In this document: positions 1 to 64,000 of the stretch, piece after piece
Position numbering within the stretch: position 1 is the first letter of the stretch
Layout: every line of letters begins with the position of its first letter
Source of the DNA: a virus
Taxonomy: Duplodnaviria > Heunggongvirae > Uroviricota > Caudoviricetes
Reading direction: 5' to 3' (one strand)
IMG/VR virus record: IMGVR_UViG_3300042401_001180
DNA length: 64,000 nt
Translations under genes and position numbers: made by a program
Notes under the pieces: generated by a model
Databases searched by the model: none
Seen by the model: only the letters and a program-made list of their open reading frames with translations
Told to the model about the DNA's origin: nothing

Positions 1-2
1 GA

Positions 3-260
3 TTTAAAAACAATATGGAGTATGAAACTATTGAGGGAGAATTTGTTTTACCTCATTGGTTGGGTGATGAAGATTTTCATGCATCACATAGATCAAATTT
101 ATTAAGAAAAGATTTTTCTTATTACTCACAAAATGGTTGGGATGAAAATCCTGAAGATCCTTACGTTTGGATGGATGATAAAGGTTTATGGTACAAACAA
201 ATTGTGGGAACTAAAGAACGGATATATTTTAAAGACCAAAACGAGTTCGAGTTGCATTAA
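3..260 (+). CDS. C-terminal part of MSMEG_6728-family / pyrimidine-dimer DNA glycosylase-like protein (5' truncated by window edge)
   Basis: LPHWLGDEDFHASHRSNLLRKD...Y...W.E....PYVW motif typical of the family; frame is open upstream of ATG 15. Confidence 0.65.
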   Translation, partial: FKNNMEYETIEGEFVLPHWLGDEDFHASHRSNLLRKDFSYYSQNGWDENPEDPYVWMDDKGLWYKQIVGTKERIYFKDQNEFELH

Positions 261-915
261 AGTTTTGTAGGACTTCTGATGCGGAAAGGTTACGGTTGTA
301 TATTGAGGTTTGTGCTATGTTACCATTAATGTATCCACCCAAAACTAATGAACCACCGATTTGTAAATTTGTCACAGTTGAAACAACAAATGTGTTAGTA
401 TGTGTATTTGATACATTAAAAACTCCATTAATATAAATTGATTGAATTTTAGATGTATTATTGTATGTAACTAAAATATTATACCATATATTTGGTGAAA
501 TTGTTGTGGTTGAATCTAATGCGTTATTAGCATCATACGCCCAAAACCTTATTTTATTATCTGTTTTTATTCTATAAGAATAACCAAATCCAGAACCAAC
601 ATTAGTACTAGTGTCAATAATATATTGGTTTATGTTTTGTACATTGATTCTAACCCAACTTGATAATGTAAAATTTGTTAATTGTAATGTTGTTGAATTA
701 GGTGGTTTAATATATTGATTACTTCCATCAAATACAATAGATCCACCATTTCCACTATTAAATGTAGGACCATTTGTTAACGTTCCATTATTCCCACTTC
801 TACTAACATCATTCCAAGTGGTTGATCCACTAACATAAGATTTTGTATTTGACGCATCCAAGTATAAGACAAGACCATTAGTTACAATATTAACTCCACC
901 ACCTACAGTACTCAT
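229..915 (-). CDS. LamG / concanavalin-A-like jellyroll protein (putative tail/receptor-binding)
   Basis: GLVLYLDASNTKSY..G N-terminus, FDG...I, FTLSSW, YING, IYNR.LS..EV..NFNA.R.RFGL. Confidence 0.85.
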   Translation of the reverse strand: MSTVGGGVNIVTNGLVLYLDASNTKSYVSGSTTWNDVSRSGNNGTLTNGPTFNSGNGGSIVFDGSNQYIKPPNSTTLQLTNFTLSSWVRINVQNINQYIIDTSTNVGSGFGYSYRIKTDNKIRFWAYDANNALDSTTTISPNIWYNILVTYNNTSKIQSIYINGVFNVSNTHTNTFVVSTVTNLQIGGSLVLGGYINGNIAQTSIYNRNLSASEVLQNFNATRTRFGL

Positions 916-1175
916 ATCATTTCATTATTTGTCCATTCAGAACCGTTTAGTATGGTTAAAATTTCTTCATAAGTATAAGGACCTTCTTTTGTTGTTATAC
1001 TATCCACCGATGACGGTATTGTGTTACCGTCCCACTTTACAAACGTTTTTGTCCCATCAACACTTCGTCTAACGGTATTGATTGAGGTTTCTAAAACTTG
1101 TGTAAAGTCTATTGTATTTAATTCTGATACATTAAATATCATAAATTGTCTTTGTTCATAATCTTGTGTTTCCAT
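912..1175 (-). CDS. Small hypothetical protein associated with the LamG genes
   Basis: 87 aa ORF coupled (ATGA overlap) to the LamG gene; TATTTATA motif at 1180-1187. Confidence 0.75.
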   Translation of the reverse strand: METQDYEQRQFMIFNVSELNTIDFTQVLETSINTVRRSVDGTKTFVKWDGNTIPSSVDSITTKEGPYTYEEILTILNGSEWTNNEMI

Positions 1176-1189
1176 ATGTTATAAATATT

Positions 1190-1864
1190 TTATCTTCCAA
1201 ATCTACCTCGTAAGGTATTATAATTATTTGTTACTTCATCATCCGACAATTTCCTATTATACATAAAAAATGAAGAAATATAACCTTTCATTGCATAATA
1301 AGCCATTGGGTTATTCCATGATCCTAAAAAATGAGGGCTGACACTATAAGTAACAGACGCATTAGATTGGCTCGCTTCTTTTATGTTATTTACATAAAAT
1401 TGTGCAATGTTATTAACCGAATCATAAGTATATGTAACATTGTTCCAAACGTTAAATGGACACGTATTAGTTGTTGTATAACTATCACCACCCATTTGAG
1501 CCAAGACAATTTTATTCGATCCCGTTCCAACTAAAATTCTATTATTAGTACCTTGACCAATTAGGGTATTGTATATGGTAGATCCAGTACTACCGACACC
1601 CGTTGATTGGAACCATAACGATATTGTAAAATCTGTTAATCCATTTATTGCTGGTAACTCGATTAAGTCATCAAGACCATCAAAACTAAAAGAACCTAAC
1701 CCAACAGATGAATAACCAACATTATTTATTAAATTACCATTTCTACTGTTTTTTGATAAATCATATACTACAGTGTCACCACTAAGATAACTTGATGTAT
1801 TTGCTGGATCATAATATATTAACAAACCATCCCTAATTAATCTACCTTTTACATTACCACTCAT
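1190..1864 (-). CDS. LamG-like jellyroll protein, paralog 2
   Basis: GLLIYYDPANTSSY, FDGLDD, FTISLWF, MYNRKLSDDEV..NYN.LRGRFG. Confidence 0.85.
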   Translation of the reverse strand: MSGNVKGRLIRDGLLIYYDPANTSSYLSGDTVVYDLSKNSRNGNLINNVGYSSVGLGSFSFDGLDDLIELPAINGLTDFTISLWFQSTGVGSTGSTIYNTLIGQGTNNRILVGTGSNKIVLAQMGGDSYTTTNTCPFNVWNNVTYTYDSVNNIAQFYVNNIKEASQSNASVTYSVSPHFLGSWNNPMAYYAMKGYISSFFMYNRKLSDDEVTNNYNTLRGRFGR

Positions 1865-2607
1865 AACCCAAACCTATTTTTTAATGCATTATAGTTTCTA
1901 TTAACTTCCGCGGTGGTTAACGCCCTATTATAAATTTTAAACGTAGAAACCAATCCACCCAACTTAAAACCTATTCGATTTAAATACCACTGAGACCTAC
2001 TAAACTGATTTGTTGTGGTTGTTATTATTGTTATATTATTTGAAGGAGAACTTGGAACACCTAATAGAACGTTATCAAAATACACTCTAGTACCTGAAGA
2101 GTCTCTAGATATTGTTAAATTATGCCACGCAACAGGTATTGTATTTCCCGTTATCGGTAAAAGGTCCGCTTCATATGCGCCAGAAATTGTGGAAACGGTA
2201 GAATATAATTGAATGGTTAATAATTCAGTTCTACCAGATGCACCAAACGTATTACCTAATACGGCATTAAATACTGACTGAGCGGTTCCTCCACTACTAA
2301 AGTCAAATAAATTTGCGGCTGTAGTCGCTGACGTTATTTCATTATTATTTCTAAACCAAACACTTATTGTTCCGTCAGTTGAATCAATTAATCTTGGAAA
2401 ATCTATTTTATCGTCTGTCAAATCTAACGATATAGAACCTTTGGAGTCTGCACTATATACTGGTCCGTTTACTAATAACCCATCATATTTATTGGTTGTT
2501 AAATCATATAGTGACGTTGATCCACTTACAAATGATTTTGTATTAGCCGGATCATAACATAATATTAATCCATCTGTTACTAAATTTGGTGAAAAATGGA
2601 AACTCAT
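1861..2607 (-). CDS. LamG-like jellyroll protein, paralog 3
   Basis: GLILCYDPANTKSF, TISVWF, IYNRALT.AEV..NYNALKNRFGL. Confidence 0.85.
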   Translation of the reverse strand: MSFHFSPNLVTDGLILCYDPANTKSFVSGSTSLYDLTTNKYDGLLVNGPVYSADSKGSISLDLTDDKIDFPRLIDSTDGTISVWFRNNNEITSATTAANLFDFSSGGTAQSVFNAVLGNTFGASGRTELLTIQLYSTVSTISGAYEADLLPITGNTIPVAWHNLTISRDSSGTRVYFDNVLLGVPSSPSNNITIITTTTNQFSRSQWYLNRIGFKLGGLVSTFKIYNRALTTAEVNRNYNALKNRFGL

Positions 2608-2608
2608 T

Positions 2609-4576
2609 TTATATACTCCTTATTATAGTTTTAACCGTCCATCCTGCAGTTGTTGCTGATGAACTTAATACCGCATTATTTCCCGATACTGCAACTGTGA
2701 ATGTTACTCCCGTAGTTGTTCCAATATCTGTGGTACTTGTTTCTGTAAAGTTTATGGATGATCCACTCCATATAGACATTATTTGTCCCGCTCTTGCGCC
2801 CGTTGATCCCGTACTAATTAATGTATAATCATAAAACGCTCCTGTGTATGCACTCGTAGGGATAGAATATATGGTATTTGTACCTGCAGTTAAAGTTACC
2901 TTTGTTGTTGTATTTAATGACGGTGCTTGGTATGAACCCCATAGTGTTGTATTGTCTGAAAATACCTCAACAATAGGTAGTCCCGATATATCATTAACAC
3001 TAAATAATGACCCTATTAAACTGTCGGTGATACTAAATAACTCTCCACTCGACCCCTGAACAGTAAATATTGGTGGTGTGGTACTATTTCCTGAACCAAT
3101 CACTGTTAGAACGTTTTGTCCTGAACCCGATAAATACCCTGTTGTCCCTGTAAATGCTCTTACATTTGTATTACCTGTCACATTTAACGTACTTGCGGTT
3201 AATCCACTTGTAAATATTGTATTACCCGTTACAGTTCCCCCACTTATTGGTAAATAATTACCAGTTATTCCTGTTACTGATATTGTAAAGTTTCCACTAG
3301 AACCACTAACATTAATATTATTACCAGCAGTTAAGCCACTTACAGGTAAATTTTCGTACGTAGTGGCAGATATTGTGTTAGCGCTTAAAGTACCATAAAT
3401 TCTTGTATTTCCACTAACCTCAAATTTCTGAGTCAATGTCACTCCGCTTAACCCAATACCAAAATTACCGTTTTTATCTATACTTGCGGCTTCATCTCCT
3501 GTTCCTGTCGCAAATGAAATCTTACCATCGGAATTTGCAGTCGATAAAAGTAAATTTTTATTTGTAAAATCCCACCTTAAAAACGCACCAAACAGGTCAC
3601 TTGGTGTTCCAAAATATATTTGTGAACTAAATGCGTTCGGAGAAAATAAACCTATTGCTGTTGTTTGATTGGATTCTATAGCCATAACCGTACTAATAGG
3701 TAACCCTGAGTATGGACATCCTGACGCATCTAAAGAAAGTGATAGTTTAGATCCTAATCCAGAACCTGGTGTTGTGAAAAAACTGGTTGAACCGATTGAG
3801 GTATTACCACTAGTATTTATTATGAACGGTGTTGAATCGGGATTTGTGGAATCTTCAACGACAAACGCATTTCCATTGCCTGTCTGAGTTATTCTAACTA
3901 AATCTGATGTTGTGTTAGAACTAAACCAATTTATTCCTGAGTTTCCACTAACCGTTAAATTTGCAGTTATTGTTGTGTCACCACTAACAGTACCTCCACT
4001 TAATGGTAAGTAATCACCACTTAACCCTTGAGTTATTCCTGTAACTGATATTGTAACGCTACCACTAGAACCACTAACATTAATATTATTACCAGCAGTT
4101 AAGCCACTTACAGGTAAATTTTGGTACGTAGTAGCAGATATTGTATTTGCAGTTAAACCATTTGTAAATATTGTTGATCCTGTCACTGTTCCGCCTGTGA
4201 ATGTTGATCCACCTGTTATTCCTGTTACTGATATGGTAAAGTTTCCACTAGAACCACTAACATTAATATTATTACCAGCAGTTAAGCCACTTACAGGTAA
4301 ATTTTGATAGGTTGTTGCAGATATTGTATTCGCCGTTAGTCCATTTGTGAAGTTAGTTGCACCACTTACTGTTCCTCCACTTAAAGGTAAATAATTCCCT
4401 ACCACAGATGTGTTCCCTGTTATACCACTAATTATGTATGCTTGTAAATCTGATATATATGTATGAACCGTATCCCCTGTTGCGGCACTAAAATAGGTAA
4501 CCAAAGGAACCAACGTATTTCCTGAAAGCTTAGGTACACCAATATATGGTAATTCTGATATTTTTTTATTCGCCAT
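2609..4576 (-). CDS. Tail-fibre-like Gly/Ser/Thr-rich protein with internal repeats
   Basis: MANKKISELP start, repeated YLPLSGGT and TANTISATTY(Q/E)NLPVSGLTAGNNINVSGSSG units; position in tail module. Confidence 0.75.
   Translation of the reverse strand: MANKKISELPYIGVPKLSGNTLVPLVTYFSAATGDTVHTYISDLQAYIISGITGNTSVVGNYLPLSGGTVSGATNFTNGLTANTISATTYQNLPVSGLTAGNNINVSGSSGNFTISVTGITGGSTFTGGTVTGSTIFTNGLTANTISATTYQNLPVSGLTAGNNINVSGSSGSVTISVTGITQGLSGDYLPLSGGTVSGDTTITANLTVSGNSGINWFSSNTTSDLVRITQTGNGNAFVVEDSTNPDSTPFIINTSGNTSIGSTSFFTTPGSGLGSKLSLSLDASGCPYSGLPISTVMAIESNQTTAIGLFSPNAFSSQIYFGTPSDLFGAFLRWDFTNKNLLLSTANSDGKISFATGTGDEAASIDKNGNFGIGLSGVTLTQKFEVSGNTRIYGTLSANTISATTYENLPVSGLTAGNNINVSGSSGNFTISVTGITGNYLPISGGTVTGNTIFTSGLTASTLNVTGNTNVRAFTGTTGYLSGSGQNVLTVIGSGNSTTPPIFTVQGSSGELFSITDSLIGSLFSVNDISGLPIVEVFSDNTTLWGSYQAPSLNTTTKVTLTAGTNTIYSIPTSAYTGAFYDYTLISTGSTGARAGQIMSIWSGSSINFTETSTTDIGTTTGVTFTVAVSGNNAVLSSSATTAGWTVKTIIRSI
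3294..4305. repeat. Three identical 61-bp direct repeats (3294-3354, 4062-4122, 4245-4305) within larger ~120-bp units of the fibre gene
   Basis: ccactagaaccactaacattaatattattaccagcagttaagccacttacaggtaaatttt occurs three times. Confidence 0.95.
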
Positions 4577-4609
4577 CTACTTTTATTTAATAAATACAAC
4601 AAAAGACTA

Positions 4610-4993
4610 TTAATCTTCAAATAATTTAAAAAACAAAGTAAAAGAAAGACCAAACAAAATTCTAGCGATAATAACAAACATTAAACACATATATTTGGTA
4701 GCACAAGGAATGAACAAAAAATAAATACCAGCAAATATTGTTAAGGTTCTAAATAACTTAAATAAATGCCAAGCGTCAGTAAAACCAACAAATAACGATT
4801 TTGATAAAAAAAATCGTTCACCTTTCATTGGATCACCATCCTCATACTTATTCTTCCAGGAAACATCTGGATTCCAAAACAATTGATTTTTAAAATTTTT
4901 AAATATAGACAAATCATAATGAAATTGTAACTTATCCATTACCGCCTCAAACATCCCCGATAGTATGAACAATAAAAAACCGATATATATCAT
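4610..4993 (-). CDS. Hypothetical membrane protein
   Basis: 127 aa, three hydrophobic segments, F.TDAWHLFK motif. Confidence 0.75.
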   Translation of the reverse strand: MIYIGFLLFILSGMFEAVMDKLQFHYDLSIFKNFKNQLFWNPDVSWKNKYEDGDPMKGERFFLSKSLFVGFTDAWHLFKLFRTLTIFAGIYFLFIPCATKYMCLMFVIIARILFGLSFTLFFKLFED

Positions 4994-5187
4994 TTATTAT
5001 TTTTAATAAAATTTTTATACCAAACAATATTACCAATTAAACCACCATAACAAGCGATAAAAACAGAAATAATTAAATACCAATTTTCTAAATAACCCTT
5101 AACAACCCAATACGGATATAATATTGATCCAGTCAATAATAAAAGTATTGCAATCCAAGATGTTATATGTGTACCAAAATTTTTCAT
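4990..5187 (-). CDS. Small two-TM membrane protein
   Basis: 65 aa, two hydrophobic helices, basic C-terminus, coupled to the next gene. Confidence 0.65.
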   Translation of the reverse strand: MKNFGTHITSWIAILLLLTGSILYPYWVVKGYLENWYLIISVFIACYGGLIGNIVWYKNFIKNNK

Positions 5188-5235
5188 AATCTATTTTTAT
5201 TTATAAATATCACAAGATTTAAACTATTTATATAC

Positions 5236-5793
5236 GTGAACGAAAAATTAAAAAATCTAAAATTAGACCTTTTACTTAAAGAATTGAAATTGTTAGATTC
5301 AGAAAAAGATTATATTGATGAATTTACGGCATATCATTCACCAACATTTATGGAAGAGTTATCCAATAACGGATACGTAGCCGAAACACCAACGGGTGAA
5401 ACAAATAATCACAATATAAAAAATTCACAAAAAAATGTCATTGATGTTAATGATGAAGATAGGAAGTTGATTAAAAATATTTTTAGATCAATAGCAAAAA
5501 CATCACATCCTGATAAAACACCAAACCAATATAAAAACAAATTATACAATGAAGCGCAAATTGCATATGACGAAAACAATTTGTTGGTGTTATATAAGAT
5601 CGCAAAAAAACTAAATATTGAAATTGAAATAAGTATTAATACAATTACATTATTAGAAAAAATTGTGGAAGATAAGAAGAAACAATTAAAATCAGTTGAG
5701 ACCTCATTTTTGTGGTTATGGGTAAATTCCGACACACAAGAAAAGAAAGATCAACTTATAAACCAATTTTTAAATAAACATAATAAAAAATGA
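5236..5793 (+). CDS. J-domain (DnaJ-like co-chaperone) protein
   Basis: IFRSIAKTSHPDK (HPD motif); likely GTG start at 5236 just after TATTTATA. Confidence 0.75.
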   Translation: MNEKLKNLKLDLLLKELKLLDSEKDYIDEFTAYHSPTFMEELSNNGYVAETPTGETNNHNIKNSQKNVIDVNDEDRKLIKNIFRSIAKTSHPDKTPNQYKNKLYNEAQIAYDENNLLVLYKIAKKLNIEIEISINTITLLEKIVEDKKKQLKSVETSFLWLWVNSDTQEKKDQLINQFLNKHNKK

Positions 5794-5940
5794 AAATAAA
5801 AAAAAGAACTAAGGGTAAAATATTTTGAAATTAAAAAGATTGAAGATTCTTATATATGGTTATGGATAAACGCTAAAACCGATGAACAAAAACAAATAAT
5901 AATAAATAGTTTTATTGAACATTGTGAAAAAATACTTTAA
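5790..5940 (+). pseudogene. Frameshifted paralog of the J-domain protein C-terminal helix pair
   Basis: ATG at 5790; after an A8 run the +1 frame reads KKELRVKYFEIKKIEDSYIWLWINAKTDEQKQIIINSFIEHCEKIL, matching KQLKSVETSFLWLWVNSDTQEKKDQLINQFL upstream. Confidence 0.6.
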
Positions 5941-5957
5941 AATTACTTTGATATACT

Positions 5958-5985
5958 AAAAAAGGGACCCCGAAGAGTCCCTTTA
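5958..5985. terminator. Bidirectional intrinsic terminator between convergent genes
   Basis: aaagggac-cccgaaga-gtcccttt hairpin flanked by A/T tracts. Confidence 0.8.
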
Positions 5986-6030
5986 AATTTAACTAAAATA
6001 AAATAATTTTACTTTAATCGATGGATTTAA

Positions 6031-8268
6031 TTATTTAGTTATTTCAGCACCGATGTATATATGACCTGCTGGTCTTTTCGGCATATTGACACCATAAATG
6101 TTTATACTGTCAGTTAAAGCAGGAGCTTCAGTGAATACATATTCGTCACTATCGTTAACAGAATAATCAGAACCTTCTAATAACATCAAACCGTTAAGAA
6201 ATACTATATGAGTTCCTTTTACAATAGTAGAAGTGAAAGTATCTCTCAATACCATGATTGCCTCTTCGTTTTCATCAAGATCTCCTGAATCTATCATTTC
6301 TGGAGATTCAATGAATCCAACCATACTTGGTCGATTAGCTATAGTAAAATCGTAGCTGTTTTTATAGGCAGAATCAAAGGCAGAGTTTACTTCAGTAATA
6401 ACCTCAGTAAATGAATCAATTGCAGTAACATCTACATTAGAAATGATATCAGCAATTTTACCATCAAGTTCACTATCAGCTAATTCTCTAGCTTCAATTT
6501 CAGAATCAATAGCCGATTGTAAATCAGAATCAGCTAATTCTCTAGCAGATACTTCGTTACTAATTGCAGTATTAATGTTAGTTACCACAGTTAACAAATC
6601 ATTATCATTTTCTAAATCGATAGATTGTACAAAAGATACAACTTCAGCGAATTGGTCTAAGTCAACTGTTGAACCATTAAGGATGGCATCAATACGACCT
6701 TTCTCAACATCGATGTTAGATTGTAAAACTCCTTCAGCTGCAGTTGCACGAGAAACCTCAGAAGCAAGTGCGGCATCATTAGACAATTCGTAAGCATCCA
6801 AGTTATCTTGTACAGCAGTATCACCAGCAACTCTATCACTAACTTCTTGAGCTAATGCAGCATCGTTTGATAATTCGTAAGCAGCTAAATCAGAAGTAAT
6901 ATTAGCATCAGACAATTCACGAGCATCAACTTCAGAAGACAATGCAGCGTCATTAGAAACTTTGTAAGCATCTAAGACAGATTGAATTGTAGTATCAGCA
7001 GAAGTTCTATTAACAACTTCCTGTGCCAATGCAGCATCGTTAGAAGTTTTGTAAGAATCTAATGAAGATTGAAGAGTAGTGTCTCCAGAGATTCTTGCAG
7101 CTTCTTCAGCAGAAACAGCAGAGATTCTATCAGAGATTTCGGTATTCAAATCTGTTCTTAAAACTCCTTCAGCAGCTTCAGAACGAGAAACTTCATTATC
7201 CAAGTTTGTTTGAACTGTTTGGTCACCAGCTATACGGTCAGCAATTTCATTGTTTAATGAGTTTGTGAATGCAGTATCAGCAGCGGTACGATTAGTAATT
7301 TCCGTTGATAAATCAGAAGCGATAGTTGCTTCAGCAGCAGTTGCACGAGCAACTTCCTCAGAAAGGTCAGTTGAAAGTACGCCTTCAGCATCAGTTGCAC
7401 GAGCAGCCTCAGCAGCTAAGTCAGCAGCTAATTGAGTATCTCTAGATTCAGAAGCCTCTTTGTTCGCAAGAACAGTTGCATTGTTAAGAGAAACGTAAGA
7501 TGCAAATGCAGTATCATTCTCGGTATCAATACCGTTAATGATGCTTACGATTTCAGCAAAAGAGTTTGCATCAAGAGTTGAGCCAGAAAGAATACCATCG
7601 ATTTGTGATTGTGCAGTATCAATAGACGATTGAAGACCACTATCCGCTAATTTGTAAGCAGCGTCCATTGCATCAAGTGCAGATTGTAATGCAGCTTCAG
7701 TAGCTTCAGCACGAGTTCTCTCAGCGGCATCAGCAGCGATACGTGCAGCTTCTTCAGCAGCAATTGCGTTAGCGTTAGCCAACTCAGCAGCTTCAGCTCT
7801 TGATTGTTCGTTGTCGATATTTGCCTGTAACGTTACAACGTCAGCCGCATGTTCAACTTCGATAGCTTCGATGTCATTTGCAAGACCTAACTCAGCAGCA
7901 AGTGCACGAGCCTCTTCAGCATTAAGATTAGTTTGTAAAGCATTATCTTCTGACTTTCTTTTAGAAGTTTCTGAAGCTAATGCAGCATCATTTAAAGCTT
8001 CGTATGTATTTAATGCAGACATTACCGCTTCATCACCTGAAAGAATAGCAGCGTTTAATTCTTCTTCAGTACCAATCAATGCGGCTTTTATCGCATCATC
8101 ACCTTCAGTACGAGAGATTGCTTCAGCTTGGTCAGCAAGATTCAGTTTCTTCAAGTCATCAACCAATGACTTGATATCCGCCTTTTCGAGACCTTGAGGA
8201 GCAATAATAGTTGCTTTGTTTAAAATTAAATCGGACTGGCGATTTAAGACTATTTTAGTTGTACTCAT
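6031..8268 (-). CDS. Long alpha-helical coiled-coil fibre/structural protein
   Basis: E..R...A(D/E)..L repeats with 18- and 29-residue periods; three I..IL.G...D.F.E(I/V) motifs; C-terminal VFLNGL....DY domain; higher GC and Ala-rich. Confidence 0.8.
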   Translation of the reverse strand: MSTTKIVLNRQSDLILNKATIIAPQGLEKADIKSLVDDLKKLNLADQAEAISRTEGDDAIKAALIGTEEELNAAILSGDEAVMSALNTYEALNDAALASETSKRKSEDNALQTNLNAEEARALAAELGLANDIEAIEVEHAADVVTLQANIDNEQSRAEAAELANANAIAAEEAARIAADAAERTRAEATEAALQSALDAMDAAYKLADSGLQSSIDTAQSQIDGILSGSTLDANSFAEIVSIINGIDTENDTAFASYVSLNNATVLANKEASESRDTQLAADLAAEAARATDAEGVLSTDLSEEVARATAAEATIASDLSTEITNRTAADTAFTNSLNNEIADRIAGDQTVQTNLDNEVSRSEAAEGVLRTDLNTEISDRISAVSAEEAARISGDTTLQSSLDSYKTSNDAALAQEVVNRTSADTTIQSVLDAYKVSNDAALSSEVDARELSDANITSDLAAYELSNDAALAQEVSDRVAGDTAVQDNLDAYELSNDAALASEVSRATAAEGVLQSNIDVEKGRIDAILNGSTVDLDQFAEVVSFVQSIDLENDNDLLTVVTNINTAISNEVSARELADSDLQSAIDSEIEARELADSELDGKIADIISNVDVTAIDSFTEVITEVNSAFDSAYKNSYDFTIANRPSMVGFIESPEMIDSGDLDENEEAIMVLRDTFTSTIVKGTHIVFLNGLMLLEGSDYSVNDSDEYVFTEAPALTDSINIYGVNMPKRPAGHIYIGAEITK

Positions 8269-8502
8269 AAAAAAAATATTTAAATTAATTATTAATGTGT
8301 TCGTTACACAGATAAAAAATCAAATTGATTTTTTATTTTGACCGATAAATTTAAATACAAATTTAGACCTGATTTAAAGAAACTAAATCACGTAATAATA
8401 GACAAATGTAAATAATATGATAAATATAAGATATTAATATATACTGGGTTTAACCAGTTTGTTATATATAAATAACACGAACTTTAGTAAAGTTCAAAAA
8501 AA

Positions 8503-8733
8503 TTATAAATTATATATTAAATTTTTTAAATTTTTAATAGAATTAGTATAAAGTAATGGTGAACAAGAACTGTCTTCATTTAGGTAATCGTTAATTAATA
8601 CCATCAAATCATCAGTTTTTTCAAAAACAAAGATTGCTTTACTTTTATTTTTCTCAACCAACATTTTATTCCCTTTTAATCGTAAAAACGCCGCTAAATA
8701 TAAATCTGATGTTGTATATTTTTCTCGTTCCAT
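8503..8733 (-). CDS. DUF5659-like small phage protein
   Basis: Y.TSDLYLAAFL..KG......F.F pattern. Confidence 0.6.
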   Translation of the reverse strand: MEREKYTTSDLYLAAFLRLKGNKMLVEKNKSKAIFVFEKTDDLMVLINDYLNEDSSCSPLLYTNSIKNLKNLIYNL

Positions 8734-8796
8734 TTTATTTTTCCTTTTATTAGATAAATATCGTTATTTCTTAAAAACAACATTTTTTTATTTTTT

Positions 8797-9288
8797 TTAT
8801 GATGTTCTATATGAACACTTAATTTTCATACCAATACTTGGTGGTTCATTAAAAATTATTGTGTTATACTCAATTTGGTAGTCATCTTCGTCATCTTGTA
8901 ATAACCCATTTAAATAGACATGTTCGGATTCTGGTATTGGGTTATTGTTTAGAATAAAACTGTTGTTTATACCATCAATAATACCATTCGGTTTTTCTTT
9001 GTCAATGTGTGTTATTTTTGATAAATCTAACTCTAACCAATCATCAATATCAAACGACCAATCGTCCAATCTTTTTAATTTATAGTAAACCTCACCCCCA
9101 TTTACACCAACAATCATCCCTGGTCGTCTCCTCTCAACGGAAATTAGATTCAAATCTTCAACCGCTGACACATTTCTCAATCCATCAACACCATATATTG
9201 GGTCTATAACTGCATAGGTATCTTCTGTATTCATAGGGCTTATGAAACCCATAATACCAATACCACCTATTAGTTCAAAATTTGACAT
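8797..9288 (-). CDS. Putative virion structural protein
   Basis: N-terminal ...ERRRPGMIVGV domain plus C-terminal VYLNGLLQ...DY....IIFNEPP domain shared with 6031-8268. Confidence 0.65.
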   Translation of the reverse strand: MSNFELIGGIGIMGFISPMNTEDTYAVIDPIYGVDGLRNVSAVEDLNLISVERRRPGMIVGVNGGEVYYKLKRLDDWSFDIDDWLELDLSKITHIDKEKPNGIIDGINNSFILNNNPIPESEHVYLNGLLQDDEDDYQIEYNTIIFNEPPSIGMKIKCSYRTS

Positions 9289-9308
9289 TTACATATAATT
9301 TTTTTTTA

Positions 9309-10502
9309 TCAATCACAGATCCATACATCAACATTTGCTTTTGTTGATACAAAAGTTCTATATACATAATATATAATATTTTGTCCGTGAGAATCAATGA
9401 TTGTTATTTCATCAATTTTTACGAACGGTATAATAAATCCACCACAACCATCATTACTATTTCTAAATATTGTTGGTTGTTGCATTGTATTTGGTATTAA
9501 CATATAACAATAACCGTTAACTGCCGCGTACATTAAATAATTATTCACAATCTCGTTTGTTTCAATCGTACCCAACAAATTTAAATCATCAACATCAAAA
9601 TTTTGTTTTAAATATTTACCATAATAAACAGTTGGTAACACAACAACAGGTGTGCTTGTTGGTGTTGGTGTGTTTGTCGGTATTGGTGTACTTGTTGGTG
9701 TTGTGGTTGGCGTATTAGTCGGTGTTGGAGTTGGTGTCACTTTACCAGGTTTAACTGGTGTCATATAATGTATTTGTCTAAGTTCAGTAATAACGACTTG
9801 ACTATTGTCAACACCATAAACATCAACCACTAGTGATCCAATATTTGTATCTTCTGTTAGTTTATCATAATCTTCATCAATAATGATTTGTTTCGTCATT
9901 GATGTTTGTCCTTCTGGTATTGTTACAACAATATTAATTGGAGCGGTTCTATCATCTTCAAAGACTAAATTCTTGACAAAACTAACGGTTGTATCACGAA
10001 TCACTGGTGTGTTATTTGTTACGACAACATTAGCAATAACACTACCAGACATTATTGTCACATCAATTGAAAGATCCATTATAAACATCGGTGTTGACGG
10101 TGTTGGTGATGGTGTTAGAGTCGGTATAGGGATAAATGGTATGTTTCCACCAACACAACAAAATTCAGGGTCAACAAACGAATCAATAATATTTATATAC
10201 ATCCTATCTCTAAGAGGTAAAATTACTAACCCTTGAGACGTTGTTATATTAAATTCACCCTCAAACCTACCAACAGTCGATGTGTTTCGTTTTGTTAATT
10301 GATAATAAACTGATTCGTTTTCAACTGAGTACGTACAAACACCATTTGTTACTTTATAAAATCCCGTATCAACATCTCTCATAGAGAATGTTATAGTTGC
10401 TGAACTTAGACTTAATTTATGGTTATAATCTAATCTACCATCTTTAATGATGTCAACTTCTATTATGGGTAAGGTTGCCCTTTTTCTTATAAAAAATTCC
10501 AT
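9309..10502 (-). CDS. BppU/DUF2479-like N-terminal domain protein with Pro/Thr linkers (baseplate-associated)
   Basis: F.I.K..TLP.I......ITFSM....G...YQL....T...G.FEGEF.I; PTPT tracts at ~9660-9740 and ~10095-10125. Confidence 0.65.
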   Translation of the reverse strand: MEFFIRKRATLPIIEVDIIKDGRLDYNHKLSLSSATITFSMRDVDTGFYKVTNGVCTYSVENESVYYQLTKRNTSTVGRFEGEFNITTSQGLVILPLRDRMYINIIDSFVDPEFCCVGGNIPFIPIPTLTPSPTPSTPMFIMDLSIDVTIMSGSVIANVVVTNNTPVIRDTTVSFVKNLVFEDDRTAPINIVVTIPEGQTSMTKQIIIDEDYDKLTEDTNIGSLVVDVYGVDNSQVVITELRQIHYMTPVKPGKVTPTPTPTNTPTTTPTSTPIPTNTPTPTSTPVVVLPTVYYGKYLKQNFDVDDLNLLGTIETNEIVNNYLMYAAVNGYCYMLIPNTMQQPTIFRNSNDGCGGFIIPFVKIDEITIIDSHGQNIIYYVYRTFVSTKANVDVWICD

Positions 10503-10520
10503 ATTTATAAATACTTGTAT

Positions 10521-10549
10521 AAAAGAAAAGGTATCCTTTCGGACACCTT
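10521..10549 (-). terminator. Intrinsic terminator with GAAA tetraloop
   Basis: minus strand aaggtgtcc-gaaa-ggatacctt-ttctttt; G-U pairs and GNRA loop indicate the minus strand. Confidence 0.8.
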
Positions 10550-10552
10550 TCT

Positions 10553-10616
10553 TAGATTTTAGAACACCTCCCTTACTTTAAGGTTTATGAAAAAAGAGAA
10601 CTACCTCTTGATTCCT
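10553..10616 (-). ncRNA. Candidate structured RNA / 3' UTR element with extended complementarity to the Bacteroidota anti-Shine-Dalgarno
   Basis: two small hairpins (aagagg-tagt-tctctt; cctta-aag-taagg), then AAGGGAGGTGTTCT (10574-10561) with no ATG/GTG/TTG at normal spacing. Confidence 0.45.
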
Positions 10617-10633
10617 AAATTAAATCCGTTTTT

Positions 10634-12670
10634 TTAATCTTCCCCACCGACGGCATCTTGGACTTTACTGTCCATTTCAGTGGAAATCGCATCAATTGCC
10701 GTTTGTACTAACTTAGCAACTTCAGTTTTAAATTTGTTAGGGTCAACACTTGCAACCATAGATCCAAATATTCCGCCTTCTCCAAATTGATTTTTATAAT
10801 CTTCTAACGCCTTTTTTGAAATGATTTCACTTAATTCGTCAGATCTGTTTTCTTTAAATGCTCTCTCGATAACTTGCGGATCCAATTCATTAAACGCTGT
10901 TAAAATCATTTCATGTTCTTGTTGTTTATCCTTAACCGTATCTGCAATTTTTTGTCCTAATTGATTTTTTACGTCACTAATAAAATCTTTTCCAGAATCT
11001 TTCATAATTTCTAAAAAGTTTTCTTTAACTAATTTTCTATCGTAACCCTTTGAAATTAATTCCCTACTTTCACTTAAAAGATTCTTTTTTAAATGTCTTC
11101 TATTAGATGATTCCAAAACAAATAAAAGTCTTTTTTTAATAATATTCGATTCTTTTTTTAATAATGATTTTTTTTCTGTCTGTTCAGATATTACTTTTCT
11201 TATTGTTTGTCCTATATTCATATCTCTATTTTCCTTATAAATATCTCTTTGTTGCTGAAGTGTAAACCTAAGTTCAAAAATATCTAAATTTGGTGGTACG
11301 TTAGTTAGTTTATTAATTAGTTTTCTCATATTTTCTGAGTAACTATCTTTGTATTTCATAAAACACCACTGTACTTGATTTCTGTTCTCATCTATTACCT
11401 CATTACCACCTAACTCAGATATGGTGGCTTCTTTTCTTATAATGGATACCAAATCTTTATAATAACTTTTAGTTAGTCTTCTACACTCACCAATTTTAAT
11501 TTCTTTTGGTGGTTTTGGTTCTTTAACTTTTGGTACCTTAATGGGTACCAAGTTCCACGAATAAGTATCCTCTTTCCCATATTTAATGGTTCCATATCCC
11601 GCCATTGGTTTATATCCATCTTTTCTAATATCAAAGAAGAGTCTTACTTTTTTAACCGGATCATTTTCATCGTTAAATAACTCAAAATTACCTGTAGTAA
11701 TTTTTAAATTAGTTTCACCATTTTGGTTTGTTTCTAAGGATTGGAAAAGTTCTTGTCTATCTTTATCTTTATAAACATCTATTTTGACATTTGGTAATAT
11801 CTTATCGTTAGTATCAAATGTTGATAATTTAGCAGATATTTTAGGGACTAAAAGTTCTGTTTTAAATATATTACTATTTAAATGTTTTGGGCTTTTTACT
11901 GGTATTCCACTTTCACTGTCTGTCGGTGTAACAGTAATGTTACCCTCTTCTTTTGAAGATACAGTATTATATGATCCATTATTTAAACAGAAATTTATTT
12001 TTTGTTTAGTTTCAATATATCCTTTTATGTTAGTAACAACGATTAACTCTTTTTGCTCCTCACATGACTTACCCTGACTATAAAAATACCCATGTTCTTT
12101 ATTTTCTGGATACATTATTGTTTCACCTTTTTTAACTTGGTAATCAAAACCATTAAACATTAAGGTACTTCTACCCGTTTCAGAGGTGTATGTACCTATA
12201 AGTTTCTTTTTGTTATTGTATAAAGAATAGGATACGTTTGGTATATCTTTACCATCACTACCAACAAATATGAAATCTAAAACAGTTAATTTAGTGGCTG
12301 TTGCGTCAATACTTTGTAAATTATTAACTTTAGCGGATAATAAAATTTTAAAATCTAAAATGTCCTTATTGACTAAATTTATGTTATCACTAAAAGCAAG
12401 ATAGTTTTGTGTTTTTGCGTCTCCATATATCACATACTCACCTGAACTTAAACCACCAAATTTAAAATTACCATCGGCATCCGTTTTTACCATGCCCTTG
12501 GTTGCGTTTGACAAAGTTAGTGTGACTTTAGCATCAAAAATTGGTTCATTACTAGTGATGTCCAAAACTTTACCTCCAATAGATAATCCGGCAACCTCAT
12601 TTAATACTTTATGAAGGTTTAATATTTTTTCCCTTTCGGATTCCGATATGTTAATTTTTTTAATCATCAA
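10634..12670 (-). CDS. Carboxypeptidase-regulatory-like (beta-sandwich) domain protein with leader and internal leader-like segments
   Basis: I.G.V.D....PI..A.V.L......TD.DG.F.F..L..G.Y motif; N-terminus ISESEREKILNLH..LNE; internal MNIGQTIRKVISEQ. Confidence 0.7.
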   Translation of the reverse strand: MMIKKINISESEREKILNLHKVLNEVAGLSIGGKVLDITSNEPIFDAKVTLTLSNATKGMVKTDADGNFKFGGLSSGEYVIYGDAKTQNYLAFSDNINLVNKDILDFKILLSAKVNNLQSIDATATKLTVLDFIFVGSDGKDIPNVSYSLYNNKKKLIGTYTSETGRSTLMFNGFDYQVKKGETIMYPENKEHGYFYSQGKSCEEQKELIVVTNIKGYIETKQKINFCLNNGSYNTVSSKEEGNITVTPTDSESGIPVKSPKHLNSNIFKTELLVPKISAKLSTFDTNDKILPNVKIDVYKDKDRQELFQSLETNQNGETNLKITTGNFELFNDENDPVKKVRLFFDIRKDGYKPMAGYGTIKYGKEDTYSWNLVPIKVPKVKEPKPPKEIKIGECRRLTKSYYKDLVSIIRKEATISELGGNEVIDENRNQVQWCFMKYKDSYSENMRKLINKLTNVPPNLDIFELRFTLQQQRDIYKENRDMNIGQTIRKVISEQTEKKSLLKKESNIIKKRLLFVLESSNRRHLKKNLLSESRELISKGYDRKLVKENFLEIMKDSGKDFISDVKNQLGQKIADTVKDKQQEHEMILTAFNELDPQVIERAFKENRSDELSEIISKKALEDYKNQFGEGGIFGSMVASVDPNKFKTEVAKLVQTAIDAISTEMDSKVQDAVGGED

Positions 12671-15600
12671 ATCTAGATTGTCTATATTTTTTTAATTCGA
12701 TATTACCGAACTTATCTTCACACTTTTTAATAAAATGATCTAAAACTTTTTGTTGACGTTCAACTAAACCTGTTTTGTTTTTAATCTCATTTAATGATTT
12801 ACAAAACCCTTTTTTAAGTCTAATAGATGCTGACTCCCTAACCAAAGTTTTAAAAAACTCATCAGAAGGTTTTAATTTATATATTTTAATTTTATCGTTA
12901 AAAACCGTATTAATTTCACTAGTTTCATAAAACTGAGAGAAAGCAAAAAACGGTTCTTCTGTTGTCCAACCCTTAGATAACTTTTCTTTTATCTTATCTT
13001 TTACTTGTTTAGGTAATTCATCAATACCGTCGTTTTCATTATTTTTTAGTCTTTGTAGCGCGGTTACTTCTTTTTTTTTTAAGTCGTCCTCTGTTCTTGA
13101 GTCAACTTCCTTTTCTTTTGGTTGTGGTTCATTTTTTTCTAAATCCATATTAGTCAATTGATTAGGTGTGTAGTCCCCTTTAACTAAAAACCAGTTTCCG
13201 TTTGCAGGTCTAGCAACTGACCATATTTCCATTTCACCTCTAGATTCTCTAATTTGTTGTAGTATAACTGCCAATCCTGTCGGTTTAAAGTTTTCTTGTA
13301 GATGAGCCAAATCTTTTGTAAACATAATTTTAACAACATCTTCATGAGTATCAATTACCGCCCTTACAAAGGAATCATCCTCATCATATTTTTTTCTATA
13401 ATGATTAACTCTATCCATAACATCTTCCATGTTAATTTTTACTTCTTTGTACTGTCCTGGATTTTTTTCATCCATAGCTTTAAAAGTAAAGGTGTCCTTC
13501 CAATGCTTGAAGTTGTCATCACCAAATTTTTTTCCTGTATTATCTTCTCTTATCATATTTTTTGTTTTTCTAATTATCGATTCTTTAACAGGTTCTGAAC
13601 TTAATTTTTGAGACAACTCTTTTAATGAACGTAACTTTCCGTTATCATTCCAATAAACGTACTTTGGTGATCCTCCAAGTTCTTTTTTTCCTGCTGTTAA
13701 AAAATATTTATCATCTGTATATCTATCATCCACCCAAACCTCTGTACCGTCGGCACCTTCTCTAGTACTTGTCCATTTTGTTAACATGTCCACTTCATCC
13801 TCTGTTAACTTATGATACGGGTTTGAGTAGTTTGTCTCAAATTTTTTTTGATCATACGATTTACTAATATTATCCAATGGTTTTCTAAGTTTTTCTTTAA
13901 TTGGTCCTAACTCGTTTTCAAGTTCCTTTTTCTTTTCTTCAGCCATCTTCTTTGTTCTTTCTAACCAAGTTTTTTCAAATGGGGTTTTTAATCCGGAGTC
14001 TACCCACCCCATTAATTCTAATATCATAGGTTCAACAGGGATAAAAGTATCAAAAAATTCTGTAAGATACCATTTCCATTCAGTGTTAATTAACCCCCCA
14101 TTTTTTTTAACTTCCGCAACTGCCTTTTTGACATCTTCATTACTAGACATAAATAAATCAAAGTTCTCTAAAAACCCTTCCTTCATTGTGTACCATATCA
14201 AACTCAACCCATTTTTTGATACGTCGTAAAGTTCTTTTTCTTCGGGAGTCATTTCCGCAATTTCTTCTGGTGATGGTTGTGACACTCTAGCCATTGCCCC
14301 TGCAACCATTCCGTAAATAATTGAATATATTACTGTAGGCACCACTTTAGCAAAAATCCAAAGTTGTACGTATTTCAAAAATAATGACTGAGGATTATAC
14401 CCTTTAATTTTACCTAATTTAAGTCCTGGTATAGCATATTGGGCCTTTATAAAAGAATCCATAAATTCTCTAAGGGTTGTTGTGTGACCAACTAACCCCC
14501 AATTTAAAACTCTTTTCCACCAAACTTTATTCCAAACAGGCATTTGATCTTTCATTCCTTTAATAAGATATGAAATGTATCCATACCATCCAGTAAACAT
14601 TTGTCCCATTCTTGCAACATACCCTGCCAACTGAGAATCAGTCCCTTGTTCCGACTCTTTTACTAAAAATTCAATCCAATCCTTTTCTTCACCTTCTGAT
14701 TTTATCATGTTTATTATTGATAAACCCTCAACCTCACCATACGCCTGTCTTATTAATGCTTCTAACTTAACCCATTCCTCCTTTATGTTTGGTGCCTTCA
14801 TATATGATACAAGTCCCGCGAATTTTGATCTGATAGTTTTTGCAAGTTCAGGTCCAATATCATCGGTACTTCCCATGGCAACAACTAAGTCATCAATTTC
14901 TTGTTTTGCCTTATCTAAATTTTTTTGTAATGATGTTGTAACTCTCATTGCAAAATCACTTAATCTAGGTGCGAAATTTTTCCATCCTGTTTTTAAAATA
15001 CTTTTTAATCCAGCAACTTCCGATTCAATCAATTTAATTTCTTTTTCTATTAGATTATCTATTCCATTTTTTATTTTTATATTATCTGAAAGTATCCCTA
15101 ATTTTTTTACTGCATTATCTTTTAATTGAGCCAATAACTCATTTAACATTGCAATTTTTTGTAGTCTTGTTGGTACTGAAATACCTTTTTCTACGTCTCC
15201 TAACCATTTGTCACTTTTCTTAAGTAATTCAATAGACTCTTCCGTTTGTTTATCTAACGTTTTAACACCTGTTGTACTTACTTCGGTTCTAGCCTTTTCT
15301 ATTGGTTCTTCTATTATGTCGTTTAATATTTTAGAAGTAGACTCAATACCAAAATATTTACTGTACATGTCAGCAAGTTGGGTTTTAAAATCATTTAATG
15401 CTTTAATTTGATTTGTGAAGTCTAAATCGATGAATCTCGGATCATCCACTAATTTAGCGATTTCTTGTTCAGCATCTTCTAAAACCTCACCCCTTAACAA
15501 AGAATTCGTATCAACTAAATCATCGTAAAGCTCTTTACGAACTATATCATCAATTAATCGAAGAGAAGAAATCTTCTTTTCAAGTGTTGACATAACCTCC

Positions 15601-15911
15601 GGAGTTAATTCTCTTTCTAAATATTCAATAATCTCATCGACAGTTTTCCCTTCTCCAATCATTCTTTCAATTTCCTCCTTTAATGCCCTCTTTCTAGTCT
15701 CCAATATAGTCGTACCCGTATTGTTTAACATTTTGGTAATATTAATTTTCCTTTTTTGTATTCCAGCTGTGGTTGCGTCATCAAGTTGTAGTATTAATCC
15801 CCAAATTCTATTAGAAAACTCACCTCTACCCTCATTAATAAGGTTAACTTTTTTTGAAACTCCCATTAAATTTAGATTCCTTTCTACTTCAAGTAATAAA
15901 TTATTTTTCAT
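12660..15911 (-). CDS. Large (1083 aa) putative head-internal/ejected protein with a membrane-spanning segment
   Basis: leader MKNNLLLEVERNLNLMG...LINE; helical/coiled-coil N-half; hydrophobic LWIFAKVVPTVIYSIIYGMVAGAMA; internal ESIIRKTKNMIRED. Confidence 0.65.
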   Translation of the reverse strand: MKNNLLLEVERNLNLMGVSKKVNLINEGRGEFSNRIWGLILQLDDATTAGIQKRKINITKMLNNTGTTILETRKRALKEEIERMIGEGKTVDEIIEYLERELTPEVMSTLEKKISSLRLIDDIVRKELYDDLVDTNSLLRGEVLEDAEQEIAKLVDDPRFIDLDFTNQIKALNDFKTQLADMYSKYFGIESTSKILNDIIEEPIEKARTEVSTTGVKTLDKQTEESIELLKKSDKWLGDVEKGISVPTRLQKIAMLNELLAQLKDNAVKKLGILSDNIKIKNGIDNLIEKEIKLIESEVAGLKSILKTGWKNFAPRLSDFAMRVTTSLQKNLDKAKQEIDDLVVAMGSTDDIGPELAKTIRSKFAGLVSYMKAPNIKEEWVKLEALIRQAYGEVEGLSIINMIKSEGEEKDWIEFLVKESEQGTDSQLAGYVARMGQMFTGWYGYISYLIKGMKDQMPVWNKVWWKRVLNWGLVGHTTTLREFMDSFIKAQYAIPGLKLGKIKGYNPQSLFLKYVQLWIFAKVVPTVIYSIIYGMVAGAMARVSQPSPEEIAEMTPEEKELYDVSKNGLSLIWYTMKEGFLENFDLFMSSNEDVKKAVAEVKKNGGLINTEWKWYLTEFFDTFIPVEPMILELMGWVDSGLKTPFEKTWLERTKKMAEEKKKELENELGPIKEKLRKPLDNISKSYDQKKFETNYSNPYHKLTEDEVDMLTKWTSTREGADGTEVWVDDRYTDDKYFLTAGKKELGGSPKYVYWNDNGKLRSLKELSQKLSSEPVKESIIRKTKNMIREDNTGKKFGDDNFKHWKDTFTFKAMDEKNPGQYKEVKINMEDVMDRVNHYRKKYDEDDSFVRAVIDTHEDVVKIMFTKDLAHLQENFKPTGLAVILQQIRESRGEMEIWSVARPANGNWFLVKGDYTPNQLTNMDLEKNEPQPKEKEVDSRTEDDLKKKEVTALQRLKNNENDGIDELPKQVKDKIKEKLSKGWTTEEPFFAFSQFYETSEINTVFNDKIKIYKLKPSDEFFKTLVRESASIRLKKGFCKSLNEIKNKTGLVERQQKVLDHFIKKCEDKFGNIELKKYRQSRFDD

Positions 15912-15949
15912 CTTTTTTATATATAAATATTATGTTAATTTTTATTTTT

Positions 15950-18460
15950 TTATTTTTGTGTTTCAGATGTACTACCTTCTTTATTTTGAACTTTTGTCCA
16001 TTTATCCAAAATACTATTTCTTATTTCCTCAACCTTTTTATCGTTATTTTCTAATTTATCTTTAATTTCTTCAGTTGTTTCAGTTTCTTTTTCTTCTTTT
16101 ATTTTTTGTTGATTCTGATTAATAAAATCATTTATAAGGGCTAATGCTTCCTCACTAGTGAATTCCTCTTCTTTTTGTTTTTTTTGTTCAGCCAACCTTT
16201 TTTTATAGGTTGTTGTTTGAAATTCGGTAGGTATCGGCATTCCCGGTCTCCAACCCAAAAGAAACGCTTGTTTAAGTAAATTATTATCATCCGCACTACC
16301 GTCACTACCAAATTCGTTTTTTAAGGATTCCCACGGAAACCCCGCAGACTCAATTACTGTTTTTGGTGATTTAACAACATTTTCTTGATAAACCTCTACC
16401 CCGTAGTCATAAGCTACAGCCATCCCACCATAACCTGCTAATACTAAACCAGACTTACTTCCAAATTTAAGAAGCCCTACCATACCTTTAGCAGACATTT
16501 TAACTACAGTGGCGGTTGATTTAGCAACTTGGGGTAATCCAATTTTTTGAGATGCAGTTTTTAATATGTTACCTGAAGCCCTATTCATTAAATCAATTAT
16601 TTCTGAAGATTTTTGTGAGACTTTTCTTATAACTTTTTGAACCTCAGCATCAAGTATTACTTTTGTGTATTCATAAAGTTCTCTCATAGTCATTTGTCCG
16701 TTTGCCTTTAAAAATGCATCAGGAACTGCCTTTAAAAAATCAGAGATAAGTTTTACCCCCCTTGTACCAACACCTTTTAAAATACCAGCATCCACAGCAA
16801 TAGGTACAAAGGCAAATAATACGGATAATCCCGCAGACTTCCAGTTAGACTCACTTACATATATACCGGCATCTAACAAATCAATGGCAGATGAAAGTAA
16901 CGCTGCGTCTGTAAGTCCAAGAGTTAACGCCGTTGCTGCGGCATCTGCAGATCCAAATAACGATAATCCTCTACCTGCAAGAGCAACCCCTTGTAATCCG
17001 GGAATTAAAAAACACGCAACACTAGCAACCATTAACCAATCATGAACATCCCAATACGTTACATCATACCAAGAAGCGTTTTCTTTTTCTTCTTCGTACT
17101 TTTGTTTACTTGTTTTAGCACCAAAAGTCGCGGCAAGCAAATCAACGTCTTCTTGATAAAGTTGGTTAATCATCAAGTCTGTTGTTTTTAATTTTATTTT
17201 TTGTAACTCTGCTTGTTTTTTTATTTCAGTATCATCCGACCAGTTTGTCATCGGTTGTTCAGCCTTAGTAATTATTAGTTCTCTTAACGCCCAAGATTCA
17301 CTACCAGTATCAAATCCGGGTTGTCCTGCCATCCCTGGTGTTTGTTCGTCACGATTATATTCCACCCAAGCAAGACTATCGGCTTTACGTATGTCTTTAT
17401 TAATTTCCTCCCATTTTTTTTTCTGAGCATCATTTAATTTATAATATAATTTTAATTCTTCTTTTGTTATCCCCATCCCACCATTAAATTCTGGATGTAT
17501 GTATTCTTTATCTAATTTTTTTACCTCACTATTATATTTTGATTCTTGAGACTTAATTTTATTTTTATACGATACCAACTCTGAAGACATTTTATTTAAA
17601 ACCTCTTCCTTTTTTTTCTCATACGTGGGCTTAGTAAATTTAATCCAACTATCAATATTTGGGTCTCCAGTCGCTACACCACCACTTGTTGGACTTTTTA
17701 ATGTTGCACCAAGACTACCTTCAGGATCATACGCATTGTATTTACCTGCCCCTGTGTTATAAACGTCTTCGTAGTTTGTTGGTCTCTCCGGTTGCCCCCA
17801 ATCTTTCTCAACTTGATTTAAATCCGATTTATATCTTTGATTTATTGAGTCGTGATTTTGTTTTAGGGTATTTAATGCGTCGTTATTATTACTTAATAAT
17901 GTATTTTTTTTTGCATGGTATTCTGCAGATTCTTGTGGGTGTAAACCAGGTATATAATTTTTCATTGCTGATGCATTATATACAGGTAACCCGTCAGTCC
18001 CTTTATAATAAAACATATTATTTTTATAATAGTCATCACCAGGGGCGTTATCTTTAAACCATTTTTTTAACCAAGCAGTATGTTCTTCCATTTGTTTATT
18101 GTAATCACCTAAAACACCCATATACTTACCCCACTGTTGTGGTATGGTACTACCATGTTTAGACATTACTTGTCGATTATATTCTACAGGCGGCATCCTT
18201 TCTTGCACTCCCTTTAAGGTTTTACCCAACCAACTATAAGAAGAGGGTTTTAGTGAGTTTAATGGTGATTTATTTTGATCATACAATGAATTGTATTCAT
18301 CTTCCGTTATTTCAGTTGCTCCCAATGGGATATTATAAGGAGCATCAACATACCCATATTGATTATTGGCGGTTCTATAGTACTTTCTACCATCAACCTC
18401 TAATAAAATATTTTTAGTACTTTTTACTTTTAACATTTTTATTTTTTTATTAGGTATCAA
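15950..18460 (-). CDS. Large putative ejected protein with pre-toxin-TG-like hydrophobic hairpin (alternative start 18436)
   Basis: DVHDWLMVASVACFLIPG...AIDLLDAGIYVSESNWKSAGLSVLFAFVP region; coiled-coil flanks. Confidence 0.6.
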   Translation of the reverse strand: MIPNKKIKMLKVKSTKNILLEVDGRKYYRTANNQYGYVDAPYNIPLGATEITEDEYNSLYDQNKSPLNSLKPSSYSWLGKTLKGVQERMPPVEYNRQVMSKHGSTIPQQWGKYMGVLGDYNKQMEEHTAWLKKWFKDNAPGDDYYKNNMFYYKGTDGLPVYNASAMKNYIPGLHPQESAEYHAKKNTLLSNNNDALNTLKQNHDSINQRYKSDLNQVEKDWGQPERPTNYEDVYNTGAGKYNAYDPEGSLGATLKSPTSGGVATGDPNIDSWIKFTKPTYEKKKEEVLNKMSSELVSYKNKIKSQESKYNSEVKKLDKEYIHPEFNGGMGITKEELKLYYKLNDAQKKKWEEINKDIRKADSLAWVEYNRDEQTPGMAGQPGFDTGSESWALRELIITKAEQPMTNWSDDTEIKKQAELQKIKLKTTDLMINQLYQEDVDLLAATFGAKTSKQKYEEEKENASWYDVTYWDVHDWLMVASVACFLIPGLQGVALAGRGLSLFGSADAAATALTLGLTDAALLSSAIDLLDAGIYVSESNWKSAGLSVLFAFVPIAVDAGILKGVGTRGVKLISDFLKAVPDAFLKANGQMTMRELYEYTKVILDAEVQKVIRKVSQKSSEIIDLMNRASGNILKTASQKIGLPQVAKSTATVVKMSAKGMVGLLKFGSKSGLVLAGYGGMAVAYDYGVEVYQENVVKSPKTVIESAGFPWESLKNEFGSDGSADDNNLLKQAFLLGWRPGMPIPTEFQTTTYKKRLAEQKKQKEEEFTSEEALALINDFINQNQQKIKEEKETETTEEIKDKLENNDKKVEEIRNSILDKWTKVQNKEGSTSETQK

Positions 18461-19493
18461 ATAAATCTGATTGTTTTATATTTTTCATATAATCTCCTCC
18501 GGTATTAGGGATGTAATATTTACTTAGTTCATTATATTTAACCCCACCTTTTGGTAATCTATCAAATTTTTTATTAAACTCATAGGAATAGAATATTTTA
18601 CCGTTATATGATTTCGCTCCGTCTATTGTTCCTGTTTTAGTATAATTCGTTATTTCATTACTAATAGAGTCTATGAAATCTTTTTGTTTTTTATTTATAA
18701 CCATACCATATGGAAGATATATTATTATACCTTTTTTTAATCCAGAATCAAAATTCTTTTTAGTTGATGCTTTAAAAACACACCCGCTATTTTTAAGATA
18801 ATCCCCAACTAAAATAAGTAGATCAATAATATCTGTAGTATTTTCGGCGTATAAATAAAATTTCCACCCACTATAATTTGGTTGTTGTGTTGATAAAAAT
18901 ACGTAGTCGGTTTCATCTATTGCGTGTTCGTTATAGATGTTCGCCATTTCAGTCATTTCGTAGTCAACCCATTGATTTTTAACCCTACTTTCGTACTCAC
19001 CTAAAATTATATTTTCAACATTTTTAAAATCTTTATTTAAAAAACTAATTAAAGCGTATGTAAATTCTTTCACACACGAAGGGTATTCATATTTAGTAAT
19101 CCCTTCTCTTGTCTTCATTTCTTCAACAAACAAATTTAATTCTAAATTATATTCATTTAATAGGACTTTTTTATACTTATCCGAAATATATATGTTGTCC
19201 ATAATGGTGTTTAACGAGCTTAGGTTTTTAAATTCAGCAACTTTAATTAAAACTTTATATTCTTCTTCGGTTAAATATTCTGAGTTAATTAACTCCTCTA
19301 ACGTTTTATTAGTACCCTCTAAAAGTTTTAAAATATCAGAAGAATCTGAGTTATCAAAAATAGTATTAACGACGTTTATATTTTCTTCTTCTTTATTGTC
19401 AACAATAGGTTCGTCCTGTTCAATTATTAATGTAGGTAAACCCATTAATTTACGATAACTATTAATTTCCTTTAAAACTTTTTTTTCAACCAT
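18450..19493 (-). CDS. Hypothetical protein with leader (LKEINSYRKLMGL)
   Basis: 347 aa ORF in operon; SGWKFYL motif in C-terminal half. Confidence 0.75.
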   Translation of the reverse strand: MVEKKVLKEINSYRKLMGLPTLIIEQDEPIVDNKEEENINVVNTIFDNSDSSDILKLLEGTNKTLEELINSEYLTEEEYKVLIKVAEFKNLSSLNTIMDNIYISDKYKKVLLNEYNLELNLFVEEMKTREGITKYEYPSCVKEFTYALISFLNKDFKNVENIILGEYESRVKNQWVDYEMTEMANIYNEHAIDETDYVFLSTQQPNYSGWKFYLYAENTTDIIDLLILVGDYLKNSGCVFKASTKKNFDSGLKKGIIIYLPYGMVINKKQKDFIDSISNEITNYTKTGTIDGAKSYNGKIFYSYEFNKKFDRLPKGGVKYNELSKYYIPNTGGDYMKNIKQSDLFDT

Positions 19494-19894
19494 TATTTAT
19501 AATTTTTACCTGTTGGACCAAAAGTTCTTCCCGATGACCATTTTTCTCCTGATTTACCCAACATATTACCAGGACCTCTAGTTGTTTTATCCTCTCTTTT
19601 GGCACTTGTTATTGGGTTACCTGGACCTCTCGCAGCTCCCGATTCCCAAGGAGTGATACTTGCTCCTGTATCGGATTTTGTATCTGTTGTAGTATCTGTG
19701 GGAGCATCTTCCTCATCCAATTCACCCTCAGACATACCATCAACCGCATCATTATCACCATCATCAGTAGATGGACCTTTTTGTTTAATATCTTGATCAC
19801 TTCCAGTCTTAGATAAATTAATGTCAGTATCTAATTGATCTTCCGAAATCATTAATGATAGTATCCTTCTTATATTTTGTTCTAATAGATTCAT
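19493..19894 (-). CDS. Acidic/low-complexity protein with repeated W.SG..RGP.N motifs and leader
   Basis: MNLLEQNIRRILSLMISE; PWESGAARGPGN, TRGPGN, KWSSGRTFGP. Confidence 0.75.
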   Translation of the reverse strand: MNLLEQNIRRILSLMISEDQLDTDINLSKTGSDQDIKQKGPSTDDGDNDAVDGMSEGELDEEDAPTDTTTDTKSDTGASITPWESGAARGPGNPITSAKREDKTTRGPGNMLGKSGEKWSSGRTFGPTGKNYK

Positions 19895-19912
19895 TTTTTT
19901 ATAAATATCAAA

Positions 19913-20266
19913 TTATTTTAGTAACGACTTTATTAAATCCAAAAAACGAACTAATAGATTTTTTTTTATAACCTCACTTTTTATGATAAGGTTATTAAAA
20001 TAAAAATAAATATCTCTTTTTAGTTTTGAATTTTTAGTTATAAAACTAAAATTATAATGGTTTTTAATTACCCACGTAGAGAATATCTCCACATTTAAAA
20101 ACTCACCACTATTAAAGGGTAAATTATTTTTAAAATTACTTTCAACGTTGGTTATCTTAAATGACGGTGTTACTAACAAGGTAATTTTTTTAACGCCAAA
20201 AACCCCACTCCTTTCTAAGTGTATTTTGGCGATAAAATTACTAATATTGGTAGTTGTTATTGACAT
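19913..20266 (-). CDS. Hypothetical basic protein
   Basis: 117 aa ORF colinear with neighbours, TATTTAT upstream. Confidence 0.6.
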   Translation of the reverse strand: MSITTTNISNFIAKIHLERSGVFGVKKITLLVTPSFKITNVESNFKNNLPFNSGEFLNVEIFSTWVIKNHYNFSFITKNSKLKRDIYFYFNNLIIKSEVIKKNLLVRFLDLIKSLLK

Positions 20267-20316
20267 ACCAATAAATATAATAAAATACGATTTTTTAGTC
20301 TACTGTAAGATTATAC

Positions 20317-21942
20317 TTAACTTTCTAATGACGGGTCGTTTTTAATTATGCCAACTACCTTTGCGTTACTGTCTGCCCAATCAGTACCATTAAAACTATT
20401 GTTTCTTGATTCAACAGCAACGTCAACAAGTTCATCACCCGTTTTACCCGCACTTACCGCATTATTAATGTCATCAGCAAAGTCTTGGAAGTATCCAGGA
20501 CCATTCCAACACGCATATGCAAAATGAAATAACAATCTTTTACTTGACTCAACTTCTTTTTTTGATTCTGAACTAAAATATCTTGAATTTTTATCATAAG
20601 ATGATTTCATTAATGCTGCCGCTCTTAATTTAAGATCCTCTCTAAGTGATCCACCACCGTAATTGTATTTCCAAGTTTTACAAAACTCTACCATACTACC
20701 TGCGTTTTCTTTTTCGTCATCAATAACTCCAAAAAATTCTCTACCTGCAGAATCATTATCCCATCCACCTGCACGTCTATCAATACCAAACATAGTCTCA
20801 CCTGAATTGTCATACATAGACTCATATGGGTGATTAACACATTTTTTATTTGCCGGTGTAAGTCTATCGTTATTCCAATAACCCCCTTCAAATTTATCAA
20901 TAATTTTATCAGTAAAAGATTTCCAAACACTATCAACAGAACCTGTGAATTTTCTTATTTCTTTTTTTACCTTATCTACAGAATCAACACTTATATACTT
21001 ACTTAAATCTTCCTCATCAAAACTTTTTATTTTTAAATCATAAAACAATTCTTCTAAGGTATCGTTGTCACAAACACCCGTTTCAGGTAACCCTCTCATA
21101 CTTTGGTAGTATATTACCGTCTCTTCTGTTTCTAAATCGTACTTACCGTTTACCTCAATGTCGTCGTTAGTTATAAAATTTAATGCTATTTGTATTTGTT
21201 CTATATCTAATTTATGTGTTTGGTTTGTTCTTGTGTCATATTGATTTCCTGATTTATATATGTCCTCAAATCTCTCCAAAAACTCATATATGGTATCAAA
21301 ATCCGTTTCATCGTCTCCAGGTATAATTTCATTTTTAGAGTTAACAAACGGAGCCCCTTGTAAATCTTGATTTATTGGTGTGTTAATATCTAAATCAGTA
21401 ACATCATCTAAAATTGATTTTGCAATTTCTGTTTTTATATTATTAATTTTTTCTTTTGAAATACCCCCACCATAATCGACAGAATTATAAGTACCAACAA
21501 CTTTAACGTTATTTTTATCAAATACGTTATAAAAATTACCAATCTCTAATTCTAAATTTTTTATCACCTGTTCTTCTTCTTCTGAATAAAAGTACGACTC
21601 ATCAATGATTGCTCTTATAATGTTAAGTCTTGATTTAGGAAAAACTCTACGAATTTCTTTACATAACATATTTATGTCTCCCGTATTTTTAAATTTATCA
21701 TCAGTACCAATAGAAAAGAATACGTGATCAACACTTAAATCGTTTTCCATACCACTTAATCGATTAATTAAATCTCCGATTAATAAAAACTTATCACTTA
21801 ACTCTTTAATGATAGTTAAGTCATCGTCATATAAAAAATATATTAACTCATCACCAAACATGATTGTTTTTACAGGTGAAAATTCTTCTTTTAGATTTAC
21901 AAATCTTTTAAACGATCTTATTTCATTTAATAAATTATCCAT
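20317..21942 (-). CDS. Multidomain muramidase-like protein: peptidoglycan-binding domain plus lysozyme-like (GH108-type) C-terminus, with leader
   Basis: IQIAL......I.V.G.Y..ETEE.V..YQ...GL..TG.CD..T (PG-binding); IIDKFEGGY...GETMFGID (GH108-like catalytic EGG); MDNLLNEIRSFK. Confidence 0.7.
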   Translation of the reverse strand: MDNLLNEIRSFKRFVNLKEEFSPVKTIMFGDELIYFLYDDDLTIIKELSDKFLLIGDLINRLSGMENDLSVDHVFFSIGTDDKFKNTGDINMLCKEIRRVFPKSRLNIIRAIIDESYFYSEEEEQVIKNLELEIGNFYNVFDKNNVKVVGTYNSVDYGGGISKEKINNIKTEIAKSILDDVTDLDINTPINQDLQGAPFVNSKNEIIPGDDETDFDTIYEFLERFEDIYKSGNQYDTRTNQTHKLDIEQIQIALNFITNDDIEVNGKYDLETEETVIYYQSMRGLPETGVCDNDTLEELFYDLKIKSFDEEDLSKYISVDSVDKVKKEIRKFTGSVDSVWKSFTDKIIDKFEGGYWNNDRLTPANKKCVNHPYESMYDNSGETMFGIDRRAGGWDNDSAGREFFGVIDDEKENAGSMVEFCKTWKYNYGGGSLREDLKLRAAALMKSSYDKNSRYFSSESKKEVESSKRLLFHFAYACWNGPGYFQDFADDINNAVSAGKTGDELVDVAVESRNNSFNGTDWADSNAKVVGIIKNDPSLES

Positions 21943-21945
21943 ATT

Positions 21946-22251
21946 TTATTTAAATTCTGGTTTAGGTATTTTTTTAGGGTAAACGACATAGTACTCGTTT
22001 AAAAAACTTGTTAAGGTATTATCATCGTCAATGTAATCTAAGTCATCATCCTCCCATTCATCTTCCTCATCAATTAAGGACTCAAAAATTTTAAAGTCTT
22101 TACCATTATCAAAACCAAATTCTTCAAAATATGAATATTCAATAAAATCCTCCCTAACAACATCGTCGTCATCACCTAACATTCTAAATTCAACTATAAT
22201 TAAGTTTTGAGTCTTATCAATATAGTGAGATATTATATCAACAACTTCCAT
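21946..22251 (-). CDS. Acidic hypothetical protein
   Basis: 101 aa ORF in operon. Confidence 0.75.
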   Translation of the reverse strand: MEVVDIISHYIDKTQNLIIVEFRMLGDDDDVVREDFIEYSYFEEFGFDNGKDFKIFESLIDEEDEWEDDDLDYIDDDNTLTSFLNEYYVVYPKKIPKPEFK

Positions 22252-22253
22252 TT

Positions 22254-22778
22254 TTAATAATTTTTAAACTTTTTAAACATATCTAAAGATTTTTTAACAC
22301 TCTCATTAACCTCATCGATATTAGTTTCTTCATTATCTAAATAGGTTTCCATGTCAAGTAATGGTTCAAAATTATATGTTTCTTTATCGTCTTCATCGTA
22401 GTTAGATCCTTCATCATCGTAACTACCACCATAATATGGGTCAGTAGGTCCTTTTGAATCAAACTCATAAGGTTTTGTACCTGAATTAGGTTGAGTCATA
22501 CTTTGTTGTGGTCCAGGTGAATCAAAATCATATGCCGAATCAATCTCGTCATAATGTAAATTTTTTGCTGCAATTTCATTAACGTTATGGTTAGTGTATT
22601 GTTTTACCACTCCTTGATTAGTAACAGTAACTCCCACTTTATCTTGTGCTGCGTCATAAACCGTTAGTGGTGTCATATTAGTCGGTACATTACCAACAGC
22701 ATATCCATCATATAATTTACTGTGTTGTTGTTTGATTTGTTGTCTTTCTTCATCAGACATCATTGAAAATCCTCTCAT
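22254..22778 (-). CDS. Hypothetical protein (acidic, ends NESVKKSLDMFKKFK)
   Basis: 174 aa; S.EERQQI..QH N-terminus; scaffold-like C-terminus. Confidence 0.75.
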   Translation of the reverse strand: MRGFSMMSDEERQQIKQQHSKLYDGYAVGNVPTNMTPLTVYDAAQDKVGVTVTNQGVVKQYTNHNVNEIAAKNLHYDEIDSAYDFDSPGPQQSMTQPNSGTKPYEFDSKGPTDPYYGGSYDDEGSNYDEDDKETYNFEPLLDMETYLDNEETNIDEVNESVKKSLDMFKKFKNY

Positions 22779-23485
22779 TTTATTTCTTTATTTAAATATT
22801 TATCCGCGTTATTTACCCAATGTTTTTTTGCAGTTTTTGCTAACCTAATCATCATTCTTTGTATTTTTGGTATCTCAACTTCTTGTCCATTATTTTCTAA
22901 ATACTTCATTGAGTTTCTTATAAATATATCTTTAACTTTTTGGGCTCTCGATAATATTAATTCGTGGACTTCTTCTTCCTCCTCATCGAATTCTTTTCGG
23001 TAAGATTGTAATCTTATAAAATCTTTTATATATTCGGGACCTGATAATAAGAATGATCCACCATCGGTAATCATATTAAAGAATCCTGTTCGTCTTTCAA
23101 GTTCAAGTAGTTCACAAATAGTGTTTAATTCTGTCTTACTAAAAATTGTAAAAAATTCCCCCCAATCAACAAGGGATTCGATATTTGAAAACATATCAAA
23201 AGCGGACTCATTAATATTATCGTTTGATTCGTAATATTTTTTATCGTAAACCCAAGCATCGTCATTAGGGATTAAACTAAGTCTACTTATTTGTTTTTCA
23301 TTTTCATCAAACCATCTCATTAAATAACCAAAATCGGGATCGTTTTTACTATGTTTAGGTAAAGGTGTGATTCCCGTAACTAAACCTTTAGAACCGATAG
23401 GAACTGAGTAGTCATTCATATGTATTAGAATTACTCTATCACCAATTTTAAGTTCAGGATTTATTTCCTTGAAATTTTTTTTCAT
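22775..23485 (-). CDS. Hypothetical protein with N-terminal SH3/KOW-like barrel
   Basis: LKIGDRV.LI.M.D...P.G..G.V; internal NINE|S junction. Confidence 0.7.
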   Translation of the reverse strand: MKKNFKEINPELKIGDRVILIHMNDYSVPIGSKGLVTGITPLPKHSKNDPDFGYLMRWFDENEKQISRLSLIPNDDAWVYDKKYYESNDNINESAFDMFSNIESLVDWGEFFTIFSKTELNTICELLELERRTGFFNMITDGGSFLLSGPEYIKDFIRLQSYRKEFDEEEEEVHELILSRAQKVKDIFIRNSMKYLENNGQEVEIPKIQRMMIRLAKTAKKHWVNNADKYLNKEIK

Positions 23486-23521
23486 ATAGATAAATATAAT
23501 TATAAATATAAATGTATTAAG

Positions 23522-23737
23522 ATGATGAAGTTTTTAAAGTATTTAATAATTACTCTTATGGATAAGTATGGTTCATTTATGTGGTTTGGTACACACATAT
23601 CTATGACTCAAACAGATTGGCATTGGGTACTCGAAACTTTTTTTTGTGTTTTAGTAAACTTTTTAGTAATTTTTTCCTTATATTTACAGTATAAAGAAAT
23701 TGAAAATAAAAAATCGCAGAAACCTACCGATACCTGA
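23522..23737 (+). CDS. Small membrane protein
   Basis: 71 aa with hydrophobic segments, isolated on the plus strand. Confidence 0.55.
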   Translation: MMKFLKYLIITLMDKYGSFMWFGTHISMTQTDWHWVLETFFCVLVNFLVIFSLYLQYKEIENKKSQKPTDT

Positions 23738-23819
23738 AGACTCTGCTTGAGGTAGAAAAACATTATCAGTATTCTTACATTGGAGAATAAAATCGTACCT
23801 AACAGGTTGATGTATGAGA

Positions 23820-24386
23820 TTATCTAACAATTGTTAAATTTCCGTGTTCTAATATTTTACTGTCGTTATCAAAAACATTAAATTCTAATTTCCAAATATA
23901 AACTCCGTCAGGACATTTTTTTCCGTTATACGTACCATCCCATCTTCCGTTAGTATCGTGTGATTCCCATACAACATTACCCCATCTATTGAATATTAAA
24001 AATTCAAATCCGTTAATGTCATACCCTTCTGTCATTACAGGACCAAAAAGTTGGTTGTACTCATTTCCGTCAGGTGTAAAACAATTTGGTACCCAATAAA
24101 TGGTGCCAGGGCAGTCAGTTACAACTACTTGTAAACTTTCTTCAACATAACAAGGACCATTTTCTCTTCTAACTAATATGTTATATGTTCCGGTATTACT
24201 AAACGTATATGTTAATTCATTTGTAATATATTGTGTATTATTCACATACCAAGAGTTTGTTCCATCACTTGTTGATGTAGAAAAATAAGTAACAGTTTTA
24301 GATTCTCCAGCACAGAGTTCTATTGACTGTTGTGCTGAAGACTCTAAGGACAAAAATAAAAATAATATGAAAAGAATTAATCTCAT
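23820..24386 (-). CDS. Secreted protein with T9SS type-B C-terminal sorting domain (gliding motility-associated CTD, CHU_C)
   Basis: signal peptide MRLILFILFLFLSLESSAQ; YWVPNCFTPDGN..N..F...IFNRWG..V.ES...WDGTYNG.....GVY.W.L. Confidence 0.9.
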   Translation of the reverse strand: MRLILFILFLFLSLESSAQQSIELCAGESKTVTYFSTSTSDGTNSWYVNNTQYITNELTYTFSNTGTYNILVRRENGPCYVEESLQVVVTDCPGTIYWVPNCFTPDGNEYNQLFGPVMTEGYDINGFEFLIFNRWGNVVWESHDTNGRWDGTYNGKKCPDGVYIWKLEFNVFDNDSKILEHGNLTIVR

Positions 24387-24965
24387 TTAGTTATGTTGGA
24401 TTGGGGATAATGTTGGTGTACCATAAACAGGGACAACAACAGAAGTTGGAAACGTACATCCAGCAGACCCAACAGTATACGTTACTGTCGATGTTGCGTT
24501 TGTACCATTTGCTACGTTATCAGGACAGAATTGGTTTCCTGAAACACCTAAACCACTCCAAGTACCCCCCGCAGGTAAACCAACTAATGTAACACAAGGA
24601 TCAGACTCACAAAATGGACCTAAAGCCGTTATTGTCGGTATTACTTGATAAATCAAAACGTTTAGATTCACAGGAGTTGCCGGACAGTTTGCGGGTGGTG
24701 GTGATGAGTATGTGACAGACACACCGTTTGTAATTAAACCAGGTGATGCTGTTGACCAATTAACAGAAATAGTATTTGTTCCTTGACCTGCAGTAATAAC
24801 TCCAGGTGATGTGACAGTCCAAGTATAGGTTCCCGACCCTACAGAAGGTATCGTATACGTAGAAAGTGACGTTGATTGATAACAAACGGTATCAGGGTTT
24901 GTTGTTGATTGTGATAATGAAATCCCCGAAATCATTGTCATTAAAATAAGTAAAATTCTTTTCAT
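24387..24965 (-). CDS. Secreted PKD/Ig-like domain protein
   Basis: signal peptide; TYTWTVT..G.I..GQGTNTISVNW; ends ...LSPIQHN. Confidence 0.8.
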   Translation of the reverse strand: MKRILLILMTMISGISLSQSTTNPDTVCYQSTSLSTYTIPSVGSGTYTWTVTSPGVITAGQGTNTISVNWSTASPGLITNGVSVTYSSPPPANCPATPVNLNVLIYQVIPTITALGPFCESDPCVTLVGLPAGGTWSGLGVSGNQFCPDNVANGTNATSTVTYTVGSAGCTFPTSVVVPVYGTPTLSPIQHN

Positions 24966-24971
24966 AGTTAT

Positions 24972-25565
24972 TTAATTATGGTTTATTGGTCCCAAAACTA
25001 TTGGGGTAGCATTTATAGTTCCATTAAATATTGTAAATGGTGTAACAGTATCACATGAATTACTTGTATAACTACCCCATAACCCGTCAGGTCCGGCAGT
25101 CACTTGTATCAATAAATTTTGGGGTGTACATACATTAGATACGGTAAGGGTAACACAAAATGTCCATACACAAGAACCCGAATCACCAAAATCGTTTCCT
25201 GGGTTACCATCAATAGTTAAATCAAAGAAATATCCCGGTCCTACAGTTACTATTGGTGTTGTTGTTGAAGTTACTGATGTTTTCCATACCCATTGACCTC
25301 CTGTTGAGTTTCCTCCACAGTTTGCGGGTGCGGTTTGTGGATTAACAGAAGCCCAACCTGAACCTAATGTTAAATCAAACCCCTCAATCCAATTGGTTCC
25401 TGTCTGAGTATACCCATTCATAGTATAACACATCGTAACTACTTGACCCGGCAAATAAGTTCCCCCAACGGGAGGTGGAGTTAATGTAAAAGATTGTGAT
25501 CCGTTACATTGTCCAAACGTAAAAAAATTTACAATAAAAAAAAGTATTAAAATTAAATATTTCAT
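24972..25565 (-). CDS. Secreted beta-rich Cys-containing protein
   Basis: signal peptide MKYLILILFFIVNFFTFGQ; paired Cys; ends ...LGPINHN. Confidence 0.8.
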   Translation of the reverse strand: MKYLILILFFIVNFFTFGQCNGSQSFTLTPPPVGGTYLPGQVVTMCYTMNGYTQTGTNWIEGFDLTLGSGWASVNPQTAPANCGGNSTGGQWVWKTSVTSTTTPIVTVGPGYFFDLTIDGNPGNDFGDSGSCVWTFCVTLTVSNVCTPQNLLIQVTAGPDGLWGSYTSNSCDTVTPFTIFNGTINATPIVLGPINHN

Positions 25566-25665
25566 ATAACTAATAAATATATATTAAAAAAAAATAGTGA
25601 TTAGTTTATTCTTATAACTTTTCATACTATGGTTATTAATTAATATTTATGATATTTATAGAAAT

Positions 25666-26295
25666 ATGTATAAACTAAAACTATTAAATATACTTAAAGA
25701 GGAGGTTACCGAACAAGGTTATGGTCGTTACTTTAAAGATTGGAAAACCTCTGACGGTAAGACTGTCGGAGATACTCGTGGGTTTGATTTTACTACCAAC
25801 AAACCTTTTGATAAGGACTATAAAAATCCTGAGACGGAGGTGTTATCTAGTGATGTTGAAGATACCGAAGAAAATGTTTACATTTTAGGTAAAAAAATGT
25901 CCATAGATAAGAACGGACCACAAAACCACCAATCAAGGGCTCTTGGTAATTGGCAATCAGACAACGCAACAGACATATTTAGTTCTCCAGGAACAACCGT
26001 TCATTCAGTAACAAAAGGAACGGTTAAAAAAATAGGGGGAAACCAAAACGATCACAATGGTAAAATATATGGGGCGAATGTAACAGTATCAGGTACTGAC
26101 GGATATCCTGATATATTTTACACACATATGCAAAATATAAAAGTAACAAAAGGACAAGTGGTTGGTGTTGGTACCCCAATAGGTGAAATATCAAAATGGG
26201 AGGATAACCCGTCAGGGTCTCACGTACATGTGGGGTTACCTTACGGTAAAAAATTATCAGATTTAATAGATTTAAATACGGGTAAATCAGTTTAA
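25666..26295 (+). CDS. M23-family metallopeptidase with leader
   Basis: H.......D I.....T.V..V..G.V, YTHM..I.V..GQ.V..G..IG, HVHVG; MYKLKLLNILKEE. Confidence 0.85.
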   Translation: MYKLKLLNILKEEVTEQGYGRYFKDWKTSDGKTVGDTRGFDFTTNKPFDKDYKNPETEVLSSDVEDTEENVYILGKKMSIDKNGPQNHQSRALGNWQSDNATDIFSSPGTTVHSVTKGTVKKIGGNQNDHNGKIYGANVTVSGTDGYPDIFYTHMQNIKVTKGQVVGVGTPIGEISKWEDNPSGSHVHVGLPYGKKLSDLIDLNTGKSV

Positions 26296-27218
26296 AAAAT
26301 ATTATAATTTCTTCCTGACGATTCTGTCAACTCCTCAGCATTAATTACAACTACCACTCTATCCCAATCATTGGTATCATATTCAGAGTCAATATCAGAA
26401 ACTAAAATATCCGAATGTCCCATTCTTGATGAAAGAGTCATTTCATATTCAAGTTCATCAATTCTATTATCGTCCTCCATTGGTTCTTCAAAACTAAAAA
26501 TTAAATTATCTAAAGTGGTACGATAGGTTGTATAATGAGATGTGTAATACTCTTCATCTGATTGTACTTGACCACTACCTTCACAATAGTCACAAGATTC
26601 ACTTCCATTCCCATCACATTGTCTACAGTCTTCAAACCCTTCACCATTACAACTATAACATTCAAAATTACCGGAACCACCACAAGAATCACACTCTTCA
26701 GACCCTCGTCCATCACAATGAACACATTCTACTTCGGTTTCATCCCCTTCATCGTCTTCTTCAGTTTCAGAACCTTTTCCATCACAATACCCACATTCTT
26801 GTGTCCCTTCACCATTACAACTATCACAATCTACAGTTTCTTCACCATCACACTCACCACAAGTTTCTCTACCACTTCCATCACACGAACTACAGTCAAC
26901 ATATCCATTACTGTAACATTCATTACATTCGTGATCTACGTATGATTTTTCTTCGTAATCCTCAACCGTGTATATATAAATTTTATCTAATAAAATAAAA
27001 ATATCGTCTTGTTTAAATCCCTTACTTAAAAAGTACGTATAGTAAATTACCCTTACTTTATCATAAAGGCTTAATTTTGAAAGGAACATTTCTATAATGT
27101 GATCAGTTTTAACTGTATGAGCAAGTAGTTGTAAATGGATTGTCCCAACATCAGAACTATTTTGCATAAAAGATAAAACTCTTTCTGCGTAACCATTAAG
27201 TTGTGAATCTGTAATCAA
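26292..27218 (-). CDS. DnaJ-type zinc-finger repeat protein (10 CxxC(xGxG) motifs)
   Basis: CNEC, CSSC, CGEC, CDSC, CGYC, CVHC, CDSC, CYSC, CRQC, CDYC at ~11-residue spacing; TTG start. Confidence 0.8.
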   Translation of the reverse strand: MITDSQLNGYAERVLSFMQNSSDVGTIHLQLLAHTVKTDHIIEMFLSKLSLYDKVRVIYYTYFLSKGFKQDDIFILLDKIYIYTVEDYEEKSYVDHECNECYSNGYVDCSSCDGSGRETCGECDGEETVDCDSCNGEGTQECGYCDGKGSETEEDDEGDETEVECVHCDGRGSEECDSCGGSGNFECYSCNGEGFEDCRQCDGNGSESCDYCEGSGQVQSDEEYYTSHYTTYRTTLDNLIFSFEEPMEDDNRIDELEYEMTLSSRMGHSDILVSDIDSEYDTNDWDRVVVVINAEELTESSGRNYNIF

Positions 27219-27224
27219 AACGTA

Positions 27225-27662
27225 TTATTTTAAAAAACGTAATTTATATAAGGTTGAATTAATTAATTCGTTAACATTATCAATCTGATTTTGAATAAAC
27301 GTATCTTTACAACACCCTCTAAGTTTTTGAACTTTATCATCCAAATCTTTTAAATATTTAATGGTTGATTCAGTACTTTTATAGTTTACTATATCATATG
27401 ATTTATACCCTTCGATTATATCATATTTACCTTGGTACGACTCAATTATCCCGTCAACTAATCCATCAATACCTTCATAATAATTTTGTAATGCTTTATG
27501 TTCAGAATATGATTTAGTTTGGAGGTGTAATGCGTGAACTTGTGTTTGTGAGTGTAGTAATAATGACATCATTTCAACGAAATCGCCTGATTTATTTTCT
27601 TTTTGTTCTAATATTGGTTCAATATCAAACCCTTTATTTAATAATTCTTTTTTTGTTATCAT
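27225..27662 (-). CDS. Ferritin/Dps-like four-helix protein (DUF5856-like)
   Basis: H..HLQT.SY.EH.AL..YY..ID...D..IE.YQG.Y; start set at MITKKE (27662). Confidence 0.7.
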   Translation of the reverse strand: MITKKELLNKGFDIEPILEQKENKSGDFVEMMSLLLHSQTQVHALHLQTKSYSEHKALQNYYEGIDGLVDGIIESYQGKYDIIEGYKSYDIVNYKSTESTIKYLKDLDDKVQKLRGCCKDTFIQNQIDNVNELINSTLYKLRFLK

Positions 27663-27676
27663 AATTTTTTTGTATA

Positions 27677-27688
27677 TATTTATAAATA
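27677..27688. promoter_or_regulatory. Palindromic TATTTATAAATA serving divergent genes (representative of the window-wide TATTTAT upstream motif)
   Basis: same palindrome at 5198-5209, 10502-10513, 55707-55718; TATTTAT(A) lies a few nt to a few tens of nt upstream of most operon-first genes. Confidence 0.65.
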
Positions 27689-28314
27689 TGTCTGTACTAC
27701 AAGAAATAAAAAGAATTAAAAATTTAATGTTGATTAATGAAGGCAAATCAAAAGAAAATGATATACCTGAAGATAATCTTTTTAATAGTTTTAAACTTTC
27801 TGAGTTTAAAAAATTACCTCCGCCTGAAGATGATAGTGAAGAAACCAAAAAAGAGTTAGACTATTTAAAATCTATAGATATGGATAAAAGGTTTGTTCAA
27901 GAAAAAGACGATATATTAGGTAACTTTACTAAGTTTTTAGATGATAAAGGTGTTAGTTATGATAAAGATTTACTAAATAATATTAAATCTGACGCAGTTG
28001 CGGTAATACAAACACTAAAAAAACACTTTAAAAGACCTAGACCGTTTAAGTTAAATGATAGATTTAAGGATCCGTCTATGAAATCGACAAGGGGGTACTC
28101 ATATCCATCAGGACACTCAACCCAATCCAACCTATTATGTTTAGTTTTAAGTAAATTTTACCCTAAATATGAAAAGGACTTTAAAAAGATTGTAAAAGAT
28201 ATTGTATATTCTAGACAAATGGCTAAAGCACACTACCCATCGGACATAAAAATGGGTAAAAAGTTGGCTAAATCTATGTTTGAGTACTTAAAAGATAAGG
28301 ATTTAATCCATTAA
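27688..28314 (+). CDS. PAP2 / acid-phosphatase superfamily protein with leader
   Basis: K..F.RPRP, YPSGHS, SR....HYPSD; MSVLQEIKRIKNLMLINE. Confidence 0.85.
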   Translation: MSVLQEIKRIKNLMLINEGKSKENDIPEDNLFNSFKLSEFKKLPPPEDDSEETKKELDYLKSIDMDKRFVQEKDDILGNFTKFLDDKGVSYDKDLLNNIKSDAVAVIQTLKKHFKRPRPFKLNDRFKDPSMKSTRGYSYPSGHSTQSNLLCLVLSKFYPKYEKDFKKIVKDIVYSRQMAKAHYPSDIKMGKKLAKSMFEYLKDKDLIH

Positions 28315-28875
28315 ATTAGGTATTACTTCTTCTTGGAAGAAATATTTTACCTGATGTATATCATTTCCTAACTCATTTTGTAATCTTTTCTCTTTTGATT
28401 CATCGTATCCGGCAAATTCATCGTCAGAATCATATGTTTGGAATGAGTCTTGATCCAAAACAAAGTCAATTTCTGTTAAATTACCCTTCTTATCAGTAAC
28501 GATTAACCCAATCCACTCTTCACCTTGCCATTTTACACTACCATAATATATGTTTTCTTGAGGTAAGTTGTCTTCATAGTCATATCTGAATGAAAATTCA
28601 CTACCATCCTTTAAATAAGTGGTATATTCATCCCCTACTTTGCCGTTAAAATCGTCGTTTTTACCCTCAAAATCAGTGTTTTTAGGGGTGTTTTGGGGGG
28701 TAAACTCACCCTTTTTACCTGAATTTAACCACTCTGAGTACTGATTTAGGGTACTTTTTTCGTTATTTTCAAGGTTTTCGTACCCAATTTCGTTCATTTT
28801 ATCTAAAATTTGGTCGATTTCAGTGGTATTTTCCACTAAAAAACGGTATTGTGACTCTGTAATTATGATTTTCAT
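28303..28875 (-). CDS. Leader-bearing hypothetical protein (MKIIITESQY)
   Basis: 190 aa; IDQILDKM...GYENL segment. Confidence 0.8.
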   Translation of the reverse strand: MKIIITESQYRFLVENTTEIDQILDKMNEIGYENLENNEKSTLNQYSEWLNSGKKGEFTPQNTPKNTDFEGKNDDFNGKVGDEYTTYLKDGSEFSFRYDYEDNLPQENIYYGSVKWQGEEWIGLIVTDKKGNLTEIDFVLDQDSFQTYDSDDEFAGYDESKEKRLQNELGNDIHQVKYFFQEEVIPNLMD

Positions 28876-28932
28876 ACAAATAAATAGTCCAAAACGTTTG
28901 TTTTTACCTAAAAAAGTTGTATTTTAGCCTAA

Positions 28933-30207
28933 ATGTTAGAAGAAAAACTAAAAAATATCCCAAAATCTAGTGGTTGTTACCTTTTTAAAGATAAAAAGGG
29001 ACAAATTATCTATGTTGGTAAGGCAAAACACCTTCCAAATAGGGTAAAATCGTACTTTTCTAACAAAAATCACTCAAGTAAGACTAAATTATTGGTTGAA
29101 AACGTGTCAGATGTTGATTTTTTAACAACTTTAGATGAAAATTCAGCTCTTGTACTTGAAAATGACTTAATTAAGTCCTATAATCCCAAATTTAACATCA
29201 AATTAAAGGACGATCGTTCAAAAAAATGGTATTTAACCCTAACAAATGGTGATTTTCCTCGTTTAGAGGTAAAAAATGACACTAATTTAGAGTCAGAACC
29301 ACTTATTTGTGTCTCAAGTAGTAGTTTATGTCACGAAATGTATGAATTATTACACGATATCTTTAATTTACGCTCTTGTTCCTATGATATTACACCCGAA
29401 AATGTTGAAAATACCAAGTTTTCTGTATGTTTAGAGTATCATATGGGTAGATGTGACGCTCCTTGTACTAATAATATCAATAAATTTGTATATAATTCTA
29501 TTCTTTCTGACTTAAAACAGTTATTATCGTTTAATTTTAGTCAAGTTAAGGGTAAATTAACCCGTAAAATGGGTGTTTTTAGTAAAAGTATGGAGTTTGA
29601 GAAGGCAAATGATGTAAAATTCAGGTTAGATGCCCTTGATAAGTACGAAAAATGTGTTGAAACTACTCGTATTGGTGGTTATTTGGTGATTGCGGACGAC
29701 TTTAAGACTAAATATGTGTTAAAAAACACCCCAATTGACATTGAAATGTATGATAACTCCCATACTAATGGTGATTGTCAGGTATCTGCCCTTGTTAGAT
29801 ACACCAATGGCAAGAAAAACACGTCAGAATACCGTAAATTCAACATAAAAACAGTAGAAGGACCTGATGATTACGCCTCTTTTGATGAAGTTTTACGTAG
29901 AAGGTTCACAAGATTGTTAAATGAGAAGAAAAAACTACCTGATATGGTTATAATTGACGGTGGTAAGGGACAATTAGGGGTAGCAAAGAGGGTTTTTGAG
30001 GAACTATCACTACTTGACAAGGTAGATTTACTATCTATTGGTAAAAATTCGTCTCACAAGTCAGATATTATTCATTTTTGTGATGGAAATAGTGTTAAAT
30101 TTGAAAATTCTAAGTTTTTTAACCTGCTTGGTACTATTCAAGATGAGGTTCACAGGTTTGTAATCACTTTTCACCGTAAAAAACGTAGTAAAGCGATGTT
30201 AGGATAG
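28933..30207 (+). CDS. uvrC: UvrC-like excinuclease (GIY-YIG + UVR + RNase H-like domain, no C-terminal HhH)
   Basis: GCYLFKD..G.IIYVGKAK.L..RV.SYF, LE..LIK...P.FN..LKD, IE.YDNSH, GPDDYA...EV..RRF, PD...IDGGKGQL, DE.HRF.I.FHR. Confidence 0.9.
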   Translation: MLEEKLKNIPKSSGCYLFKDKKGQIIYVGKAKHLPNRVKSYFSNKNHSSKTKLLVENVSDVDFLTTLDENSALVLENDLIKSYNPKFNIKLKDDRSKKWYLTLTNGDFPRLEVKNDTNLESEPLICVSSSSLCHEMYELLHDIFNLRSCSYDITPENVENTKFSVCLEYHMGRCDAPCTNNINKFVYNSILSDLKQLLSFNFSQVKGKLTRKMGVFSKSMEFEKANDVKFRLDALDKYEKCVETTRIGGYLVIADDFKTKYVLKNTPIDIEMYDNSHTNGDCQVSALVRYTNGKKNTSEYRKFNIKTVEGPDDYASFDEVLRRRFTRLLNEKKKLPDMVIIDGGKGQLGVAKRVFEELSLLDKVDLLSIGKNSSHKSDIIHFCDGNSVKFENSKFFNLLGTIQDEVHRFVITFHRKKRSKAMLG

Positions 30208-30849
30208 GTTTTTAAACCCTGTATGGTATATTTGAACAATCCAATTGGTAGATATTAAAGGGTATTCTTCTAAAACACTATCTAATTCTTGATATACTTC
30301 GTCAGATTCTAAATATGAACCCTTAAATTCAATAATTTGAAGGTAATTAGATATACATTCACCTAAATCAGTAATTAATGTGGTGTTTGTTGTTTCATTA
30401 TAGACTTTTCCCGACTTCGCATCAAACTCATTCCATATAAAAATGGAATCGTTGTCATATTCTGTATTAAAACCAACACTATGTCCTTGTATTTCAGTAG
30501 TCACAGTATAATTATAGTACTCATGAGACAATTTAAGGGTGGTAATGGATTGTAACACCCTTTTTATTTTATTTTTTAAAGTTTTACTGAAATATAACTT
30601 AGGATAATTGGTATCTATATGGTATTTGAACATGTGATTAACAAATTTACTAAAATCAAATAGGATATCGTCTAAATATTCATTAACAACTCCAATATAA
30701 AAAGATATGTCGTTAGGATTGTCAATTGAAAACTCAATTGTGTTACCATCTCTAAGAATTCTTTCAGGTTTTAGGTATAATCCTTCAATTTCTATTGAGT
30801 TTCCTCCAATAAAATCTAAAAATAGCCAATATAGTTGTGATTTATCCAT
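30199..30849 (-). CDS. Hypothetical protein, NPND.S family (paralog of 36533-37174 and 48365-49045)
   Basis: F.IDNPNDISF motif shared. Confidence 0.75.
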   Translation of the reverse strand: MDKSQLYWLFLDFIGGNSIEIEGLYLKPERILRDGNTIEFSIDNPNDISFYIGVVNEYLDDILFDFSKFVNHMFKYHIDTNYPKLYFSKTLKNKIKRVLQSITTLKLSHEYYNYTVTTEIQGHSVGFNTEYDNDSIFIWNEFDAKSGKVYNETTNTTLITDLGECISNYLQIIEFKGSYLESDEVYQELDSVLEEYPLISTNWIVQIYHTGFKNLS

Positions 30850-30872
30850 ATATTAATTAAATATATGTATAT

Positions 30873-31151
30873 TTAATCCTCATTGTAGTAAGAACTCTGT
30901 ACTCTAACCCCTTTAGGTAGGTTTACATCAGATCTTTTTACTCTATCTTGTCTTTTATATCTTTCAACAGGGAAATCTACGTTTAACTTGTTAAGTTGGA
31001 TGATGTATTTCATTCCATGCTCGTTAATTCTATTAATAACATCGTCAACAAGCTCAGTTCTTTCTGAAGCGGCAATTCCTGTAACAAAATCATTGCTTTC
31101 ATTAACTACTTTTTTAACAATTCTTCTAATATCTGATTCTTTTATTCTCAT
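30873..31151 (-). CDS. Leader-bearing small protein (MRIKESDIRRIVKKVVNE)
   Basis: 92 aa. Confidence 0.8.
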   Translation of the reverse strand: MRIKESDIRRIVKKVVNESNDFVTGIAASERTELVDDVINRINEHGMKYIIQLNKLNVDFPVERYKRQDRVKRSDVNLPKGVRVQSSYYNED

Positions 31152-32143
31152 CTTAATTGTTTTACTATGTTTTCAGCGAATACTATGAATCTTATAATCC
31201 CGTTTTCATCGTTATTAACAATTGCATCCATAAACTCGTTATATTTATCTTCAGGTAACATATCCATTTGAGTGGATATTTGTATTTCCATATAAGGAAG
31301 GTAACCTTTAACTCGGTTACTTAGTATACCTCTCATTCTATTAACTATTTCACGACCATAATTCATATTTTGAATCTCGTGTTTGTGTGTGTCTGTTGAT
31401 TTTACAAGAACCTTTCTTAGATCTTTATCTTTTGGTAAACTCGCAGCAGTTTTATAATACTCAGCACCCTTGATTAGTTCATGTAAAAGTAATGGGAAGT
31501 GTGGTGCTCTTGCTTCAATCTTAACTTTACCCCCTTCCATAGGTAAAACATCACAATATGCTATTCTACCCGCACCTGTTGACGCCATTCTTTCTAACAT
31601 ATCAGCATTATCCCAATAAAAATCAGAAATACCTTTAGTAAAATCTCTATATTGATTATAAAGTTGTGGATTAATAGCATCTAACTCTTCATCCATGAAG
31701 TTTGTGACATAATTAAACCCATCAATCCATGCTCTCGCTTGTGTTTGAGCATTTTGGAAGTGTCTTTTCTTTTCTAACTCCGAGAAATTAGGGTTCTTCT
31801 CTTTAACCCTTTTTATTTCACTTGAGGGAATGGTTTGTGTTGTTTGTCTACCACCTGGAGAAGATACTATTTTAGCATCCATCTCAACTCTACCATCATC
31901 AACCATCTGTTTCAATGATGGATAGATTCTATACAAAGCTTCAACGGCTAAATTTTCCAATTCTGTTTTATTTGCTCTCTCAACATTAGGTAAATTCTGC
32001 ATTACTCGCATCATATTACCAATCTTTTGCGTTTTTTCGGCCCTATCTTGAGTTGTACCCGCTTGTCTTGCCTGTTGTTTAAATTCATCAGGTAGATAAT
32101 CACCTACAGGAGGTGCTTCATATAGTAGTCGTCTTCTATTCAT
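31148..32143 (-). CDS. Hypothetical protein
   Basis: 331 aa; FPLLLHELIKG motif; in operon. Confidence 0.8.
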   Translation of the reverse strand: MNRRRLLYEAPPVGDYLPDEFKQQARQAGTTQDRAEKTQKIGNMMRVMQNLPNVERANKTELENLAVEALYRIYPSLKQMVDDGRVEMDAKIVSSPGGRQTTQTIPSSEIKRVKEKNPNFSELEKKRHFQNAQTQARAWIDGFNYVTNFMDEELDAINPQLYNQYRDFTKGISDFYWDNADMLERMASTGAGRIAYCDVLPMEGGKVKIEARAPHFPLLLHELIKGAEYYKTAASLPKDKDLRKVLVKSTDTHKHEIQNMNYGREIVNRMRGILSNRVKGYLPYMEIQISTQMDMLPEDKYNEFMDAIVNNDENGIIRFIVFAENIVKQLR

Positions 32144-32144
32144 A

Positions 32145-32672
32145 TTAATTATTGTTTCTTCTGTTCAAATACTTCGCAACTAAGTCCTCTAAACTTCTAC
32201 TTTCAGAATAATCTGTATCTACATCATCAATAAAAGGTTCGTTTTCGTCATCACCCAATCTACCTTGTGGTTCTAAATCAGGAAGTGGGTTAAATTCTTT
32301 ACCTCTATCAGGGTTGAATGGGTTAGGAAACGGGTCAGTGTCAGGACGACCTGGACGTGTTCTTGGTTTAGTCTCAGTTTCTGTATCAGGTTCCATTACA
32401 TCAGGATCGTTCATATCAAAATCAAATTCAAACTCATCATCAAACTCACCTTGAGGTTCCAAATCAGGAAGAGGATTAAATTCTTTACCTCTATCAGGAT
32501 TGAAAGGGTTAGGGAATGGATCTGTGTCAGGTTTACCTGGACGTGTTCTTGGTTTAGTCTCAGTTTCTGTATCAGGTTCCATTACATCAGGTTGTTCAGA
32601 AATAACAACCCCTCTTTGGTGTCCAAAAAGACGTTTCATCGTATTGATTTCATTTATTAAGTTTTTTTTCAT
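32145..32672 (-). CDS. Pro/acidic-rich protein with leader and 48-aa internal duplication
   Basis: MKKNLINEINTMKRLFG; PDVMEPDTETETKPRTRPG.PDTDPFPNPFNPDRGKEFNPLPDLEPQG twice. Confidence 0.8.
   Translation of the reverse strand: MKKNLINEINTMKRLFGHQRGVVISEQPDVMEPDTETETKPRTRPGKPDTDPFPNPFNPDRGKEFNPLPDLEPQGEFDDEFEFDFDMNDPDVMEPDTETETKPRTRPGRPDTDPFPNPFNPDRGKEFNPLPDLEPQGRLGDDENEPFIDDVDTDYSESRSLEDLVAKYLNRRNNN
32263..32591. repeat. 143-bp imperfect direct repeat (32263-32405, 32449-32591)
   Basis: near-identical amino acids, differences mostly synonymous. Confidence 0.9.
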
Positions 32673-32723
32673 AATTTTCTTTTTTTATAAATATACAGTT
32701 ATTTTTATTTATTAGTTTAATTC

Positions 32724-33203
32724 CTATCTTTTTTTAACTTCTTCAATATAATCAATCCTTCCATCAATAACTTCAGAATCGTCAATACTTTCATTAACAA
32801 TTTCACCATCGTAATAGGCAAAATCGTCAGAATTGTTTAATTGATCTCTCACTATATCCTCACCGTAACCATATACTCTATGTTTATATGTGTATGTAAC
32901 CCATTGTCTTTCTTCACTATTACAAAAAACATCAAACACACCTAACTTAGGTACCTTGATTGATTTATTTTCATCTCTATAGTTAGGATTTAATTCCATT
33001 AATTTAAAAAAGAATCCATACTCTTCCCATTCTAAATCGTGTAACCCATAATACTTAACAATACTATCAATAGATTCACACTGGTCTTCTTCATATCTAC
33101 TATGAATACTATACCCATTAAATTCCTCAATGAAAACGTCCTCAAGTTGTACTAAAAGTTTCCTTAACATTTTGTCAGTAAACTGTGTTGATAAATCTCG
33201 CAT
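32724..33203 (-). CDS. Acidic hypothetical protein
   Basis: 159 aa ORF. Confidence 0.75.
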   Translation of the reverse strand: MRDLSTQFTDKMLRKLLVQLEDVFIEEFNGYSIHSRYEEDQCESIDSIVKYYGLHDLEWEEYGFFFKLMELNPNYRDENKSIKVPKLGVFDVFCNSEERQWVTYTYKHRVYGYGEDIVRDQLNNSDDFAYYDGEIVNESIDDSEVIDGRIDYIEEVKKR

Positions 33204-33216
33204 ATCTATAAATACT

Positions 33217-33513
33217 TTAAACTTCTAATTGTTTATTTATTAAATAGTAGTGATACCCAAAAGAGTAATAAAGAAACGTTCCTTTATTTTTTAAAATGGT
33301 GTTTATCTTTTCTTTTTCTGAAACCTTAACTCCTACGATTTTTTTTCCATCGGGTAATTTTCTACCAGGGTGAGCATTTAATGTCTCAACCACAGGGTCC
33401 AAAAAGTATTTAAGATTTTTAATTAAAGATTTTTTATCACCAACAACACTAATGCCGTACTTCTTACAAAGTGATTTGATTTCAGGTAGTTCAAGTGTTT
33501 CTAATTTTTCCAT
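33217..33513 (-). CDS. SAP-like domain small protein
   Basis: L..L.LPEIK.LCK..G....G.K..LI..L; TAnnTTTG at 33534-33541. Confidence 0.6.
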   Translation of the reverse strand: MEKLETLELPEIKSLCKKYGISVVGDKKSLIKNLKYFLDPVVETLNAHPGRKLPDGKKIVGVKVSEKEKINTILKNKGTFLYYSFGYHYYLINKQLEV

Positions 33514-33549
33514 ACAGTAAAACGATTATTTTACAAATATACAAAAAAA

Positions 33550-33948
33550 TTATAAATCATAAAATATGACACCTAAATTTATTTTTATAGACTCATCCAT
33601 ATAATCAAATTTTAAGTCATATAACATATGTGAAACACCCATTAACAGTCTTCCTGTTTGGTGTTTTACTAAGTTACCCTCATCAGTAAAATAATAACTA
33701 CTAAACACCTCATTTAAAATCTCATCTACCCTTTTTAGTCTTGATGCGATTATTGACAAGTCAGGTTCAGGATAACTCATAACAATATAGATATCACCTT
33801 CAAGATCAACCAATCCTTCATCATTAACCCCTGGCATAACATTATATTGTACCTCTCTAATAATATTACCAAATTTAACCTCAAGAATATATTTTAAAGT
33901 TTCAAAAGATTCTAATGTCTTTTCTTTAATTTTAATTCTGTCCTCCAT
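33550..33948 (-). CDS. Hypothetical protein
   Basis: 132 aa ORF. Confidence 0.7.
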   Translation of the reverse strand: MEDRIKIKEKTLESFETLKYILEVKFGNIIREVQYNVMPGVNDEGLVDLEGDIYIVMSYPEPDLSIIASRLKRVDEILNEVFSSYYFTDEGNLVKHQTGRLLMGVSHMLYDLKFDYMDESIKINLGVIFYDL

Positions 33949-34278
33949 TTATAAAGACTTAAATAACGATTGTTTAGTATTTAAAAAATCTGATACCACT
34001 TTAACAGCCTCTTCATTATCAACATAAATCTTTTTAAGTGGTTCAAACTTATCACCCAATTCAGGATTGTTAAATAATTTACTATCTCTTATGTCTTGTG
34101 GTAAAGTCACGCCTTTTGATTTCCAAGTGAATTTAATTTTAGACTTCCCTGGACCTTCAGGTGTTACCTGTAATTCGGGTAAATCAGACTCCTCTTCAAA
34201 AAGAAATTTATTTTTTATATACCGTTTTTCGGCAATCAAATTATTTGACTGCATTATTTTTTGTTTTCTACTAAACAT
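33949..34278 (-). CDS. Hypothetical protein (SRKQKI...N.L.E.RY start)
   Basis: 109 aa; TATTTAT upstream. Confidence 0.7.
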   Translation of the reverse strand: MFSRKQKIMQSNNLIAEKRYIKNKFLFEEESDLPELQVTPEGPGKSKIKFTWKSKGVTLPQDIRDSKLFNNPELGDKFEPLKKIYVDNEEAVKVVSDFLNTKQSLFKSL

Positions 34279-34350
34279 ATTTTTTATTATTATCTAATAA
34301 ATATTTGACTTACATTAAAAAATGAAGTATTATTAATAAAAATATTAAAT

Positions 34351-34776
34351 ATGAAAAAAACACAAAATGGTGACACAGTCACAGTAAACTACACGGGACG
34401 GTTGGTAGATGGGACTGTCTTTGATTCTTCATTAAACGAAGGGAGAGAACCATTGGTTGTAAAATTAGGCGAAGGTAACCTAATTAAAGGATTTGAAAAC
34501 GGATTAATTGATATGGTCGTTGGTGATAAAAAAACCGTAGAGATAGAAGTTGAGGATGCGTACGGAGTTTATAATGATTACATGATTCAAGAAGTCCCTA
34601 AAGAACAAATGCCAGGTGATGTTGAGGTTGGTACCTCCCTTCAAGCAAGTACACAAATGGGTGTTGTTAATTTTATCGTAAAAGAGGTAAAAGAGGATGT
34701 AGTTATTTTAGACGCCAATCATCCTTTAGCTGGTGAAAAACTTATTTTTGATTTAGAGGTTTTAGAGGTTCAGTAA
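34351..34776 (+). CDS. slyD: FKBP-type peptidyl-prolyl isomerase, SlyD-like (no His-rich tail)
   Basis: V.Y.G.L.DG..FDSS...G...LI.GFE..L..M..G.......EDAYG...D.NHPLAG..L.F..EV. Confidence 0.9.
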   Translation: MKKTQNGDTVTVNYTGRLVDGTVFDSSLNEGREPLVVKLGEGNLIKGFENGLIDMVVGDKKTVEIEVEDAYGVYNDYMIQEVPKEQMPGDVEVGTSLQASTQMGVVNFIVKEVKEDVVILDANHPLAGEKLIFDLEVLEVQ

Positions 34777-34782
34777 AAATAT

Positions 34783-34819
34783 AAAACCCCCACAGGTAGC
34801 GACACTTATGGGGGTTTTT
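34783..34819. terminator. Bidirectional intrinsic terminator
   Basis: aaaaccccca...tgggggtttt between convergent genes. Confidence 0.8.
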
Positions 34820-34840
34820 ATTGCCGTAGCAATAACGGTC

Positions 34841-35275
34841 CTAAACCGTGTCTTTAATCTCTACATTCATAATGTTATCGTATAGCTCATCTGACATTGT
34901 AATATTTTTTAAATTAACTCTTGGGTAATCCCCATCCGTAAAATATTTTAAAAGTTCATCAACACATCTTGTTATCCCATAAGTAAAGGTATATTCTTTT
35001 TTAAAAAAAACGGTTATTAATCTGTCCTTATCAAAATCCCTACCCATTATTTTAAAGTAAGGTTTGTATGGTTCCTGAATATCTAAAATTTCCAAATCAA
35101 CTTCTGCATACATATAGTACTCACCAACAGACATCATTCTTCTTTCCCCAACAATTTTAAATCTATATTCAATATCATACTCAGGACCATCATATGATAA
35201 AAATGGTATAGAACACGTAAATGTTTCATTAGACAAATACCTATTAACTTGTTCTCTTTCTTTTTCGTTAAACAT
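34841..35275 (-). CDS. Hypothetical protein
   Basis: 144 aa ORF. Confidence 0.7.
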   Translation of the reverse strand: MFNEKEREQVNRYLSNETFTCSIPFLSYDGPEYDIEYRFKIVGERRMMSVGEYYMYAEVDLEILDIQEPYKPYFKIMGRDFDKDRLITVFFKKEYTFTYGITRCVDELLKYFTDGDYPRVNLKNITMSDELYDNIMNVEIKDTV

Positions 35276-35412
35276 TATATTTCAAAGTATAATAAATCTT
35301 TTATTCCGTTTGTTTGGTGTTTCTGATATCCTCTTTTTTTCATCATCCCTTGTAACGCATCATTTTCCATCATTAATGACTTAATACGTGTTATTTCCTC
35401 GTTGAGGTTCAT
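35275..35412 (-). CDS. 45-aa leader-bearing peptide missing from the ORF track
   Basis: MNLNEEITRIKSLMMENDALQGMMKKRGYQKHQTNGIKDLLYFEI; TATTTATA at 35417-35424; TAATG overlap with the next gene. Confidence 0.6.
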   Translation of the reverse strand: MNLNEEITRIKSLMMENDALQGMMKKRGYQKHQTNGIKDLLYFEI

Positions 35413-35436
35413 GACATATAAATATCTATTAAATTA

Positions 35437-35467
35437 AAAACCCACCGATGGGGTGGGTTTTATTTTT
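35437..35467 (-). terminator. Intrinsic terminator
   Basis: aaaacccacc-gatgg-ggtgggtttt inverted repeat with T/A tracts. Confidence 0.8.
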
Positions 35468-35653
35468 TTAATTGAACAGTCTTTGCATTTTATCGAAAAG
35501 AAATTTTTGTTTTATTTTTAAATCGCTAATTTGTCTTTCTTCCTTTACACCCAATTCAAAATGTTCACTTTTAATTTGGGATATTTGATTGTCTAACCTT
35601 CTATGTTCCATTATAAGATTATCGTAAATTTGTGCCTTTTCTTGATCGTTCAT
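35468..35653 (-). CDS. Small coiled-coil protein (DUF465/YdcH-like)
   Basis: L..EH..LD.QI.......LK..K..L pattern. Confidence 0.55.
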   Translation of the reverse strand: MNDQEKAQIYDNLIMEHRRLDNQISQIKSEHFELGVKEERQISDLKIKQKFLFDKMQRLFN

Positions 35654-35705
35654 AATTTATATTTTATATAAATATAGAATCAAACAAGTTTTAATAAACC
35701 GTTAA

Positions 35706-36458
35706 CTATAAAAAGTAACTTCTTAGAACTTTTCTAATAGATTCATTAACTTTAATAATTAATTCACTTTTACCTGATTTAGATTTAGGAAAACTTAAAT
35801 CATTTCCATCCCAAACAACGTTAGTCGTATATGCACTACCAGAAGAGGGGCTAACAAGTGAATGTACGTCATTTGAACTATCAAGAGTTAAATAAACATT
35901 ATTTATTTTGTCATCACACTTTGATTTTAATCTTAACCAAAATGAATTAACTGTTCCCGTTTTAATATTATAATAAACACCAATTTTATAATTTTTTCCT
36001 TTATCTATTTCAAAACAAGGAACAGTACCATCTAAAAGGGATTGAAAAATATCATCTTCATCTGATAATAAATCATTTGGGGTTTTAAGTGAAACATTAT
36101 TGAATTTACTAAATAAATCTTTCCAATCATTACCCACTAATTTTTGGTCCTTAATGGTTAGGTACCCACTGTGATAAATATGAACATTAAAACCATCAAT
36201 TTCATTGTACATTTGTAAAAAATAATCAACACCATTAGGTATTTTTTTTGTTGTGTTGTAATTTTTAAAAACGGAATCAGAATTTATTAATTTATATTTG
36301 CCATCATCTAAAATACCTATAGAACTGTTTTTATCTAATATTAATATATCTCCCTCAGAATTTGGTACGCCTGTAGGTATATACTCAGTTTCTTCTTTTA
36401 AAACACGTTTAACAATTCGTTTTAAATCTGATTCTGTAAGTCTTATTACTTTTTTCAT
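35706..36458 (-). CDS. Leader-bearing hypothetical protein (MKKVIRLTESDLKRIVKRVLKEE)
   Basis: 250 aa; C-terminus ends with leader-like VNESIRKVLR. Confidence 0.8.
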   Translation of the reverse strand: MKKVIRLTESDLKRIVKRVLKEETEYIPTGVPNSEGDILILDKNSSIGILDDGKYKLINSDSVFKNYNTTKKIPNGVDYFLQMYNEIDGFNVHIYHSGYLTIKDQKLVGNDWKDLFSKFNNVSLKTPNDLLSDEDDIFQSLLDGTVPCFEIDKGKNYKIGVYYNIKTGTVNSFWLRLKSKCDDKINNVYLTLDSSNDVHSLVSPSSGSAYTTNVVWDGNDLSFPKSKSGKSELIIKVNESIRKVLRSYFL

Positions 36459-36532
36459 ATTATATAAATATATTCTAGTAAAGATTATATCGTAATAAAT
36501 AGTATTTTTTTATGTTATTTATAATAAAACGT

Positions 36533-37174
36533 TTAAACAAACTTTGTATCAAAGTATGAAGCATAACCGTCCATAACTAAAAGAGGGTATCTACTCTCCA
36601 AAATAATAGAATCAACTTTAGAATAAATATTTTCAGTTTCCCAATAAGTTTCTTTATCTTGTAAAAATAAATTATATGTTGAAATCGCAGAATTAATGTC
36701 GGTATCATCACCATCTATAGTTGCCCGTGTCGGTTTTAATTTATTATCTATGGTATAATTATCACGATCACAATATAACACCATACCTGTAGATTCACCA
36801 TATATTCTAATTTTAGATGTTATATTATAACTTTCTTGATAACCAAATTCTATATAATTTATTTCATCAAAAACTTTTTGGATTTTACCTCTAAGATTAT
36901 TATTTAGATAAAATTTTTTTTGTTCATCATTTAACAATAATCTTAACATAAATGATTCGATATTAACATACAACGAAAATTCCTCAACAATAAGTATTAA
37001 ATGTTCTTCAATAATTGAATGGTGATACGAAACGTCATTTGTATTTTCAAAAATAAATCTAAAGTGTGGGGAGTGGTCACCACTCACATCAAATAAAGAA
37101 ATTTTCAACCCATATAAGTCAAAGTCTTTTCCATAATAATCATTAAATATTTTTTTTATTAAATCAGAATCCAT
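36533..37174 (-). CDS. Hypothetical protein, NPND.S family
   Basis: F.FENTNDVSY; paralog of 30199-30849. Confidence 0.75.
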   Translation of the reverse strand: MDSDLIKKIFNDYYGKDFDLYGLKISLFDVSGDHSPHFRFIFENTNDVSYHHSIIEEHLILIVEEFSLYVNIESFMLRLLLNDEQKKFYLNNNLRGKIQKVFDEINYIEFGYQESYNITSKIRIYGESTGMVLYCDRDNYTIDNKLKPTRATIDGDDTDINSAISTYNLFLQDKETYWETENIYSKVDSIILESRYPLLVMDGYASYFDTKFV

Positions 37175-37189
37175 ATGTTATAAATACCA

Positions 37190-37702
37190 TCACCCTACAA
37201 ATTGAGTATTAATATCCGCCCATGAATTAACTCTTTGGGTTACAGTGTATTGTTGTTTACGGGATTCGTACTGATAATACAAGTCTCTAAGATTAAATCT
37301 TTCAAAATAACCTCTGCTGTTGGTTGGCATGTCGTACCCAAAAAGATTTTCATTTCTATCATACCCATAAAGTTCAAACTCCATATAAGGTACAATATCA
37401 GGTAGGTACCCATAAAACGTTTCAAAAATTTCAAACGTAGATATAAAGTCAACATCACCATAAAGTGTGTTTACTGTATATGATGGATCAAAATTAGATG
37501 GGTTATAAATCTTGTGGGGATTCACATCGTGTATTTCTATAACAATACAGTTGTGTTCAAGTGAGATGTAATGGTTAAAATTATACATTGATTTAAAAAA
37601 TACATCAACAAGTCTAAGATAATTTCCGTGATGTCTTTTTAATTTTGAATAGGGGTATTTTACTTCCTGTCTAAGATTTGGTATTTGTAAATGACACATC
37701 AT
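37190..37702 (-). CDS. Hypothetical protein
   Basis: 170 aa ORF. Confidence 0.65.
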   Translation of the reverse strand: MMCHLQIPNLRQEVKYPYSKLKRHHGNYLRLVDVFFKSMYNFNHYISLEHNCIVIEIHDVNPHKIYNPSNFDPSYTVNTLYGDVDFISTFEIFETFYGYLPDIVPYMEFELYGYDRNENLFGYDMPTNSRGYFERFNLRDLYYQYESRKQQYTVTQRVNSWADINTQFVG

Positions 37703-37752
37703 ACCAAAATATAAAATAATAAAAAGATTATATCAAGTGGTGTAATAACAAG

Positions 37753-38877
37753 TTAATATTCTTCTTCAAAATACATATCGATAATATCAGAAAATGTTAA
37801 ACCCATAATTCCAATTCCAAGTTTTTCAATAATTTCATTATCAACCATTTCAAATCCTTCTTCGTCGATAAACCATTCAAACTCACCTCTATCTTGATAT
37901 AAATATTTTACACCATCAAGTTCAAAAAGATACATTGGACCCCAAAAATTTAAATATTTTTTAATCATATCACTTCCAATACCATTATCAAAACTCATTG
38001 GCACATCGTAAATGGATGTTATTTGTTGGATTCTGTCAGAAAAATCAACACCAAAGGAATCTTTTAAAAATTTTTTATTTTTATCTGTAGATTCACTTAA
38101 CAACACATCATTGTCTGTTGAGTCAACGATTCTATCTACTTTCAATCCGGAATTTTCTTCAAACCAATCTTTAAATACTGAATACCAAGAGTCATTAAAA
38201 TACTCATTTAGTTTTTTACAAACCCATGGCATAATTTCCAATGTCCCGTCATCGTAATAAATATACGCTTCAGAATCATCTATATGAAATGTTGTTGATC
38301 CGAACACTCTAACCTCCTCATCATAAAAATCAAATAACTTTGGACCCCAATCATAATCGGGATAAAAGTCATCTTTCAAAAAACTATAAATTAGGGTTTC
38401 CAAATTAGATTTTTCATTTGCAGATTCGTTAATATTTTTTTTCTTTTTTACGTTATATCTTTTTGTCCTATTTGTACTATACACATATTCATCACCTTCA
38501 TCATCAATTCTTCTTTCATCTTCAAACCCATAATCATATTGAACACAATCACATTTAATTCCCGTATGATTATAAACATAATCAACCAAAACTTTAGAAA
38601 ATAATTTATGTCTATAATGTGGAAAATAACGTTCCATGTTTTCTGTAAATGAAGTATCCAAAGTTAAATCATATATACAACCCTTATTTTTTGGGCCTGT
38701 AACCCATATTGCCATAACCTCAACACCGGATTTATCCAATATGGAATGAGTATGTGGACTAGGTTCTCCATTCCTTTTTTTTTCTTTTACTGTCAGTAAT
38801 GATATCTTACCAAGCAAAACATCCAAAAGATTTGTAATTAAAGATTTATATTGTGATTTTGTAATGATTATTTTCAT
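37753..38877 (-). CDS. Leader-bearing three-module polyprotein-like protein
   Basis: MKIIITKSQY; internal NINE|S and LLSE|S junctions. Confidence 0.8.
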   Translation of the reverse strand: MKIIITKSQYKSLITNLLDVLLGKISLLTVKEKKRNGEPSPHTHSILDKSGVEVMAIWVTGPKNKGCIYDLTLDTSFTENMERYFPHYRHKLFSKVLVDYVYNHTGIKCDCVQYDYGFEDERRIDDEGDEYVYSTNRTKRYNVKKKKNINESANEKSNLETLIYSFLKDDFYPDYDWGPKLFDFYDEEVRVFGSTTFHIDDSEAYIYYDDGTLEIMPWVCKKLNEYFNDSWYSVFKDWFEENSGLKVDRIVDSTDNDVLLSESTDKNKKFLKDSFGVDFSDRIQQITSIYDVPMSFDNGIGSDMIKKYLNFWGPMYLFELDGVKYLYQDRGEFEWFIDEEGFEMVDNEIIEKLGIGIMGLTFSDIIDMYFEEEY

Positions 38878-38897
38878 ATAAGATAAATATAGGGGGA

Positions 38898-38933
38898 AAC
38901 AAAAAAAACCCATCCATTAAGATGAGGTTTTTT
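38898..38933 (-). terminator. Intrinsic terminator (imperfect stem)
   Basis: minus aaaacctcatc-ttaat-ggatgggtttttttt. Confidence 0.6.
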
Positions 38934-38941
38934 AATATTAC

Positions 38942-39382
38942 CTATTCACCGATTCTTACATACTTAGTGGGAGACATTTCACCAATAGATACAGAATTAA
39001 TTATAATGTCCTCCATAAAAAATTCACGTTCAAAACATTTTATAATGATTTTAACAATTTCTTCTTTATCTAAAGGTATATAATTATGAACTCTATCTAT
39101 TATGTATTCAGAAATCCATAAATCACCTCTATACTCATCAGGATATTGAACGTATTTGCCATCAACCATATCAGGAGATTCAAGGTTCACATCTTTAAAC
39201 TCAATCAATATTTCATCAACATTATATGGTATAGTACCCCAAATAATAATATACCCATCACCAACGGAATCATCATAACTATGTTTAGTAAGTAGAGAAT
39301 TAACATATTCTGTAACCTCATCCTTTAATACTTTATCACGGTTGGTTTCTTGAAGTAATATTTTTCTAATTAAGTTTTTCAT
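38942..39382 (-). CDS. Leader-bearing hypothetical protein (MKNLIRKILLQE), paralog of 41774-42103
   Basis: YIIIW...G.LWIS....R....IPLDKE.I..I...CFE..F. Confidence 0.8.
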   Translation of the reverse strand: MKNLIRKILLQETNRDKVLKDEVTEYVNSLLTKHSYDDSVGDGYIIIWGTIPYNVDEILIEFKDVNLESPDMVDGKYVQYPDEYRGDLWISEYIIDRVHNYIPLDKEEIVKIIIKCFEREFFMEDIIINSVSIGEMSPTKYVRIGE

Positions 39383-39437
39383 AATAATAAATATACCAAT
39401 AACACAAAAAAGAAAGGGGGGATGTGTTTGTGGTGTC

Positions 39438-40061
39438 TTAGTCAATAAAGTTGGCAAACGCCCAAACCTTACCATTTTTATATTGGACTGAACACGCCGC
39501 TTGTACGTACAACATTTTTTTATATTTTTTTACCAAAAAAGAACTAACAAAAGGTTTTCTTAATATACCTCTATGAGGTTTTGAATTTTCCCAAATCATA
39601 ATTATGTGAGTGGCTAAATCTTGGTAGGTTTCAGATTTGTGTGCGGTATAAGCACCAATTTCTGAATAGTTTGGTTTAAATATTCTTTTTTCTTTTGGGA
39701 AATCTTTATAAATGTCATTAACAAAAGTCATGTAGTTTTTTTCTTGATCGAAATAATTAGTAATATCGACATGAAATAAATCATTTTTATCTGCATTTTG
39801 TTTGCAGTTAGGATATGAGAAAACGTTATAAACTTTGTCCGACCAATGAAGTTTCATATATTCTCGATAATTTTCAATACTATCTTCTTTAAAGTAAACT
39901 GAATATTTTTTTCCTATCCCTAAAGTTTGTGCGGTATCTCTATAATAACAAATAGCATCAAACAAAACTTTAGACGCTAGTTTTGTATCAAAATTATTAT
40001 AATCAATTTTTTGACTAAAACAAAATAAAGGTAAAAAGATAAAGAAGAATATATTTTTCAT
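39438..40061 (-). CDS. Secreted CAP/SCP-like domain protein
   Basis: signal peptide MKNIFFFIFLPLFCFSQ; I..WENSKPHR.IL resembles the CAP W.NS.GH..N.L motif; TAnnTTTG at 40077-40084. Confidence 0.55.
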   Translation of the reverse strand: MKNIFFFIFLPLFCFSQKIDYNNFDTKLASKVLFDAICYYRDTAQTLGIGKKYSVYFKEDSIENYREYMKLHWSDKVYNVFSYPNCKQNADKNDLFHVDITNYFDQEKNYMTFVNDIYKDFPKEKRIFKPNYSEIGAYTAHKSETYQDLATHIIMIWENSKPHRGILRKPFVSSFLVKKYKKMLYVQAACSVQYKNGKVWAFANFID

Positions 40062-40117
40062 ATTGTATATTTTATACAAATATAAACATATTTTTAAAAT
40101 AAAAAAAATTATGATAT

Positions 40118-41668
40118 TTAATTTGGTGTTTTACTTAAACCAAATTTAAAATATTTAATAACTGACGGTTTATATTTTGATCCTTCATTACCAACTTCAA
40201 AATCTTTTTCAACTAATAAATATTTAAAAGGAGTTTCTTTAAATTGTCCCATTTCGGTATCGACTGGATTTTGCCAAGGACCAAAAGTAATTGTTTGTTC
40301 TGTAGTTTGAATGGTTATCCCGTTTTGATTTAAGGTGGCTGTTGGGCTATTGTCTATTTTTTGATCATAAAAATAATTATCATATTCAGGTCCCAATATT
40401 TCTTTTACTTTACTCTTGTCTACAAGAATTAAACTCCCATTTGTTTCAAATCTAACTGGTACTTTTAAGTTACTACCTAAACCTAAGTCTTTACCTATCA
40501 TCCAATTATCAGGAAAAGGATTATCTAAATATTTAAAATTCCCAAGATTTTTACCACCACATCCAGGTATATTTGGATCCCATACAATACCCTTTTCAGA
40601 CATTAAACTATTTATTTGTTGTGTTTTTAAATTAGGAAATAATGGTCGTCCACGCTCATCCAAAACTTCCCCATTACGTCCTTTGGTATCTGGAGAATCT
40701 CCATCAACTGCACCAATCTGAACCAACCAATCATAACATAATGGTATTTTACCAGGTTCAGTTCTTTTTATTTCTGTATAACCAGGAGTTCCACTATCGG
40801 GTTGTGTGACAGTTGTTCCAGGTACATAATCAAATTTTGGAAAATTAACAATAAACCTTCTATCTGGTTTAGTTTTTTCTGAACCACTTGGGTTCTTTTT
40901 ATCTTTGGATGGATTTGATATTTTAGCATCGTCCCAAATTATTTTACTAAACCTATTTGTTTCACCCATACCTTTTGGGTTATATTTTAATTCAGCCAAT
41001 ACTCCACCTTTAGATTTAAGAAGATCAACAATTTTATCGGCTCTTTTTTGGGATAAACATAAATTATACTGCCATCTAGGTCCCTTACCTACCCCATATT
41101 GTGAACAAGCTGGTAGTCTACCTCCATCTTTAAAATTTGAAAGTGCGTCTATTGATGAAAACGCATAAACAGGTATGGTTGTATTTTTCAAAAACGAATA
41201 ATATGATTCAGTACCTTCAGGACTACCACTATTTTCTGCCGATTTAAGAATCGATTCCGCAAACTTATCTATTTTATCTATACCTTCAGGAGTTAATTCG
41301 TCCTTATCAAATAAAAAAGGATCTTCAACCTGTAATCTATAGTCAAACGGAACAGGTTTTTGTGGTTCAGGTTCAGGTGTATCACCAGGAATAACTTTAG
41401 TTTCTACTTCTGATTTTGTAATAGTCAGACTATTTGACGGAAAGGTTTTACTTCCACCAACAATATATAAAACTTTTGGACCATCTGGAAACATTTTTTT
41501 ATTTTTAAAACCACCGAATGTTGTATTTGTCATATCAAGAGTTCCATAATAATATGTTCCCTCATCCTCTAACTTTGGTATTTCATTTTCTGTTAAAGTT
41601 TCTTTAGGGTCATACCCCATCATCAACTTTATTTTTTTTAATTCACTTTCTAAAAGAATGTTTTTCAT
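40118..41668 (-). CDS. Leader-bearing protein with OmpA-C-like peptidoglycan-binding domain
   Basis: F.FDK.ELT, YNLCLSQKRA..I...L, G.GET, DRR; MKNILLESELKKIKLMMGY. Confidence 0.75.
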   Translation of the reverse strand: MKNILLESELKKIKLMMGYDPKETLTENEIPKLEDEGTYYYGTLDMTNTTFGGFKNKKMFPDGPKVLYIVGGSKTFPSNSLTITKSEVETKVIPGDTPEPEPQKPVPFDYRLQVEDPFLFDKDELTPEGIDKIDKFAESILKSAENSGSPEGTESYYSFLKNTTIPVYAFSSIDALSNFKDGGRLPACSQYGVGKGPRWQYNLCLSQKRADKIVDLLKSKGGVLAELKYNPKGMGETNRFSKIIWDDAKISNPSKDKKNPSGSEKTKPDRRFIVNFPKFDYVPGTTVTQPDSGTPGYTEIKRTEPGKIPLCYDWLVQIGAVDGDSPDTKGRNGEVLDERGRPLFPNLKTQQINSLMSEKGIVWDPNIPGCGGKNLGNFKYLDNPFPDNWMIGKDLGLGSNLKVPVRFETNGSLILVDKSKVKEILGPEYDNYFYDQKIDNSPTATLNQNGITIQTTEQTITFGPWQNPVDTEMGQFKETPFKYLLVEKDFEVGNEGSKYKPSVIKYFKFGLSKTPN

Positions 41669-41773
41669 AATTAATAATATTAAAAATATTAAATCAATAT
41701 TTAATATTACTATAAATACCACATAAAACAAAAAGAAAGGGGGCTGGGGATAGTTTCATGTAAAAATTTTTTA

Positions 41774-42103
41774 TTATGATTCAACAAAAGAAACCTCAAC
41801 ACCAAACCTTTTTTCAAAACAATCTTTAACAATATCGTGTATTATTTCTTTATCCAAAGGAATTAATCTCTGAAGTCGCTTCATATAATCTTTAGAGATC
41901 CATAATCTACCATCAAACTTATCATATTCTAATAGTTGTGGTTGTTCATCATCTTCATCATCACCATAATAAGTATAATCCCAAATAATAATATACGATT
42001 CCAAATAGGTTGGTTTACCATCATCAAAAGTATCGTTTACATATTCTGCAATATAATCATACAATATTTGTTTATGTTGTTCTTCTGTTATAATGATTTT
42101 CAT
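41774..42103 (-). CDS. Leader-bearing hypothetical protein (MKIIITEEQH)
   Basis: paralog of 38942-39382. Confidence 0.8.
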   Translation of the reverse strand: MKIIITEEQHKQILYDYIAEYVNDTFDDGKPTYLESYIIIWDYTYYGDDEDDEQPQLLEYDKFDGRLWISKDYMKRLQRLIPLDKEIIHDIVKDCFEKRFGVEVSFVES

Positions 42104-42193
42104 ATAAAGATAAATATATCAATACAAAAAAAGGAAGGGGGATGGGGGGATGGTTCGGTGTTAAAAAATTTTTTTAATTATGTGTTTCATATA

Positions 42194-42535
42194 TTAATGT
42201 TCAAAAGGTAATATTTTTTCCACGTAGGTTTTTGCCCGACTAATAAAATAATCATAAACAAGGTTTTTAGGTAAATATTTAAATTCATCAACAACACTTG
42301 TAAAATCGCCGTGACTTTTTATCCCAATTACTTTATTCCCTCTTGTTTCAAAATAAACATTTCTTTCTTTTTGATCAAGGTTTGGAAAATTAAAGAAGAC
42401 ATAAACACTATCATAAACCGTCCCAGGATTACCATAACTTCTATTTTTATATCCAAAAACTACTTTAATATCATTTTGTTTAAGAATGGATTTAATAAGA
42501 TCGTCTGTTTGTGATTCTGTAATTAATATTTTCAT
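42194..42535 (-). CDS. Leader-bearing hypothetical protein (MKILITESQT), tandem paralog 1
   Basis: 113 aa, similar throughout to 42537-42878. Confidence 0.8.
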   Translation of the reverse strand: MKILITESQTDDLIKSILKQNDIKVVFGYKNRSYGNPGTVYDSVYVFFNFPNLDQKERNVYFETRGNKVIGIKSHGDFTSVVDEFKYLPKNLVYDYFISRAKTYVEKILPFEH

Positions 42536-42536
42536 A

Positions 42537-42878
42537 TTACTTATTTAAAATATTTTCTAAAAATGGTTTAGCAATATTTGCAAAATAATAATTAACTATA
42601 TCAGAAGGAATATATATAAGTTCATCAATTGCATCAGAAAAAATGGAAGATCCAGAAAATCTAAGTATTCCATCTTCTTTTGTAACAAAAGAAACCGTTC
42701 GTTCATACTCATCACCATTCGGAAAATAAAACCTAAAAACAACATGGTCATAAGCTTTCTCAGCCCCAAATGACCCATAGGTTCTTCCCTGATATCTCAT
42801 GTTATATGTTATATCTTCAGAATCTAAAATCCGTTCAATAAGTTTATCTGTTTGACTTTCTGTAATTAATATTTTCAT
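42537..42878 (-). CDS. Leader-bearing hypothetical protein (MKILITESQT), tandem paralog 2
   Basis: 113 aa; R.YG.....YD.V...F.FP...ER.V.F.T. Confidence 0.8.
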   Translation of the reverse strand: MKILITESQTDKLIERILDSEDITYNMRYQGRTYGSFGAEKAYDHVVFRFYFPNGDEYERTVSFVTKEDGILRFSGSSIFSDAIDELIYIPSDIVNYYFANIAKPFLENILNK

Positions 42879-42901
42879 ATAAGATAAATATACAACAAAA
42901 T

Positions 42902-42932
42902 AAAAAACCCCTCCTTAGTTGGAAGGGGGTTT
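42902..42932 (-). terminator. Intrinsic terminator
   Basis: aaaaaacccctcc...ggaagggggttt. Confidence 0.75.
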
Positions 42933-43433
42933 ATCAGGTAACTTATTTCCCTTTTTTCTATTATCTTCTTTCCATAGAGGTTGAAGGTTTTTGTAATGAC
43001 ATAATTTTATTACATCTTCTTCTGTTTTACCACTTGATAATGGGATAATATGATCAATCTCCCATTCACCGTAGTTGTCCCAAGTCATACCTTCTTTGAA
43101 TAGAGATTCCATATGTAATTTAACAATTACCCATTCTTCCCCAAGAATAATATATGTTTTTGATTTCTTTGTAAACCCACGACGTTTGAATGATCTACGA
43201 ACAGATTGTCTCATTTTCTGAATGAATCCTGCCATTGGGTTATTCTTCTCATTTCTACGTTTTCTTTTAACGTCATATGCTTTGAGTTTCTTATCATATT
43301 CAGAATCAATACTTCTACGTTCTTTTTTCTGTTGGTATCTGATTTTATTCTCACAGGACTTGCATGTGTTTCTCCCTTTTCTATAATCAGAAGAAGGTTT
43401 AGTTATATCACATTTTGTACAAGTTTTTTCCAT
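42915..43433 (-). CDS. Free-standing HNH endonuclease with N-terminal CxxC...CxxC zinc motif
   Basis: KTCTKC...CKSC; WEIDHIIPLS......L.HY.NLQPLW...N..K. Confidence 0.85.
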   Translation of the reverse strand: MEKTCTKCDITKPSSDYRKGRNTCKSCENKIRYQQKKERRSIDSEYDKKLKAYDVKRKRRNEKNNPMAGFIQKMRQSVRRSFKRRGFTKKSKTYIILGEEWVIVKLHMESLFKEGMTWDNYGEWEIDHIIPLSSGKTEEDVIKLCHYKNLQPLWKEDNRKKGNKLPDKPPSN

Positions 43434-43523
43434 AGATAAAATACTTGATTTTATCAAAAATTTTCTGAAATTTTTTTTTCGTATATAGGGGTATAGTGAA
43501 TATGAAAAGAAATAAGGGAAAAC

Positions 43524-43554
43524 AAAAAACCCCTCTGTTTGAAGGAGGGGGTTT
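43524..43554 (-). terminator. Intrinsic terminator
   Basis: aaaaaacccctct...ggagggggttt; closely resembles 42902-42932. Confidence 0.75.
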
Positions 43555-43574
43555 AATTTAATGTTTTAATAATA

Positions 43575-43844
43575 CTATTTAACAACTTCACAATCACTTA
43601 TTTTAATTACATGAAGTCTATCAGTATTTGGGATTGATTTTTTTTCTTCATCTGAAAATATTACTTCATAAAAATCATCATTTACAACATCACTATATAC
43701 CGTAAATTCTTTACCCATAAGGTTTTTATACCAAGATGTTGGCTTTGTTACTTTAGTTATTTTAACTCTAAGTGTATTTTCTTGTTCACTAATTACACGC
43801 CTTACTATACGGTTAATATCTGACTCTGTTAATCTATTTCTCAT
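43575..43844 (-). CDS. Leader-bearing small protein (MRNRLTESDINRIVRRVISEQ)
   Basis: 89 aa; VKI.K......WY....G.EF.V (SH3-like). Confidence 0.8.
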   Translation of the reverse strand: MRNRLTESDINRIVRRVISEQENTLRVKITKVTKPTSWYKNLMGKEFTVYSDVVNDDFYEVIFSDEEKKSIPNTDRLHVIKISDCEVVK

Positions 43845-44372
43845 AATATATTATTTTAATTATAAATACTCCGATTTTCCATAAAATTTTTCCAGAATTT
43901 TTTTTATCATATAGGGGGGTATAATGTTTTTTATAATATATACTCTGCAAGAGGGATTGACCCCCCTTTTGACACCTGACAACTTGTCATATAAAGGGAG
44001 GATACGGGGGGAGGGGACCCCAATAAATGAGGAGGAGGGGGTATGACAAAGATAAGAGGGGGGTAGACATGGAACCCTAAGTTATTAACTGACACAATGA
44101 CATTGTTAATAACTCCTATAATATATATGGGGGATTGTTTGGTAGTGGTAAATAAATTTACCCGACCGTTAGGAAGTCTCATATATAATCCGTACCTTTG
44201 ACTTGTCAATGATTAAGTTCGAGACGGGTCAGAGAAACAAGTTCTTCTTTAAGAGGGTAGACTCCAGCCTACCTTATAGTTTAGTATGGGGAAAATATAG
44301 AAGCAGGTTGGAGTCTACTTGCTTCTCATTTTTCAGAGTAGTCGTCAGAGGTGTAACCCCCAAACCAATACT

Positions 44373-44403
44373 CAAAGATAAGAATAATAATTTACTTGGC
44401 AAA
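44373..44403 (-). promoter_or_regulatory. Consensus Bacteroidota sigma-A promoter with no ORF downstream
   Basis: TTTG (44403-44400)-N19-TATCTTTG (44380-44373). Confidence 0.6.
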
Positions 44404-44413
44404 ACAATTAGGC

Positions 44414-44556
44414 ATAAAAAAATTCCCCACTCCACTATGTGTCGGTATACGACACCATAAACAGGGGGACATCAGAATGTGTGTTGTTAAATTCATCTTG
44501 AACTTTACGTACCGCCTGGGTGACTGAACAACTAACTCCCTGCTGTGGGGAAAATG
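44414..44556 (-). ncRNA. Candidate ~140-nt structured ncRNA
   Basis: TATTTATA at 44572-44565; nested stems 44423-30/44545-52, 44462-67/44537-42, 44483-88/44527-32, hairpin 44436-44459; ends in a U7 tract. Confidence 0.5.
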
Positions 44557-44604
44557 AATTCTAATATAAATATATGTATTAATTAAAAAAGATAAACAGT
44601 TACG

Positions 44605-44931
44605 TTAATCATTACCGTAGAACCTTTCTATATGTTCTACCCCCATGTCTATGATTACTTTTCTAACTGTTGCATAGTCTTCTTCTGTTAGGTTGTAATA
44701 TTGATTTAGAAATGTTAACACGTCAGTCATATCTGCATCCACAATGACAAACTGTCTATTAGACATAATGGGTTTCTTACTCCACTTCTTTTTAGCAAAC
44801 TCAAAAAATACAACCCCATCTTCTACTAACTTATCCTTATGTTGAAATAAACATTTGATTCCCATCTTATCTTCCACCACCTTGGGGATGAATTGTTCCT
44901 TTAAAAACTTCTCTACACCTTCCATATACAT
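44605..44931 (-). CDS. Hypothetical protein
   Basis: ORF with plausible composition; start at 44931 or 44925 after TATTTAT. Confidence 0.65.
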   Translation of the reverse strand: MYMEGVEKFLKEQFIPKVVEDKMGIKCLFQHKDKLVEDGVVFFEFAKKKWSKKPIMSNRQFVIVDADMTDVLTFLNQYYNLTEEDYATVRKVIIDMGVEHIERFYGND

Positions 44932-45926
44932 TAATGTTAATAAGTATTTGTTGATAAATAAATAGTAAATTGTACCTGACACTACTCGTGTGGACAATCG
45001 GACACTATGACAGGGGGATATTGTTAATAACTTTTTATGTTAATTTTCTTGATTTTGTCAAAATGTCAGTCACGCTTTACACGGGGGACAATCCCTTTTA
45101 CCACTTTCTCCCACCTATTATTCCCACTTATTTACACCATTTATTCCCCTCTTGCTATCTGTACCCTAAAAAAACCCCTCTGTAGGTACCTGTAGGACTA
45201 TTTTTTTTACTATATACATTTTCCAGCTAAAAAGTGTTCTTATACTGTAGGGGTGCGGGAGACGAAGTCCTAAAGTATATCCAACGTATAAAACAGGTAA
45301 ATGTGTCATATAATACCCCCAACGTATAAAGGATCACTTAGATAAGATATTATAATAGTGGTAATAAGTGGGACTTCTCATACGCAAATATACGGTAGAT
45401 GTAAACGTTTACCGTATATTTGCCCATCCCCCACATTATATGTAAATGAACATGACAGTCCATTAGTATACCACCTCATCTATATGTTCCTACATACAAT
45501 TCATATTGTTTTAACGAAGTTATATTTAAATGAATATAATCTTGAACATACATAAACATCTTATGTAATTATCCCCTAAGTAATGGGGGACATTCTATTA
45601 ATTACTGATGGAGACATCTTATTAAACCACCCATTAAATGGGGGAAAATACTTTTTACATTATGATTTAAGGTATGTCCCATTAATTACCACATATCCTT
45701 TATAGATATGTAATGTTTATCATTGTAGAATTTCTACAATAATACGTTTATTGTGATTTTTCTACAATAAGAGTATTATACGTAGGTAAAGATTACTCTT
45801 GTTTTTAATACGTAGGTAATTACTACTCTTGTTCACTATAAGAGTATAGGATTAAGTTATGAAACGAAGAACGTAGTGAATGAAATGAACGGTAGAGATG
45901 AGTGAGTAAATTAAATCTATACTCTT

Positions 45927-46289
45927 TTACTTTCTTGGTAGATAATATCTTTTGTAAAAATGATTATAACTATCTATGTGTGAACACCCCCCTTTCATAT
46001 CAAATTGTAGTCCGAAGTAGTTATGGACTTCTTTTCTTATATTTTTTAGTATTTTGTGTAATTTATCTGATTCTACCATTGTAAATGGTTTTTTAAATAA
46101 TGCGGTGATTTCACACGTTTCATTATCATCAATTATATCCACAGCAACACCATAAAAGTTTTCAGGTAGTTCATAATCTTTCAATAACATATTTACAAAA
46201 TCTGTGATTGATTTTTCTAATGGAGTTCTTTTTGGTATGTCTTCCGTTTCCTCCTTTAATACTTTTCTTATGTGTTCTTGTAGGTTCAT
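45927..46289 (-). CDS. Leader-bearing hypothetical protein (MNLQEHIRKVLKEE)
   Basis: 120 aa. Confidence 0.8.
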   Translation of the reverse strand: MNLQEHIRKVLKEETEDIPKRTPLEKSITDFVNMLLKDYELPENFYGVAVDIIDDNETCEITALFKKPFTMVESDKLHKILKNIRKEVHNYFGLQFDMKGGCSHIDSYNHFYKRYYLPRK

Positions 46290-46855
46290 TCTTCTTCAGT
46301 TAAATAATCATCCATTATCTCAATGACTTTAGGTTTTACATTCGGGATGTCATTTATCTCTATATTAAAATTCCATAAGAAATTATCTTCTTGGTCGTAG
46401 ATACCTGTTTCAGGTGAATAATAGACTATGTTGGTGGCGAAGTTATTTATATCGTTTGAAATCGTTACATAATAATCAGACATTGTTCTATCATTCCTAA
46501 ATTCATAATCTAACATCTGACATACATCTTCAAAACTTGATTGATTGTTATCCCATTTGGCTAATAAAAATATTTCCGATGCCGTTGGATTTCCTGTTAT
46601 ACCTATTTTTGGTTTCTTTGGGTTTCTTTGAATTATTACTGCATGTTTACCTTTATGGTAATCTTCCCACTCATAAATATCATCATTAATACACCACTGG
46701 CATTGGTGAGCGTATTTTTGTAATGCTCTATGTGTTAATGGAACGACAACAATTATATTGTCATCTTTATATAGTTCCACTCTTTCACTTCTTGGAACTC
46801 TAACTTCATTAAGTTCTTCCCTTAATATTTTTCTTATATGTTCTTGTAGGTTCAT
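46286..46855 (-). CDS. Leader-bearing hypothetical protein (MNLQEHIRKILREE)
   Basis: Y.DD..IVVVPLTH.A...Y....QWCI domain. Confidence 0.8.
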   Translation of the reverse strand: MNLQEHIRKILREELNEVRVPRSERVELYKDDNIIVVVPLTHRALQKYAHQCQWCINDDIYEWEDYHKGKHAVIIQRNPKKPKIGITGNPTASEIFLLAKWDNNQSSFEDVCQMLDYEFRNDRTMSDYYVTISNDINNFATNIVYYSPETGIYDQEDNFLWNFNIEINDIPNVKPKVIEIMDDYLTEEE

Positions 46856-46861
46856 ATTAAT

Positions 46862-47269
46862 CTATACAAATTTAACTTTTAATGGTCCCATTCTAACATA
46901 ATCTATTGGGGAGTATTCTGTAACTGATGTAAGTAACATTGTCATAAAGTCGGATAACTCTTTTGCAAACTCCTGAGTTAATAAATCACCAAACCTTCTC
47001 ATATCGAACGTTTGTGGAAACGGTGTATAATCATAAACTTCCGACCATCTTTCTGATGCCCATTCTTCATCCACTTCTATTGTTCCATATATTGTTAAAG
47101 AATGTGGTTCTATTCCACTATAAGAAAACTCTTCTATTATTATATTTTTCCACCAATAAAACTTTTTTGACATTACCTTATTGATAGTCTTTTCAACTTC
47201 GGTGTTATCTTGTTTTGGCTTTTCCCAATATTCCTTTAATACCTTTCTTATGGATTCTTGTAGTATCAT
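46862..47269 (-). CDS. Leader-bearing hypothetical protein (MILQESIRKVLKE)
   Basis: start set at 47269. Confidence 0.8.
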   Translation of the reverse strand: MILQESIRKVLKEYWEKPKQDNTEVEKTINKVMSKKFYWWKNIIIEEFSYSGIEPHSLTIYGTIEVDEEWASERWSEVYDYTPFPQTFDMRRFGDLLTQEFAKELSDFMTMLLTSVTEYSPIDYVRMGPLKVKFV

Positions 47270-47997
47270 ACTGTTAAATCTATAAACCAAACTGATATTG
47301 GTATGTTTAGTTGATCAGCTACTGTTGATCGTTTGTGTCCACCAATTAATGTGTATTCATTTTTTTCTCTTCCTCCTGTTGGTAGTTTCATTACAAATGG
47401 TGCTGGAAGTTCTCTATGGTTTTCGTTTCTTAAGTTTTCTATATTATCAACATAACCTTTGTGGTTTGGGTTAACTTCTCCATCATCATTTGTCATTTGT
47501 TTAATTAATCCTGATGATGTGGTATCTTTAAATTTATATGGAAATACTTTTGAGAATCTTCCCATATAATATGTGCTGTTTATTTTTTCCTCTCCCCATT
47601 CTTCCATTCTTCCTTTATTAAACAAATTAAACCCTTCCATTTGTGATTCCCCATCTTTTAATAGAACTCTTCTAAAATCATCCCAATCATTCATTAAATC
47701 AGATATTTCTTTATCTAATAGAATGTCTTTAATTTCTTGCTCATTATCCACTTCACTTCCTTTTGCGTGTTCCGCAATCATTTTGAATGTGTGTGGGAAT
47801 ATGGAATACATTAAATCGTAATTTTGTGGATGAAAGAATTCATCTTTGCTAAACCTCATAGCATTCCCAAGTAATTCATCTAACTCTTGGGTAAAGTATT
47901 CTCTTGTTGGTTCTAACCAAGTAATGGAATATGGGTTTGACACTTCATTCAGTCCCATCATTGATTGTATTCTTGATATTTGTTCTTGTAAATTCAT
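47266..47997 (-). CDS. Leader-bearing protein with ParB/Srx-like C-terminal motif
   Basis: MNLQEQISRIQSMMGLNE; P..V......Y.LIGGHKR...A..L.IPI.VW. Confidence 0.6.
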   Translation of the reverse strand: MNLQEQISRIQSMMGLNEVSNPYSITWLEPTREYFTQELDELLGNAMRFSKDEFFHPQNYDLMYSIFPHTFKMIAEHAKGSEVDNEQEIKDILLDKEISDLMNDWDDFRRVLLKDGESQMEGFNLFNKGRMEEWGEEKINSTYYMGRFSKVFPYKFKDTTSSGLIKQMTNDDGEVNPNHKGYVDNIENLRNENHRELPAPFVMKLPTGGREKNEYTLIGGHKRSTVADQLNIPISVWFIDLTV

Positions 47998-48368
47998 ATA
48001 AAATATATATCTTCAACTTCTATTATGTTATTACCTATCCACTTTCTTAGTCTACCTTCTAACTCATCCACAAATGATTCTTCATCCATAAACAGTTGGC
48101 TTGTGCTAACTTTAATTTTAACAATTATTACTGGCTTATCATTGTGATAATCAAACCCCGTGACTTCTACTTGTGGTTTTGAGTATTCTAAAAAATCACA
48201 TACATCAAATGAAACCATATCGGTTGTATCTTCTGCACTCTGTGTAAAACATATTTCTTTCATTCGTTCCATTTCCATATCTATCAGGTATTGGAACGTC
48301 TCATTACTATTAATACGTTTTGATTCATTAAACTCTTCCCTTAATACCTTTCTAATTAAATTTTTCAT
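47994..48368 (-). CDS. Leader-bearing hypothetical protein (MKNLIRKVLREE), paralog of 59468-59863
   Basis: Q.LID......K...V....V.EL......G.N.I pattern. Confidence 0.8.
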   Translation of the reverse strand: MKNLIRKVLREEFNESKRINSNETFQYLIDMEMERMKEICFTQSAEDTTDMVSFDVCDFLEYSKPQVEVTGFDYHNDKPVIIVKIKVSTSQLFMDEESFVDELEGRLRKWIGNNIIEVEDIYFI

Positions 48369-49045
48369 TCTAAATAAAGATTAAAATAATCATAATCTTT
48401 GTCAAAAAACGCCGTGTTTGATGCTAAAACTAAAAGTACTTCATCAAAAAATGAGTATAACCCTTCGTTCCAATCATCAAGATTATCTTCATCAAGATTA
48501 TCAAAAAACTCACGTCTTGGTATAATTTCTTCATTATCACCATGTGAATCGTATTTGTATATTTTATTAAAATTAAAATATCCATAAAAAGATATCTCGT
48601 CTGAATATGTACTAATTTCGAAAGATTTATAATCTAAATTAAAAAAAAACATATTACTGTGGGTGTCACATCTAAACTCCTTTTTATTTTTTAATATTTG
48701 ATTGATTTTACTTGTATCCCCTTCGTTTAAATAACAATTATCTCTTGGTTTATCATAAAAACCCCTAACAAACCTGTCGTATTTTTGATAATCTCCGTTT
48801 ATCATTGCACAAAAAGTTCTAAATTCATCACCAATAACTCCATCTAAAACGCCGTAATTAAATGATCTATCGTTTGGGTTTTCGACATTCCACATTATTT
48901 TAGTTCCGTCATAGGTAGGATGTAACATTAAATCCTCAAAATATAATGGTTGTTGATTTAAATATTGTTCATAAAAAAACCGTACGGGATTAAATTTATT
49001 TTCTTCTTCCTTTAATATTCTTCTTATTTGTTCTTGTAAGTTCAT
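48365..49045 (-). CDS. Leader-bearing NPND.S family protein (MNLQEQIRRILKEE)
   Basis: W.VENPNDRSF. Confidence 0.8.
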   Translation of the reverse strand: MNLQEQIRRILKEEENKFNPVRFFYEQYLNQQPLYFEDLMLHPTYDGTKIMWNVENPNDRSFNYGVLDGVIGDEFRTFCAMINGDYQKYDRFVRGFYDKPRDNCYLNEGDTSKINQILKNKKEFRCDTHSNMFFFNLDYKSFEISTYSDEISFYGYFNFNKIYKYDSHGDNEEIIPRREFFDNLDEDNLDDWNEGLYSFFDEVLLVLASNTAFFDKDYDYFNLYLE

Positions 49046-49051
49046 ATATGA

Positions 49052-49390
49052 TTAAAATAACCCTTTATCTTTTATTCTATTTAGTTTTCGTTTATATTCA
49101 ATAACTTTTTCAGGATAAACGAACAACACACCCTTAAATTCAAATGTGTGATTGTCAATTAAATCGTCAACATCAAAACCTGGCCAATTATCAAAAAATT
49201 CAATATCATTGGTCCTATATTCTCCGTCATTATCAAAACTCCAAGCTCTAGGTCTTATAATGACATCAAGGTCATTAACGTCTTTAATCATTCCCGTAAT
49301 AACAAGAGGAGCCGAACCAAATACTGCGTATTCACCATATGGTAAATCATAAGTTTTTAAAAGTTCTAATAAGGTATCAAGTCGTTTCAT
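49052..49390 (-). CDS. Small Pol-beta-superfamily nucleotidyltransferase-like protein
   Basis: YAVFGS..L...G.....NDLDV. Confidence 0.7.
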   Translation of the reverse strand: MKRLDTLLELLKTYDLPYGEYAVFGSAPLVITGMIKDVNDLDVIIRPRAWSFDNDGEYRTNDIEFFDNWPGFDVDDLIDNHTFEFKGVLFVYPEKVIEYKRKLNRIKDKGLF

Positions 49391-49416
49391 TTAAAAATGT
49401 TATCTTGTAGGTTCAT
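49387..49416 (-). pseudogene. Orphan 9-codon leader remnant MNLQDNIFK overlapping the NTase start (ATGA)
   Basis: atgaacctacaaga matches the 5' ends of 46289 and 46855; TATTTAT upstream. Confidence 0.65.
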
Positions 49417-49458
49417 AAATATAAATATATCTATAATACAATTATGTTGTCGTATACG

Positions 49459-49872
49459 TTATACTGTATAACAACCATAATCCCAATTACGTACTTGACC
49501 TGGTATAGTTATACCAATATTATCAAATGAAGAACTTCTATGTATATTAACGTATGTATCGGCATTGTTTGCCATATCTATACCACCTAATAAATCTTTA
49601 TAGTAATCTGATGATTTTGTTTTAATAATCTTTGGATCAGGTAAATTAATTACCTCCATATATATTTTAAACATCTTCTCAGGTAAGTAAGTTCTTAATT
49701 TTGATTCAATTGTTAATTTACTGGTTAGTTTAACTAAATGAAAAAAACTACTAAGGGTATCTGATTTTTTTGCATCAAAAAGTTTTGTGATGTGATAAAC
49801 ATTATCTTTTACTTCTACCTTGATTCCGTCGGTATCTAATATGTCTATTATATATTCTATTCTATGATCCAT
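49459..49872 (-). CDS. Hypothetical protein with host-type promoter
   Basis: 137 aa; TATATTTG at 49884-49877. Confidence 0.7.
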   Translation of the reverse strand: MDHRIEYIIDILDTDGIKVEVKDNVYHITKLFDAKKSDTLSSFFHLVKLTSKLTIESKLRTYLPEKMFKIYMEVINLPDPKIIKTKSSDYYKDLLGGIDMANNADTYVNIHRSSSFDNIGITIPGQVRNWDYGCYTV

Positions 49873-49910
49873 TCTACAAATATAAGAATAAAATATCAGT
49901 AAAAAAGAAT

Positions 49911-50633
49911 TTAATTAATAATTATTATTTTCCAATTCCCATCATAATCTTCCACAAGACAAGTTGAGTTTTCACAGAAGTCCCCTGAGTTCATATAGTC
50001 ACTCTCTAATTTTGGTTGGTGTATGTGACCACAAACCGCAACATCATATCCTTTTTGTTTTGTTAACCCCTTTGCGTTCTCCTCAAAATCGGACACAAAG
50101 TTAATTGCTCCCTTTACAGACTGTTTAATGTCGTTTGCTAACGAATGGTATGGTAGATTGAATTTTCTTCTTATGAAGTTATAAAATGTATTTAATTTAA
50201 TAACCAAATCATAGGACCACCCACCAATAACAGCTAACCACCTCATCTTCATTATAACAAAGTCCAATACATCCCCGTGAAAACAATAATAACTTCTACC
50301 ATCAGCTCCAATGTGCGTGTATTTTCTAACTATTTGAATGTTATTCATAAAGAATGGAACAAATGGTTTTAAAAAGTCGTCGTGATTACCTCTGATATAA
50401 ATTACATTGGTTCCCTGTTCCGATCTTTTCATAAACTTTCTGAATACTTTTGAACATTCTTTTTTCCATTTACCTCCTGACTTTAATGCCCATCCATCAA
50501 TTATATCCCCGTTTAATATTAACGTGTCTGATTCGTTTTGTTCTAAGAATTTTAGTATCTTGTCTGTTTGTGATTGTCTTGCACCAAGATGTAAGTCGCT
50601 CATTATAATTGTTCTCCACTTTTTCATTTCCAA
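49911..50633 (-). CDS. Calcineurin-like metallophosphoesterase, UDP-2,3-diacylglucosamine diphosphatase (LpxH-like) family
   Basis: SDLHLG, LNGDIID, RGNHD, FHGD, CGHIH, Y.NSGD..E....L.E...G.W. Confidence 0.85.
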   Translation of the reverse strand: MEMKKWRTIIMSDLHLGARQSQTDKILKFLEQNESDTLILNGDIIDGWALKSGGKWKKECSKVFRKFMKRSEQGTNVIYIRGNHDDFLKPFVPFFMNNIQIVRKYTHIGADGRSYYCFHGDVLDFVIMKMRWLAVIGGWSYDLVIKLNTFYNFIRRKFNLPYHSLANDIKQSVKGAINFVSDFEENAKGLTKQKGYDVAVCGHIHQPKLESDYMNSGDFCENSTCLVEDYDGNWKIIIIN

Positions 50634-51346
50634 TACCCTTTATCGTTTGTGAAATATGTTTTATTGTTTTGATTAAAAAATGATGACATCATTAATTTTA
50701 ACATATAGATAACCCCTTTATTTTCAAATCTTCTTGGTGGTGTGTATACTATATTTTTAATTCTTCCAAACTTTTTTGGTTTGATTTGTTTTGAGAATAT
50801 ATAATCCTCAGCAACTTTTACGTCCTCATCAAACCCACCGATTTCTTTAAAGGTTTCTGATCTAACTAACATAAATCCACCTAAACAGAATGGTGTTGAC
50901 CACTTTGACATTAACTGTATAAAATCGAATGTTTTATAAACGTAGTTATAGTTACCGTTATCTGATCTAAACTTAGTTGTTACAAGATCCAAATGATATC
51001 TATCTATTTTAATTATTGAACGTATTAGAATTTTAGGGTCTAATAGGAACACATCGGCATCCATAAATAGTACGTATGGTGTTGTAACAAGTTTGAATCC
51101 ATTGTTTCTTGCCTTTGATGGTAGTCCACCGTCCATAACATATAAATTAAATAAGTCAGTGTTACTATCATACTCCAATCTATCTAATAAATTGGGTCTT
51201 GTGATTCCATCATTTGATGCGTCGCACACAATTACTTTAACATTGGAGACGTCTTTTTGGTGATTTAATAAATCTAATGTTTTTTGGATAATTCCCTTCT
51301 CATTTTTACAAGGGATAACGATGGTTAATAAGTTTTTTAAATCCAT
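50624..51346 (-). CDS. Glycosyltransferase family 2
   Basis: IVIPCKNE, VIVCDAS.DG, ARN.G, F.DAD, GGF.E.....ED. Confidence 0.9.
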   Translation of the reverse strand: MDLKNLLTIVIPCKNEKGIIQKTLDLLNHQKDVSNVKVIVCDASNDGITRPNLLDRLEYDSNTDLFNLYVMDGGLPSKARNNGFKLVTTPYVLFMDADVFLLDPKILIRSIIKIDRYHLDLVTTKFRSDNGNYNYVYKTFDFIQLMSKWSTPFCLGGFMLVRSETFKEIGGFDEDVKVAEDYIFSKQIKPKKFGRIKNIVYTPPRRFENKGVIYMLKLMMSSFFNQNNKTYFTNDKGYWK

Positions 51347-51415
51347 ATATTATAAATATAATTTATATTGTACTAATAATAGGACTTAACAATTTAATAA
51401 TCAACTAATAAATTT

Positions 51416-53344
51416 TTACTTACTAATTGGATCCCATTCGCAATTTGGTTTGCCGTATGATCCAACATACAAATTATCTATTGGTATATATTGTTTGATG
51501 GTGTTTTTAACCTCCATTCTTAATTTTGAAATGTGACTCTGCATAGCAGGAACATAAATAAACTTTTCATTCATTTCTTCTGTTCCAATAACAAGATATG
51601 CCGTATACATATCATCCTCATCGTCGTATGAAACATTTATATCACAGACACCCTCCTCATCTTTAAATGGTTCAACTAATTCTTCAATTAGACTTAAATA
51701 TTTTGGTTCAGTTTCTTTTGATTCATTTATAACATTTCCTTCATTATCGTATTTTAGTTTAATGGCATCCAAGCGAAAATCTGAATCAGTGTTATGCTGT
51801 TCATGGTGCCAATACGGACGAAGTTTAATGCCTGTATATTCATATATTTCATGTTGTATTTGTTCGGCAAAATAAGTCTCTTCATTACCAAAATCTTTAT
51901 CGTTATCAAAATAAACTATTATCATTGGTTTATTTTCATATTTTTTAATTTTAATAAAACTAACCTCATCAAAAAGCGTATGTATTAAATCTTTAACCAT
52001 TTTAAGTTTATTATTTTCAGATTTGTCAATTGATTCCATTAATCCCCAATCCTTACCTGTGCCTTCACGCTTTAATGTTATTGCATCTACGGGTATGTTT
52101 TCAAATGTCACTATATGTTTTGATCTTGATTCGTAGTGTTTATCTTTGTACCACTTAACATCAGGTATCATTTCAGTATTAATTTCCCATACATCGTCAT
52201 CGTATGTAGAATCAAACGACGCTCTTTTATTTGTTGAGTTAGTAGCAAAGATTGCTGGTATACATTTTTCTCCGTAACCTGCATATATTTTATAACATTC
52301 TCCAGCCCTTACTTTTAACCCTTCATTTAATATTTTATCTCTAACCTTTGGATTAGATTTATGTATAACAATTTTGTTTGGCGTTATTTCTTTTCCTGCA
52401 GGACTATAATTTTCTTTTGACTCTCTAAGATATATGTTTTTCTTTCCACAATCTTTAACGGTTTTGTGATATACATCTACCCCCTCATTTGTGTAATTAT
52501 AAATCACGTCCCAAACCTCATCCATTACATCATCATACATTCTTTGAACCCCTTGAGTTTGTGGCCAAAGTTTTGTACCAGGTCCACCAATAAATATTAT
52601 TGTAACACTTATAAACTTAAATGGAGTATTGCCCAAAGTGTCAAACCTTTCGTGTGGTTCTTTCACTTCAAACCCACAAATAACGTGCTCATACTCAGGT
52701 AATACTATAGTATTTAATACTTTTTCAATAATTTCTTTTTGTGATTCTTTTTTAGATTCGTTCAAAAATTCAGGTTCATCCTCACAACTATCAACAAACC
52801 ACGGCGTGTATATATAAACACGTATTCCCATTGATCGTATTGTATTATCTAAAAACTCTAACTCTTTTTGCGTGTCGTCAATATTGAAGTCTAAATTTGC
52901 ATATTTAGAACGTATTTCATATTCCCCGTCCATCTTGTTATATTCTACCCAAATATCACATAAACCATCCCAACTAACTTGTTTTATTATGGTTCTTATA
53001 ACATTTAGATTTCTTTCTATTTCTTTGGGTGTTTCTTTGATATTTTCATTAAGTTCTTCTTCGTATTCCTCAGTATCAATATAAAAATCGGGTTGGTTAT
53101 CGTGTTCTCTATCCTCATGCCAAGGAACAACATCTAAACCCGTATATTGACTAATCATATCACATATTTCGGTGGGTATTAACATTTGTCGGTTATCACG
53201 ATTAGTATAATATATCATAACCTCATTTCTTTTGGTAACGTATTCTATAAAACTAACATTATCAAACATAGTGTATATAAGATTCTTAACTAACTCAAAT
53301 TTGTTAGTTTCTTCCTTTAATATGTGTTTAATAAGTCCTCTCAT
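51416..53344 (-). CDS. Leader-bearing six-module polyprotein-like protein including an ADP-ribosyltransferase-fold-like module
   Basis: MRGLIKHILKEE; junctions LNE, LNE, LRE, LME, INE; modules 1 and 5 are paralogous. Confidence 0.8.
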   Translation of the reverse strand: MRGLIKHILKEETNKFELVKNLIYTMFDNVSFIEYVTKRNEVMIYYTNRDNRQMLIPTEICDMISQYTGLDVVPWHEDREHDNQPDFYIDTEEYEEELNENIKETPKEIERNLNVIRTIIKQVSWDGLCDIWVEYNKMDGEYEIRSKYANLDFNIDDTQKELEFLDNTIRSMGIRVYIYTPWFVDSCEDEPEFLNESKKESQKEIIEKVLNTIVLPEYEHVICGFEVKEPHERFDTLGNTPFKFISVTIIFIGGPGTKLWPQTQGVQRMYDDVMDEVWDVIYNYTNEGVDVYHKTVKDCGKKNIYLRESKENYSPAGKEITPNKIVIHKSNPKVRDKILNEGLKVRAGECYKIYAGYGEKCIPAIFATNSTNKRASFDSTYDDDVWEINTEMIPDVKWYKDKHYESRSKHIVTFENIPVDAITLKREGTGKDWGLMESIDKSENNKLKMVKDLIHTLFDEVSFIKIKKYENKPMIIVYFDNDKDFGNEETYFAEQIQHEIYEYTGIKLRPYWHHEQHNTDSDFRLDAIKLKYDNEGNVINESKETEPKYLSLIEELVEPFKDEEGVCDINVSYDDEDDMYTAYLVIGTEEMNEKFIYVPAMQSHISKLRMEVKNTIKQYIPIDNLYVGSYGKPNCEWDPISK

Positions 53345-53346
53345 TA

Positions 53347-53889
53347 TTATGCTTTTAATGTTTCTACTATACCCCAAATGTCAGACATATCATAAATACG
53401 ACTTGGGTTACTTGGTTGTTGTATAGTTTTTCCGTTTATTTCCCCCAACTGAACATAGGTTTGATGCATTCTAAGTTCATCACTATTAAGTTCAAGAACT
53501 CTTACTGAAGCCTCAACATTAAAAGAATCATATAAAAAATCTTTAAATTTATAATCCTCATCTTTAGTTAATTTATTTTCATTATAAATAATATTAACTA
53601 TTGGCCAACTATTAGTCATCCATATATTCCATTCGGCATCAATAGTTTTAAATGGTAAAACAATTGATGGTTCGTCCCCATCCGTTGTCCAAGATACTTT
53701 AACTAAACCTTTCTGTTTTTCAATTCTTTCAACCATTTCGGGGTCATCTTTAAAAATCCCTTTTAAGTTGTCTAATCCCCCAACCAATTTTGCCGCATAA
53801 AACAATCCATCCGTTTTTATTAAATTAATAATATCTAAATTATTACCTTTAGTCTCCTCCTTTAATATTTTTTTAATTATATGTCTCAT
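53347..53889 (-). CDS. Leader-bearing hypothetical protein (MRHIIKKILKEE)
   Basis: 180 aa; G...AAKLVGG..NL motif also seen in 55741-56175. Confidence 0.8.
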   Translation of the reverse strand: MRHIIKKILKEETKGNNLDIINLIKTDGLFYAAKLVGGLDNLKGIFKDDPEMVERIEKQKGLVKVSWTTDGDEPSIVLPFKTIDAEWNIWMTNSWPIVNIIYNENKLTKDEDYKFKDFLYDSFNVEASVRVLELNSDELRMHQTYVQLGEINGKTIQQPSNPSRIYDMSDIWGIVETLKA

Positions 53890-54368
53890 TAAACAAATAT
53901 AAAATATGAAATATTAATTTCTTTTGGATAGTATCGTTCAGTTTCTCCGAAATAACCTTCAGCTTGGTACATCATTTTATATTCATTAGGTATTAATTCG
54001 TACGAATCTTCAACCGTTTCTTTTATTTTTTTTGATATATCATATTGATCATCGTTTAATCCATAGTCTAACATACTTGTTGGAAAAGCAAGATTTGTTT
54101 TATTTTTAATAAGTTTCTCAATCTCTTCAGGGTATTTTTCGTAAAAAGATCTGAAAGGTAAGTTATAATATTCTTTAACTTTTTTATGATCCACAACTAA
54201 ATCTATATAAAAAAAATATTTAGTATTATCCCAATTATTAGCCTTTTCCCAACCAACAATAAATGGATACGTTTTGTTGGCAACACTAATACATACGTCA
54301 ATACCTTTTTCCACCGATTTATAATCTTTGGTTTCTTCTTTTAATATGTGTCGTATCAAATCTTTCAT
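53889..54368 (-). CDS. Leader-bearing hypothetical protein (MKDLIRHILKEE)
   Basis: 159 aa. Confidence 0.8.
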   Translation of the reverse strand: MKDLIRHILKEETKDYKSVEKGIDVCISVANKTYPFIVGWEKANNWDNTKYFFYIDLVVDHKKVKEYYNLPFRSFYEKYPEEIEKLIKNKTNLAFPTSMLDYGLNDDQYDISKKIKETVEDSYELIPNEYKMMYQAEGYFGETERYYPKEINISYFIFV

Positions 54369-54955
54369 AATTCTCTTTTAATCATATTATACATAAATGA
54401 AGATATCTCTTCAGATGATTTAACATTATTCATTCTAAACTGATGTTTAAATTGTTCTATCATTTGTTTTATTTGTCCTACAGGTACATTTTTGTACATT
54501 TGTGGTGGAACAAATGACGAATCAATATACCCACTTTTAATAAGTTGTCTTAGTTTTAATGCCGCATATTTATCAGCAACAATTTCTGTATTTCTCATAA
54601 AATCAGCAGCCTCATCTATTGTTACTTCACCACTATAACATCTATACATTTCATCAGCTCCATACTTTTTAAACTGGTATTGGTGAGCCACTTCGTGAAG
54701 TATAATGAATATTAACATAGGTAATCGATTATTCAATGCTATGTTATTAATTAATACCCCATTATGTAAAGCCATTCCTAATGCCCCGTATTTAAAATTT
54801 GCAAATTCAATTTTTTGACAATCCGATTCCTCAATAAATGAAATCAAAACGTCCTTGAACTCCGAAACTTCAGGGTATTTACCCTCAATGGTATCAATAA
54901 AACTATCAATATTTTGGGTCTCTTCTTTTAATATTTTTTTAATTATATGTCTCAT
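54365..54955 (-). CDS. Leader-bearing HExxH metalloprotease-like protein
   Basis: MRHIIKKILKEE; ILHEVAHQYQ, downstream E..AD.YA. Confidence 0.7.
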   Translation of the reverse strand: MRHIIKKILKEETQNIDSFIDTIEGKYPEVSEFKDVLISFIEESDCQKIEFANFKYGALGMALHNGVLINNIALNNRLPMLIFIILHEVAHQYQFKKYGADEMYRCYSGEVTIDEAADFMRNTEIVADKYAALKLRQLIKSGYIDSSFVPPQMYKNVPVGQIKQMIEQFKHQFRMNNVKSSEEISSFMYNMIKREL

Positions 54956-55031
54956 CAATGATAAATACCTCAATAAAATATTTATTGGTTAATTTAAACC
55001 TTAATTAGGTTGTTTTTTGTATCTTTATGGT

Positions 55032-55325
55032 ATGAAAGAACTAATCAAATATCTCGTTATTCGTATTACCACTCGTCACGCAAAAACAGCTGCAGACATC
55101 TACCAAACCCTCTATCCTGTTAAGGAAAAAGAGATTGTTTATGTTGCTCGAATCATCAATACAACTACGTCTGAAAACGTGTCAGTATCTTCTGTCGCAA
55201 ACACTAATAGTAAAAAGAATGAGGTTCTTAATTCTTTGGAGTACCTTAAAAATAAACCTGTTAAAACAAAACAGGATAAGGATTCTATCTACTCGTTGGA
55301 GATGGTGTTAAAGAATATGAAATGA
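55032..55325 (+). CDS. Hypothetical protein on the opposite strand
   Basis: 97 aa; near-consensus TATCTTTA upstream. Confidence 0.65.
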   Translation: MKELIKYLVIRITTRHAKTAADIYQTLYPVKEKEIVYVARIINTTTSENVSVSSVANTNSKKNEVLNSLEYLKNKPVKTKQDKDSIYSLEMVLKNMK

Positions 55326-55706
55326 TTAAAAATTAACCCAAGCTTGTGCCTTGAATTCTAATTGTACTGGTGAGCCATAATCTATAACATGAAAATCAAA
55401 GTAATTTTTAAAAATACCGACTATGTCTATTTTTATTCTGCTCAATGGTCTCAATTCTTCTTTTGTTAAATCAACAAATTTTAATGTTACCACAATTACA
55501 TCCACAGTAGGTGTCCCCCTTGTTGATCCTAACTGTACCTTTTTTGTTTTATATTCAACATCAACAAGGTTTGGGTACTGAGATTTAATGTAATCGATAA
55601 TATCACTTTTAGTGCTTTCAAACCTCTCAAATTCCTTATAGTGGTTATCGATAAACTCCTGTCCTTGAAGTTCTTCTTTTAGAATTTTTTTAATAGTGTT
55701 TTTCAT
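55326..55706 (-). CDS. Leader-bearing hypothetical protein (MKNTIKKILKEE)
   Basis: 126 aa. Confidence 0.8.
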   Translation of the reverse strand: MKNTIKKILKEELQGQEFIDNHYKEFERFESTKSDIIDYIKSQYPNLVDVEYKTKKVQLGSTRGTPTVDVIVVTLKFVDLTKEELRPLSRIKIDIVGIFKNYFDFHVIDYGSPVQLEFKAQAWVNF

Positions 55707-55740
55707 TATTTATAAATAGTTCATTTTTAAATTGTATACC

Positions 55741-56175
55741 TCATTCAATATTTCCAATTACTTTTTCTCCATTTGCGTAGATTCTGTGACCCATTAAATT
55801 ATATACATCACGCAACCATATCTTTATGATGTCTTTAATTTCTGATAAATCAAGACTAAACCCATCTTTCAAAAATGACCAAATTTGTTCATAATTAACG
55901 TAAACATATTCAGTTTTTCCGTCGTAAACCATCAAATTATTTCCTTTTTTATATCTAAATAATGTCCAATCTTCATCTTCCACACTCTGAACAACATCCA
56001 AGTCATTAAATAAATGTAAAAATTCTACTGGATTGTTGTTAAACCCTAATTTTACTAAATTTTCTGTACCTCCAACAAGTTCTGCGGTTTCTTCAAAACC
56101 AAACGCTTTAACTTGTTGTTTAAGATTCTGTTTAAGACTTTCTTCTTTTAATATTTTTTTGATTAGTTTTTCCAT
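55741..56175 (-). CDS. Leader-bearing hypothetical protein (MEKLIKKILKEE)
   Basis: YD.K...VY.NY..IWS.L...F.L...EI..II..WL..VY.L domain. Confidence 0.8.
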   Translation of the reverse strand: MEKLIKKILKEESLKQNLKQQVKAFGFEETAELVGGTENLVKLGFNNNPVEFLHLFNDLDVVQSVEDEDWTLFRYKKGNNLMVYDGKTEYVYVNYEQIWSFLKDGFSLDLSEIKDIIKIWLRDVYNLMGHRIYANGEKVIGNIE

Positions 56176-56567
56176 TAGTCGTCGTATTCATCTTGCATTA
56201 AGTGGTATGTCATATATACCCCATTATCTCCCATATTTTCCCATTTACAACCCACAAATAAAGTCATCAAGTAATTATCGTCTATTTCATGTATTTTTTT
56301 TAGTGTTCCATTAGAATTAAAGTTATATTCTCTTGTAACCCTATATAATTCATCATCTACCTTATTAATAATATAATTAAACGAACCAACATCAGGATCC
56401 TCACAGAAAGTTTTAATTGTAATTGTTGTATCAAAAGAGTTATATCTTTCATAATAATTAACCTTTCCTAATTCAATTTCTTGAATTAATTTCTTATCAA
56501 CATTTGATTCAAGTATATAAACCAAAGTGTTTAAAGAGTTTTTAATTGTATCTAATTTATTTTCCAT
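56175..56567 (-). CDS. Hypothetical protein
   Basis: 130 aa ORF in operon. Confidence 0.7.
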   Translation of the reverse strand: MENKLDTIKNSLNTLVYILESNVDKKLIQEIELGKVNYYERYNSFDTTITIKTFCEDPDVGSFNYIINKVDDELYRVTREYNFNSNGTLKKIHEIDDNYLMTLFVGCKWENMGDNGVYMTYHLMQDEYDD

Positions 56568-56568
56568 A

Positions 56569-57216
56569 TTACCACCCGTTCCCTCTTACACGATCCATTT
56601 CAAGATCACGAAGTTTATCTACATATAATTTATCAATATATCCAGGAGTTTCTTTTTCTTTTTTAATTAAATCATTTGCTTTCCATAAAGTATTTTTAAC
56701 AATGAAATCAATCATTTCATCATCTGTTACCCCTTCAGGTTTTGAAACAGGAGGTACACAAACTTGAGACTTTTCTGGATGTTCAGAAAAACTATTCATT
56801 GAAATGTCATTTCTTCCCAATTCTCTTTGGATTTTTTCTATCATTGTATCTTCAAACCATTCTTCAATTACATATCTTAAATAGTTTCTTCTTACAGGAA
56901 TATCAGTTTGTAAGTCATTAACAATGTCTTTGGGTATCCATAATTCCGATGTATCAAATTCTCGTTCACTTGTTTTTCGGGCATCATCCCAAACATCATG
57001 ATCATGGTTAAAATCCACACTAAATCGTGCTATCTCCATACCATTATTACACCATTCAAAAGTATAACTAAACTCGTAATCCTTCATTTGGTACATCTTA
57101 GCCCCATCAAAATAGTTATCTAACCAATTATATATTAGTTTTTCTACGTTTTGTGTTGGCTTTGGGTATTTCTTTTCTACCTCTTGTAATAATATTTTTT
57201 TAATTAAGTGTTTCAT
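56569..57216 (-). CDS. Leader-bearing hypothetical protein (MKHLIKKILLQE)
   Basis: 215 aa. Confidence 0.8.
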   Translation of the reverse strand: MKHLIKKILLQEVEKKYPKPTQNVEKLIYNWLDNYFDGAKMYQMKDYEFSYTFEWCNNGMEIARFSVDFNHDHDVWDDARKTSEREFDTSELWIPKDIVNDLQTDIPVRRNYLRYVIEEWFEDTMIEKIQRELGRNDISMNSFSEHPEKSQVCVPPVSKPEGVTDDEMIDFIVKNTLWKANDLIKKEKETPGYIDKLYVDKLRDLEMDRVRGNGW

Positions 57217-57247
57217 ACAATATATATAAATACCCTATAAAATGAAA

Positions 57248-57272
57248 AATGTGGAGTGTTACCTCCACATTT
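57248..57272. terminator. Hairpin / terminator after the DUF932 gene
   Basis: aaatgtggag-tgttac-ctccacattt perfect 10-bp stem. Confidence 0.7.
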
Positions 57273-57279
57273 ATGACTC

Positions 57280-58032
57280 TTACATCATTTCTTCAGCAAG
57301 TTCCCAAAGTTTTGTGTTTACTTGGTTCACAGCCATTATGTTTTGTAGTCCTCTGAGTTTAGTTCTTCGTCCTTTTGGTGATGAATATTCCATCCCTCCT
57401 CTGACAAACTTCTCCTGTACTACGTTGAATACTTTCCACATATCGTCACCTTCATCTTCAACACGGTTTGGTGTCAATAGTCCAACGATTTCCAAGTCGT
57501 TCAAGACTTTTTCTTTACTGAAACGAATCTCAGCAGATTTACGAACAAAATCAATTTTCTCGTCTGTTGTCATCTCACGTTCCATCATTCGGTTAACCGA
57601 TCCTTCAATTTTTGGTAGTTTACCTGCGAATGACTCTGTAAGTTGTTTTACGTCGTCCAAATCAAATCGTTGGTGTCTTACGTTAAAAGACTCTGCAAGT
57701 GCCGTGGGAACTGTTAATCCGTTGCTACATACCAATCGGTGAAGTCCTGCACTTACCCCAAGTGTCGTCATACCGTTGTGTGAGTTACGGATGATTGCCT
57801 CAACCAATGTATCACCAACTTTTGGTAGTTCGCCGTTACGTAAACGGATTTCGTGTACTCCGTACATTCCACGTCCTGTTTGTTTTGCTGATGCGATTTC
57901 CCATCCTTCTCTTTGGAAGTTTTCCAAGATATCCTCAGTTGGGACGAATACGTACTTATCAGACATCTTTGGAGATGCAGAAGTTGAGAAGATTGAAGGT
58001 GCTGTTGATTTAAGTTGTTCAAGTGTCATCAT
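57280..58032 (-). CDS. DUF932/DUF945-family phage protein
   Basis: APSIF......S..Y.F.PT..I......EGW, H..R.R, I.NSH.G.......G..R.VCSNGL, D.W..FN..QE. Confidence 0.85.
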   Translation of the reverse strand: MMTLEQLKSTAPSIFSTSASPKMSDKYVFVPTEDILENFQREGWEIASAKQTGRGMYGVHEIRLRNGELPKVGDTLVEAIIRNSHNGMTTLGVSAGLHRLVCSNGLTVPTALAESFNVRHQRFDLDDVKQLTESFAGKLPKIEGSVNRMMEREMTTDEKIDFVRKSAEIRFSKEKVLNDLEIVGLLTPNRVEDEGDDMWKVFNVVQEKFVRGGMEYSSPKGRRTKLRGLQNIMAVNQVNTKLWELAEEMM

Positions 58033-58056
58033 ATGTTTATCGTTTTAAATGTTTTA

Positions 58057-58088
58057 CAAAGATATGTCCTTTATTCTAAACTTCCAAA
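58057..58088 (-). promoter_or_regulatory. Consensus Bacteroidota sigma-A promoter upstream of DUF932
   Basis: TTTG (58088-58085)-N20-TATCTTTG (58064-58057). Confidence 0.75.
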
Positions 58089-58104
58089 TTTTTTTAATGT
58101 TTTT

Positions 58105-58443
58105 TTATAATACCGTTAATCTTTTTGATTTAACTGTTTTAACTTCAAGGTTTGGGTACCTCACGTTAAAAACGTTCTGAATTGCATCACTTTTTATGGA
58201 TGATCCATTAACGAATTCATTTGTTAAGTTCTTACCTATTGTATTTCTATCGTAATATAAATTGTTGGTTAATTTATCGTAATACATTATACCATTAATA
58301 TCTTTATCGATAACAATTATATATTCATCTCGTTCGTTTACTTCTTCAATACTTTCATTAATAAACAAAAACATCTTGTCTAATGTCTTGTTTATTTCCT
58401 CTGTATTTAACTTCGGTTTTTTTAACATTTTTAGTATACGCAT
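58105..58443 (-). CDS. Hypothetical protein with host-type promoter
   Basis: 112 aa; TATATTTG at 58484-58477. Confidence 0.65.
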   Translation of the reverse strand: MRILKMLKKPKLNTEEINKTLDKMFLFINESIEEVNERDEYIIVIDKDINGIMYYDKLTNNLYYDRNTIGKNLTNEFVNGSSIKSDAIQNVFNVRYPNLEVKTVKSKRLTVL

Positions 58444-58518
58444 CGCAGTTTACTCGTTTTGTGGTTTTACAAGATACAAATATAAGTGAAATTATAAAGA
58501 TTAGAAAGTATTTTTTCA

Positions 58519-58833
58519 TTATTCAGTTATTAAATTATTCACCAAAGATTTTATTCTTTCTTCACCAATAACACCAACCACAGTATCGGTTACATTTCCA
58601 TTTGAAAATACTTTAACAGCTGGAATGCTTCTGATTCCAAGTGTCTGCGCGTAATCCCTATTTTGATCAACATCCATCGTATACATTTGAACTTCTGTAT
58701 CATTGTTTAATGCAACTCTTTCAAATACAGGTTTCATCATTCTACATGGTCCACACCATTCGGCCCAAAACTCAACAATAATTTTTTCACCATTATTTAT
58801 TTTTTCTTGTAATTCTTTTGCAGTAATTTCCAT
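58519..58833 (-). CDS. trxA: Thioredoxin
   Basis: FWAEWCGPCRMMKP, D.DQN...A..LGIRSIP. Confidence 0.92.
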   Translation of the reverse strand: MEITAKELQEKINNGEKIIVEFWAEWCGPCRMMKPVFERVALNNDTEVQMYTMDVDQNRDYAQTLGIRSIPAVKVFSNGNVTDTVVGVIGEERIKSLVNNLITE

Positions 58834-58853
58834 TTTTAATTTTATTTTTTTAC

Positions 58854-59468
58854 TTATAAATAGTCATTTATCACTTCTTCTAACAAAGGATTCAATTCTT
58901 CTTTCAACATAATATAATAATCATTATTAAAATAATCAATTAACTCTCTCAATGTTTTAATGTTATTAAGTTTATTATCATTTTTTAAGTCCTTAACTGA
59001 ACTAACATTTCCGTCAACATCATACTCAGTACCATCTAAACCATATAAATAAGAAATATCAATAGGTAGTCCATTTTCGGAATCCCACATTAATGTTGCC
59101 ATTCCTGATAACACATACCCTTCTTTTGATCTATAATTAAAGTTAAGTGTTCCTGACCCCCAATCTTTAGTAATACTAACTCTTGATCCATCTTCGTAGT
59201 TATAATCTTTGGTTATTAAACCACTATTCCAAAGTAACTCATACAGGAAATTATATTTATCTTCGTATTCAGTCTTTTTATCGTTTATCATTTCACGATC
59301 ATAAAGTGAAATGATGACTACACCTTTATCTAAACCAGTATAATTAAGTATATCATCGATAGATTGTCCATCATCATACATAGTATTAATAAGAGTCTTT
59401 GTCTTATTAAAATCTAAATTACTTTCTTGTAACTTATTAAATTGTTCTTCTGTTATTATTATTTTCAT
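58854..59468 (-). CDS. Leader-bearing hypothetical protein (MKIIITEEQF)
   Basis: start set at 59468. Confidence 0.8.
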   Translation of the reverse strand: MKIIITEEQFNKLQESNLDFNKTKTLINTMYDDGQSIDDILNYTGLDKGVVIISLYDREMINDKKTEYEDKYNFLYELLWNSGLITKDYNYEDGSRVSITKDWGSGTLNFNYRSKEGYVLSGMATLMWDSENGLPIDISYLYGLDGTEYDVDGNVSSVKDLKNDNKLNNIKTLRELIDYFNNDYYIMLKEELNPLLEEVINDYL

Positions 59469-59863
59469 TACCACTGTCTATTTGTGTTGGTATTTATAAC
59501 CTCTCTAAGATTTAATCTGATATTATTTTTACCAACTATTTTTTCACAATCCATTTCTAATTCCCATACCATTTCACCAACATCCATACTGTTAAATATA
59601 GTTTCTACATAAACATCAATGGTAACAAACAAATGACTACTTTCTTTACCCGTTAGATAATCTTTTCCTGTAACCTTTTGTACGTCAACTACTTTTATTT
59701 CTTCTGTGACATAAACAGTATCTTCAACATATCCGTCAATAAATAAACCATTATCACTATCATCTTTTAATGATTGAAAAGCAATATCAATAAGTGATTG
59801 TATGGACTCCGTATTTGACTCCAACAACATTTTATACTGATTCTCTGTTATTATTATTTTCAT
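59468..59863 (-). CDS. Leader-bearing hypothetical protein (MKIIITENQY)
   Basis: start set at 59863; paralog of 47994-48368. Confidence 0.8.
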   Translation of the reverse strand: MKIIITENQYKMLLESNTESIQSLIDIAFQSLKDDSDNGLFIDGYVEDTVYVTEEIKVVDVQKVTGKDYLTGKESSHLFVTIDVYVETIFNSMDVGEMVWELEMDCEKIVGKNNIRLNLREVINTNTNRQW

Positions 59864-60417
59864 TCCTTTATCCAACACACATTTACATCAACCATTATTC
59901 CTGTTTTCTTTGTTACTTCTCTATATAAGATATCATCAATTACTCCCCCAATTTCACTTTCAATTTCCCACCACAAATCTTCATTTTTTTCTAAATCTTT
60001 TAAATAGTGGGTTTCCATATTAGTCATTAAAGTCACTTTACCATCACTTTCAACAGGACAATTAACAAAAAACGTATTATCTTCTTCATAAGAATCATCT
60101 AATTGGGGTTTAAATCTAAAATCATACCCCCCTCTAAAATCATAATCCATTGTATCAAAAGTTTTATCCATAAGTTCATATGACTTTTCAATCATCTTAT
60201 CCCAACCACCAAGAAAATCCCTATACATTTCATAAATTTCTAACCTACCTTGTGGTTTATAATTAATATAATCAACAACGTTAGGGTTAAAATCTATTTC
60301 ACCGCTACTATCAAGTTCACTTTGCCAAATCTTAAATAATATATTTTTAGCCACCTCATCTTCTTGGGTGTAATTTTCTAAAATTCTATATTGTGATTCT
60401 GTAATTATTATTTTCAT
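59860..60417 (-). CDS. Leader-bearing hypothetical protein (MKIIITESQY)
   Basis: paralog of 60417-60989 (LF..W......G...Y....GG..K). Confidence 0.8.
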   Translation of the reverse strand: MKIIITESQYRILENYTQEDEVAKNILFKIWQSELDSSGEIDFNPNVVDYINYKPQGRLEIYEMYRDFLGGWDKMIEKSYELMDKTFDTMDYDFRGGYDFRFKPQLDDSYEEDNTFFVNCPVESDGKVTLMTNMETHYLKDLEKNEDLWWEIESEIGGVIDDILYREVTKKTGIMVDVNVCWIKE

Positions 60418-60989
60418 TATCTTACCATTAAATCAACGTGTATTGGTATTAACCTATCTTTTAATAGGTTTGAAAAGAAACCATAGGTTTCATCAGTTAA
60501 AAATTGTACAAGATCACCTGATTCATATTCTAATAAACTATACTGTTCAAATATATCCATATTTGGTACCATATCCATCATATCTGTTTCTTCATTATGG
60601 ACATACCCATCAACAGTACCACCAACAACCCTACAAATAATATCAACCATTCCTCCTTGTCCTTTTAATCCGTATGAATACACCTCATCAACAAATATAA
60701 CCATATCTAAGTTGGCGTCTCCTTTAAAATGAAATTCTCCGTGTTCTATTTTATCCCTTACATCTTGAAGTATTTTTTCATATCCTCCGTTATATTCATA
60801 CCAAATAGGTCGAATCTTCTGATAATCCTCTCTACTATCTTTTCTTATGTCTGTAACGTGATATAGTATATCATCTAAAAAAGGTTCTTGTCCTTGTTTT
60901 TTTTGATTATCCCAAAATGAAAATAAAAAATCTCTAAGGTTATCCTCAGTTAAACTTTTATATTGTGCCTCGGTTATAATTATTTTCAT
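60417..60989 (-). CDS. Leader-bearing hypothetical protein (MKIIITEAQY)
   Basis: 190 aa. Confidence 0.8.
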   Translation of the reverse strand: MKIIITEAQYKSLTEDNLRDFLFSFWDNQKKQGQEPFLDDILYHVTDIRKDSREDYQKIRPIWYEYNGGYEKILQDVRDKIEHGEFHFKGDANLDMVIFVDEVYSYGLKGQGGMVDIICRVVGGTVDGYVHNEETDMMDMVPNMDIFEQYSLLEYESGDLVQFLTDETYGFFSNLLKDRLIPIHVDLMVR

Positions 60990-62215
60990 TTAATTCTTAA
61001 TTTTTGTCCCGCACTGATACTATCAGATTTTAATCCATTTAATTTTTTTATACTGTCAACGGTTATCGTTTTGTCGTATTTAGCAGCAATTTTAGATAAA
61101 GTATCACCAGATTTAACGGTGTATGTTATTAAAGGTTTAGTTATTTTTTCAAGATTACTTATCATTGAATCCATCCAATTAGATGGTTTTGGTGTGGTTG
61201 GTTTAGGTTTTGACTCTGTTGTTTTAGGTTTTGGTGTGGTTCCACTTTTTAACTCATCATCATATTTTAAAAGAGCACTTTGATTTGATTTCATCCTTTG
61301 AGCCACTGATCCCTTCATTCTTGGATCATCAGCCTTTGAGAAATCAATATCCCAACCTTCTAAATACTTTTCAGCCGCTAAGTTCCATTTACCTAAATTA
61401 ATATTTTTTACCCACTCATATCCACTTTTAGCTTCTCCCCTATAAACTGAATTTGTAAGAGCTCTTTGAACATATAGCGGGTATGTGTCGTATTTTGGGA
61501 ATAGTTTTTTAGCCTTTCCTTCCTCGTTTGAAATATCCTTACTTAATAGTTCCTCAGCCTTTTTATTAGATATAGCATTACCTGGTTTTGCATCTGTACC
61601 TGTATGTCCCCAACCAATCGTTAAAACACCACCATATGGTGATTTACTCTTTATAAATGTTTTAGGGTTTTTTGGGTCTTTATCATCAAACGTGTAGTGG
61701 CTACCCACAGAATTTGTAACTGTCGATTCAAAACTTTTAATAGTATCTCTAAACACTTTATCATCCACTAAACTTTCGTTTAATATTTTGTATTGTCTTT
61801 CTGTTATTATTATTTTCATATTTGATTCTTCAATTTTATCTTTTTTCTTTCCTTTCTCAGGGATTTTGTGTTCCTTTGGCACAATGTCAATTCCTATTTT
61901 TTTACCGAATATAATTAAAAATGGAGTAATGGGTATTGGAATCGGGATTATTGAAATGACAATCATTAGTAAGTTTTTAATAACGTCACCTGATTGTCCT
62001 TGAATAAACTCAATATCTTTTTTGTCTAAGTCAAAATCTCTATTTTTTACATATGACTTTACCGCATAGGTTAATATTCGGGCTAAAGCCTTAGTCTCCT
62101 CTATTTCAGACTTAGCTCTATTTTTAATATCTTTAAACTTGGATAATATTTTTTTTAATATCCCTTCTTCGCTTTTATCTTCGGATATTACTAAATCCTC
62201 CTTTTTAAATTCCAT
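60986..62215 (-). CDS. Fusion: helical N-module + internal leader + phage lysozyme (GH24-like) + LysM
   Basis: internal MKIIITERQYKILNE at 61819; I..FE...LTIGWGH; YTVKSGDTLSKIA.KY.....I..LNGL....I..GQKL.I. Confidence 0.8.
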   Translation of the reverse strand: MEFKKEDLVISEDKSEEGILKKILSKFKDIKNRAKSEIEETKALARILTYAVKSYVKNRDFDLDKKDIEFIQGQSGDVIKNLLMIVISIIPIPIPITPFLIIFGKKIGIDIVPKEHKIPEKGKKKDKIEESNMKIIITERQYKILNESLVDDKVFRDTIKSFESTVTNSVGSHYTFDDKDPKNPKTFIKSKSPYGGVLTIGWGHTGTDAKPGNAISNKKAEELLSKDISNEEGKAKKLFPKYDTYPLYVQRALTNSVYRGEAKSGYEWVKNINLGKWNLAAEKYLEGWDIDFSKADDPRMKGSVAQRMKSNQSALLKYDDELKSGTTPKPKTTESKPKPTTPKPSNWMDSMISNLEKITKPLITYTVKSGDTLSKIAAKYDKTITVDSIKKLNGLKSDSISAGQKLRIK

Positions 62216-62237
62216 AATAATAAATACCATAGAAAAC

Positions 62238-62266
62238 AAAAAAGTCAGGACTTAATCCTGACTTTT
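62238..62266 (-). terminator. Intrinsic terminator
   Basis: aaaagtcagga-cttaa-tcctgactttt perfect stem. Confidence 0.8.
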
Positions 62267-62284
62267 AATATATAGTAGATTGGT

Positions 62285-62536
62285 TTAAACTAACCCGTAA
62301 AGTGCTGCTTTGTCACCCATCAATTCTATTGCTTTAGCAACTGCCTCATCTTTAGTTTTTAAATCACCTAAAGAGAATTTTTTTCCGTGTAGGATATTAT
62401 ACACCGTAGATTTAACATCACTTTTAGTAAACTTATGTTTACTCTCTTTTTTAGGTTTTAGATTATCCTTAGCATAGATATCCAAGTAACCAACTTTGCA
62501 AATGTAACGTCCTTTGTTTCCTGTTTTTGTTGCCAT
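62285..62536 (-). CDS. Small basic hypothetical protein with host-type promoter
   Basis: 83 aa; TACATTTG at 62582-62575. Confidence 0.75.
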   Translation of the reverse strand: MATKTGNKGRYICKVGYLDIYAKDNLKPKKESKHKFTKSDVKSTVYNILHGKKFSLGDLKTKDEAVAKAIELMGDKAALYGLV

Positions 62537-62597
62537 AATTTTTCTTGTTTATTTTTAAATGATTTATAATAGTACAAATGTATAAAAACTATTTTGA

Positions 62598-63650
62598 TTA
62601 ATCAAATGAATCCTCAGAAGATTTTTTATTAAAGTGAAAATTATAATAAGGTGACATACGTTCATCATTATATAATCCAAACATTTCTAAAATACCTAAC
62701 AACTCCACCGATATTTCGTGTCTGTACATTTGTGTTATTTTGTATTCTTTTCCATCTTTTTTATTAACATCAATGAATAGTTGTAATATTGGTCTTCTAA
62801 TTCCTTCGTTTTGTTTCAACAAATAATCACGCAAACTAAAATCTAAAGGTATTCCCTCTCCGTATGTTTCTGAAAGTTCTGACATCGCGTTTAATGCAAC
62901 TTTTATTCCTTTAATGTCGTAACCAATCTCTGCTATTTTTTCTTCAGATTCTTTATTTTCATCCAATTTAAATTTCATATGATATCGTTTAAAATCAAAA
63001 CTATAGTCATATAAGCCATCATTATCTATTCCCATATATTTTAAATAATCAAAAAGGAGATCAATTATATCCAACTCATTATCCTCATAAATCACAATTG
63101 AGTTTCCATCAGTATTTACAATATCTAATGTTACGTAAATAACCTTAGTATTATTTATATCAAAGTTTTTATGAATATTTAATTCATAATTTATAACAAT
63201 ATCATTATCTTTTAACTGCGGTTGGTACGGTTTAATATATTTTTTTATTTCAGGTGTTGCATAATCAATTAAAATTGATGTTATATTTTTTATTTCTTCA
63301 TTAGATATATCATTTTTTTTTGATTCTTTTAGATTCTTTTTTTTACCCTGACAATACGCTCTTTGAGAAAATCCTTTTGAGTTACTACAGTTAATACTTT
63401 TTTTATATTTTTCTGTCCACTTTTCTGTTATTATTTCTTCTTCTTCTTTTTTATAGTTCTTCCAAAAGTTTTCAAGTTCTTCGTAGTTGTATTTTTTTTT
63501 ATGTGAATCATAACCACACATATGACATAGATAGGGGAATTTATCTTTTGGTTCTATTTTCCAAGAATGTTTGCACTTGTCACAATTAAACTTCTTTGAG
63601 TCATTTTCTCTTATTGTTTCTAATTGTTCCTTTGTGACTAATATTTTCAT
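62598..63650 (-). CDS. Leader-bearing multi-module protein (zinc ribbon + KW..KYKKSINC module + two further domains)
   Basis: MKILVTKEQLETIRE; CDKC..W.......LCHMCG; ITE|KWTEKYKKSINCSNSKGFSQRAYC; LKE|S; LDE|N. Confidence 0.75.
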   Translation of the reverse strand: MKILVTKEQLETIRENDSKKFNCDKCKHSWKIEPKDKFPYLCHMCGYDSHKKKYNYEELENFWKNYKKEEEEIITEKWTEKYKKSINCSNSKGFSQRAYCQGKKKNLKESKKNDISNEEIKNITSILIDYATPEIKKYIKPYQPQLKDNDIVINYELNIHKNFDINNTKVIYVTLDIVNTDGNSIVIYEDNELDIIDLLFDYLKYMGIDNDGLYDYSFDFKRYHMKFKLDENKESEEKIAEIGYDIKGIKVALNAMSELSETYGEGIPLDFSLRDYLLKQNEGIRRPILQLFIDVNKKDGKEYKITQMYRHEISVELLGILEMFGLYNDERMSPYYNFHFNKKSSEDSFD

Positions 63651-64000
63651 ACTTCTTTTTGATTACCAATAATAAAGTTCATATCTGTAATGAATTGTTC
63701 ACTCTTTGCTAAATCCATAACAATATCTTGTGGTAACTGACTACCTAACCCTCTAACACCGTATTTATTACCTAACTTATTTAAAGTGTTTATTGTACTG
63801 GTTGTTGTTTCATCACCAATTAAGAAATTTTCATAATCCTCATCATTTAAAATTGGAAATATTATTGTTCCTGTCATATCAGCATCAATTAAAATTGATG
63901 ACGATAATCTTATTTGTTTTGATCCTGAAGATTTTGGTGCCATTAATGTAGCTTTATTTGTTGCCAACTTTATCAGTCTTTCTTTACTAAAATAATACAA
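63647..64000 (-). CDS. C-terminal part of a hypothetical protein (5' truncated by window edge)
   Basis: frame open to the window end; ATGA coupling with 62598-63650. Confidence 0.7.
   Translation of the reverse strand: MYYFSKERLIKLATNKATLMAPKSSGSKQIRLSSSILIDADMTGTIIFPILNDEDYENFLIGDETTTSTINTLNKLGNKYGVRGLGSQLPQDIVMDLAKSEQFITDMNFIIGNQKEV

Follow-up and report, generated by a model that had tools for sequence, protein, structure and literature searches.

A non-coding element in a T4-like phage carries an extended Shine-Dalgarno (SD) sequence complementary to the 3' end of Bacteroidota 16S rRNA, is conserved among lake phages in unrelated gene contexts, is closed by an intrinsic terminator with no open reading frame (ORF) behind the SD, and shares its genome with a gene for bS21. 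The phage probably makes from it a decoy RNA that takes hold of the 16S tail and interferes with the bS21 control loop of its host. Judging from the sequence comparisons described below, we put at roughly one half the probability that the element imitates the initiation region of host rpsU, minus the start codon, on a terminator-ended RNA, which would occupy freed anti-SD tails or evict bS21. In Bacteroidia ribosomes the 16S tail is buried beneath bS21, bS18, and bS6, and only an extended SD of the rpsU type engages it; to our knowledge, bS21 autoregulation through the rpsU extended SD is the sole use made of the freed tail in this group.

The element and its predicted pairing with the 16S tail

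The element lies on the minus strand of the window (the whole 64-kb stretch of DNA that was analysed, GC content 30.7%), inside a 131-nt gap between the stop codon of a 678-aa gene and the ATG of a 397-aa gene, and it falls within the 3' untranslated region of the former (Table 1). The letters of the window read AAGGGAGGTGTTCT at 10574-10561, with AAA-ATC-TAA directly 3' of it at 10560-10552 and a terminator with a GAAA loop beyond. An earlier note on this DNA had described this arrangement, and both the sequence and the terminator scan bear it out. The two small hairpins that the note placed upstream fared less well: the one at 10609-10594 does fold, but such hairpins are confined to the close relatives of the window and lie outside the conserved element. 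The 678-aa product has an N-terminal carboxypeptidase-regulatory or prealbumin-like domain (Pfam PF13620, PF17802) and is probably a tail or fibre protein. In the 397-aa protein, the N-terminal 116 aa are kept in relatives and the C-terminal part is swapped among them. The TATTTAT motif ahead of the latter gene is found before many genes of this phage, structural genes included, and its position suggests that the terminator closes one transcription unit and that the next unit begins there. For the ATAAA box upstream of the core we see three possible roles: a promoter component, a site of processing, or the 5' arm of a weak hairpin whose partner is the beginning of the core. Rfam cmscan of the whole window gave 0 matches at or above gathering thresholds, blastn of 9309-12670 against named phage genomes (INPHARED) gave no match, and PHROG and Pfam searches of the flanking genes in the gene contexts here called A, B, and C gave almost no informative match.

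Table 1. Features of the element and its surroundings, with positions in the window.
Feature	Position	Strand	Basis
Upstream gene, 678 aa	10634-12670	minus	ORF list; gene call on the source contig agrees; Pfam PF13620 and PF17802
Small hairpin AAGAGG-UAGU-UCUCUU, followed by U residues	10594-10609	minus	Fold; alignment, where it is present in window-like rows only
CATAAACC box, with ATAAA at 10588-10584	10582-10589	minus	Family comparison; MFE structures
Invariant 13-nt core AAGGGAGGTGTTC, complement of 16S rRNA nt 1530-1542	10562-10574	minus	Duplex and family alignment
A-rich spacer AAAATCTAA, with conserved TCT at 10556-10554; ATG, GTG, and TTG absent	10552-10560	minus	Sequence; alignment
Intrinsic terminator: 11-pair stem, GAAA loop, U tract	10521-10551	minus	Terminator scan
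TATTTAT promoter-like motif, 4 nt 5' of the downstream ATG	10507-10513	minus	Motif comparison within the phage
Downstream gene, 397 aa, starting MEFFIRK	9309-10502	minus	ORF list; weak PHROG match only

The Bacteroidota 16S 3' end given in the earlier note was confirmed: the 22-mer GCGGCTGGAACACCTCCTTTCT occurs in at least 120 genome-contig stretches, and nearly all of those listed are Bacteroidota by title. With this tail the window element forms 14 contiguous pairs, 2 of them G-U, just as had been claimed. Taking at least 9-13 consecutive pairs with the 16S tail and a predicted free energy below -13 kcal/mol as the mark of an rpsU-type extended SD, the element belongs to that type at -22.7 kcal/mol, the strongest anti-SD duplex in a scan of the whole window. 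Beyond the core, T10561 is able to pair with G1529 and A10560 with U1528. The core includes GGTGTTC, which matches the Bacteroidota-type GAACACC of the 16S tail; most other bacteria have GATCACC at that position. Two points count against a decoy: in the predicted fold the core is only about 40% unpaired inside its own RNA, and G1529 and U1528 may, we presume, be unavailable for pairing if they are held in helix 45.

The genes of the window are SD-less (upstream of 87 starts the best duplex averages -2.36 kcal/mol, and in random 22-mers -3.78 kcal/mol), in agreement with the earlier note, which had noticed no comparable SD before them, and the carriers checked are likewise SD-less phages. The second-best anti-SD site in the window (45995-45980) lies inside an ORF, has no terminator after it, and is treated as chance. 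A 14-pair run with at most 2 G-U pairs also arose in 3 of 300 block-shuffled windows and many windows were scanned, so the single occurrence is not significant, and the case rests on conservation.

Conservation in lake phages

T4-like lake phages of low GC and without SDs yielded 65 distinct versions of the element, which occupy at least 3 unrelated gene contexts. The earlier note had proposed a check of related phages for conservation and covariation, and both were found, as an invariant core and compensated terminator stems. The 13-nt core is invariant but for A-to-G or T/C changes, all of which preserve pairing with 16S nt 1529-1542; this invariance is partly by construction, most members having been retrieved by patterns that contain the core, and unbiased support for conservation comes from loci found by protein homology (L003, L004), from the differing contexts, and from positions that were not selected. 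Two classes of core are found, one in which a G faces U1540 and one in which it faces U1537. At its 3' boundary the core has T or C, opposite G1529, and the position opposite C1543 is mismatched in 96% of sequences, so the paired block stops at the end of the 16S tail.

Around the core, the 65 sequences have 41 distinct hairpins, all with a T run after them, and the upstream 25-mer takes 39 forms. The core does not change among the 25 syntenic versions, while their terminator stems co-vary. In the terminator stems 97.4% of cells are paired and both sides have changed in 6 of 11 pairs, a result matched by 0 of 500 shuffles (slid controls are 37-67% paired). Identity of the core block between the window and L003 is 95%, against 77-81% in the flanking genes; for L132 the corresponding values are 89% and 61-71%. 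Purifying selection appears to act on the primary sequence of the element. The layout is also kept: an ATAAA box lies 3-19 nt 5' of the core in 64 of 65 members (background 0.10), the hairpin begins 6-14 nt past the core (commonest spacing 10), and no ATG, GTG, or TTG stands between core and hairpin in any of 67 sequences. Each of the 4 carriers searched whole (G003, G006, G009, G014) has one copy per record.

Gene neighbourhoods differ widely. In context A, that of the window, many relatives have the upstream stop codon only about 13 nt from the CATAAACC box. A 28-kb phage (L044) has the core between proteins unrelated to the neighbours in the window (BLASTP E 0.36-0.89). Context C (L111, L351) has a different upstream gene, whose products are 30% identical between the two, and in both members, the flanks of which were read, a bidirectional terminator is followed by a convergent gene. 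A 2-mismatch search found in a further genome (G002) the variant AAGGGGGTGTTC with a ATAAACCTTA box and a terminator, at another locus.

A second family (L534, L536), from bS21-encoding lake phages, likewise has an orphan extended SD (GAAAAGGAGGTGTT or GAAAGGAGGTATTC), TAATCTC, a terminator, and no ORF. Upstream of it stand a TATTTATA promoter motif and a structured leader of about 50 nt, whereas the window family has the short ATAAA box only and in context A adjoins the end of a gene. Marine contigs of 4-7 kb with the same 14-mer were rejected as unrelated; in these the motif lies amid iteron-like GTGTTCC repeats beside TTGACA..TAAAAT. For phages of ASD2 hosts (Chryseobacterium, Riemerella) we take the relevant tail sequence to be AUCUCAUU. 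A search for an SD2-type decoy suited to Chryseobacterium-type tails (pattern AAARTGAGRTGTTCYAA) was uninformative, with 40 matches, 0 of them followed by a terminator and 0 in a decoy-like setting.

Likeness to rpsU and the bS21 genes of phages

The extended SD of rpsU and the autoregulation of bS21 have been described in Flavobacteriales and other Bacteroidia (Jha 2021, PMC7797042; McNutt 2023, PMC9976891; PMC13000457 and PMC13000453, 2026). Translation of rpsU needs an SD-ASD helix of 9-13 bp with ribosomes free of bS21 (PMC9976891, PMC13000453); the 13-bp rpsU helix excludes bS21, which is absent from 65% of wild-type complexes (PMC13000457). The rpsU extended SD and the phage element both offer 13-14 consecutive pairs to the 16S tail, and the predicted stability of the element is equal or greater (-22.3 to -25.9 kcal/mol across the family, against -19.2 to -22.7 kcal/mol for 32 Flavobacterium rpsU leaders). 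The likeness extends to the surrounding sequence, CCTTAA..GAAAGG..GGTGT..CTA, with CCTTAA(A/C)GA(A/G)AGG upstream and GTGT(T)CTAnAnT downstream when compared with those 32 leaders. Each is, moreover, the only strong SD of an otherwise SD-less genome. The element differs from rpsU in that no ATG stands at the place of the host start codon, which in rpsU follows the SD by about 7-10 nt and opens the bS21 frame, and no ORF lies behind, a terminator hairpin taking the place of the coding region; in being encoded by a phage, 28 kb from an SD-less phage bS21 gene; and in the register of its helix, which at 16S nt 1529-1542 is shifted 2-3 nt towards helix 45 from the helix of rpsU mRNA at 1532-1544 (PMC13000457).

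That bS21 gene lies on the reverse strand of the window's own 270.5-kb T4-like contig, in the late structural module among terminase, portal, and prohead protease genes. bS21 is also encoded by 8 of 9 syntenic contigs and by G014, and the phage bS21 genes have no SD. The co-occurrence with phage rpsU that the earlier note had proposed to check therefore holds for these genomes, but not for G002 (296 kb, judged complete) or for the 28-kb phages G012 and G013, in which the decoy is present and no PF01165 match was found. Some large bS21-encoding contigs (e.g. G068, 88% complete) have no non-coding element match. Carriage of the element is not tied strictly to phage bS21. The proposal of a 30S decoy tied to the bS21 circuit survives in part: the decoy itself is favoured by pairing-preserving conservation in unrelated contexts, by rpsU-grade strength, and by bS21 in most tested carriers. 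For a phage with no bS21 of its own, the gain from less host bS21 is unclear, because bS21-free ribosomes are poor at translating SD-less mRNAs (PMC9976891). A scan of genome contigs with the phage bS21 alignment, seeking host genes, gave no confirmed locus, and a protein search with phage bS21 returned phage-type bS21 clusters only and no bacterial ones.

The bS21 phages of Chen et al. 2022 (PMC9723584) belong to the same group as the phage of the window, being of low GC and from lake metagenomes and having a reverse-strand bS21 gene in the late structural module beside those for portal and prohead protease, and the predicted hosts of such phages are Bacteroidetes/Flavobacterium. Phage bS21 as described there and the element both point at one ribosomal site. 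That study covers the bS21 protein only, whereas the element also occurs in phages where a bS21 gene was not found; its text, searched for Shine-Dalgarno, 16S rRNA, and terminator, does not mention such an RNA element.

Alternative readings and proposed function

Decoy RNAs of comparable design are known in bacteria. 6S RNA, a mimic of open promoter DNA, sequesters RNA polymerase, and the GGA repeats of CsrB/RsmZ titrate CsrA. Like these, the element would be a non-coding RNA that copies the recognition sequence of a natural ligand, with nothing expressed behind it, and that occupies the site of a central machine; it differs from them in its proposed target (an rRNA tail bound by Watson-Crick pairing, not a protein), in having a single site per RNA, and in being viral. 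STAB-SD, too, is an SD-like sequence that stands alone, without a start codon; it is proposed to act by binding the 16S 3' end, and near the 5' end of a long mRNA in an SD-using host it blocks 5' decay. The STAB-SD of Bacillus thuringiensis cryIIIA mRNA was reportedly shown by Agaisse and Lereclus in 1996 to stabilise that message. The phage element, by contrast, stands where a transcription unit ends, and the ribosomes of its host disregard ordinary SDs; a 5' stabiliser of the STAB-SD type was rejected, the element lying past the upstream stop codon and 6-14 nt before the terminator.

This placement at the end of a transcription unit, seen wherever flanks were read, is what would be expected of an element acting in cis, where the extended SD beside the terminator retains a ribosome (e.g. 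one that has finished translating the tail gene), with no effect on bS21 in trans, and where this protects the 3' end of the transcript, aids ribosome recycling, or modulates termination and read-through. A 30S subunit bound to the core would, from the spacing, cover the 5' arm of the terminator; in context A no TATTTAT motif occurs between the upstream stop codon and the element, and the stop is often close to the box, as noted above. An RNA-library contig of 294 nt from one lake metatranscriptome run, spanning 10468-10592 of a relative (element, terminator, and next ATG), continues through the terminator. The contig is also a weak hint that the element is expressed, although DNA carry-over is possible, and the run has a small share of words as contigs only, so that ends, strand, and level are unreadable and uncovered parts uninformative. 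We nonetheless regard an action confined to cis as unlikely. In the carriers searched whole, only one transcription unit per genome has the element despite many terminators, whereas an element for stabilising mRNA or recycling ribosomes in general should recur at many units; the convergent next gene of context C leaves read-through control with no target; upstream genes differ by context, so no particular mRNA is served; and since replete Bacteroidia ribosomes ignore ordinary SDs (PMC7797042, PMC13000457), rpsU-grade strength points to the bS21 circuit. The attenuator that the earlier note had offered, or an alternative pairing with the 3' arm of the terminator, is not supported, because the arms vary freely and co-vary with each other and not with the invariant core, and because context C offers nothing to read into. 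A split ribosome-binding site, in which the hairpin would deliver the SD to the downstream ATG, was also rejected: from hairpin to ATG there are still about 23 nt, and in context C there is no gene downstream.

If the RNA does act in trans, its partner might be an anti-SD-like CACCUCC in another RNA (a second sRNA of the phage, or an mRNA of phage or host) in place of the ribosome, with the core serving as the seed of an sRNA that is derived from the 3' untranslated region or has its own promoter. The architecture is that of a typical sRNA, in which a terminator hairpin and U tail follow a single-stranded seed, the ATAAA box stands upstream in nearly all members, and the TATTTATA promoter motif lies about 55 nt upstream in the second-family relatives. 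No partner with at least 12 Watson-Crick pairs was found, however, in the 64-kb window and the 28 kb beyond its start, where G-U-tolerant matches to the conserved block were T-rich noise; no partner other than the 16S tail is known to be fully conserved in every host, the boundaries of the block coincide with the end of that tail, and the likeness to the rpsU leader reaches beyond the seed. Such an sRNA is in our view decidedly unlikely. An operator or a site for an RNA-binding protein, its SD likeness being coincidental, would equally be expected to keep its primary sequence strictly and to have no internal covariation partner, and the conserved TCT and ATAAA boxes are left unexplained by anti-SD pairing. 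What makes a protein-binding or DNA-level site improbable is that all core substitutions are transitions that preserve 16S pairing (A-to-G opposite U, T/C opposite G), a rule unexpected for a protein site; that its orientation and its distance from an RNA hairpin are constant speaks for a role at the RNA level, and GGTGTTC in the core matches the tail type of Bacteroidota in particular. The least credible reading, to which we give very little weight, is that a minimal or non-canonical ORF (AUC-UAA or GUG-UUC-UAA) has its ribosome-binding site here, or that the element is a decaying rpsU relic. ATC-TAA does occur 7-9 nt past GGAGG in contexts A and B, and the element is similar to the rpsU leader. 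The AUC-UAA start-stop suggested in the earlier note nevertheless fails in context C, where the spacers read GGTCTCAA or ATATCTACC and ATC-TAA is absent, and AUC is a non-canonical start; frames after the core differ among close relatives through 1-nt indels in the A run, none of the 67 sequences offers ATG, GTG, or TTG before the hairpin, and a relic would not remain invariant while neighbouring genes diverge to 30% identity.

For the preferred reading, that of an rpsU initiation mimic, we envisage a non-coding RNA module set 6-14 nt before the terminator hairpin and transcribed at the 3' end of the late tail-gene transcript, or possibly from its own promoter. Its product would be a hairpin-protected RNA end in which 13-15 single-stranded nt could pair with 16S nt 1528/1529-1542 in an extended SD-anti-SD helix. 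Given a tail that is buried and that only an rpsU-type SD engages, such an RNA should trap bS21-less ribosomes, in competition with host rpsU mRNA (the sole host message dependent on them), or evict bS21 from ribosomes, or do both. By either route bS21 autoregulation in the host would be broken, and in phages with their own SD-less bS21 gene the replacement of host bS21 by the phage protein would be favoured. We observe the sequence and its conservation, the potential for pairing, the terminator, the missing ORF, and a bS21 gene in one and the same genome; a discrete RNA, its binding to ribosomes, and its effect on bS21 are what we infer.

McNutt et al. expected such phages to encode a factor that aids bS21 exchange (PMC9976891). 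As a tentative possibility, the RNA may be that factor, stripping host bS21 and blocking the one route by which the host makes it anew. Its helix of 14-15 bp with the 16S tail would then remove host bS21 from mature ribosomes, and the ribosome pool would receive phage bS21, or stay bS21-free in phages with no such gene. The terminator hairpin would keep the RNA outside the mRNA channel, and a decoy-bound ribosome could still translate; late phage messages might gain; in many of them TATTTAT stands only 4-6 nt ahead of the ATG, and these may lack a leader.

Many aquatic phages of Bacteroidia hosts carry bS21, which raises the question of how phage bS21 is brought onto ribosomes and the compensating loop of the host defeated (PMC9976891, PMC9723584); a conserved, ORF-less SD of rpsU grade is a concrete candidate for the missing factor. 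Literature searches found no published case of such a phage element. The element is directly testable with published F. johnsoniae systems, and it provides a sequence signature for spotting Bacteroidota phages and for predicting the anti-SD type of their hosts. If the proposed function is true, the element would exemplify a virus that targets the rRNA tail by a mimic RNA, and, if it is also the bS21 exchange factor, it would be the first viral RNA to reprogram ribosome composition through rRNA pairing.

Layout of the element and its predicted pairing with the 16S tail

The element is housed in a 131-nt gap between a 678-aa gene and a 397-aa gene, and its layout as first described (14-mer, hairpins, spacer and GAAA-loop terminator) proved accurate when re-read in the sequence. 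Rfam shows no match to it or to anything else in the window.

Positions of the element's parts and of other sites in the window
Feature	Position	Strand	Remark
678-aa gene	10634-12670	-	borders the gap
Small hairpin	10609-10594	-	first part of the gap, 5' to 3'
CATAAACC box	10589-10582	-	upstream of the 14-mer
14-mer AAGGGAGGTGTTCT	10574-10561	-	anti-SD complement
A-rich spacer AAAATCTAA		-	between 14-mer and terminator hairpin
11-pair hairpin, GAAA loop, U tract	10551-10521	-	after the spacer
TATTTAT motif	10513-10507	-	3' of the terminator
ATG of next gene	10502	-	397-aa gene
397-aa gene	9309-10502	-	borders the gap
TATTTAT(A), examples	10507-10513, 15912-15949, 32673-32723, 42879-42914	-	
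AAAGGGGGGTGTTCAC	45980-45995	-	second-best anti-SD complement
ORF enclosing AAAGGGGGGTGTTCAC	45927-46289		peptide ..DMKGGCSH..
Stretch without long ORF	44997-45927		about 930 nt

The 3' end of Bacteroidota 16S rRNA is as the earlier note gives it: at least 120 stretches of genome contigs contain GCGGCTGGAACACCTCCTTTCT, those listed being nearly all Bacteroidota by record title. The 14-mer can thus pair with 14 consecutive nucleotides of this tail, two of the pairs being G-U, as the earlier note had claimed. The duplex (-22.7 kcal/mol) is the strongest with the anti-SD within the window, whose GC content is 30.7%. SDs are not used by the window's genes, which bears out their reported absence; the best upstream duplex averages -2.36 kcal/mol over 87 starts, weaker than random 22-mers (-3.78 kcal/mol). 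A lone site of this kind is not remarkable given the size of the scan, because a 14-pair run arose in 3 of 300 block-shuffled windows. The second-best complement, AAAGGGGGGTGTTCAC (-21.1 kcal/mol), was rejected as a second element; it lies inside an ORF, has no terminator behind it, and is probably a chance occurrence. In the stretch without a long ORF, AT-rich blocks accompany short direct repeats (TACCTACGTAT, ATTGTAGAAA); an origin, RNA genes or regulatory sites may lie in it.

Read on the opposite strand, the TATTTAT(A) motif gives the T4 late-promoter word TATAAATA. It lies at most 60 nt before 33 of the 87 window genes (in 16 of those the ATG follows after only 4-6 nt), is strand-biased (61 vs 30), and also precedes structural genes of the same contig. 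Should the motif act as a -10-like element, many late mRNAs would have little or no leader.

Conservation across phages and constraint on the core

The element is real, conserved and non-coding. Conservation in related phages, proposed earlier as a check, is borne out by pattern scans of viral and metagenome contigs, which give a family of 65 distinct members in at least three gene contexts; the hairpin takes 41 forms and the upstream 25-mer 39. The element is also retained at L003 and L004, two loci found through homology of their flanking proteins. It is more conserved than the neighbouring genes: the core block is 95% identical between the window and L003 (flanking genes 77-81%), and the element is 89% identical between the window and locus L132 (flanking genes 61-71%). 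Context A is the window's own arrangement, upstream of a gene starting MEF(F/N)IRK. Context B is a 28-kb phage (L044, L046) in which the element is flanked by proteins of 759 and 1059 aa with no relation to those of the window. In context C (L111 and L351, the two with flanks read) the element lies downstream of another gene, with products only 30% identical between the two loci, and behind it come a bidirectional terminator and a clpP or HNH gene in convergent orientation. The carrier records G003, G006, G009 and G014 each yielded a single copy in pattern searches, and the complete 296-kb genome G002 has a variant at a further locus.

The HNH endonuclease gene of L351 (5627-6043, minus strand) converges on the bidirectional terminator, and the site may be a hotspot for mobile-gene insertion. 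The window's 397-aa gene is modular by comparison with L001-L004: residues 1-116 are conserved and form a stand-alone short ORF in L003 and L004, while in L002 a 1010-aa protein ends in a counterpart of residues 138-397, the kind of module shuffling typical of tail fibres. Marine contigs of 4-7 kb (L017, L031, L032, L039, L099 and others; GC ~0.45) carrying the same 14-mer were set aside as unrelated to the lake-phage element. In these contigs the 14-mer belongs to a conserved stretch of non-coding DNA next to TTGACA..TAAAAT; around it GTGTTCC/GGAACAC words recur and resemble the iterons of a small replicon.

Pairing in the terminator stem reaches 97.4% over 25 syntenic sequences, and 6 of 11 pairs are altered on both sides; none of 500 shuffles does as well, slid controls are 37-67% paired, and covariation, the other check proposed, is thereby found. 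Divergence has thus been ample for change, and the hairpin is selected as structure; the core, because it has no partner inside the RNA, is selected as sequence. Across 29 sequences from all contexts AAGGGAGGTGTTC is the sole contiguous invariant block; most members were fetched by core-containing patterns, and invariance of positions 1530-1542 in that set is partly by construction. Support independent of the patterns comes from the homology-fetched loci, the unrelated contexts, the contrast of two wobble classes and the edge positions that were not selected. The classes, AAGGGAGG and AAAGGGGG, differ in whether a G faces U1540 or U1537, and all changes between them preserve pairing with the tail. 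At the 3' edge G1529 faces T or C, and the base opposite C1543 is mismatched in 96% of sequences. Further constants are TCT after the core, a core-to-hairpin distance of 6-14 nt (commonest 10), and an ATAAA box, carried 3-19 nt upstream by 64 of 65 members (background ~0.10). The element very probably works at the RNA level and is aimed at the 16S 3' tail.

Likeness to host rpsU leaders, and phage bS21 genes

The rpsU loci of 32 Flavobacterium genomes share a leader of the pattern TAnnTTTG-ca(n)-CCTTAA(C/A)-GA(G/A)AGG(A/G)GGTGT-CTATATT-ATG. With the tail these leaders are predicted to form duplexes of -19.2 to -22.7 kcal/mol, and the phage family duplexes of -22.3 to -25.9 kcal/mol (mean -23.7). 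Phage element and host leader align from CCTTAA through the SD to the spacer, some host leaders even sharing AAGGGAGGTGT or CTTAAAGAAAGGG with it, and the host ATG lines up with CTA or ATC in the phage, behind which the terminator lies. By this alignment the element therefore reads as an rpsU initiation region without start codon or gene: it is likened to the rpsU extended SD in its working, but lacks the start codon and ORF that define that type. The likeness may reflect either capture of a host leader or convergence. Mimic and sponge RNAs (6S RNA, CsrB) and the orphan STAB-SD follow a similar logic; the element differs from them in target and position. A literature search turned up no account of an orphan SD or an anti-SD decoy carried by a phage.

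A second orphan extended-SD family occurs in other bS21-encoding phage contigs (L534, ~1390-1590, minus strand; L536, ~1420-1600, plus strand). A TATTTATA promoter motif is followed by some 50 nt of leader, which includes a GGTTTGGTC..hairpin, and then by GAAAAGGAGGTGTT or GAAAGGAGGTATTC, TAATCTC and a terminator; in L536 all three frames are closed around the core.

By exact protein match the window belongs to a 270,513-bp metagenome contig with genes for a T4-type portal, a large terminase and a T4 gp21-type prohead protease, among which, on the opposite strand and ~28 kb from the element, lies a bS21 gene (PF01165). The contig fits the jumbo myoviruses that encode bS21 and infect Bacteroidetes, a group which a CRISPR spacer points to Flavobacterium as host (Chen et al. 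2022, PMC9723584). The suggested tie to phage bS21 holds for most carriers and is not strict: bS21 is present in 8 of 9 syntenic contigs, in G014, G064, G066 and G069 and in the window's own contig, while G002, G012 and G013 have the element and no bS21 match, and no co-occurrence statistic is claimed from these counts because the carrier contigs are mostly fragments and related to one another. No clear element was seen in G068, which encodes bS21 and is 88% complete. Between the context C phage G014 and the window's relatives, bS21 identity is only 49%. Leaders of the phage bS21 genes are A-rich and without an SD. The Flavobacterium genome G046 has four PF01165 matches, three of them weaker and on separate contigs (C196, C197, C207), which may be phage or prophage copies binned with the host genome.

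Competing readings and a possible role

Several earlier suggestions did not survive comparison. The two upstream hairpins are lineage-specific. The AUC-UAA start-stop is absent from context C, and frames after the core shift among close relatives; ATG, GTG and TTG are absent between core and hairpin in 67 of 67 sequences, and a tiny ORF or relic is very improbable. In the window the core could form 12 pairs (5 G-U) with the terminator 3' arm, an alternative that is not maintained, the terminator arms co-changing while the core stays fixed. In context C the gene that follows runs convergently, leaving an attenuator without a target. The same arrangement counts against read-through control by a cis-acting 3'-end element, and that broader reading, which also takes in ribosome docking, transcript stabilisation or termination control, is unlikely. 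The core might instead be an sRNA seed for another RNA, but no partner was found in 92 kb of the window's genome, and we consider this slightly less likely still. A protein or DNA site sits poorly with wobble-only substitutions and is improbable.

In replete Bacteroidia ribosomes the 16S tail is buried under bS21, bS18 and bS6, and ordinary SDs are ignored (PMC7797042); translation of rpsU relies on a helix of 9-13 bp and is carried out preferentially by ribosomes lacking bS21 (PMC9976891, PMC13000453). McNutt et al. speculate that phages with bS21 encode a factor favouring its exchange, and see in the autoregulatory loop a possible counter-measure of the host (PMC9976891). The one hint of expression is a lake-metatranscriptome contig of 294 nt that spans a relative's element, terminator and next ATG; it shows no ends and may be of DNA origin. 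The sequence facts are observed; transcription as a discrete RNA, binding, and an effect on bS21 we infer. An abundant late RNA end without a start codon, whose extended SD is of equal or greater strength, would compete for liberated tails with rpsU mRNA, and could also strip bS21 from replete ribosomes, an explanation of the element to which we assign a probability of about one half. The phage's own bS21 gene, having no SD, would be unaffected by such a decoy RNA.

Follow-up and report, generated by a model that had tools for sequence, protein, structure and literature searches.

The window analysed here, a stretch of 64,000 nt from an uncultured, T4-related jumbo phage of ~300 kb, encodes 38 ORFs that begin with one of four classes of short leader peptide, and these leaders form a real, strongly N-terminal tag that is selected as a peptide, is modular and is swappable between proteins. 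There is about an even chance, judged from sequence, that they are interchangeable propeptides working like the capsid-targeting sequence (CTS) of phage T4; so read, the system is a greatly expanded variant of the T4 principle and not new in kind. Leader HMMs run over all six frames of the window detected 11 class A, 14 class B, 10 class C and 3 class D ORFs (Table 1), the match being N-terminal in all 38, with Met at the model start in every case. The consensus sequences are MKIIITEsQYkxLxE for class A, MxxLIKKILKEE for class B, ..EIxRIKxLMGL..hxE for class C and RLTESDLxRIVKRVIxE for class D, and hybrids such as MNLQEQISRIQSMMGLNE and RIVKRVLKEE bridge the four classes. The first-pass annotation had proposed about 36 proteins with four leaders, a real set that was slightly understated: every coordinate it gave is a true leader-bearing start, and absent from its count were one further class C leader and the class A start at 61819, where the lysozyme+LysM gene within ORF 60986-62239 really begins. 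The large class C proteins adjoin tail and baseplate-type genes. A tRNA scan and an Rfam scan of the window were both empty, and a megablast search of its first 20 kb against GenBank phages gave no match.

Table 1. Leader-bearing ORFs, and one cargo module, in the 64,000-nt window.
Leader class or feature	Coordinates	Strand	Length (aa)	Cargo and remarks	Evidence
A	28303..28875	-	190	DUF6576	leader HMM, 34.9 bits; Pfam
A	37753..38877	-	374	clusters with 148-aa family	leader HMM
A	41774..42103	-	109	homologous to class B genes 39382 and 57216	leader HMM
A	42194..42535	-	113		leader HMM
A	42537..42878	-	113	paralog of 42194-42535	leader HMM; BLASTP
A	58854..59468	-	204		leader HMM
A	59468..59863	-	131		leader HMM
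A	59860..60417	-	185		leader HMM
A	60417..60989	-	190		leader HMM
A	60986..61819	-	277	Phage_lysozyme + LysM	leader HMM; domain scans
A	62598..63650	-	350		leader HMM
B-like	25666..26295	+	209	Peptidase_M23	leader HMM; domain scans
B	38942..39382	-	146		leader HMM
B	45927..46289	-	120		leader HMM
B	46286..46855	-	189	related to class A gene 63650	leader HMM; phmmer
B	46862..47269	-	135		leader HMM
B	47994..48368	-	124		leader HMM
B	48365..49045	-	226		leader HMM
B	51416..53344	-	642	multi-module protein, modules joined at hxE-S/N junctions	leader HMM
KptA/Tpt1-like ADP-ribosyltransferase-fold module	52034..52420	-		inside the 642-aa multi-module protein	AF2 + Foldseek
B	53347..53889	-	180		leader HMM
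B	53889..54368	-	159		leader HMM
B	54365..54955	-	196		leader HMM
B	55326..55706	-	126		leader HMM
B	55741..56175	-	144	same cargo has leader A or D in relative G005	leader HMM
B	56569..57216	-	215		leader HMM
C-like	10634..12667	-	677	CarboxypepD_reg; adjoins tail/baseplate-type genes	leader HMM
C	12660..15911	-	1083		leader HMM
C	18450..19493	-	347		leader HMM
B/C hybrid	19493..19894	-	133		leader HMM
C	20317..21942	-	541	PG_binding_1	leader HMM; domain scan
C	27688..28314	+	208	PAP2 phosphatase domain	leader HMM; domain scan
C	32145..32672	-	175		leader HMM
C	35275..35412	-	45	ORF outside HMM training set	leader HMM, 17.8 bits
C	40118..41668	-	516		leader HMM
B/C hybrid	47266..47997	-	243		leader HMM
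D	30873..31151	-	92		leader HMM
D fused to B-type end	35706..36458	-	250		leader HMM
D	43575..43844	-	89		leader HMM

The N-terminal signal is far above chance. When the 22-residue N-termini of 84 proteins were compared without gaps (BLOSUM62), 99 pairs scored at least 35, against 0-2 pairs in five control sets of random internal segments. N-terminal positions accounted for 305 of the 312 leader matches in 1.01 Mb of related loci and for 144 of the 172 class D instances from public data, and at least 22 of the best 150 class D matches were internal copies without Met. Leader codons vary synonymously (ATA/ATT/ATC, TCA/AGT, GAA/GAG) and the DNA upstream differs from gene to gene, so that the leader is conserved as peptide and not as DNA; on the synonymous variation an explanation by DNA-level cassettes or recombination was rejected. 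The broader proposal that the leaders have no tag function, being duplication relics or the cassettes of gene-shuffling recombination, is very improbable. Some cargo families are indeed true paralogs and T4-type genomes shuffle genes at conserved intergenic modules, but most of the cargo is unrelated (117 singletons among 168 clusters), conservation at the peptide level beside unrelated upstream DNA leaves too little DNA identity for homologous recombination, and the class D motif has been kept in 7,894 diverged protein clusters in public data.

That the sequences downstream of the leaders are mostly unrelated, as the first-pass annotation had held, was borne out by BLASTP of residues 31 onward, which linked only two pairs of window leader proteins, and by phmmer, which added three small groups. 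Leader classes are mixed in 19 of the 51 multi-member cargo clusters. Members of one 148-aa family have leader A (16 aa), leader B (12 aa) or leader D (23 aa), all joined at a single point before the first conserved cargo residues, and leaderless paralogs of leader-bearing proteins are present in the complete relative G005. The occurrence of different leaders on one cargo family, and of paralogs with none, marks the leader as a modular tag. The identifiable cargo consists of cell-wall hydrolases, a PAP2 phosphatase and a KptA/Tpt1-like ADP-ribosyltransferase-fold module; a GH108-like leader protein of G005 was recognised by sequence motif only and not by the Pfam scan. The AF2 model of the KptA-like module (pLDDT 80.7) matched TkoKptA in Foldseek with an E value of 9.7e-6. 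Among 120 cluster representatives of this module ~65 have leader A, ~27 leader B and ~11 leader C, and the module can instead be internal to a longer protein; stand-alone homologs bear leader A, B or C, and hxE (aliphatic-x-Glu) always directly precedes the first conserved residues of the module. Multi-module proteins are a minority and look like fusions of tagged genes. The cargo is acidic (median pI 5.0), and membrane segments were found in 4/92 leader cargo compared with 65/479 other proteins (p = 0.013). A Foldseek search of the PDB with the 144-aa cargo model found nothing below an E value of 0.4, and a PHROGs scan of 20 leader proteins returned lysin/peptidase families for two only and no leader-built family.

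Conservation ends abruptly at hxE in every leader class. The first-pass annotation had described most leaders as ending in (I/L/V)-x-E, and this motif occurs at residues 7-30 in 49/50 leaders and in 57/119 other N-termini, with a site density of 5.9% in leaders against 1.6-2.3% elsewhere and 3.3-fold that of their own cargo. There is some circularity in these figures, since the motif was itself used in setting up classes B and D. In class D the positions M1, L7, T8, E9, D11, R14, I15, V16, R18, V19 and E22 never vary, and none past E22 is conserved. The last position of this leader is Glu in 171 of the 172 public-data instances and Asp in none; two residues before it stand I (158), L (7), M (4) or V (3), and the residue that follows is Q, N, S, E, G or D in 163, Q alone making up 106. 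In the T4 CTS the Glu at residue 10 is needed for processing and Asp blocks it (PMC9026906), so the near-invariance of Glu to the exclusion of Asp suggests the logic of a cut site and was counted for the capsid-targeting reading. AF2 models the leader as the beginning of a helix extending to residue 25 of the protein, so that the predicted cut would fall inside a helix, a point against the capsid-targeting reading. A co-fold in which the first 40 residues of class D proteins (11 rows) were paired with the prohead protease of G005 (5-row alignment) scored 0.00, which weighs on neither side. The AF2 helix bears on the proposal that the leader is an uncleaved structural element, a common strand-plus-helix for oligomerising or for binding a single surface, be it DNA, a membrane, a host factor or the outside of the virion, with the terminal Glu as a helix or contact residue, which is quite unlikely. 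It would accommodate a leader modelled as the first turns of a longer helix, the good conservation of internal copies and the heptad-like amphipathic pattern of class D. A role in the cargo fold is argued against, however, by the leaderless paralogs and by the three or four exchangeable leaders per cargo; the abrupt end of conservation at hxE in every class also speaks against a structural element, as does the failure of Asp ever to replace Glu, since a purely structural position would tolerate Asp more often.

Processing in the T4 manner would call on a prohead protease, and co-occurrence with a T4-gp21-like enzyme, which had been put forward as a check, was found in related genomes. The syntenic relatives G001 and G002 encode a Peptidase_S77 of the T4 gp21 type (85 bits), the gene sitting in a head module of T4 order. 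S77 is present in all four near-complete genomes bearing class A and in 16 of 49 records overall, against 15.3 expected from summed completeness, and this co-occurrence of leader and protease, seen within one clade, is not independent evidence. In G005 the S77 gene lies at L148:7773-8498. The contigs concerned come from freshwater samples. No S77 protease gene lies inside the 64-kb window; to judge from its relatives, the phage from which the window derives probably carries one. Leaders occur on ~53 of the 379 genes (about 14%) of G005. The first-pass annotation had held that equal frequency on cytoplasmic replication enzymes would tell against packaging, and none of 11 replication, nucleotide-metabolism and other cytoplasmic-type enzymes of G005 bears one; the UvrC-like, glycosyltransferase, phosphoesterase and thioredoxin genes of the window are likewise without leader. 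The untagged state of such enzymes was counted for the capsid-targeting reading, as were the scarcity of membrane segments in the cargo and the leader genes that lie within structural modules, one between portal and protease and another, a lysozyme gene, in front of the G005 terminase gene. Extra wall hydrolases are tagged, while there is no leader on the endolysin-type gene of G005, whose homolog in the Flavobacterium phage immuto adjoins a holin gene. The tagged hydrolases and the ADP-ribosyltransferase fold, which recalls T4 Alt, are cargo types with virion-delivered precedents and support the same reading. A promoter-like motif, TATTTAT, is 12.8-fold enriched upstream of genes and precedes structural, replication and leader genes alike; as it does not separate leader genes from the others it says nothing on expression timing, and it was rejected as a timing marker.

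Under the capsid-targeting reading the first, hydrophobic or amphipathic part of the leader would comprise a short strand (KIIIT or KIIRL), a TES(Q/D) helix cap and then a helix, and would bring the protein into the assembling prohead core. The phage's S77 protease of the T4 gp21 type would then cut at the terminal aliphatic-x-Glu and release mature cargo within the particle, ready to be delivered to the next host, and the same protease would split multi-module proteins at their hxE junctions into separate modules. The predicted cuts fall after E22 in class D, E15 in class A and E11 or E12 in class B, and at the hxE-S junctions of the 642-aa protein. Core binding, cleavage, presence in virions and ejection are steps that we infer from sequence. 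The address-tag function proposed by the first-pass annotation is supported in part. All of the computational expectations that it listed came out on its side, with modularity, the hxE end, S77 in relatives and the untagged enzymes speaking for it; three other features fit less well. The cargo is acidic, whereas T4 internal proteins are basic and DNA-binding; part of it acts on the envelope, whereas the contents of myovirus heads are expected to reach the cytoplasm; and a pure N-terminal address does not need internal leader copies without Met. The scale also counts against the reading, the tagged fraction of G005 genes being far beyond any documented set of packaged cargo with a shared tag.

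The same features bear on a rival, rather unlikely, in which the leaders are processing or docking tags outside packaging. A common partner, be it S77 at work away from the head, a different phage protease, an assembly factor or a hub protein, would recognise them and so activate, time or gather effectors in the infected cell, and the proteins would never enter the virion. Modularity and the invariant Glu show recognition, possibly cleavage, but not location; internal copies and the hxE junctions of multi-module proteins are more what one expects of a processing signal than of an address; an acidic cargo with enzymes of the envelope is a poor match for DNA-associated head contents; and, as with the host-takeover genes of T4, the leader genes form long arrays in which the genes are small. 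Against this, some leader genes are inside head modules, no other candidate partner was found, and T4-type prohead proteases are zymogens made in the core that are not known to act on free cytoplasmic substrates (PMC9026906). The envelope-acting or envelope-binding cargoes without signal peptide (lysozyme+LysM, M23, PG_binding_1, PAP2 and, by motif only, the GH108-like protein of G005), five in all, could also point to a non-classical export or envelope-targeting signal for enzymes acting outside the cytoplasm. This is highly improbable, as the leaders are charged and amphipathic and lack the hydrophobic core of ~10-15 residues after a basic N-region that marks Sec and lipoprotein signals, other genes of the same genomes carry ordinary signal peptides of those types (e.g. 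23820-25565), known relatives of the KptA-like cargo act on nucleic acids and most cargo has no envelope signature. Least credible of all is a RiPP-like role, in which a modifying enzyme such as radical-SAM would recognise the leaders: one leader common to many unrelated proteins is RiPP logic, but radical-SAM (PF04055) stayed below the Pfam cut-off in five records (four complete genomes and G001), with a sub-threshold match in G006 only, and on this ground it was rejected.

The nearest parallel is T4, where a short N-terminal peptide ending in aliphatic-x-Glu also stands on otherwise unrelated proteins, a homologous Peptidase_S77 (here in the genomes of relatives) lies in a head module of the same order, the cargo set is diverse and fast-evolving, and tagged and untagged paralogs coexist (cf. 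Alt and ModA/ModB). Classes A and B have a loose resemblance to the N-termini of T4 Alt (MELITE..) and gp24 (MAKINELLRE|S), which was counted for the capsid-targeting reading. The leaders have, however, no detectable homology to MKTYQEFIAE, and BLASTP of window, G001 and G005 proteins against T4 gp67, gp68, gp22, Alt and Inh, a set without the T4 IP genes, gave no match. Where T4 has a single class of 10 residues, the leaders here are 12-28 residues long and fall into at least four classes; ~50 genes per genome are tagged against a handful, the cargo is acidic as opposed to basic, and internal copies and multi-module proteins occur. Packaging and cleavage are, in the present case, predictions. 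In phages phiKZ, 201phi2-1 and SPN3US the propeptides of head, inner-body and ejection proteins are cut by gp175/gp245 (PMC5694885, PMC7411985, PMC10052503). These too are jumbo phages with dozens of head-loaded proteins, a three-residue motif cut after Glu and several sites per propeptide, but their motif is S/A/G-x-E where the present one has I/L/V/M two before Glu (n=172), their propeptides are long with no shared short leader, and the protease of this clade scores as T4-type S77. Encapsulin cargo-loading peptides similarly sort unrelated cargo into an HK97-fold shell by a short modular peptide, but are usually C-terminal, shell-binding and uncleaved, with no homology to the leaders. Viral polyproteins with a virion protease share modules joined by repeats of one short cut-site motif, whereas here separate genes encode most of the cargo.

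A cultured relative, Flavobacterium phage vB_FspM_immuto (MW353176, host Flavobacterium sp. LMO8), encodes a T4-type prohead protease and has leader families of its own: MENFDLKKFLVENKLT.. (5 genes), MKKSQLRxIIKE.. (4 genes) and MKKQILSEQFxRMQKLAGIITES.. (2 genes). With all 93 leader proteins as queries, tblastn gave no match at 1e-4 in 150 kb of immuto or in 37 kb of T4. A tblastn search with a class D leader had no match at E <= 1 among GenBank phages, and a virion proteome of immuto was not found in the literature. No paper describing an expanded CTS-like system in uncultured phages was found in the open-access literature, and, as far as the literature and GenBank phage records searched extend, the earlier statement that a tag of such scale is known from no characterised phage appears to be right, the principle being known from T4.

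The fuller picture, to which we give slightly less than even credence, is of a widespread ~300-kb T4-related lineage, probably infecting Bacteroidota, that pre-loads its particles with ~50 proteins, among them wall hydrolases, a lipid-phosphate phosphatase-type enzyme, an NAD-dependent enzyme of the ADP-ribosyltransferase fold and many proteins of unknown function; interchangeable leaders would do the sorting, and the head protease would process the products in the manner of a polyprotein. If this is true, the T4 packaging trick would be scalable from about four proteins to about one gene in seven, with tags that can be swapped and cargo that is fused and processes itself, and much of the 'early' programme would arrive as ready-made protein. 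The leaders would be a sequence label for injected proteins in uncultured phages, and a purely sequence-based listing of the proteins that uncultured giant phages carry into cells would become possible; leader D alone would list thousands of families, and the listed proteins would be prime candidates for anti-defence and host-takeover functions. The tags could also serve as portable packaging signals in engineered phage capsids. If they do otherwise, they would still mark a sorting or processing system that covers ~14% of the genes of a phage.

The shared N-terminal leaders described in the first-pass annotation are real: regular expressions followed by leader HMMs recovered 38 leader-bearing ORFs in the window, all 38 with a Met at the model start, in four classes (see table). 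Its list of class A genes stood, but one had been overlooked: the true start of ORF 60986-62239 is at 61819 and the product is a class A lysozyme with LysM. Scores of at least 35 were reached by 99 pairs of N-terminal 22-mers and by 0-2 pairs of internal segments drawn at random. Hybrid leaders connect the classes, and a strand-TES(Q/D)-helix plan is common to A and D. Leader genes use different synonymous codons for Ile, Ser, Thr and Glu and also differ in their upstream DNA, so selection acts on the leader peptide.

The window has a GC content of 30% and densely packed, mostly minus-strand genes; megablast with its first 20 kb found no near match among GenBank phages. An exact 31-mer is common to the window and two IMG/VR contigs, G001 (95 kb) and G002 (61 kb), both syntenic with it over 4-39 kb at 70-77% nucleotide identity. 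In G001 the head genes follow the T4 order, from large terminase and portal through small proteins, a Peptidase_S77 protease (85 bits) and a 511-aa scaffold candidate to the major capsid protein. The nearest cultured capsid proteins are those of Microcystis phage Mel-JY01 (42.8% identity), Flavobacterium phage vB_FspM_immuto (41.6%) and Rhodothermus phage RM378. CheckV completeness values put clade genomes at ~300 kb, and a complete relative, G005 (296,330 bp, 30.3% GC), has patches 93-97% identical to the window. About 2 kb of the window has no convincing ORF, no tRNA and no Rfam match, with a GC content (0.34-0.38) slightly above its surroundings, and may be non-coding RNA or decayed genes. 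TATTTAT is 12.8-fold enriched upstream of genes, preceding 133 of the 486 in the window, G001 and G005. Its distance to the ATG is 11-14 nt for many leader genes and 20-27 nt for head genes, indicating a promoter used throughout the phage and 5' leaders that are very short. It precedes structural, replication and leader genes without distinction.

Coordinates and consensus of leaders and associated features (immuto, MW353176)
Feature	Genome	Position	Detail
Class A leader	window		MKIIITEsQYkxLxE; 11 genes
Class B leader	window		MxxLIKKILKEE or MNLQExIRKILKEE; 14 genes
Class C leader	window		..EIxRIKxLMGL...hxE; 10 genes
Class D leader	window		(MKKxI)RLTESDLxRIVKRVIxE; 3 genes
KptA-like module	window	52034-52420 (-)	internal to 642-aa protein
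Tandem paralogs with signal peptides	window	23820-25565 (-)	three genes
Stretch without convincing ORF	window	43845-45927	patches 75-86% conserved in G005 at 103.3-104.3 kb
TATTTAT ~11-30 nt before many start codons	window	e.g. 9309-10502, 19493-19894, 38877, 42103, 42878	
Leaderless 148-aa paralogs	G005	49859-50302, 77055-77453	
Fused multi-module proteins	G005 (L144-L145)	95462-97048, 97421-98713, 100424-101947	tandem/internal leader copies without Met
Peptidase_S77 genes	G006	31291-31773, 233494-233940	103 and 83 bits
Family MENFDLKKFLVENKLT..	immuto (L014/L155/L156)	e.g. 1803, 103762, 117587, 118588, 125197	
Family MKKSQLRxIIKE..	immuto	e.g. 102250, 102836, 113144, 123311	
Family MKKQILSEQFxRMQKLAGIITES..	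immuto	e.g. 25470, 111631	

The proteins behind the leaders are mostly unrelated, as had been claimed. BLASTP of residues 31 onward linked just two pairs of leader-bearing window proteins; the 92 cargoes of the window, G001 and G005 gave 61 phmmer clusters, and 394 cargoes, after 120 further clade loci were added, gave 168 clusters with 117 singletons. More than one leader class occurred within 19 of the 51 multi-member clusters. One 148-aa family follows leader A (16 aa), B (12 aa) or D (23 aa), with the same junction before its first conserved residues. About ten tagged copies of this family, the most expanded tagged one, and two leaderless paralogs are present in G005, a situation resembling that of packaged Alt versus unpackaged ModA/ModB in T4. 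The KptA-like module of the 642-aa window protein is found elsewhere within other long proteins or alone behind a leader (A in ~65 of 120 cluster representatives, B in ~27, C in ~11), always with aliphatic-x-Glu directly before its first conserved residues. Multi-class clusters, swapped leaders on single families and leaderless paralogs thus mark the leader as a tag that can be exchanged, and its classes seem equivalent in function. The mostly unrelated cargo and the selection on the peptide count against a relic or recombination cassette, which is improbable.

Domains found in the cargo were Phage_lysozyme with LysM, Peptidase_M23, PG_binding_1, CarboxypepD_reg, DUF6576 and PAP2, and sequence motifs alone pointed to a GH108-like + PG-binding protein in G005. 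The KptA-like module (AF2 pLDDT 80.7) matched KptA/Tpt1 NAD-dependent phosphotransferases of the ADP-ribosyltransferase fold (Foldseek E 9.7e-6, probability 1.0); it has 170 metagenome homologs, most stand-alone and leader-tagged, and its invariant residues include H20, S22, G40, C42, Y43 and the run T72-Y73-D74-D75-D76. Cargo is acidic (median pI 5.0), and membrane segments are rarer in it than in other proteins (4/92 versus 65/479). Three tandem window paralogs each have an ordinary signal peptide, so the standard export route is used for some phage proteins. That the leaders themselves are export signals is a slim prospect.

Leaders on cytoplasmic replication enzymes, which the first-pass annotation had named as evidence against its own reading, were not found in G005, where ~53 of 379 genes fall in leader clusters in a de novo census. 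SSB, RecA, exonuclease, DnaB, NrdA, NrdF, ThyA, two phosphoesterases, thioredoxin and an endolysin-type gene (its immuto homolog adjoins holin) are untagged there, as are a UvrC-like nuclease, glycosyltransferase, metallophosphoesterase, DUF932 protein and thioredoxin in the window. Some leader genes are set within structural modules: in G005, one is found between the portal and protease genes, and a class D lysozyme precedes terminase. Downstream of their capsid genes, G001 and G005 share a conserved class B gene among the structural genes, and five class C proteins (133-1083 aa) adjoin tail-type genes at 10.6-19.9 kb in the window.

Most leaders do end in (I/L/V)-x-E: the motif was present in 49 of 50, at 3.3-fold the density in their own cargo, in a partly circular test. 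Class A ends in L-x-E15 and class B in L-K-E11, and the class D alignment has eleven invariant positions up to E22 and is random beyond. In 172 class D instances among the best 150 database matches the final residue was E in 171, K in 1 and D in 0, with I 158, L 7, M 4 and V 3 two residues before it and Q 106, N 25, S 11, E 9, G 6, D 6 and others 9 after it. LNE/N, LNE/S, LRE/S, LME/S and INE/S recur between modules of the 642-aa protein. By sequence, the motif at both places is that of T4 gp21. The first ten residues of T4 IPIII suffice for packaging; in the capsid-targeting sequence residues 4 and 7 matter for targeting and 8 and 10 for processing, which Asp at residue 10 stops, and Alt and gp24 shed short N-terminal propeptides (PMC9026906). 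The starts of Alt (MELITE) and gp24 (MAKINELLRE/S) are loosely like classes A and B. On this anatomy there is about an even chance that the leaders are an expanded, diversified T4 capsid-targeting and propeptide system. Caution is required by its scale, the acidic and envelope-acting cargo, internal leader copies and a helix across the predicted cut site. The helix was modelled in the most expanded family (144-148 aa; AF2 pLDDT 85.5; no PDB match by Foldseek), where the leader starts helix 2-25. An uncleaved interaction helix is a rather unlikely reading.

The co-occurrence with a prohead protease proposed as a check was seen at the level of the clade. A degenerate DNA pattern for MKIIITExQ matched at least 120 IMG/VR stretches, and a Peptidase_S77 gene was present in 16 of 49 records searched (15.3 expected at one gene per genome given stated record completeness) and in all four at least 96% complete. 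This shows that tag and protease belong to one clade, not that they co-evolved independently. The complete 269-kb relative G006 (the record behind L072) has two such genes. A RiPP-like leader is highly improbable, as a radical-SAM enzyme reached the Pfam cut-off in none of the five records searched.

At E <= 1e-3 the class D profile matched 7,894 representatives of 50%-identity clusters, of which 952 also passed E <= 1e-10; the motif is at residue 1 in nearly all. Many top matches have a second, internal Met-less copy, preceded in P0007, P0013 and P0015 by another h-x-E-N-K; in P0001, P0013, P0021 and P0022, as in fused G005 proteins, several modules are joined and the leader recurs in tandem or internally without a Met. 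The internal copies are compatible with polyprotein processing and also show that the motif is not confined to N-termini. A processing or docking tag without packaging, which they would fit, is a less likely reading than the T4-like system.

At BLAST sensitivity class D was absent from GenBank phage records, no PHROGs family is built on a leader, and classes A-D are absent from immuto N-termini. Immuto has its own set of three common N-terminal families, some of whose members occur within the head module and adjoin portal, protease and terminase genes; one family contains a class A-like ..LAGIITESQ. Immuto is a cultured phage in which the capsid-targeting idea can be tested.

Follow-up and report, generated by a model that had tools for sequence, protein, structure and literature searches.

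Introduction

In bacteriophage T4, the prohead protease gp21 cuts after L/I-x-E, and a 10-residue capsid targeting sequence (CTS) suffices for packaging; IPIII or CTS fusions are packaged and delivered, and an Asp at P1 of the CTS prevents processing (PMC9026906). Another T4 protein, Alt, is cut at both of its ends (PMC5694885), and the gp21-related protease of SPN3US prefers Ser at P1' (PMC10052503). Phages and conjugative elements also encode polyvalent proteins, multi-domain products that have been likened to polyproteins (Iyer et al. 2017, PMC5512222). Here we analyze an ORF from a 64,000-nucleotide stretch of viral DNA, called the window throughout, whose product has one leader followed by six modules joined at L/I-x-E motifs. 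Searches of the full-text literature, one for the leader peptides and one for polyproteins together with prohead proteases, non-exhaustive in their coverage, found no description of such a system.

Results

At 40-95% amino-acid identity, the window matches G002, a 128-kb IMG/VR contig, collinearly. This relative carries the head genes of a T4-type phage, including TerL (Terminase_6N), Portal_T4 (E 1.4e-77) and a Gp23-type capsid protein (E 1.2e-74). Its prohead protease is of the gp21 type (Peptidase_S77 at L010:9908-10615, scoring 80.9 bits where the cut-off is 27), and a separate acidic scaffold gene adjoins it; the Peptidase_S77 gene and the T4-type head module were seen in this relative and not in the 64-kb window. 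When its capsid protein is aligned to Tequatrovirus gp23, there is no [LI]xE at the T4 cut site, where GSFLTE is paired with GSFET; the only candidate site is LINE|A close by. Neither the ORF product nor a conserved 1083-aa neighbor had a tblastn match among 50,697 cultured or deposited phage records (INPHARED), and an exact-match search of IMG/VR with the gene start found nothing. The phage is an uncultured, giant, T4-like one, probably with a Bacteroidota host. The T4 late promoter TATAAATA was considered as a clue to timing, with 41 occurrences against 18.7 expected, but most lie on the plus strand, antisense to the minus-strand genes, and we rejected it.

The ORF product begins MRGLIKHILKEE. 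A program-made ORF listing also gives a longer frame from a TTG at 53377 that overlaps the upstream gene, but the ATG at 53344 is the credible start because the leader then stands in register with ten neighbors and with a close relative (P0001). No SD-like sequence was found upstream. The whole protein matched nothing in Pfam and PHROGs except for a sub-threshold hit to DUF5820 inside module M4; likewise, its 642 residues contain no HExxH and match no peptidase in either collection. The original prediction had placed five (I/L)xE junctions in this chain, and translation of 51416-53344 puts all of them at exactly the positions claimed:

51416..53344, minus strand: whole ORF, 642 aa, 75.9 kDa, pI 4.8; stop codon 51416-51418
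53312..53344, minus strand: leader, residues 1-11 (MRGLIKHILKE), predicted cut after E11 (LKE, residues 9-11)
53045..53311, minus strand: M1, residues 12-100, 10.9 kDa, pI 4.2; alpha-beta-beta-alpha-beta; paralogue of M5 and M3; ends LNE
53045-53053, minus strand: junction LNE|N, residues 98-100
52757..53044, minus strand: M2, residues 101-196, 11.6 kDa; alpha-beta-beta-alpha-beta; paralogue of M6; ends LNE
52757-52765, minus strand: junction LNE|S, residues 194-196
52421..52756, minus strand: M3, residues 197-308, 13.1 kDa; alpha-beta-beta-alpha-beta; related to M1, M5 and M6; ends LRE
52421-52429, minus strand: junction LRE|S, residues 306-308
52034..52420, minus strand: M4, residues 309-437, 14.8 kDa, pI 7.7; beta-rich; ends LME
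52034-52042, minus strand: junction LME|S, residues 435-437
51722..52033, minus strand: M5, residues 438-541, 12.6 kDa; paralogue of M1; ends INE
51722-51730, minus strand: junction INE|S, residues 539-541
51419..51721, minus strand: M6, residues 542-642, 11.8 kDa; paralogue of M2 and M3; last module, without an [LI]xE tail

The leader, MRGLIKHILKE|E, is of a type found on at least ten neighboring genes; counts of leader genes come to 11-13 in the window and 16-18 in the collinear contig. As with a T4-type CTS, it is a short N-terminal segment that ends in L/I-x-Glu before the presumptive mature protein, and the one leader occurs on several unrelated genes of a variable locus, where divergence and rearrangement are greater than anywhere else in the collinear region. 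The ORF itself lies among non-structural genes (a GT2 glycosyltransferase and a metallophosphoesterase), outside the head module, and in the collinear relative leader genes also flank the capsid gene. The leader codons are A-rich (AAA AAA ATA TTA AAA GAA GAA); synonymous sites vary between copies while the amphipathic pattern and the [IL]x(K/R)E-E end are kept. The nearby leader genes fall into two groups:

53347..56175, minus strand: five leader genes directly upstream (53347-53889, 53889-54368, 54365-54955, 55326-55706 and 55741-56175)
45927..49045, minus strand: four more leader genes (45927-46289, 46286-46855, 47994-48368 and 48365-49045)

Three of the five upstream genes are found in other phages fused to M2-M6-type modules. 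In the second group, three of the four have the leader type MNLQE.IR+(I/V)L+EE, and three of the four occur elsewhere as polyprotein modules. The product of 54365-54955 contains an HExxH whose H87, E88 and H91 are invariant in six homologues, and this module forms the C-terminal end of five relatives that all carry M2-M4-type modules as well (P0007, P0014, P0066, P0131 and P0143).

The prediction of six compact domains separated by disordered junctions was borne out by AlphaFold2, which we ran on two halves of the protein, since a single full-length alignment (141 module pieces) misplaced M2 and M3 pieces onto M6. Residues 1-10 of the leader have pLDDT below 50, and the only internal stretches below this value, residues 79-99, 194-198, 300-312, 433-440 and 541-545, are the five junctions; the blocks between them are confidently folded (pLDDT mostly 80-95). 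The paralogy proposed for M1 and M5 was confirmed by BLASTP (33% identity, E 5e-15) and hhalign (probability 99%, E 3e-18), and hhalign extended it to M1 and M3, M3 and M5, M2 and M6, and M3 and M6. M1, M2, M3, M5 and M6 are diverged paralogues with one alpha-beta-beta-alpha-beta fold. None of the five matched a Pfam family. Structural matches of the small modules to CDF-transporter C-terminal domains, ribosomal proteins and T3SS ring domains are generic (Z 7-9), those of M2 being to CDF-transporter C-terminal domains at a Z of about 8; because they reflect a common alpha/beta arrangement, we inferred no function from them. Calling the modules separate effectors, as the prediction had done, is too strong, since all but one are paralogous versions of a single small domain and only M4 is enzyme-like.

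The model of M4 resembles an ADP-ribosyltransferase (ART)-type fold. Foldseek matched it to the C-terminal NAD-binding lobe of Tpt1/KptA (E 4.9e-5, probability 1.0), and VIA-align superposed it on residues 83-180 of the 9ldi chain with a Z of 10.7, an rmsd of 2.1 and 23% identity over 88 aligned residues; identity to Tpt1/KptA lobe structures ranges from 20 to 23% over these 88 residues. The alignable part, model residues 17-127 (protein residues 316-426), corresponds to the C-lobe only, and the conserved columns include an invariant H (H20 of the M4 alignment), R, FA(T) and D. Tpt1/KptA is a two-lobed enzyme with an Arg-His-Arg-Arg tetrad, and three of the four catalytic residues of Tpt1 lie in its N-terminal RNA-binding lobe, a part that M4 does not have. 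None of 52 M4 homologues matched Pfam Tpt1 (PF01885) at E<=0.1, DUF5820 again appearing only below threshold, and a profile search of PDB sequences with the M4 alignment gave nothing meaningful (E 0.88). Because it lacks both the RNA lobe and a Pfam Tpt1 match, we take M4 to be an ART-fold domain, not a Tpt1.

The junction motif is rare outside of this chain. [LIM][NRMKQ]ES occurs four times in 612 residues of the target, whereas 215 non-leader ORFs from the window and the collinear contig have 0.39 copies per 1000 residues, and two or more copies are found only in the target and its counterpart on that contig. The shorter [LIM]xE is also present inside folded modules. Across 150 relatives, [LIM]xE was found in 128 of 136 junction windows (94%) and in 231 of 1376 interior windows (17%), and [LIM]xE[SN] in 107 of 136 and 9 of 1376, respectively; because the rows are related sequences, Fisher p-values overstate these differences, but the junctions nonetheless sit in shuffled contexts. 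Anchored junctions have L, I or M at P3, N>R>M at P2, E at P1 (134/134) and S at P1' (95/134). The target's own junction sites are kept in 71-88% of aligned rows, while interior [LIMV]xE sites other than LVEP are kept in 0-54%. The motif was thus conserved at junctions despite scrambled module order, and the charged stretches said to follow the junctions are also present (SKKESQKE, SKENYSP, SIDKSEN and SKETEPK).

Codons differ at all five junctions, which does not support a DNA-level repeat in the target gene as a recombination substrate. Since leader and junction codons differ between copies, conservation is at the protein level, and judging from these patterns selection at junctions and leaders is on the peptide. 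We also rejected an N-glycosylation sequon (N-x-S) as an explanation for NES, as all that the LRES and LMES junctions have in common with the LKEE leader is hydrophobic-x-Glu. The same module can follow ILREE|DYSPAGKE at an N-terminus and YLRE|SKENYSPAGKE, LNE|NYSPAGKE or INE|NYSPAGKE internally, so that in sequence a junction takes the place of the leader's end. A whole leader lies within some junctions (..NLQESIRRILREE.. and YLKEHIKKVLKEE), which by their sequence are clearly fossil leaders from the in-frame fusion of two leader genes.

The six module types are carried by 456 clusters at 50% identity. Among 40 proteins with at least three mapped modules there are 35 different module orders, and 28 of the 36 possible ordered neighbor pairs were seen. 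A search for stand-alone, leader-bearing homologues had been proposed as a check; stand-alone forms do exist, and all six module types were found directly behind a leader, with the homologue of the target on the collinear contig beginning leader-M4. The close relative P0001 is 94-100% identical to the target and has one extra module of about 100 aa, placed exactly after ..EELNE|. Additionally, of 10 terminal M2 copies, 8 finish in ..F(L/I/M)N, a single residue short of the P1 Glu, and two terminal M3 copies end ..IYLR. In one contig, a TAA stands in place of the P1 Glu codon, and beyond it M3 carries on in the same frame. As read from these sequences, terminal modules stop at the predicted cut site.

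Discussion

On balance, we favor the view that the ORF product is a capsid-targeted cargo precursor, which the prohead protease would cut at each joint. This reading draws on the observed architecture, linker positions, motif conservation and shuffling, on the T4-type head genes of the collinear relative and, for the targeting, cleavage, head retention and injection that we infer, on analogy with T4. The 11-residue amphipathic leader would act like the CTS of a T4 internal protein and tie the 76-kDa chain to the scaffolding core during prohead assembly. A gp21-type serine protease (Peptidase_S77) would then cut behind the leader Glu (LKE|E) and, at the five exposed linkers, behind the linker Glu ([LI][NRM]E|S/N). 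Six folded proteins of 11-15 kDa would be set free, kept in the head and released with the DNA: five copies of a small acidic alpha-beta-beta-alpha-beta domain and M4, whose ART-type fold recalls the packaged T4 Alt. If cleavage makes a fused module equivalent to a separate gene, modules could move freely between a leader gene of their own and a bead in a chain, and this free movement would explain the extreme shuffling.

A broader proposal, which we hold tentatively at somewhat under even chances, is that this is a combinatorial system of one tag and many cargoes, in which the cleavage site is both the module boundary and the unit of cassette evolution and in which the injected sets are stoichiometric. 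With prohead-protease sites doubling as module boundaries, cargo genes could fuse into chains or split from them without functional loss, and one G<->T substitution in the P1 Glu codon (GAA<->TAA) would suffice to end a chain. Environmental T4-like giant phages may in this way fill their heads with small proteins for injection, an ART-fold enzyme among them, in stoichiometric sets.

The leader might instead package an intact internal protein, built as beads on a string, from which only the leader is removed, the junctions being fusion relics or a favored linker. The fossil leaders fit such a history, five paralogous modules in a row would also suit an ordinary uncut repeat protein, and the mapped cuts in SPN3US free only N-terminal propeptides, bar self-cleavage of the protease (PMC10052503). 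However, most junctions lack the rest of the leader, yet they are strict at P3, P1 and P1', with Ser in place of the leader's Glu at P1', a sign that the site itself is under selection. Across 28 neighbor combinations the motif persists, and terminal modules end at most one residue from the predicted scissile bond, not anywhere in the linker. We judge an uncut chain unlikely, all the more as an exposed L/I-x-E amid an active gp21-type protease is expected to be cut (PMC9026906). It is less likely still that the product is a cytoplasmic, non-virion protein whose domains are joined by Glu/Ser/Lys-rich linkers and whose leader is an intracellular signal or an A-rich translation-initiation region fitting Bacteroidota, whose genes have no Shine-Dalgarno sites. 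The A-rich leader codons and the missing SD-like sequence would suit such a protein, as would the position of the gene among non-structural genes, and at least 11 tagged genes in 64 kb are many for head cargo. Still, the leader varies synonymously while keeping its amphipathic pattern and end, the same [LIM]xE recurs internally, where translation initiation is irrelevant, and leader genes flank the capsid gene of the collinear relative; T4 internal-protein genes, too, lie outside the head gene cluster.

Even if the joints are cut, the enzyme or the purpose could be another. Under the polyvalent model, the cutting would fall to a zincin-like protein with a leader and an HExxH, the product of 54365-54955, two genes upstream. 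Its invariant motif residues and its C-terminal place in the chains of five relatives are in keeping with this, and zincin-like MPTase domains have been proposed to process polyvalent proteins (Iyer et al. 2017, PMC5512222). We nevertheless find this very improbable: the junction motif fits the T4 gp21 rule and equals the leader end, a gp21 site in T4; the peptidase call has no backing from any Pfam or PHROG family; and HExxH is absent from the target chain itself. Recognition by zincins generally depends on the residues that follow the cut (P1') and not on a preceding Glu. Least probable of all is a sacrificial core or scaffold component, cut to clear it from the prohead like T4 gp22, gp67 and gp68 and not delivered. 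The chain is acidic (pI 4.8), as scaffold proteins are, and multi-site cutting is typical of T4 core proteins (PMC5694885), but its fragments would be folded domains of 11-15 kDa rather than short peptides, and one of them, M4, has an enzyme fold. The gene is also hypervariable and modular between close relatives, with a module gained or lost at 94-100% identity, which is not the behavior of an essential scaffold that determines size, and the collinear relative already possesses a separate acidic scaffold beside the protease.

Should the joints of the cargo precursor be cut as proposed, the CTS and gp21 system of T4, known for single small proteins, would also load strings of proteins with one tag. 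Cutting would account for the evolution of a very large and rapidly reshuffled pool of cargo modules, of which these six alone make up 456 clusters, and would imply a large untapped set of injected proteins, as candidate anti-defence or host-takeover factors, in abundant uncultured Bacteroidota phages. Engineered T4 heads that deliver several protein cargoes would also have a precedent in nature.

The closest known counterparts are the T4 internal proteins IPI, IPII, IPIII and Alt, with a leader of 10 aa compared to 11 here, both ending in hydrophobic-x-Glu. In both cases the leader is common to several otherwise unrelated genes of a hypervariable locus, the target lineage has gp20-, gp21- and gp23-type head genes (G002), the predicted 11-15 kDa products are within the size range of the internal proteins, and M4 has the ADP-ribosyltransferase fold of Alt. 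The T4 proteins, however, come from separate genes and receive one N-terminal cut (and, in Alt, a C-terminal one), whereas here six folded modules share one leader and five further sites and are shuffled among hundreds of relatives. The T4 P1' residue is usually Ala, while the target junctions mostly have Ser. There is no sequence similarity between the T4 internal proteins and the target, which has no PHROG or Pfam match.

Polyvalent proteins resemble the target in combining independent modules in one phage polypeptide with mosaic rearrangement (here six domains, with 35 orders in 40 proteins), and they have been proposed to be delivered with DNA and released by proteolysis, by analogy with RNA-virus polyproteins (PMC5512222). 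Their release is attributed to an embedded zincin-like MPTase, whereas the target chain has no peptidase and carries the prohead-protease motif at its joints. Of the polyvalent repertoire (MPTase, ParB-like, ART, PBECR and LPD), the ART-type fold of M4 is the one recognized in the target by structure comparison and a Pfam search, in which its other modules had no match, and five of its six modules are paralogues of one small domain. The S80 proteases of phiKZ, 201phi2-1 and SPN3US, which are related to gp21, also cut after the Glu of a three-residue motif and do so several times within one head or ejection protein, that of SPN3US again preferring Ser at P1' (PMC10052503, PMC5694885). Their motif is A/S/G-x-E rather than the L/I/M-x-E of the target, and their extra cuts chop up a long, discarded N-terminal propeptide and leave one mature C-terminal product. 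The pieces of the target are all folded domains, and apart from the 11-residue leader it has no evident propeptide.

A polyprotein of the RNA-virus type encodes its own protease, while the target chain has no protease domain and the candidate enzyme is the product of a separate head gene. If the combinatorial proposal is true, it would be a genuine polyprotein strategy in a dsDNA phage. The original prediction called such an arrangement unusual for a dsDNA phage, and this holds in part: cutting of head proteins at multiple sites is already known in T4, phiKZ, 201phi2-1 and SPN3US (PMC5694885, PMC10052503), and multi-domain polyvalent proteins had been compared with polyproteins before (PMC5512222). 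What is new here is the delimitation of folded, putative cargo modules by predicted prohead-protease sites, and their shuffling at those very sites.

Results

The minus-strand ORF translates into a 642-residue protein with the N-terminus MRGLIKHILKEE, and the five junctions of the original prediction (LNE|N, LNE|S, LRE|S, LME|S and INE|S, with the bar between P1 and P1′) are all present where they had been placed, between modules M1 to M6. Its ATG at 53344 sits two bases past the TAA of the upstream gene, and we chose it as the start because the 11-residue leader is then in the same register as those of the neighboring genes and of the 92%-identical protein P0001. An alternative TTG start at 53377 would carry the ORF into the upstream gene. 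Five features of the window figure below:

51416-53344 (-): the target, a putative cargo polyprotein
54365-54955 (-): leader-bearing protein of 196 aa
47994-48368 (-): leader gene whose leader runs directly into a junction-type motif (MKNLIRKVLREE-FNES-K); the two candidate cut sites lie four residues from each other
49911-51346 (-): directly downstream of the polyprotein gene, a family-2 glycosyltransferase and a calcineurin-like metallophosphoesterase, both kept at a different position in G002, a 128-kb IMG/VR contig from a related phage
28933-30207 (+): UvrC-like protein with GIY-YIG and UvrC RNase H endonuclease domains (E 5e-45), 90% identical in G002

The leader pattern hydrophobic-(K/R)-x-(I/V)-(I/L)-(K/R)-E-(E/D/S) lies near the N-terminus of 11 ORFs in the window, and a looser version finds 13 there and 18 in G002. 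In the third leader type, hydrophobic-x-Glu occurs twice, as LTE|S and as LKE|E.

Table. Leader flavors
Flavor 1: MK.LI+KILKEE
Flavor 2: MNLQE.IR+ILREE
Flavor 3, longer (~23 aa): M+KIIRLTESDL.RIVKRVLKEE; heads 35706-36458 (-) and 30873-31151 (-) in the window and 48125, 54177 and 88422 in G002

The window has a G+C content of ~30%, sparse family matches and, within its 64 kb, no tRNA genes. Searching IMG/VR with the target protein identified eight related loci, among them G002 (CheckV completeness 43%), which carries T4-type head genes and whose capsid protein has matches in 2575 records of T4-like phages. The window is collinear with G002 over 13-83 kb of the latter, in reverse orientation and at 40-95% amino-acid identity, with the leader-gene cluster as the most diverged and rearranged stretch. 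Because of this collinearity, we assign the window to an uncultured giant T4-like lineage. The protease gene of its own genome lies outside the 64 kb, and Peptidase_S77 is known from the collinear G002. No deposited phage record matched the target or a conserved 1083-aa neighbor.

Table. Head genes of G002
Large terminase, T4-type
Portal_T4 (E 1.4e-77)
Peptidase_S77, the family of the T4 prohead protease gp21 (80.9 bits, cut-off 27)
Acidic scaffold-like protein
Gp23-family capsid protein (E 1.2e-74)

In two related loci, proteins adjoining the capsid gene or near polyprotein genes (L010:14497-16566 (+) and L019:2441-3004) contain GEVED and type-9-secretion-type CHU_C domains, in line with a Bacteroidota host. 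The window also holds 41 copies of TATAAATA against 18.7 expected, a twofold excess (for example at 10506-10513, 15922-15929, 19900-19907, 33207-33214, 36463-36470, 37179-37186, 51351-51358 and 57225-57232). Since they fall mostly on the plus strand just past the starts of minus-strand genes, the sense reading is TATTTATA, with the ATG following 4-15 nt downstream; in this phage group the element may serve as a promoter or in initiation.

We modeled the target with AlphaFold2 as two overlapping halves using module-wise alignments of 97 (A2) and 114 (A3) rows, and the halves reached mean pLDDT values of 75.9 and 79.7. The model shows the six compact domains and disordered junctions that had been expected. 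Inside the target, pLDDT falls below 50 only at residues 79-99, 194-198, 300-312, 433-440 and 541-545, so that each of the five junctions is located in one such segment. In the model, M1, M2, M3, M5 and M6 are all laid out alpha-beta-beta-alpha-beta, and their fold matches are generic (Z 7-9). Profile comparison upheld the proposed paralogy of M1 and M5 (E 3e-18) and also paired M1 with M3 (7e-13), M3 with M5 (1.5e-7), M2 with M6 (8e-7) and M3 with M6 (5e-6). If all sites were cut, M1 to M6 would have masses of 10.9, 11.6, 13.1, 14.8, 12.6 and 11.8 kDa.

When superposed on Tpt1/KptA, residues 316-426 of M4 match its C-terminal NAD-binding lobe (Z 10.7, rmsd 2.1 Å over 88 residues, 23% identity; Foldseek E 4.9e-5). 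Among its viral matches are phage proteins carrying RNA 2'-phosphotransferase, PARP-like or DarT annotations, and a His, an Arg, a Phe-Ala and an Asp are invariant in 52 homologues. M4 lacks the N-lobe of Tpt1 and is not matched by the Tpt1 Pfam model, which rules out Tpt1 itself; the model thus points to an ART-fold domain.

An exhaustive HMMER search returned 456 clusters at E<=1e-3, 96 of them at E<=1e-30, and the best 150 of the 456 were used to map the six modules. Within these, 76 proteins have at least two modules, 28 of 36 possible ordered neighbor pairs are seen, and the 40 proteins with at least three modules display 35 different orders. Homologs with a leader directly in front, sought for each module, exist for every type: in the same 150 clusters, the module immediately after the leader is M4 (20 times), M1 (8), M5 (8), M6 (5), M3 (4) or M2 (2), and short single-module proteins occur too. 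The G002 counterpart of the target (635 aa) reads leader-M4-X-M2-Y-M3-M6, while P0001, otherwise 94-100% identical to the target, has one added module of ~100 aa exactly between ..EELNE| and NKETPKEIERN. Six further stand-alone leader genes of the window are modules of such chains in other phages. One of them, 54365-54955, has homologues that form the C-terminal module of chains holding M2-M4-type modules; its invariant HExxH (H87, E88, H91) and conserved downstream TEEVAD make it a candidate zincin, and neither Pfam nor PHROG gave a match.

Internal modules in homologues are nearly always preceded by [LIM]-[NRM]-E and then S. [LIM]xE occurs in 128/136 junction windows versus 231/1376 interior windows, and [LIM]xE[SN] in 107/136 versus 9/1376, although these rows are kin and p-values should not be read at face value. 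Inheritance alone does not explain the enrichment, because the contexts are scrambled. The P3-P1 part moves with the upstream module (M2 ..CEDEVEFLNE, M5 ..GNVINE, M4 ..GKDWGLME, M3 ..KNIYLRE) and the S-(K/E)-(E/D) part with the downstream one. Junction and leader end are interchangeable: M4 is preceded by ILREE|DYSPAGKE at N-termini and by YLRE|SKENYSPAGKE or LNE|NYSPAGKE internally, and some junctions contain a whole leader. Codons vary among the five junctions and among leaders, so the constraint acts on the peptide. Of the aligned rows, 71-88% retain the target's junction sites, compared with 0-54% for interior [LIMV]xE, except an LVE followed by Pro. Within the window and G002, only the target and its counterpart have at least two [LIM][NRMKQ]ES motifs.

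Behind a final module, chains tend to end at the predicted cut. Of ten terminal M2 copies, eight finish ..F(L/I/M)(N/D/S), one residue before the P1 Glu, two terminal M3 copies finish ..IYLR, and other terminal modules finish ..LNE or ..LNESK. All six places checked in the DNA (five distinct contigs) have a TAA stop, followed at five by intergenic DNA. At the sixth, L018:2380-2480 (ENA contig k141_827061), the TAA stands exactly where an M2|M3 junction should have GAA for its P1 Glu (..EVKFIN*SKENSTKELINKV..), with a complete M3 in frame behind it that has no start codon or leader; this TAA may have arisen by recent nonsense mutation or may be read through. In evolution, then, the P1/P1′ bond serves as the limit of a module, to within one residue.

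Discussion

T4 gp21 cleaves after L/I-x-E, and core proteins receive many cuts; Alt is cleaved at both ends, IPIII begins with a 10-residue capsid targeting sequence (CTS), and foreign proteins placed behind it are packaged and delivered (PMC9026906, PMC5694885). The related SPN3US protease favors Ser at P1′ (PMC10052503). We lean toward a model in which the target is a CTS-led precursor: it would bind the prohead core via its leader, the S77 protease would cut it at the leader and five exposed joints, and six small proteins would stay in the head. We infer both that a motif in a linker is cut and that a leader leads to packaging; in the G002 capsid protein aligned with Tequatrovirus gp23, the sole cut-site candidate is a nearby LINE|A.

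It is unlikely, though the strongest of the alternatives, that the target stays uncut as a repeat protein whose junctions are fossils; five of its modules share a layout, and the chain-end pattern is more in keeping with cleavage than with a passive linker. Still more doubtful is a cytoplasmic protein with some other function for the leader. We give little weight to the tagged HExxH protein as the cutting enzyme, as in the polyvalent-protein model, and least of all to a sacrificial core protein, given the compact modules.

In a non-exhaustive full-text literature search, we did not find such leader peptides or polyproteins described. With polyvalent proteins (Iyer et al., PMC5512222) the target shares mosaicism and the polyprotein analogy, but there an embedded peptidase defines release, and the target chain has none. 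In the multi-cut proteins of phiKZ and SPN3US, unlike the target, the extra cuts destroy a propeptide. The closest likeness is to T4 IPI-III and Alt with gp21: the target has the testable features of a CTS-bearing internal protein and would work similarly, but it carries six folded cargo modules per tag.
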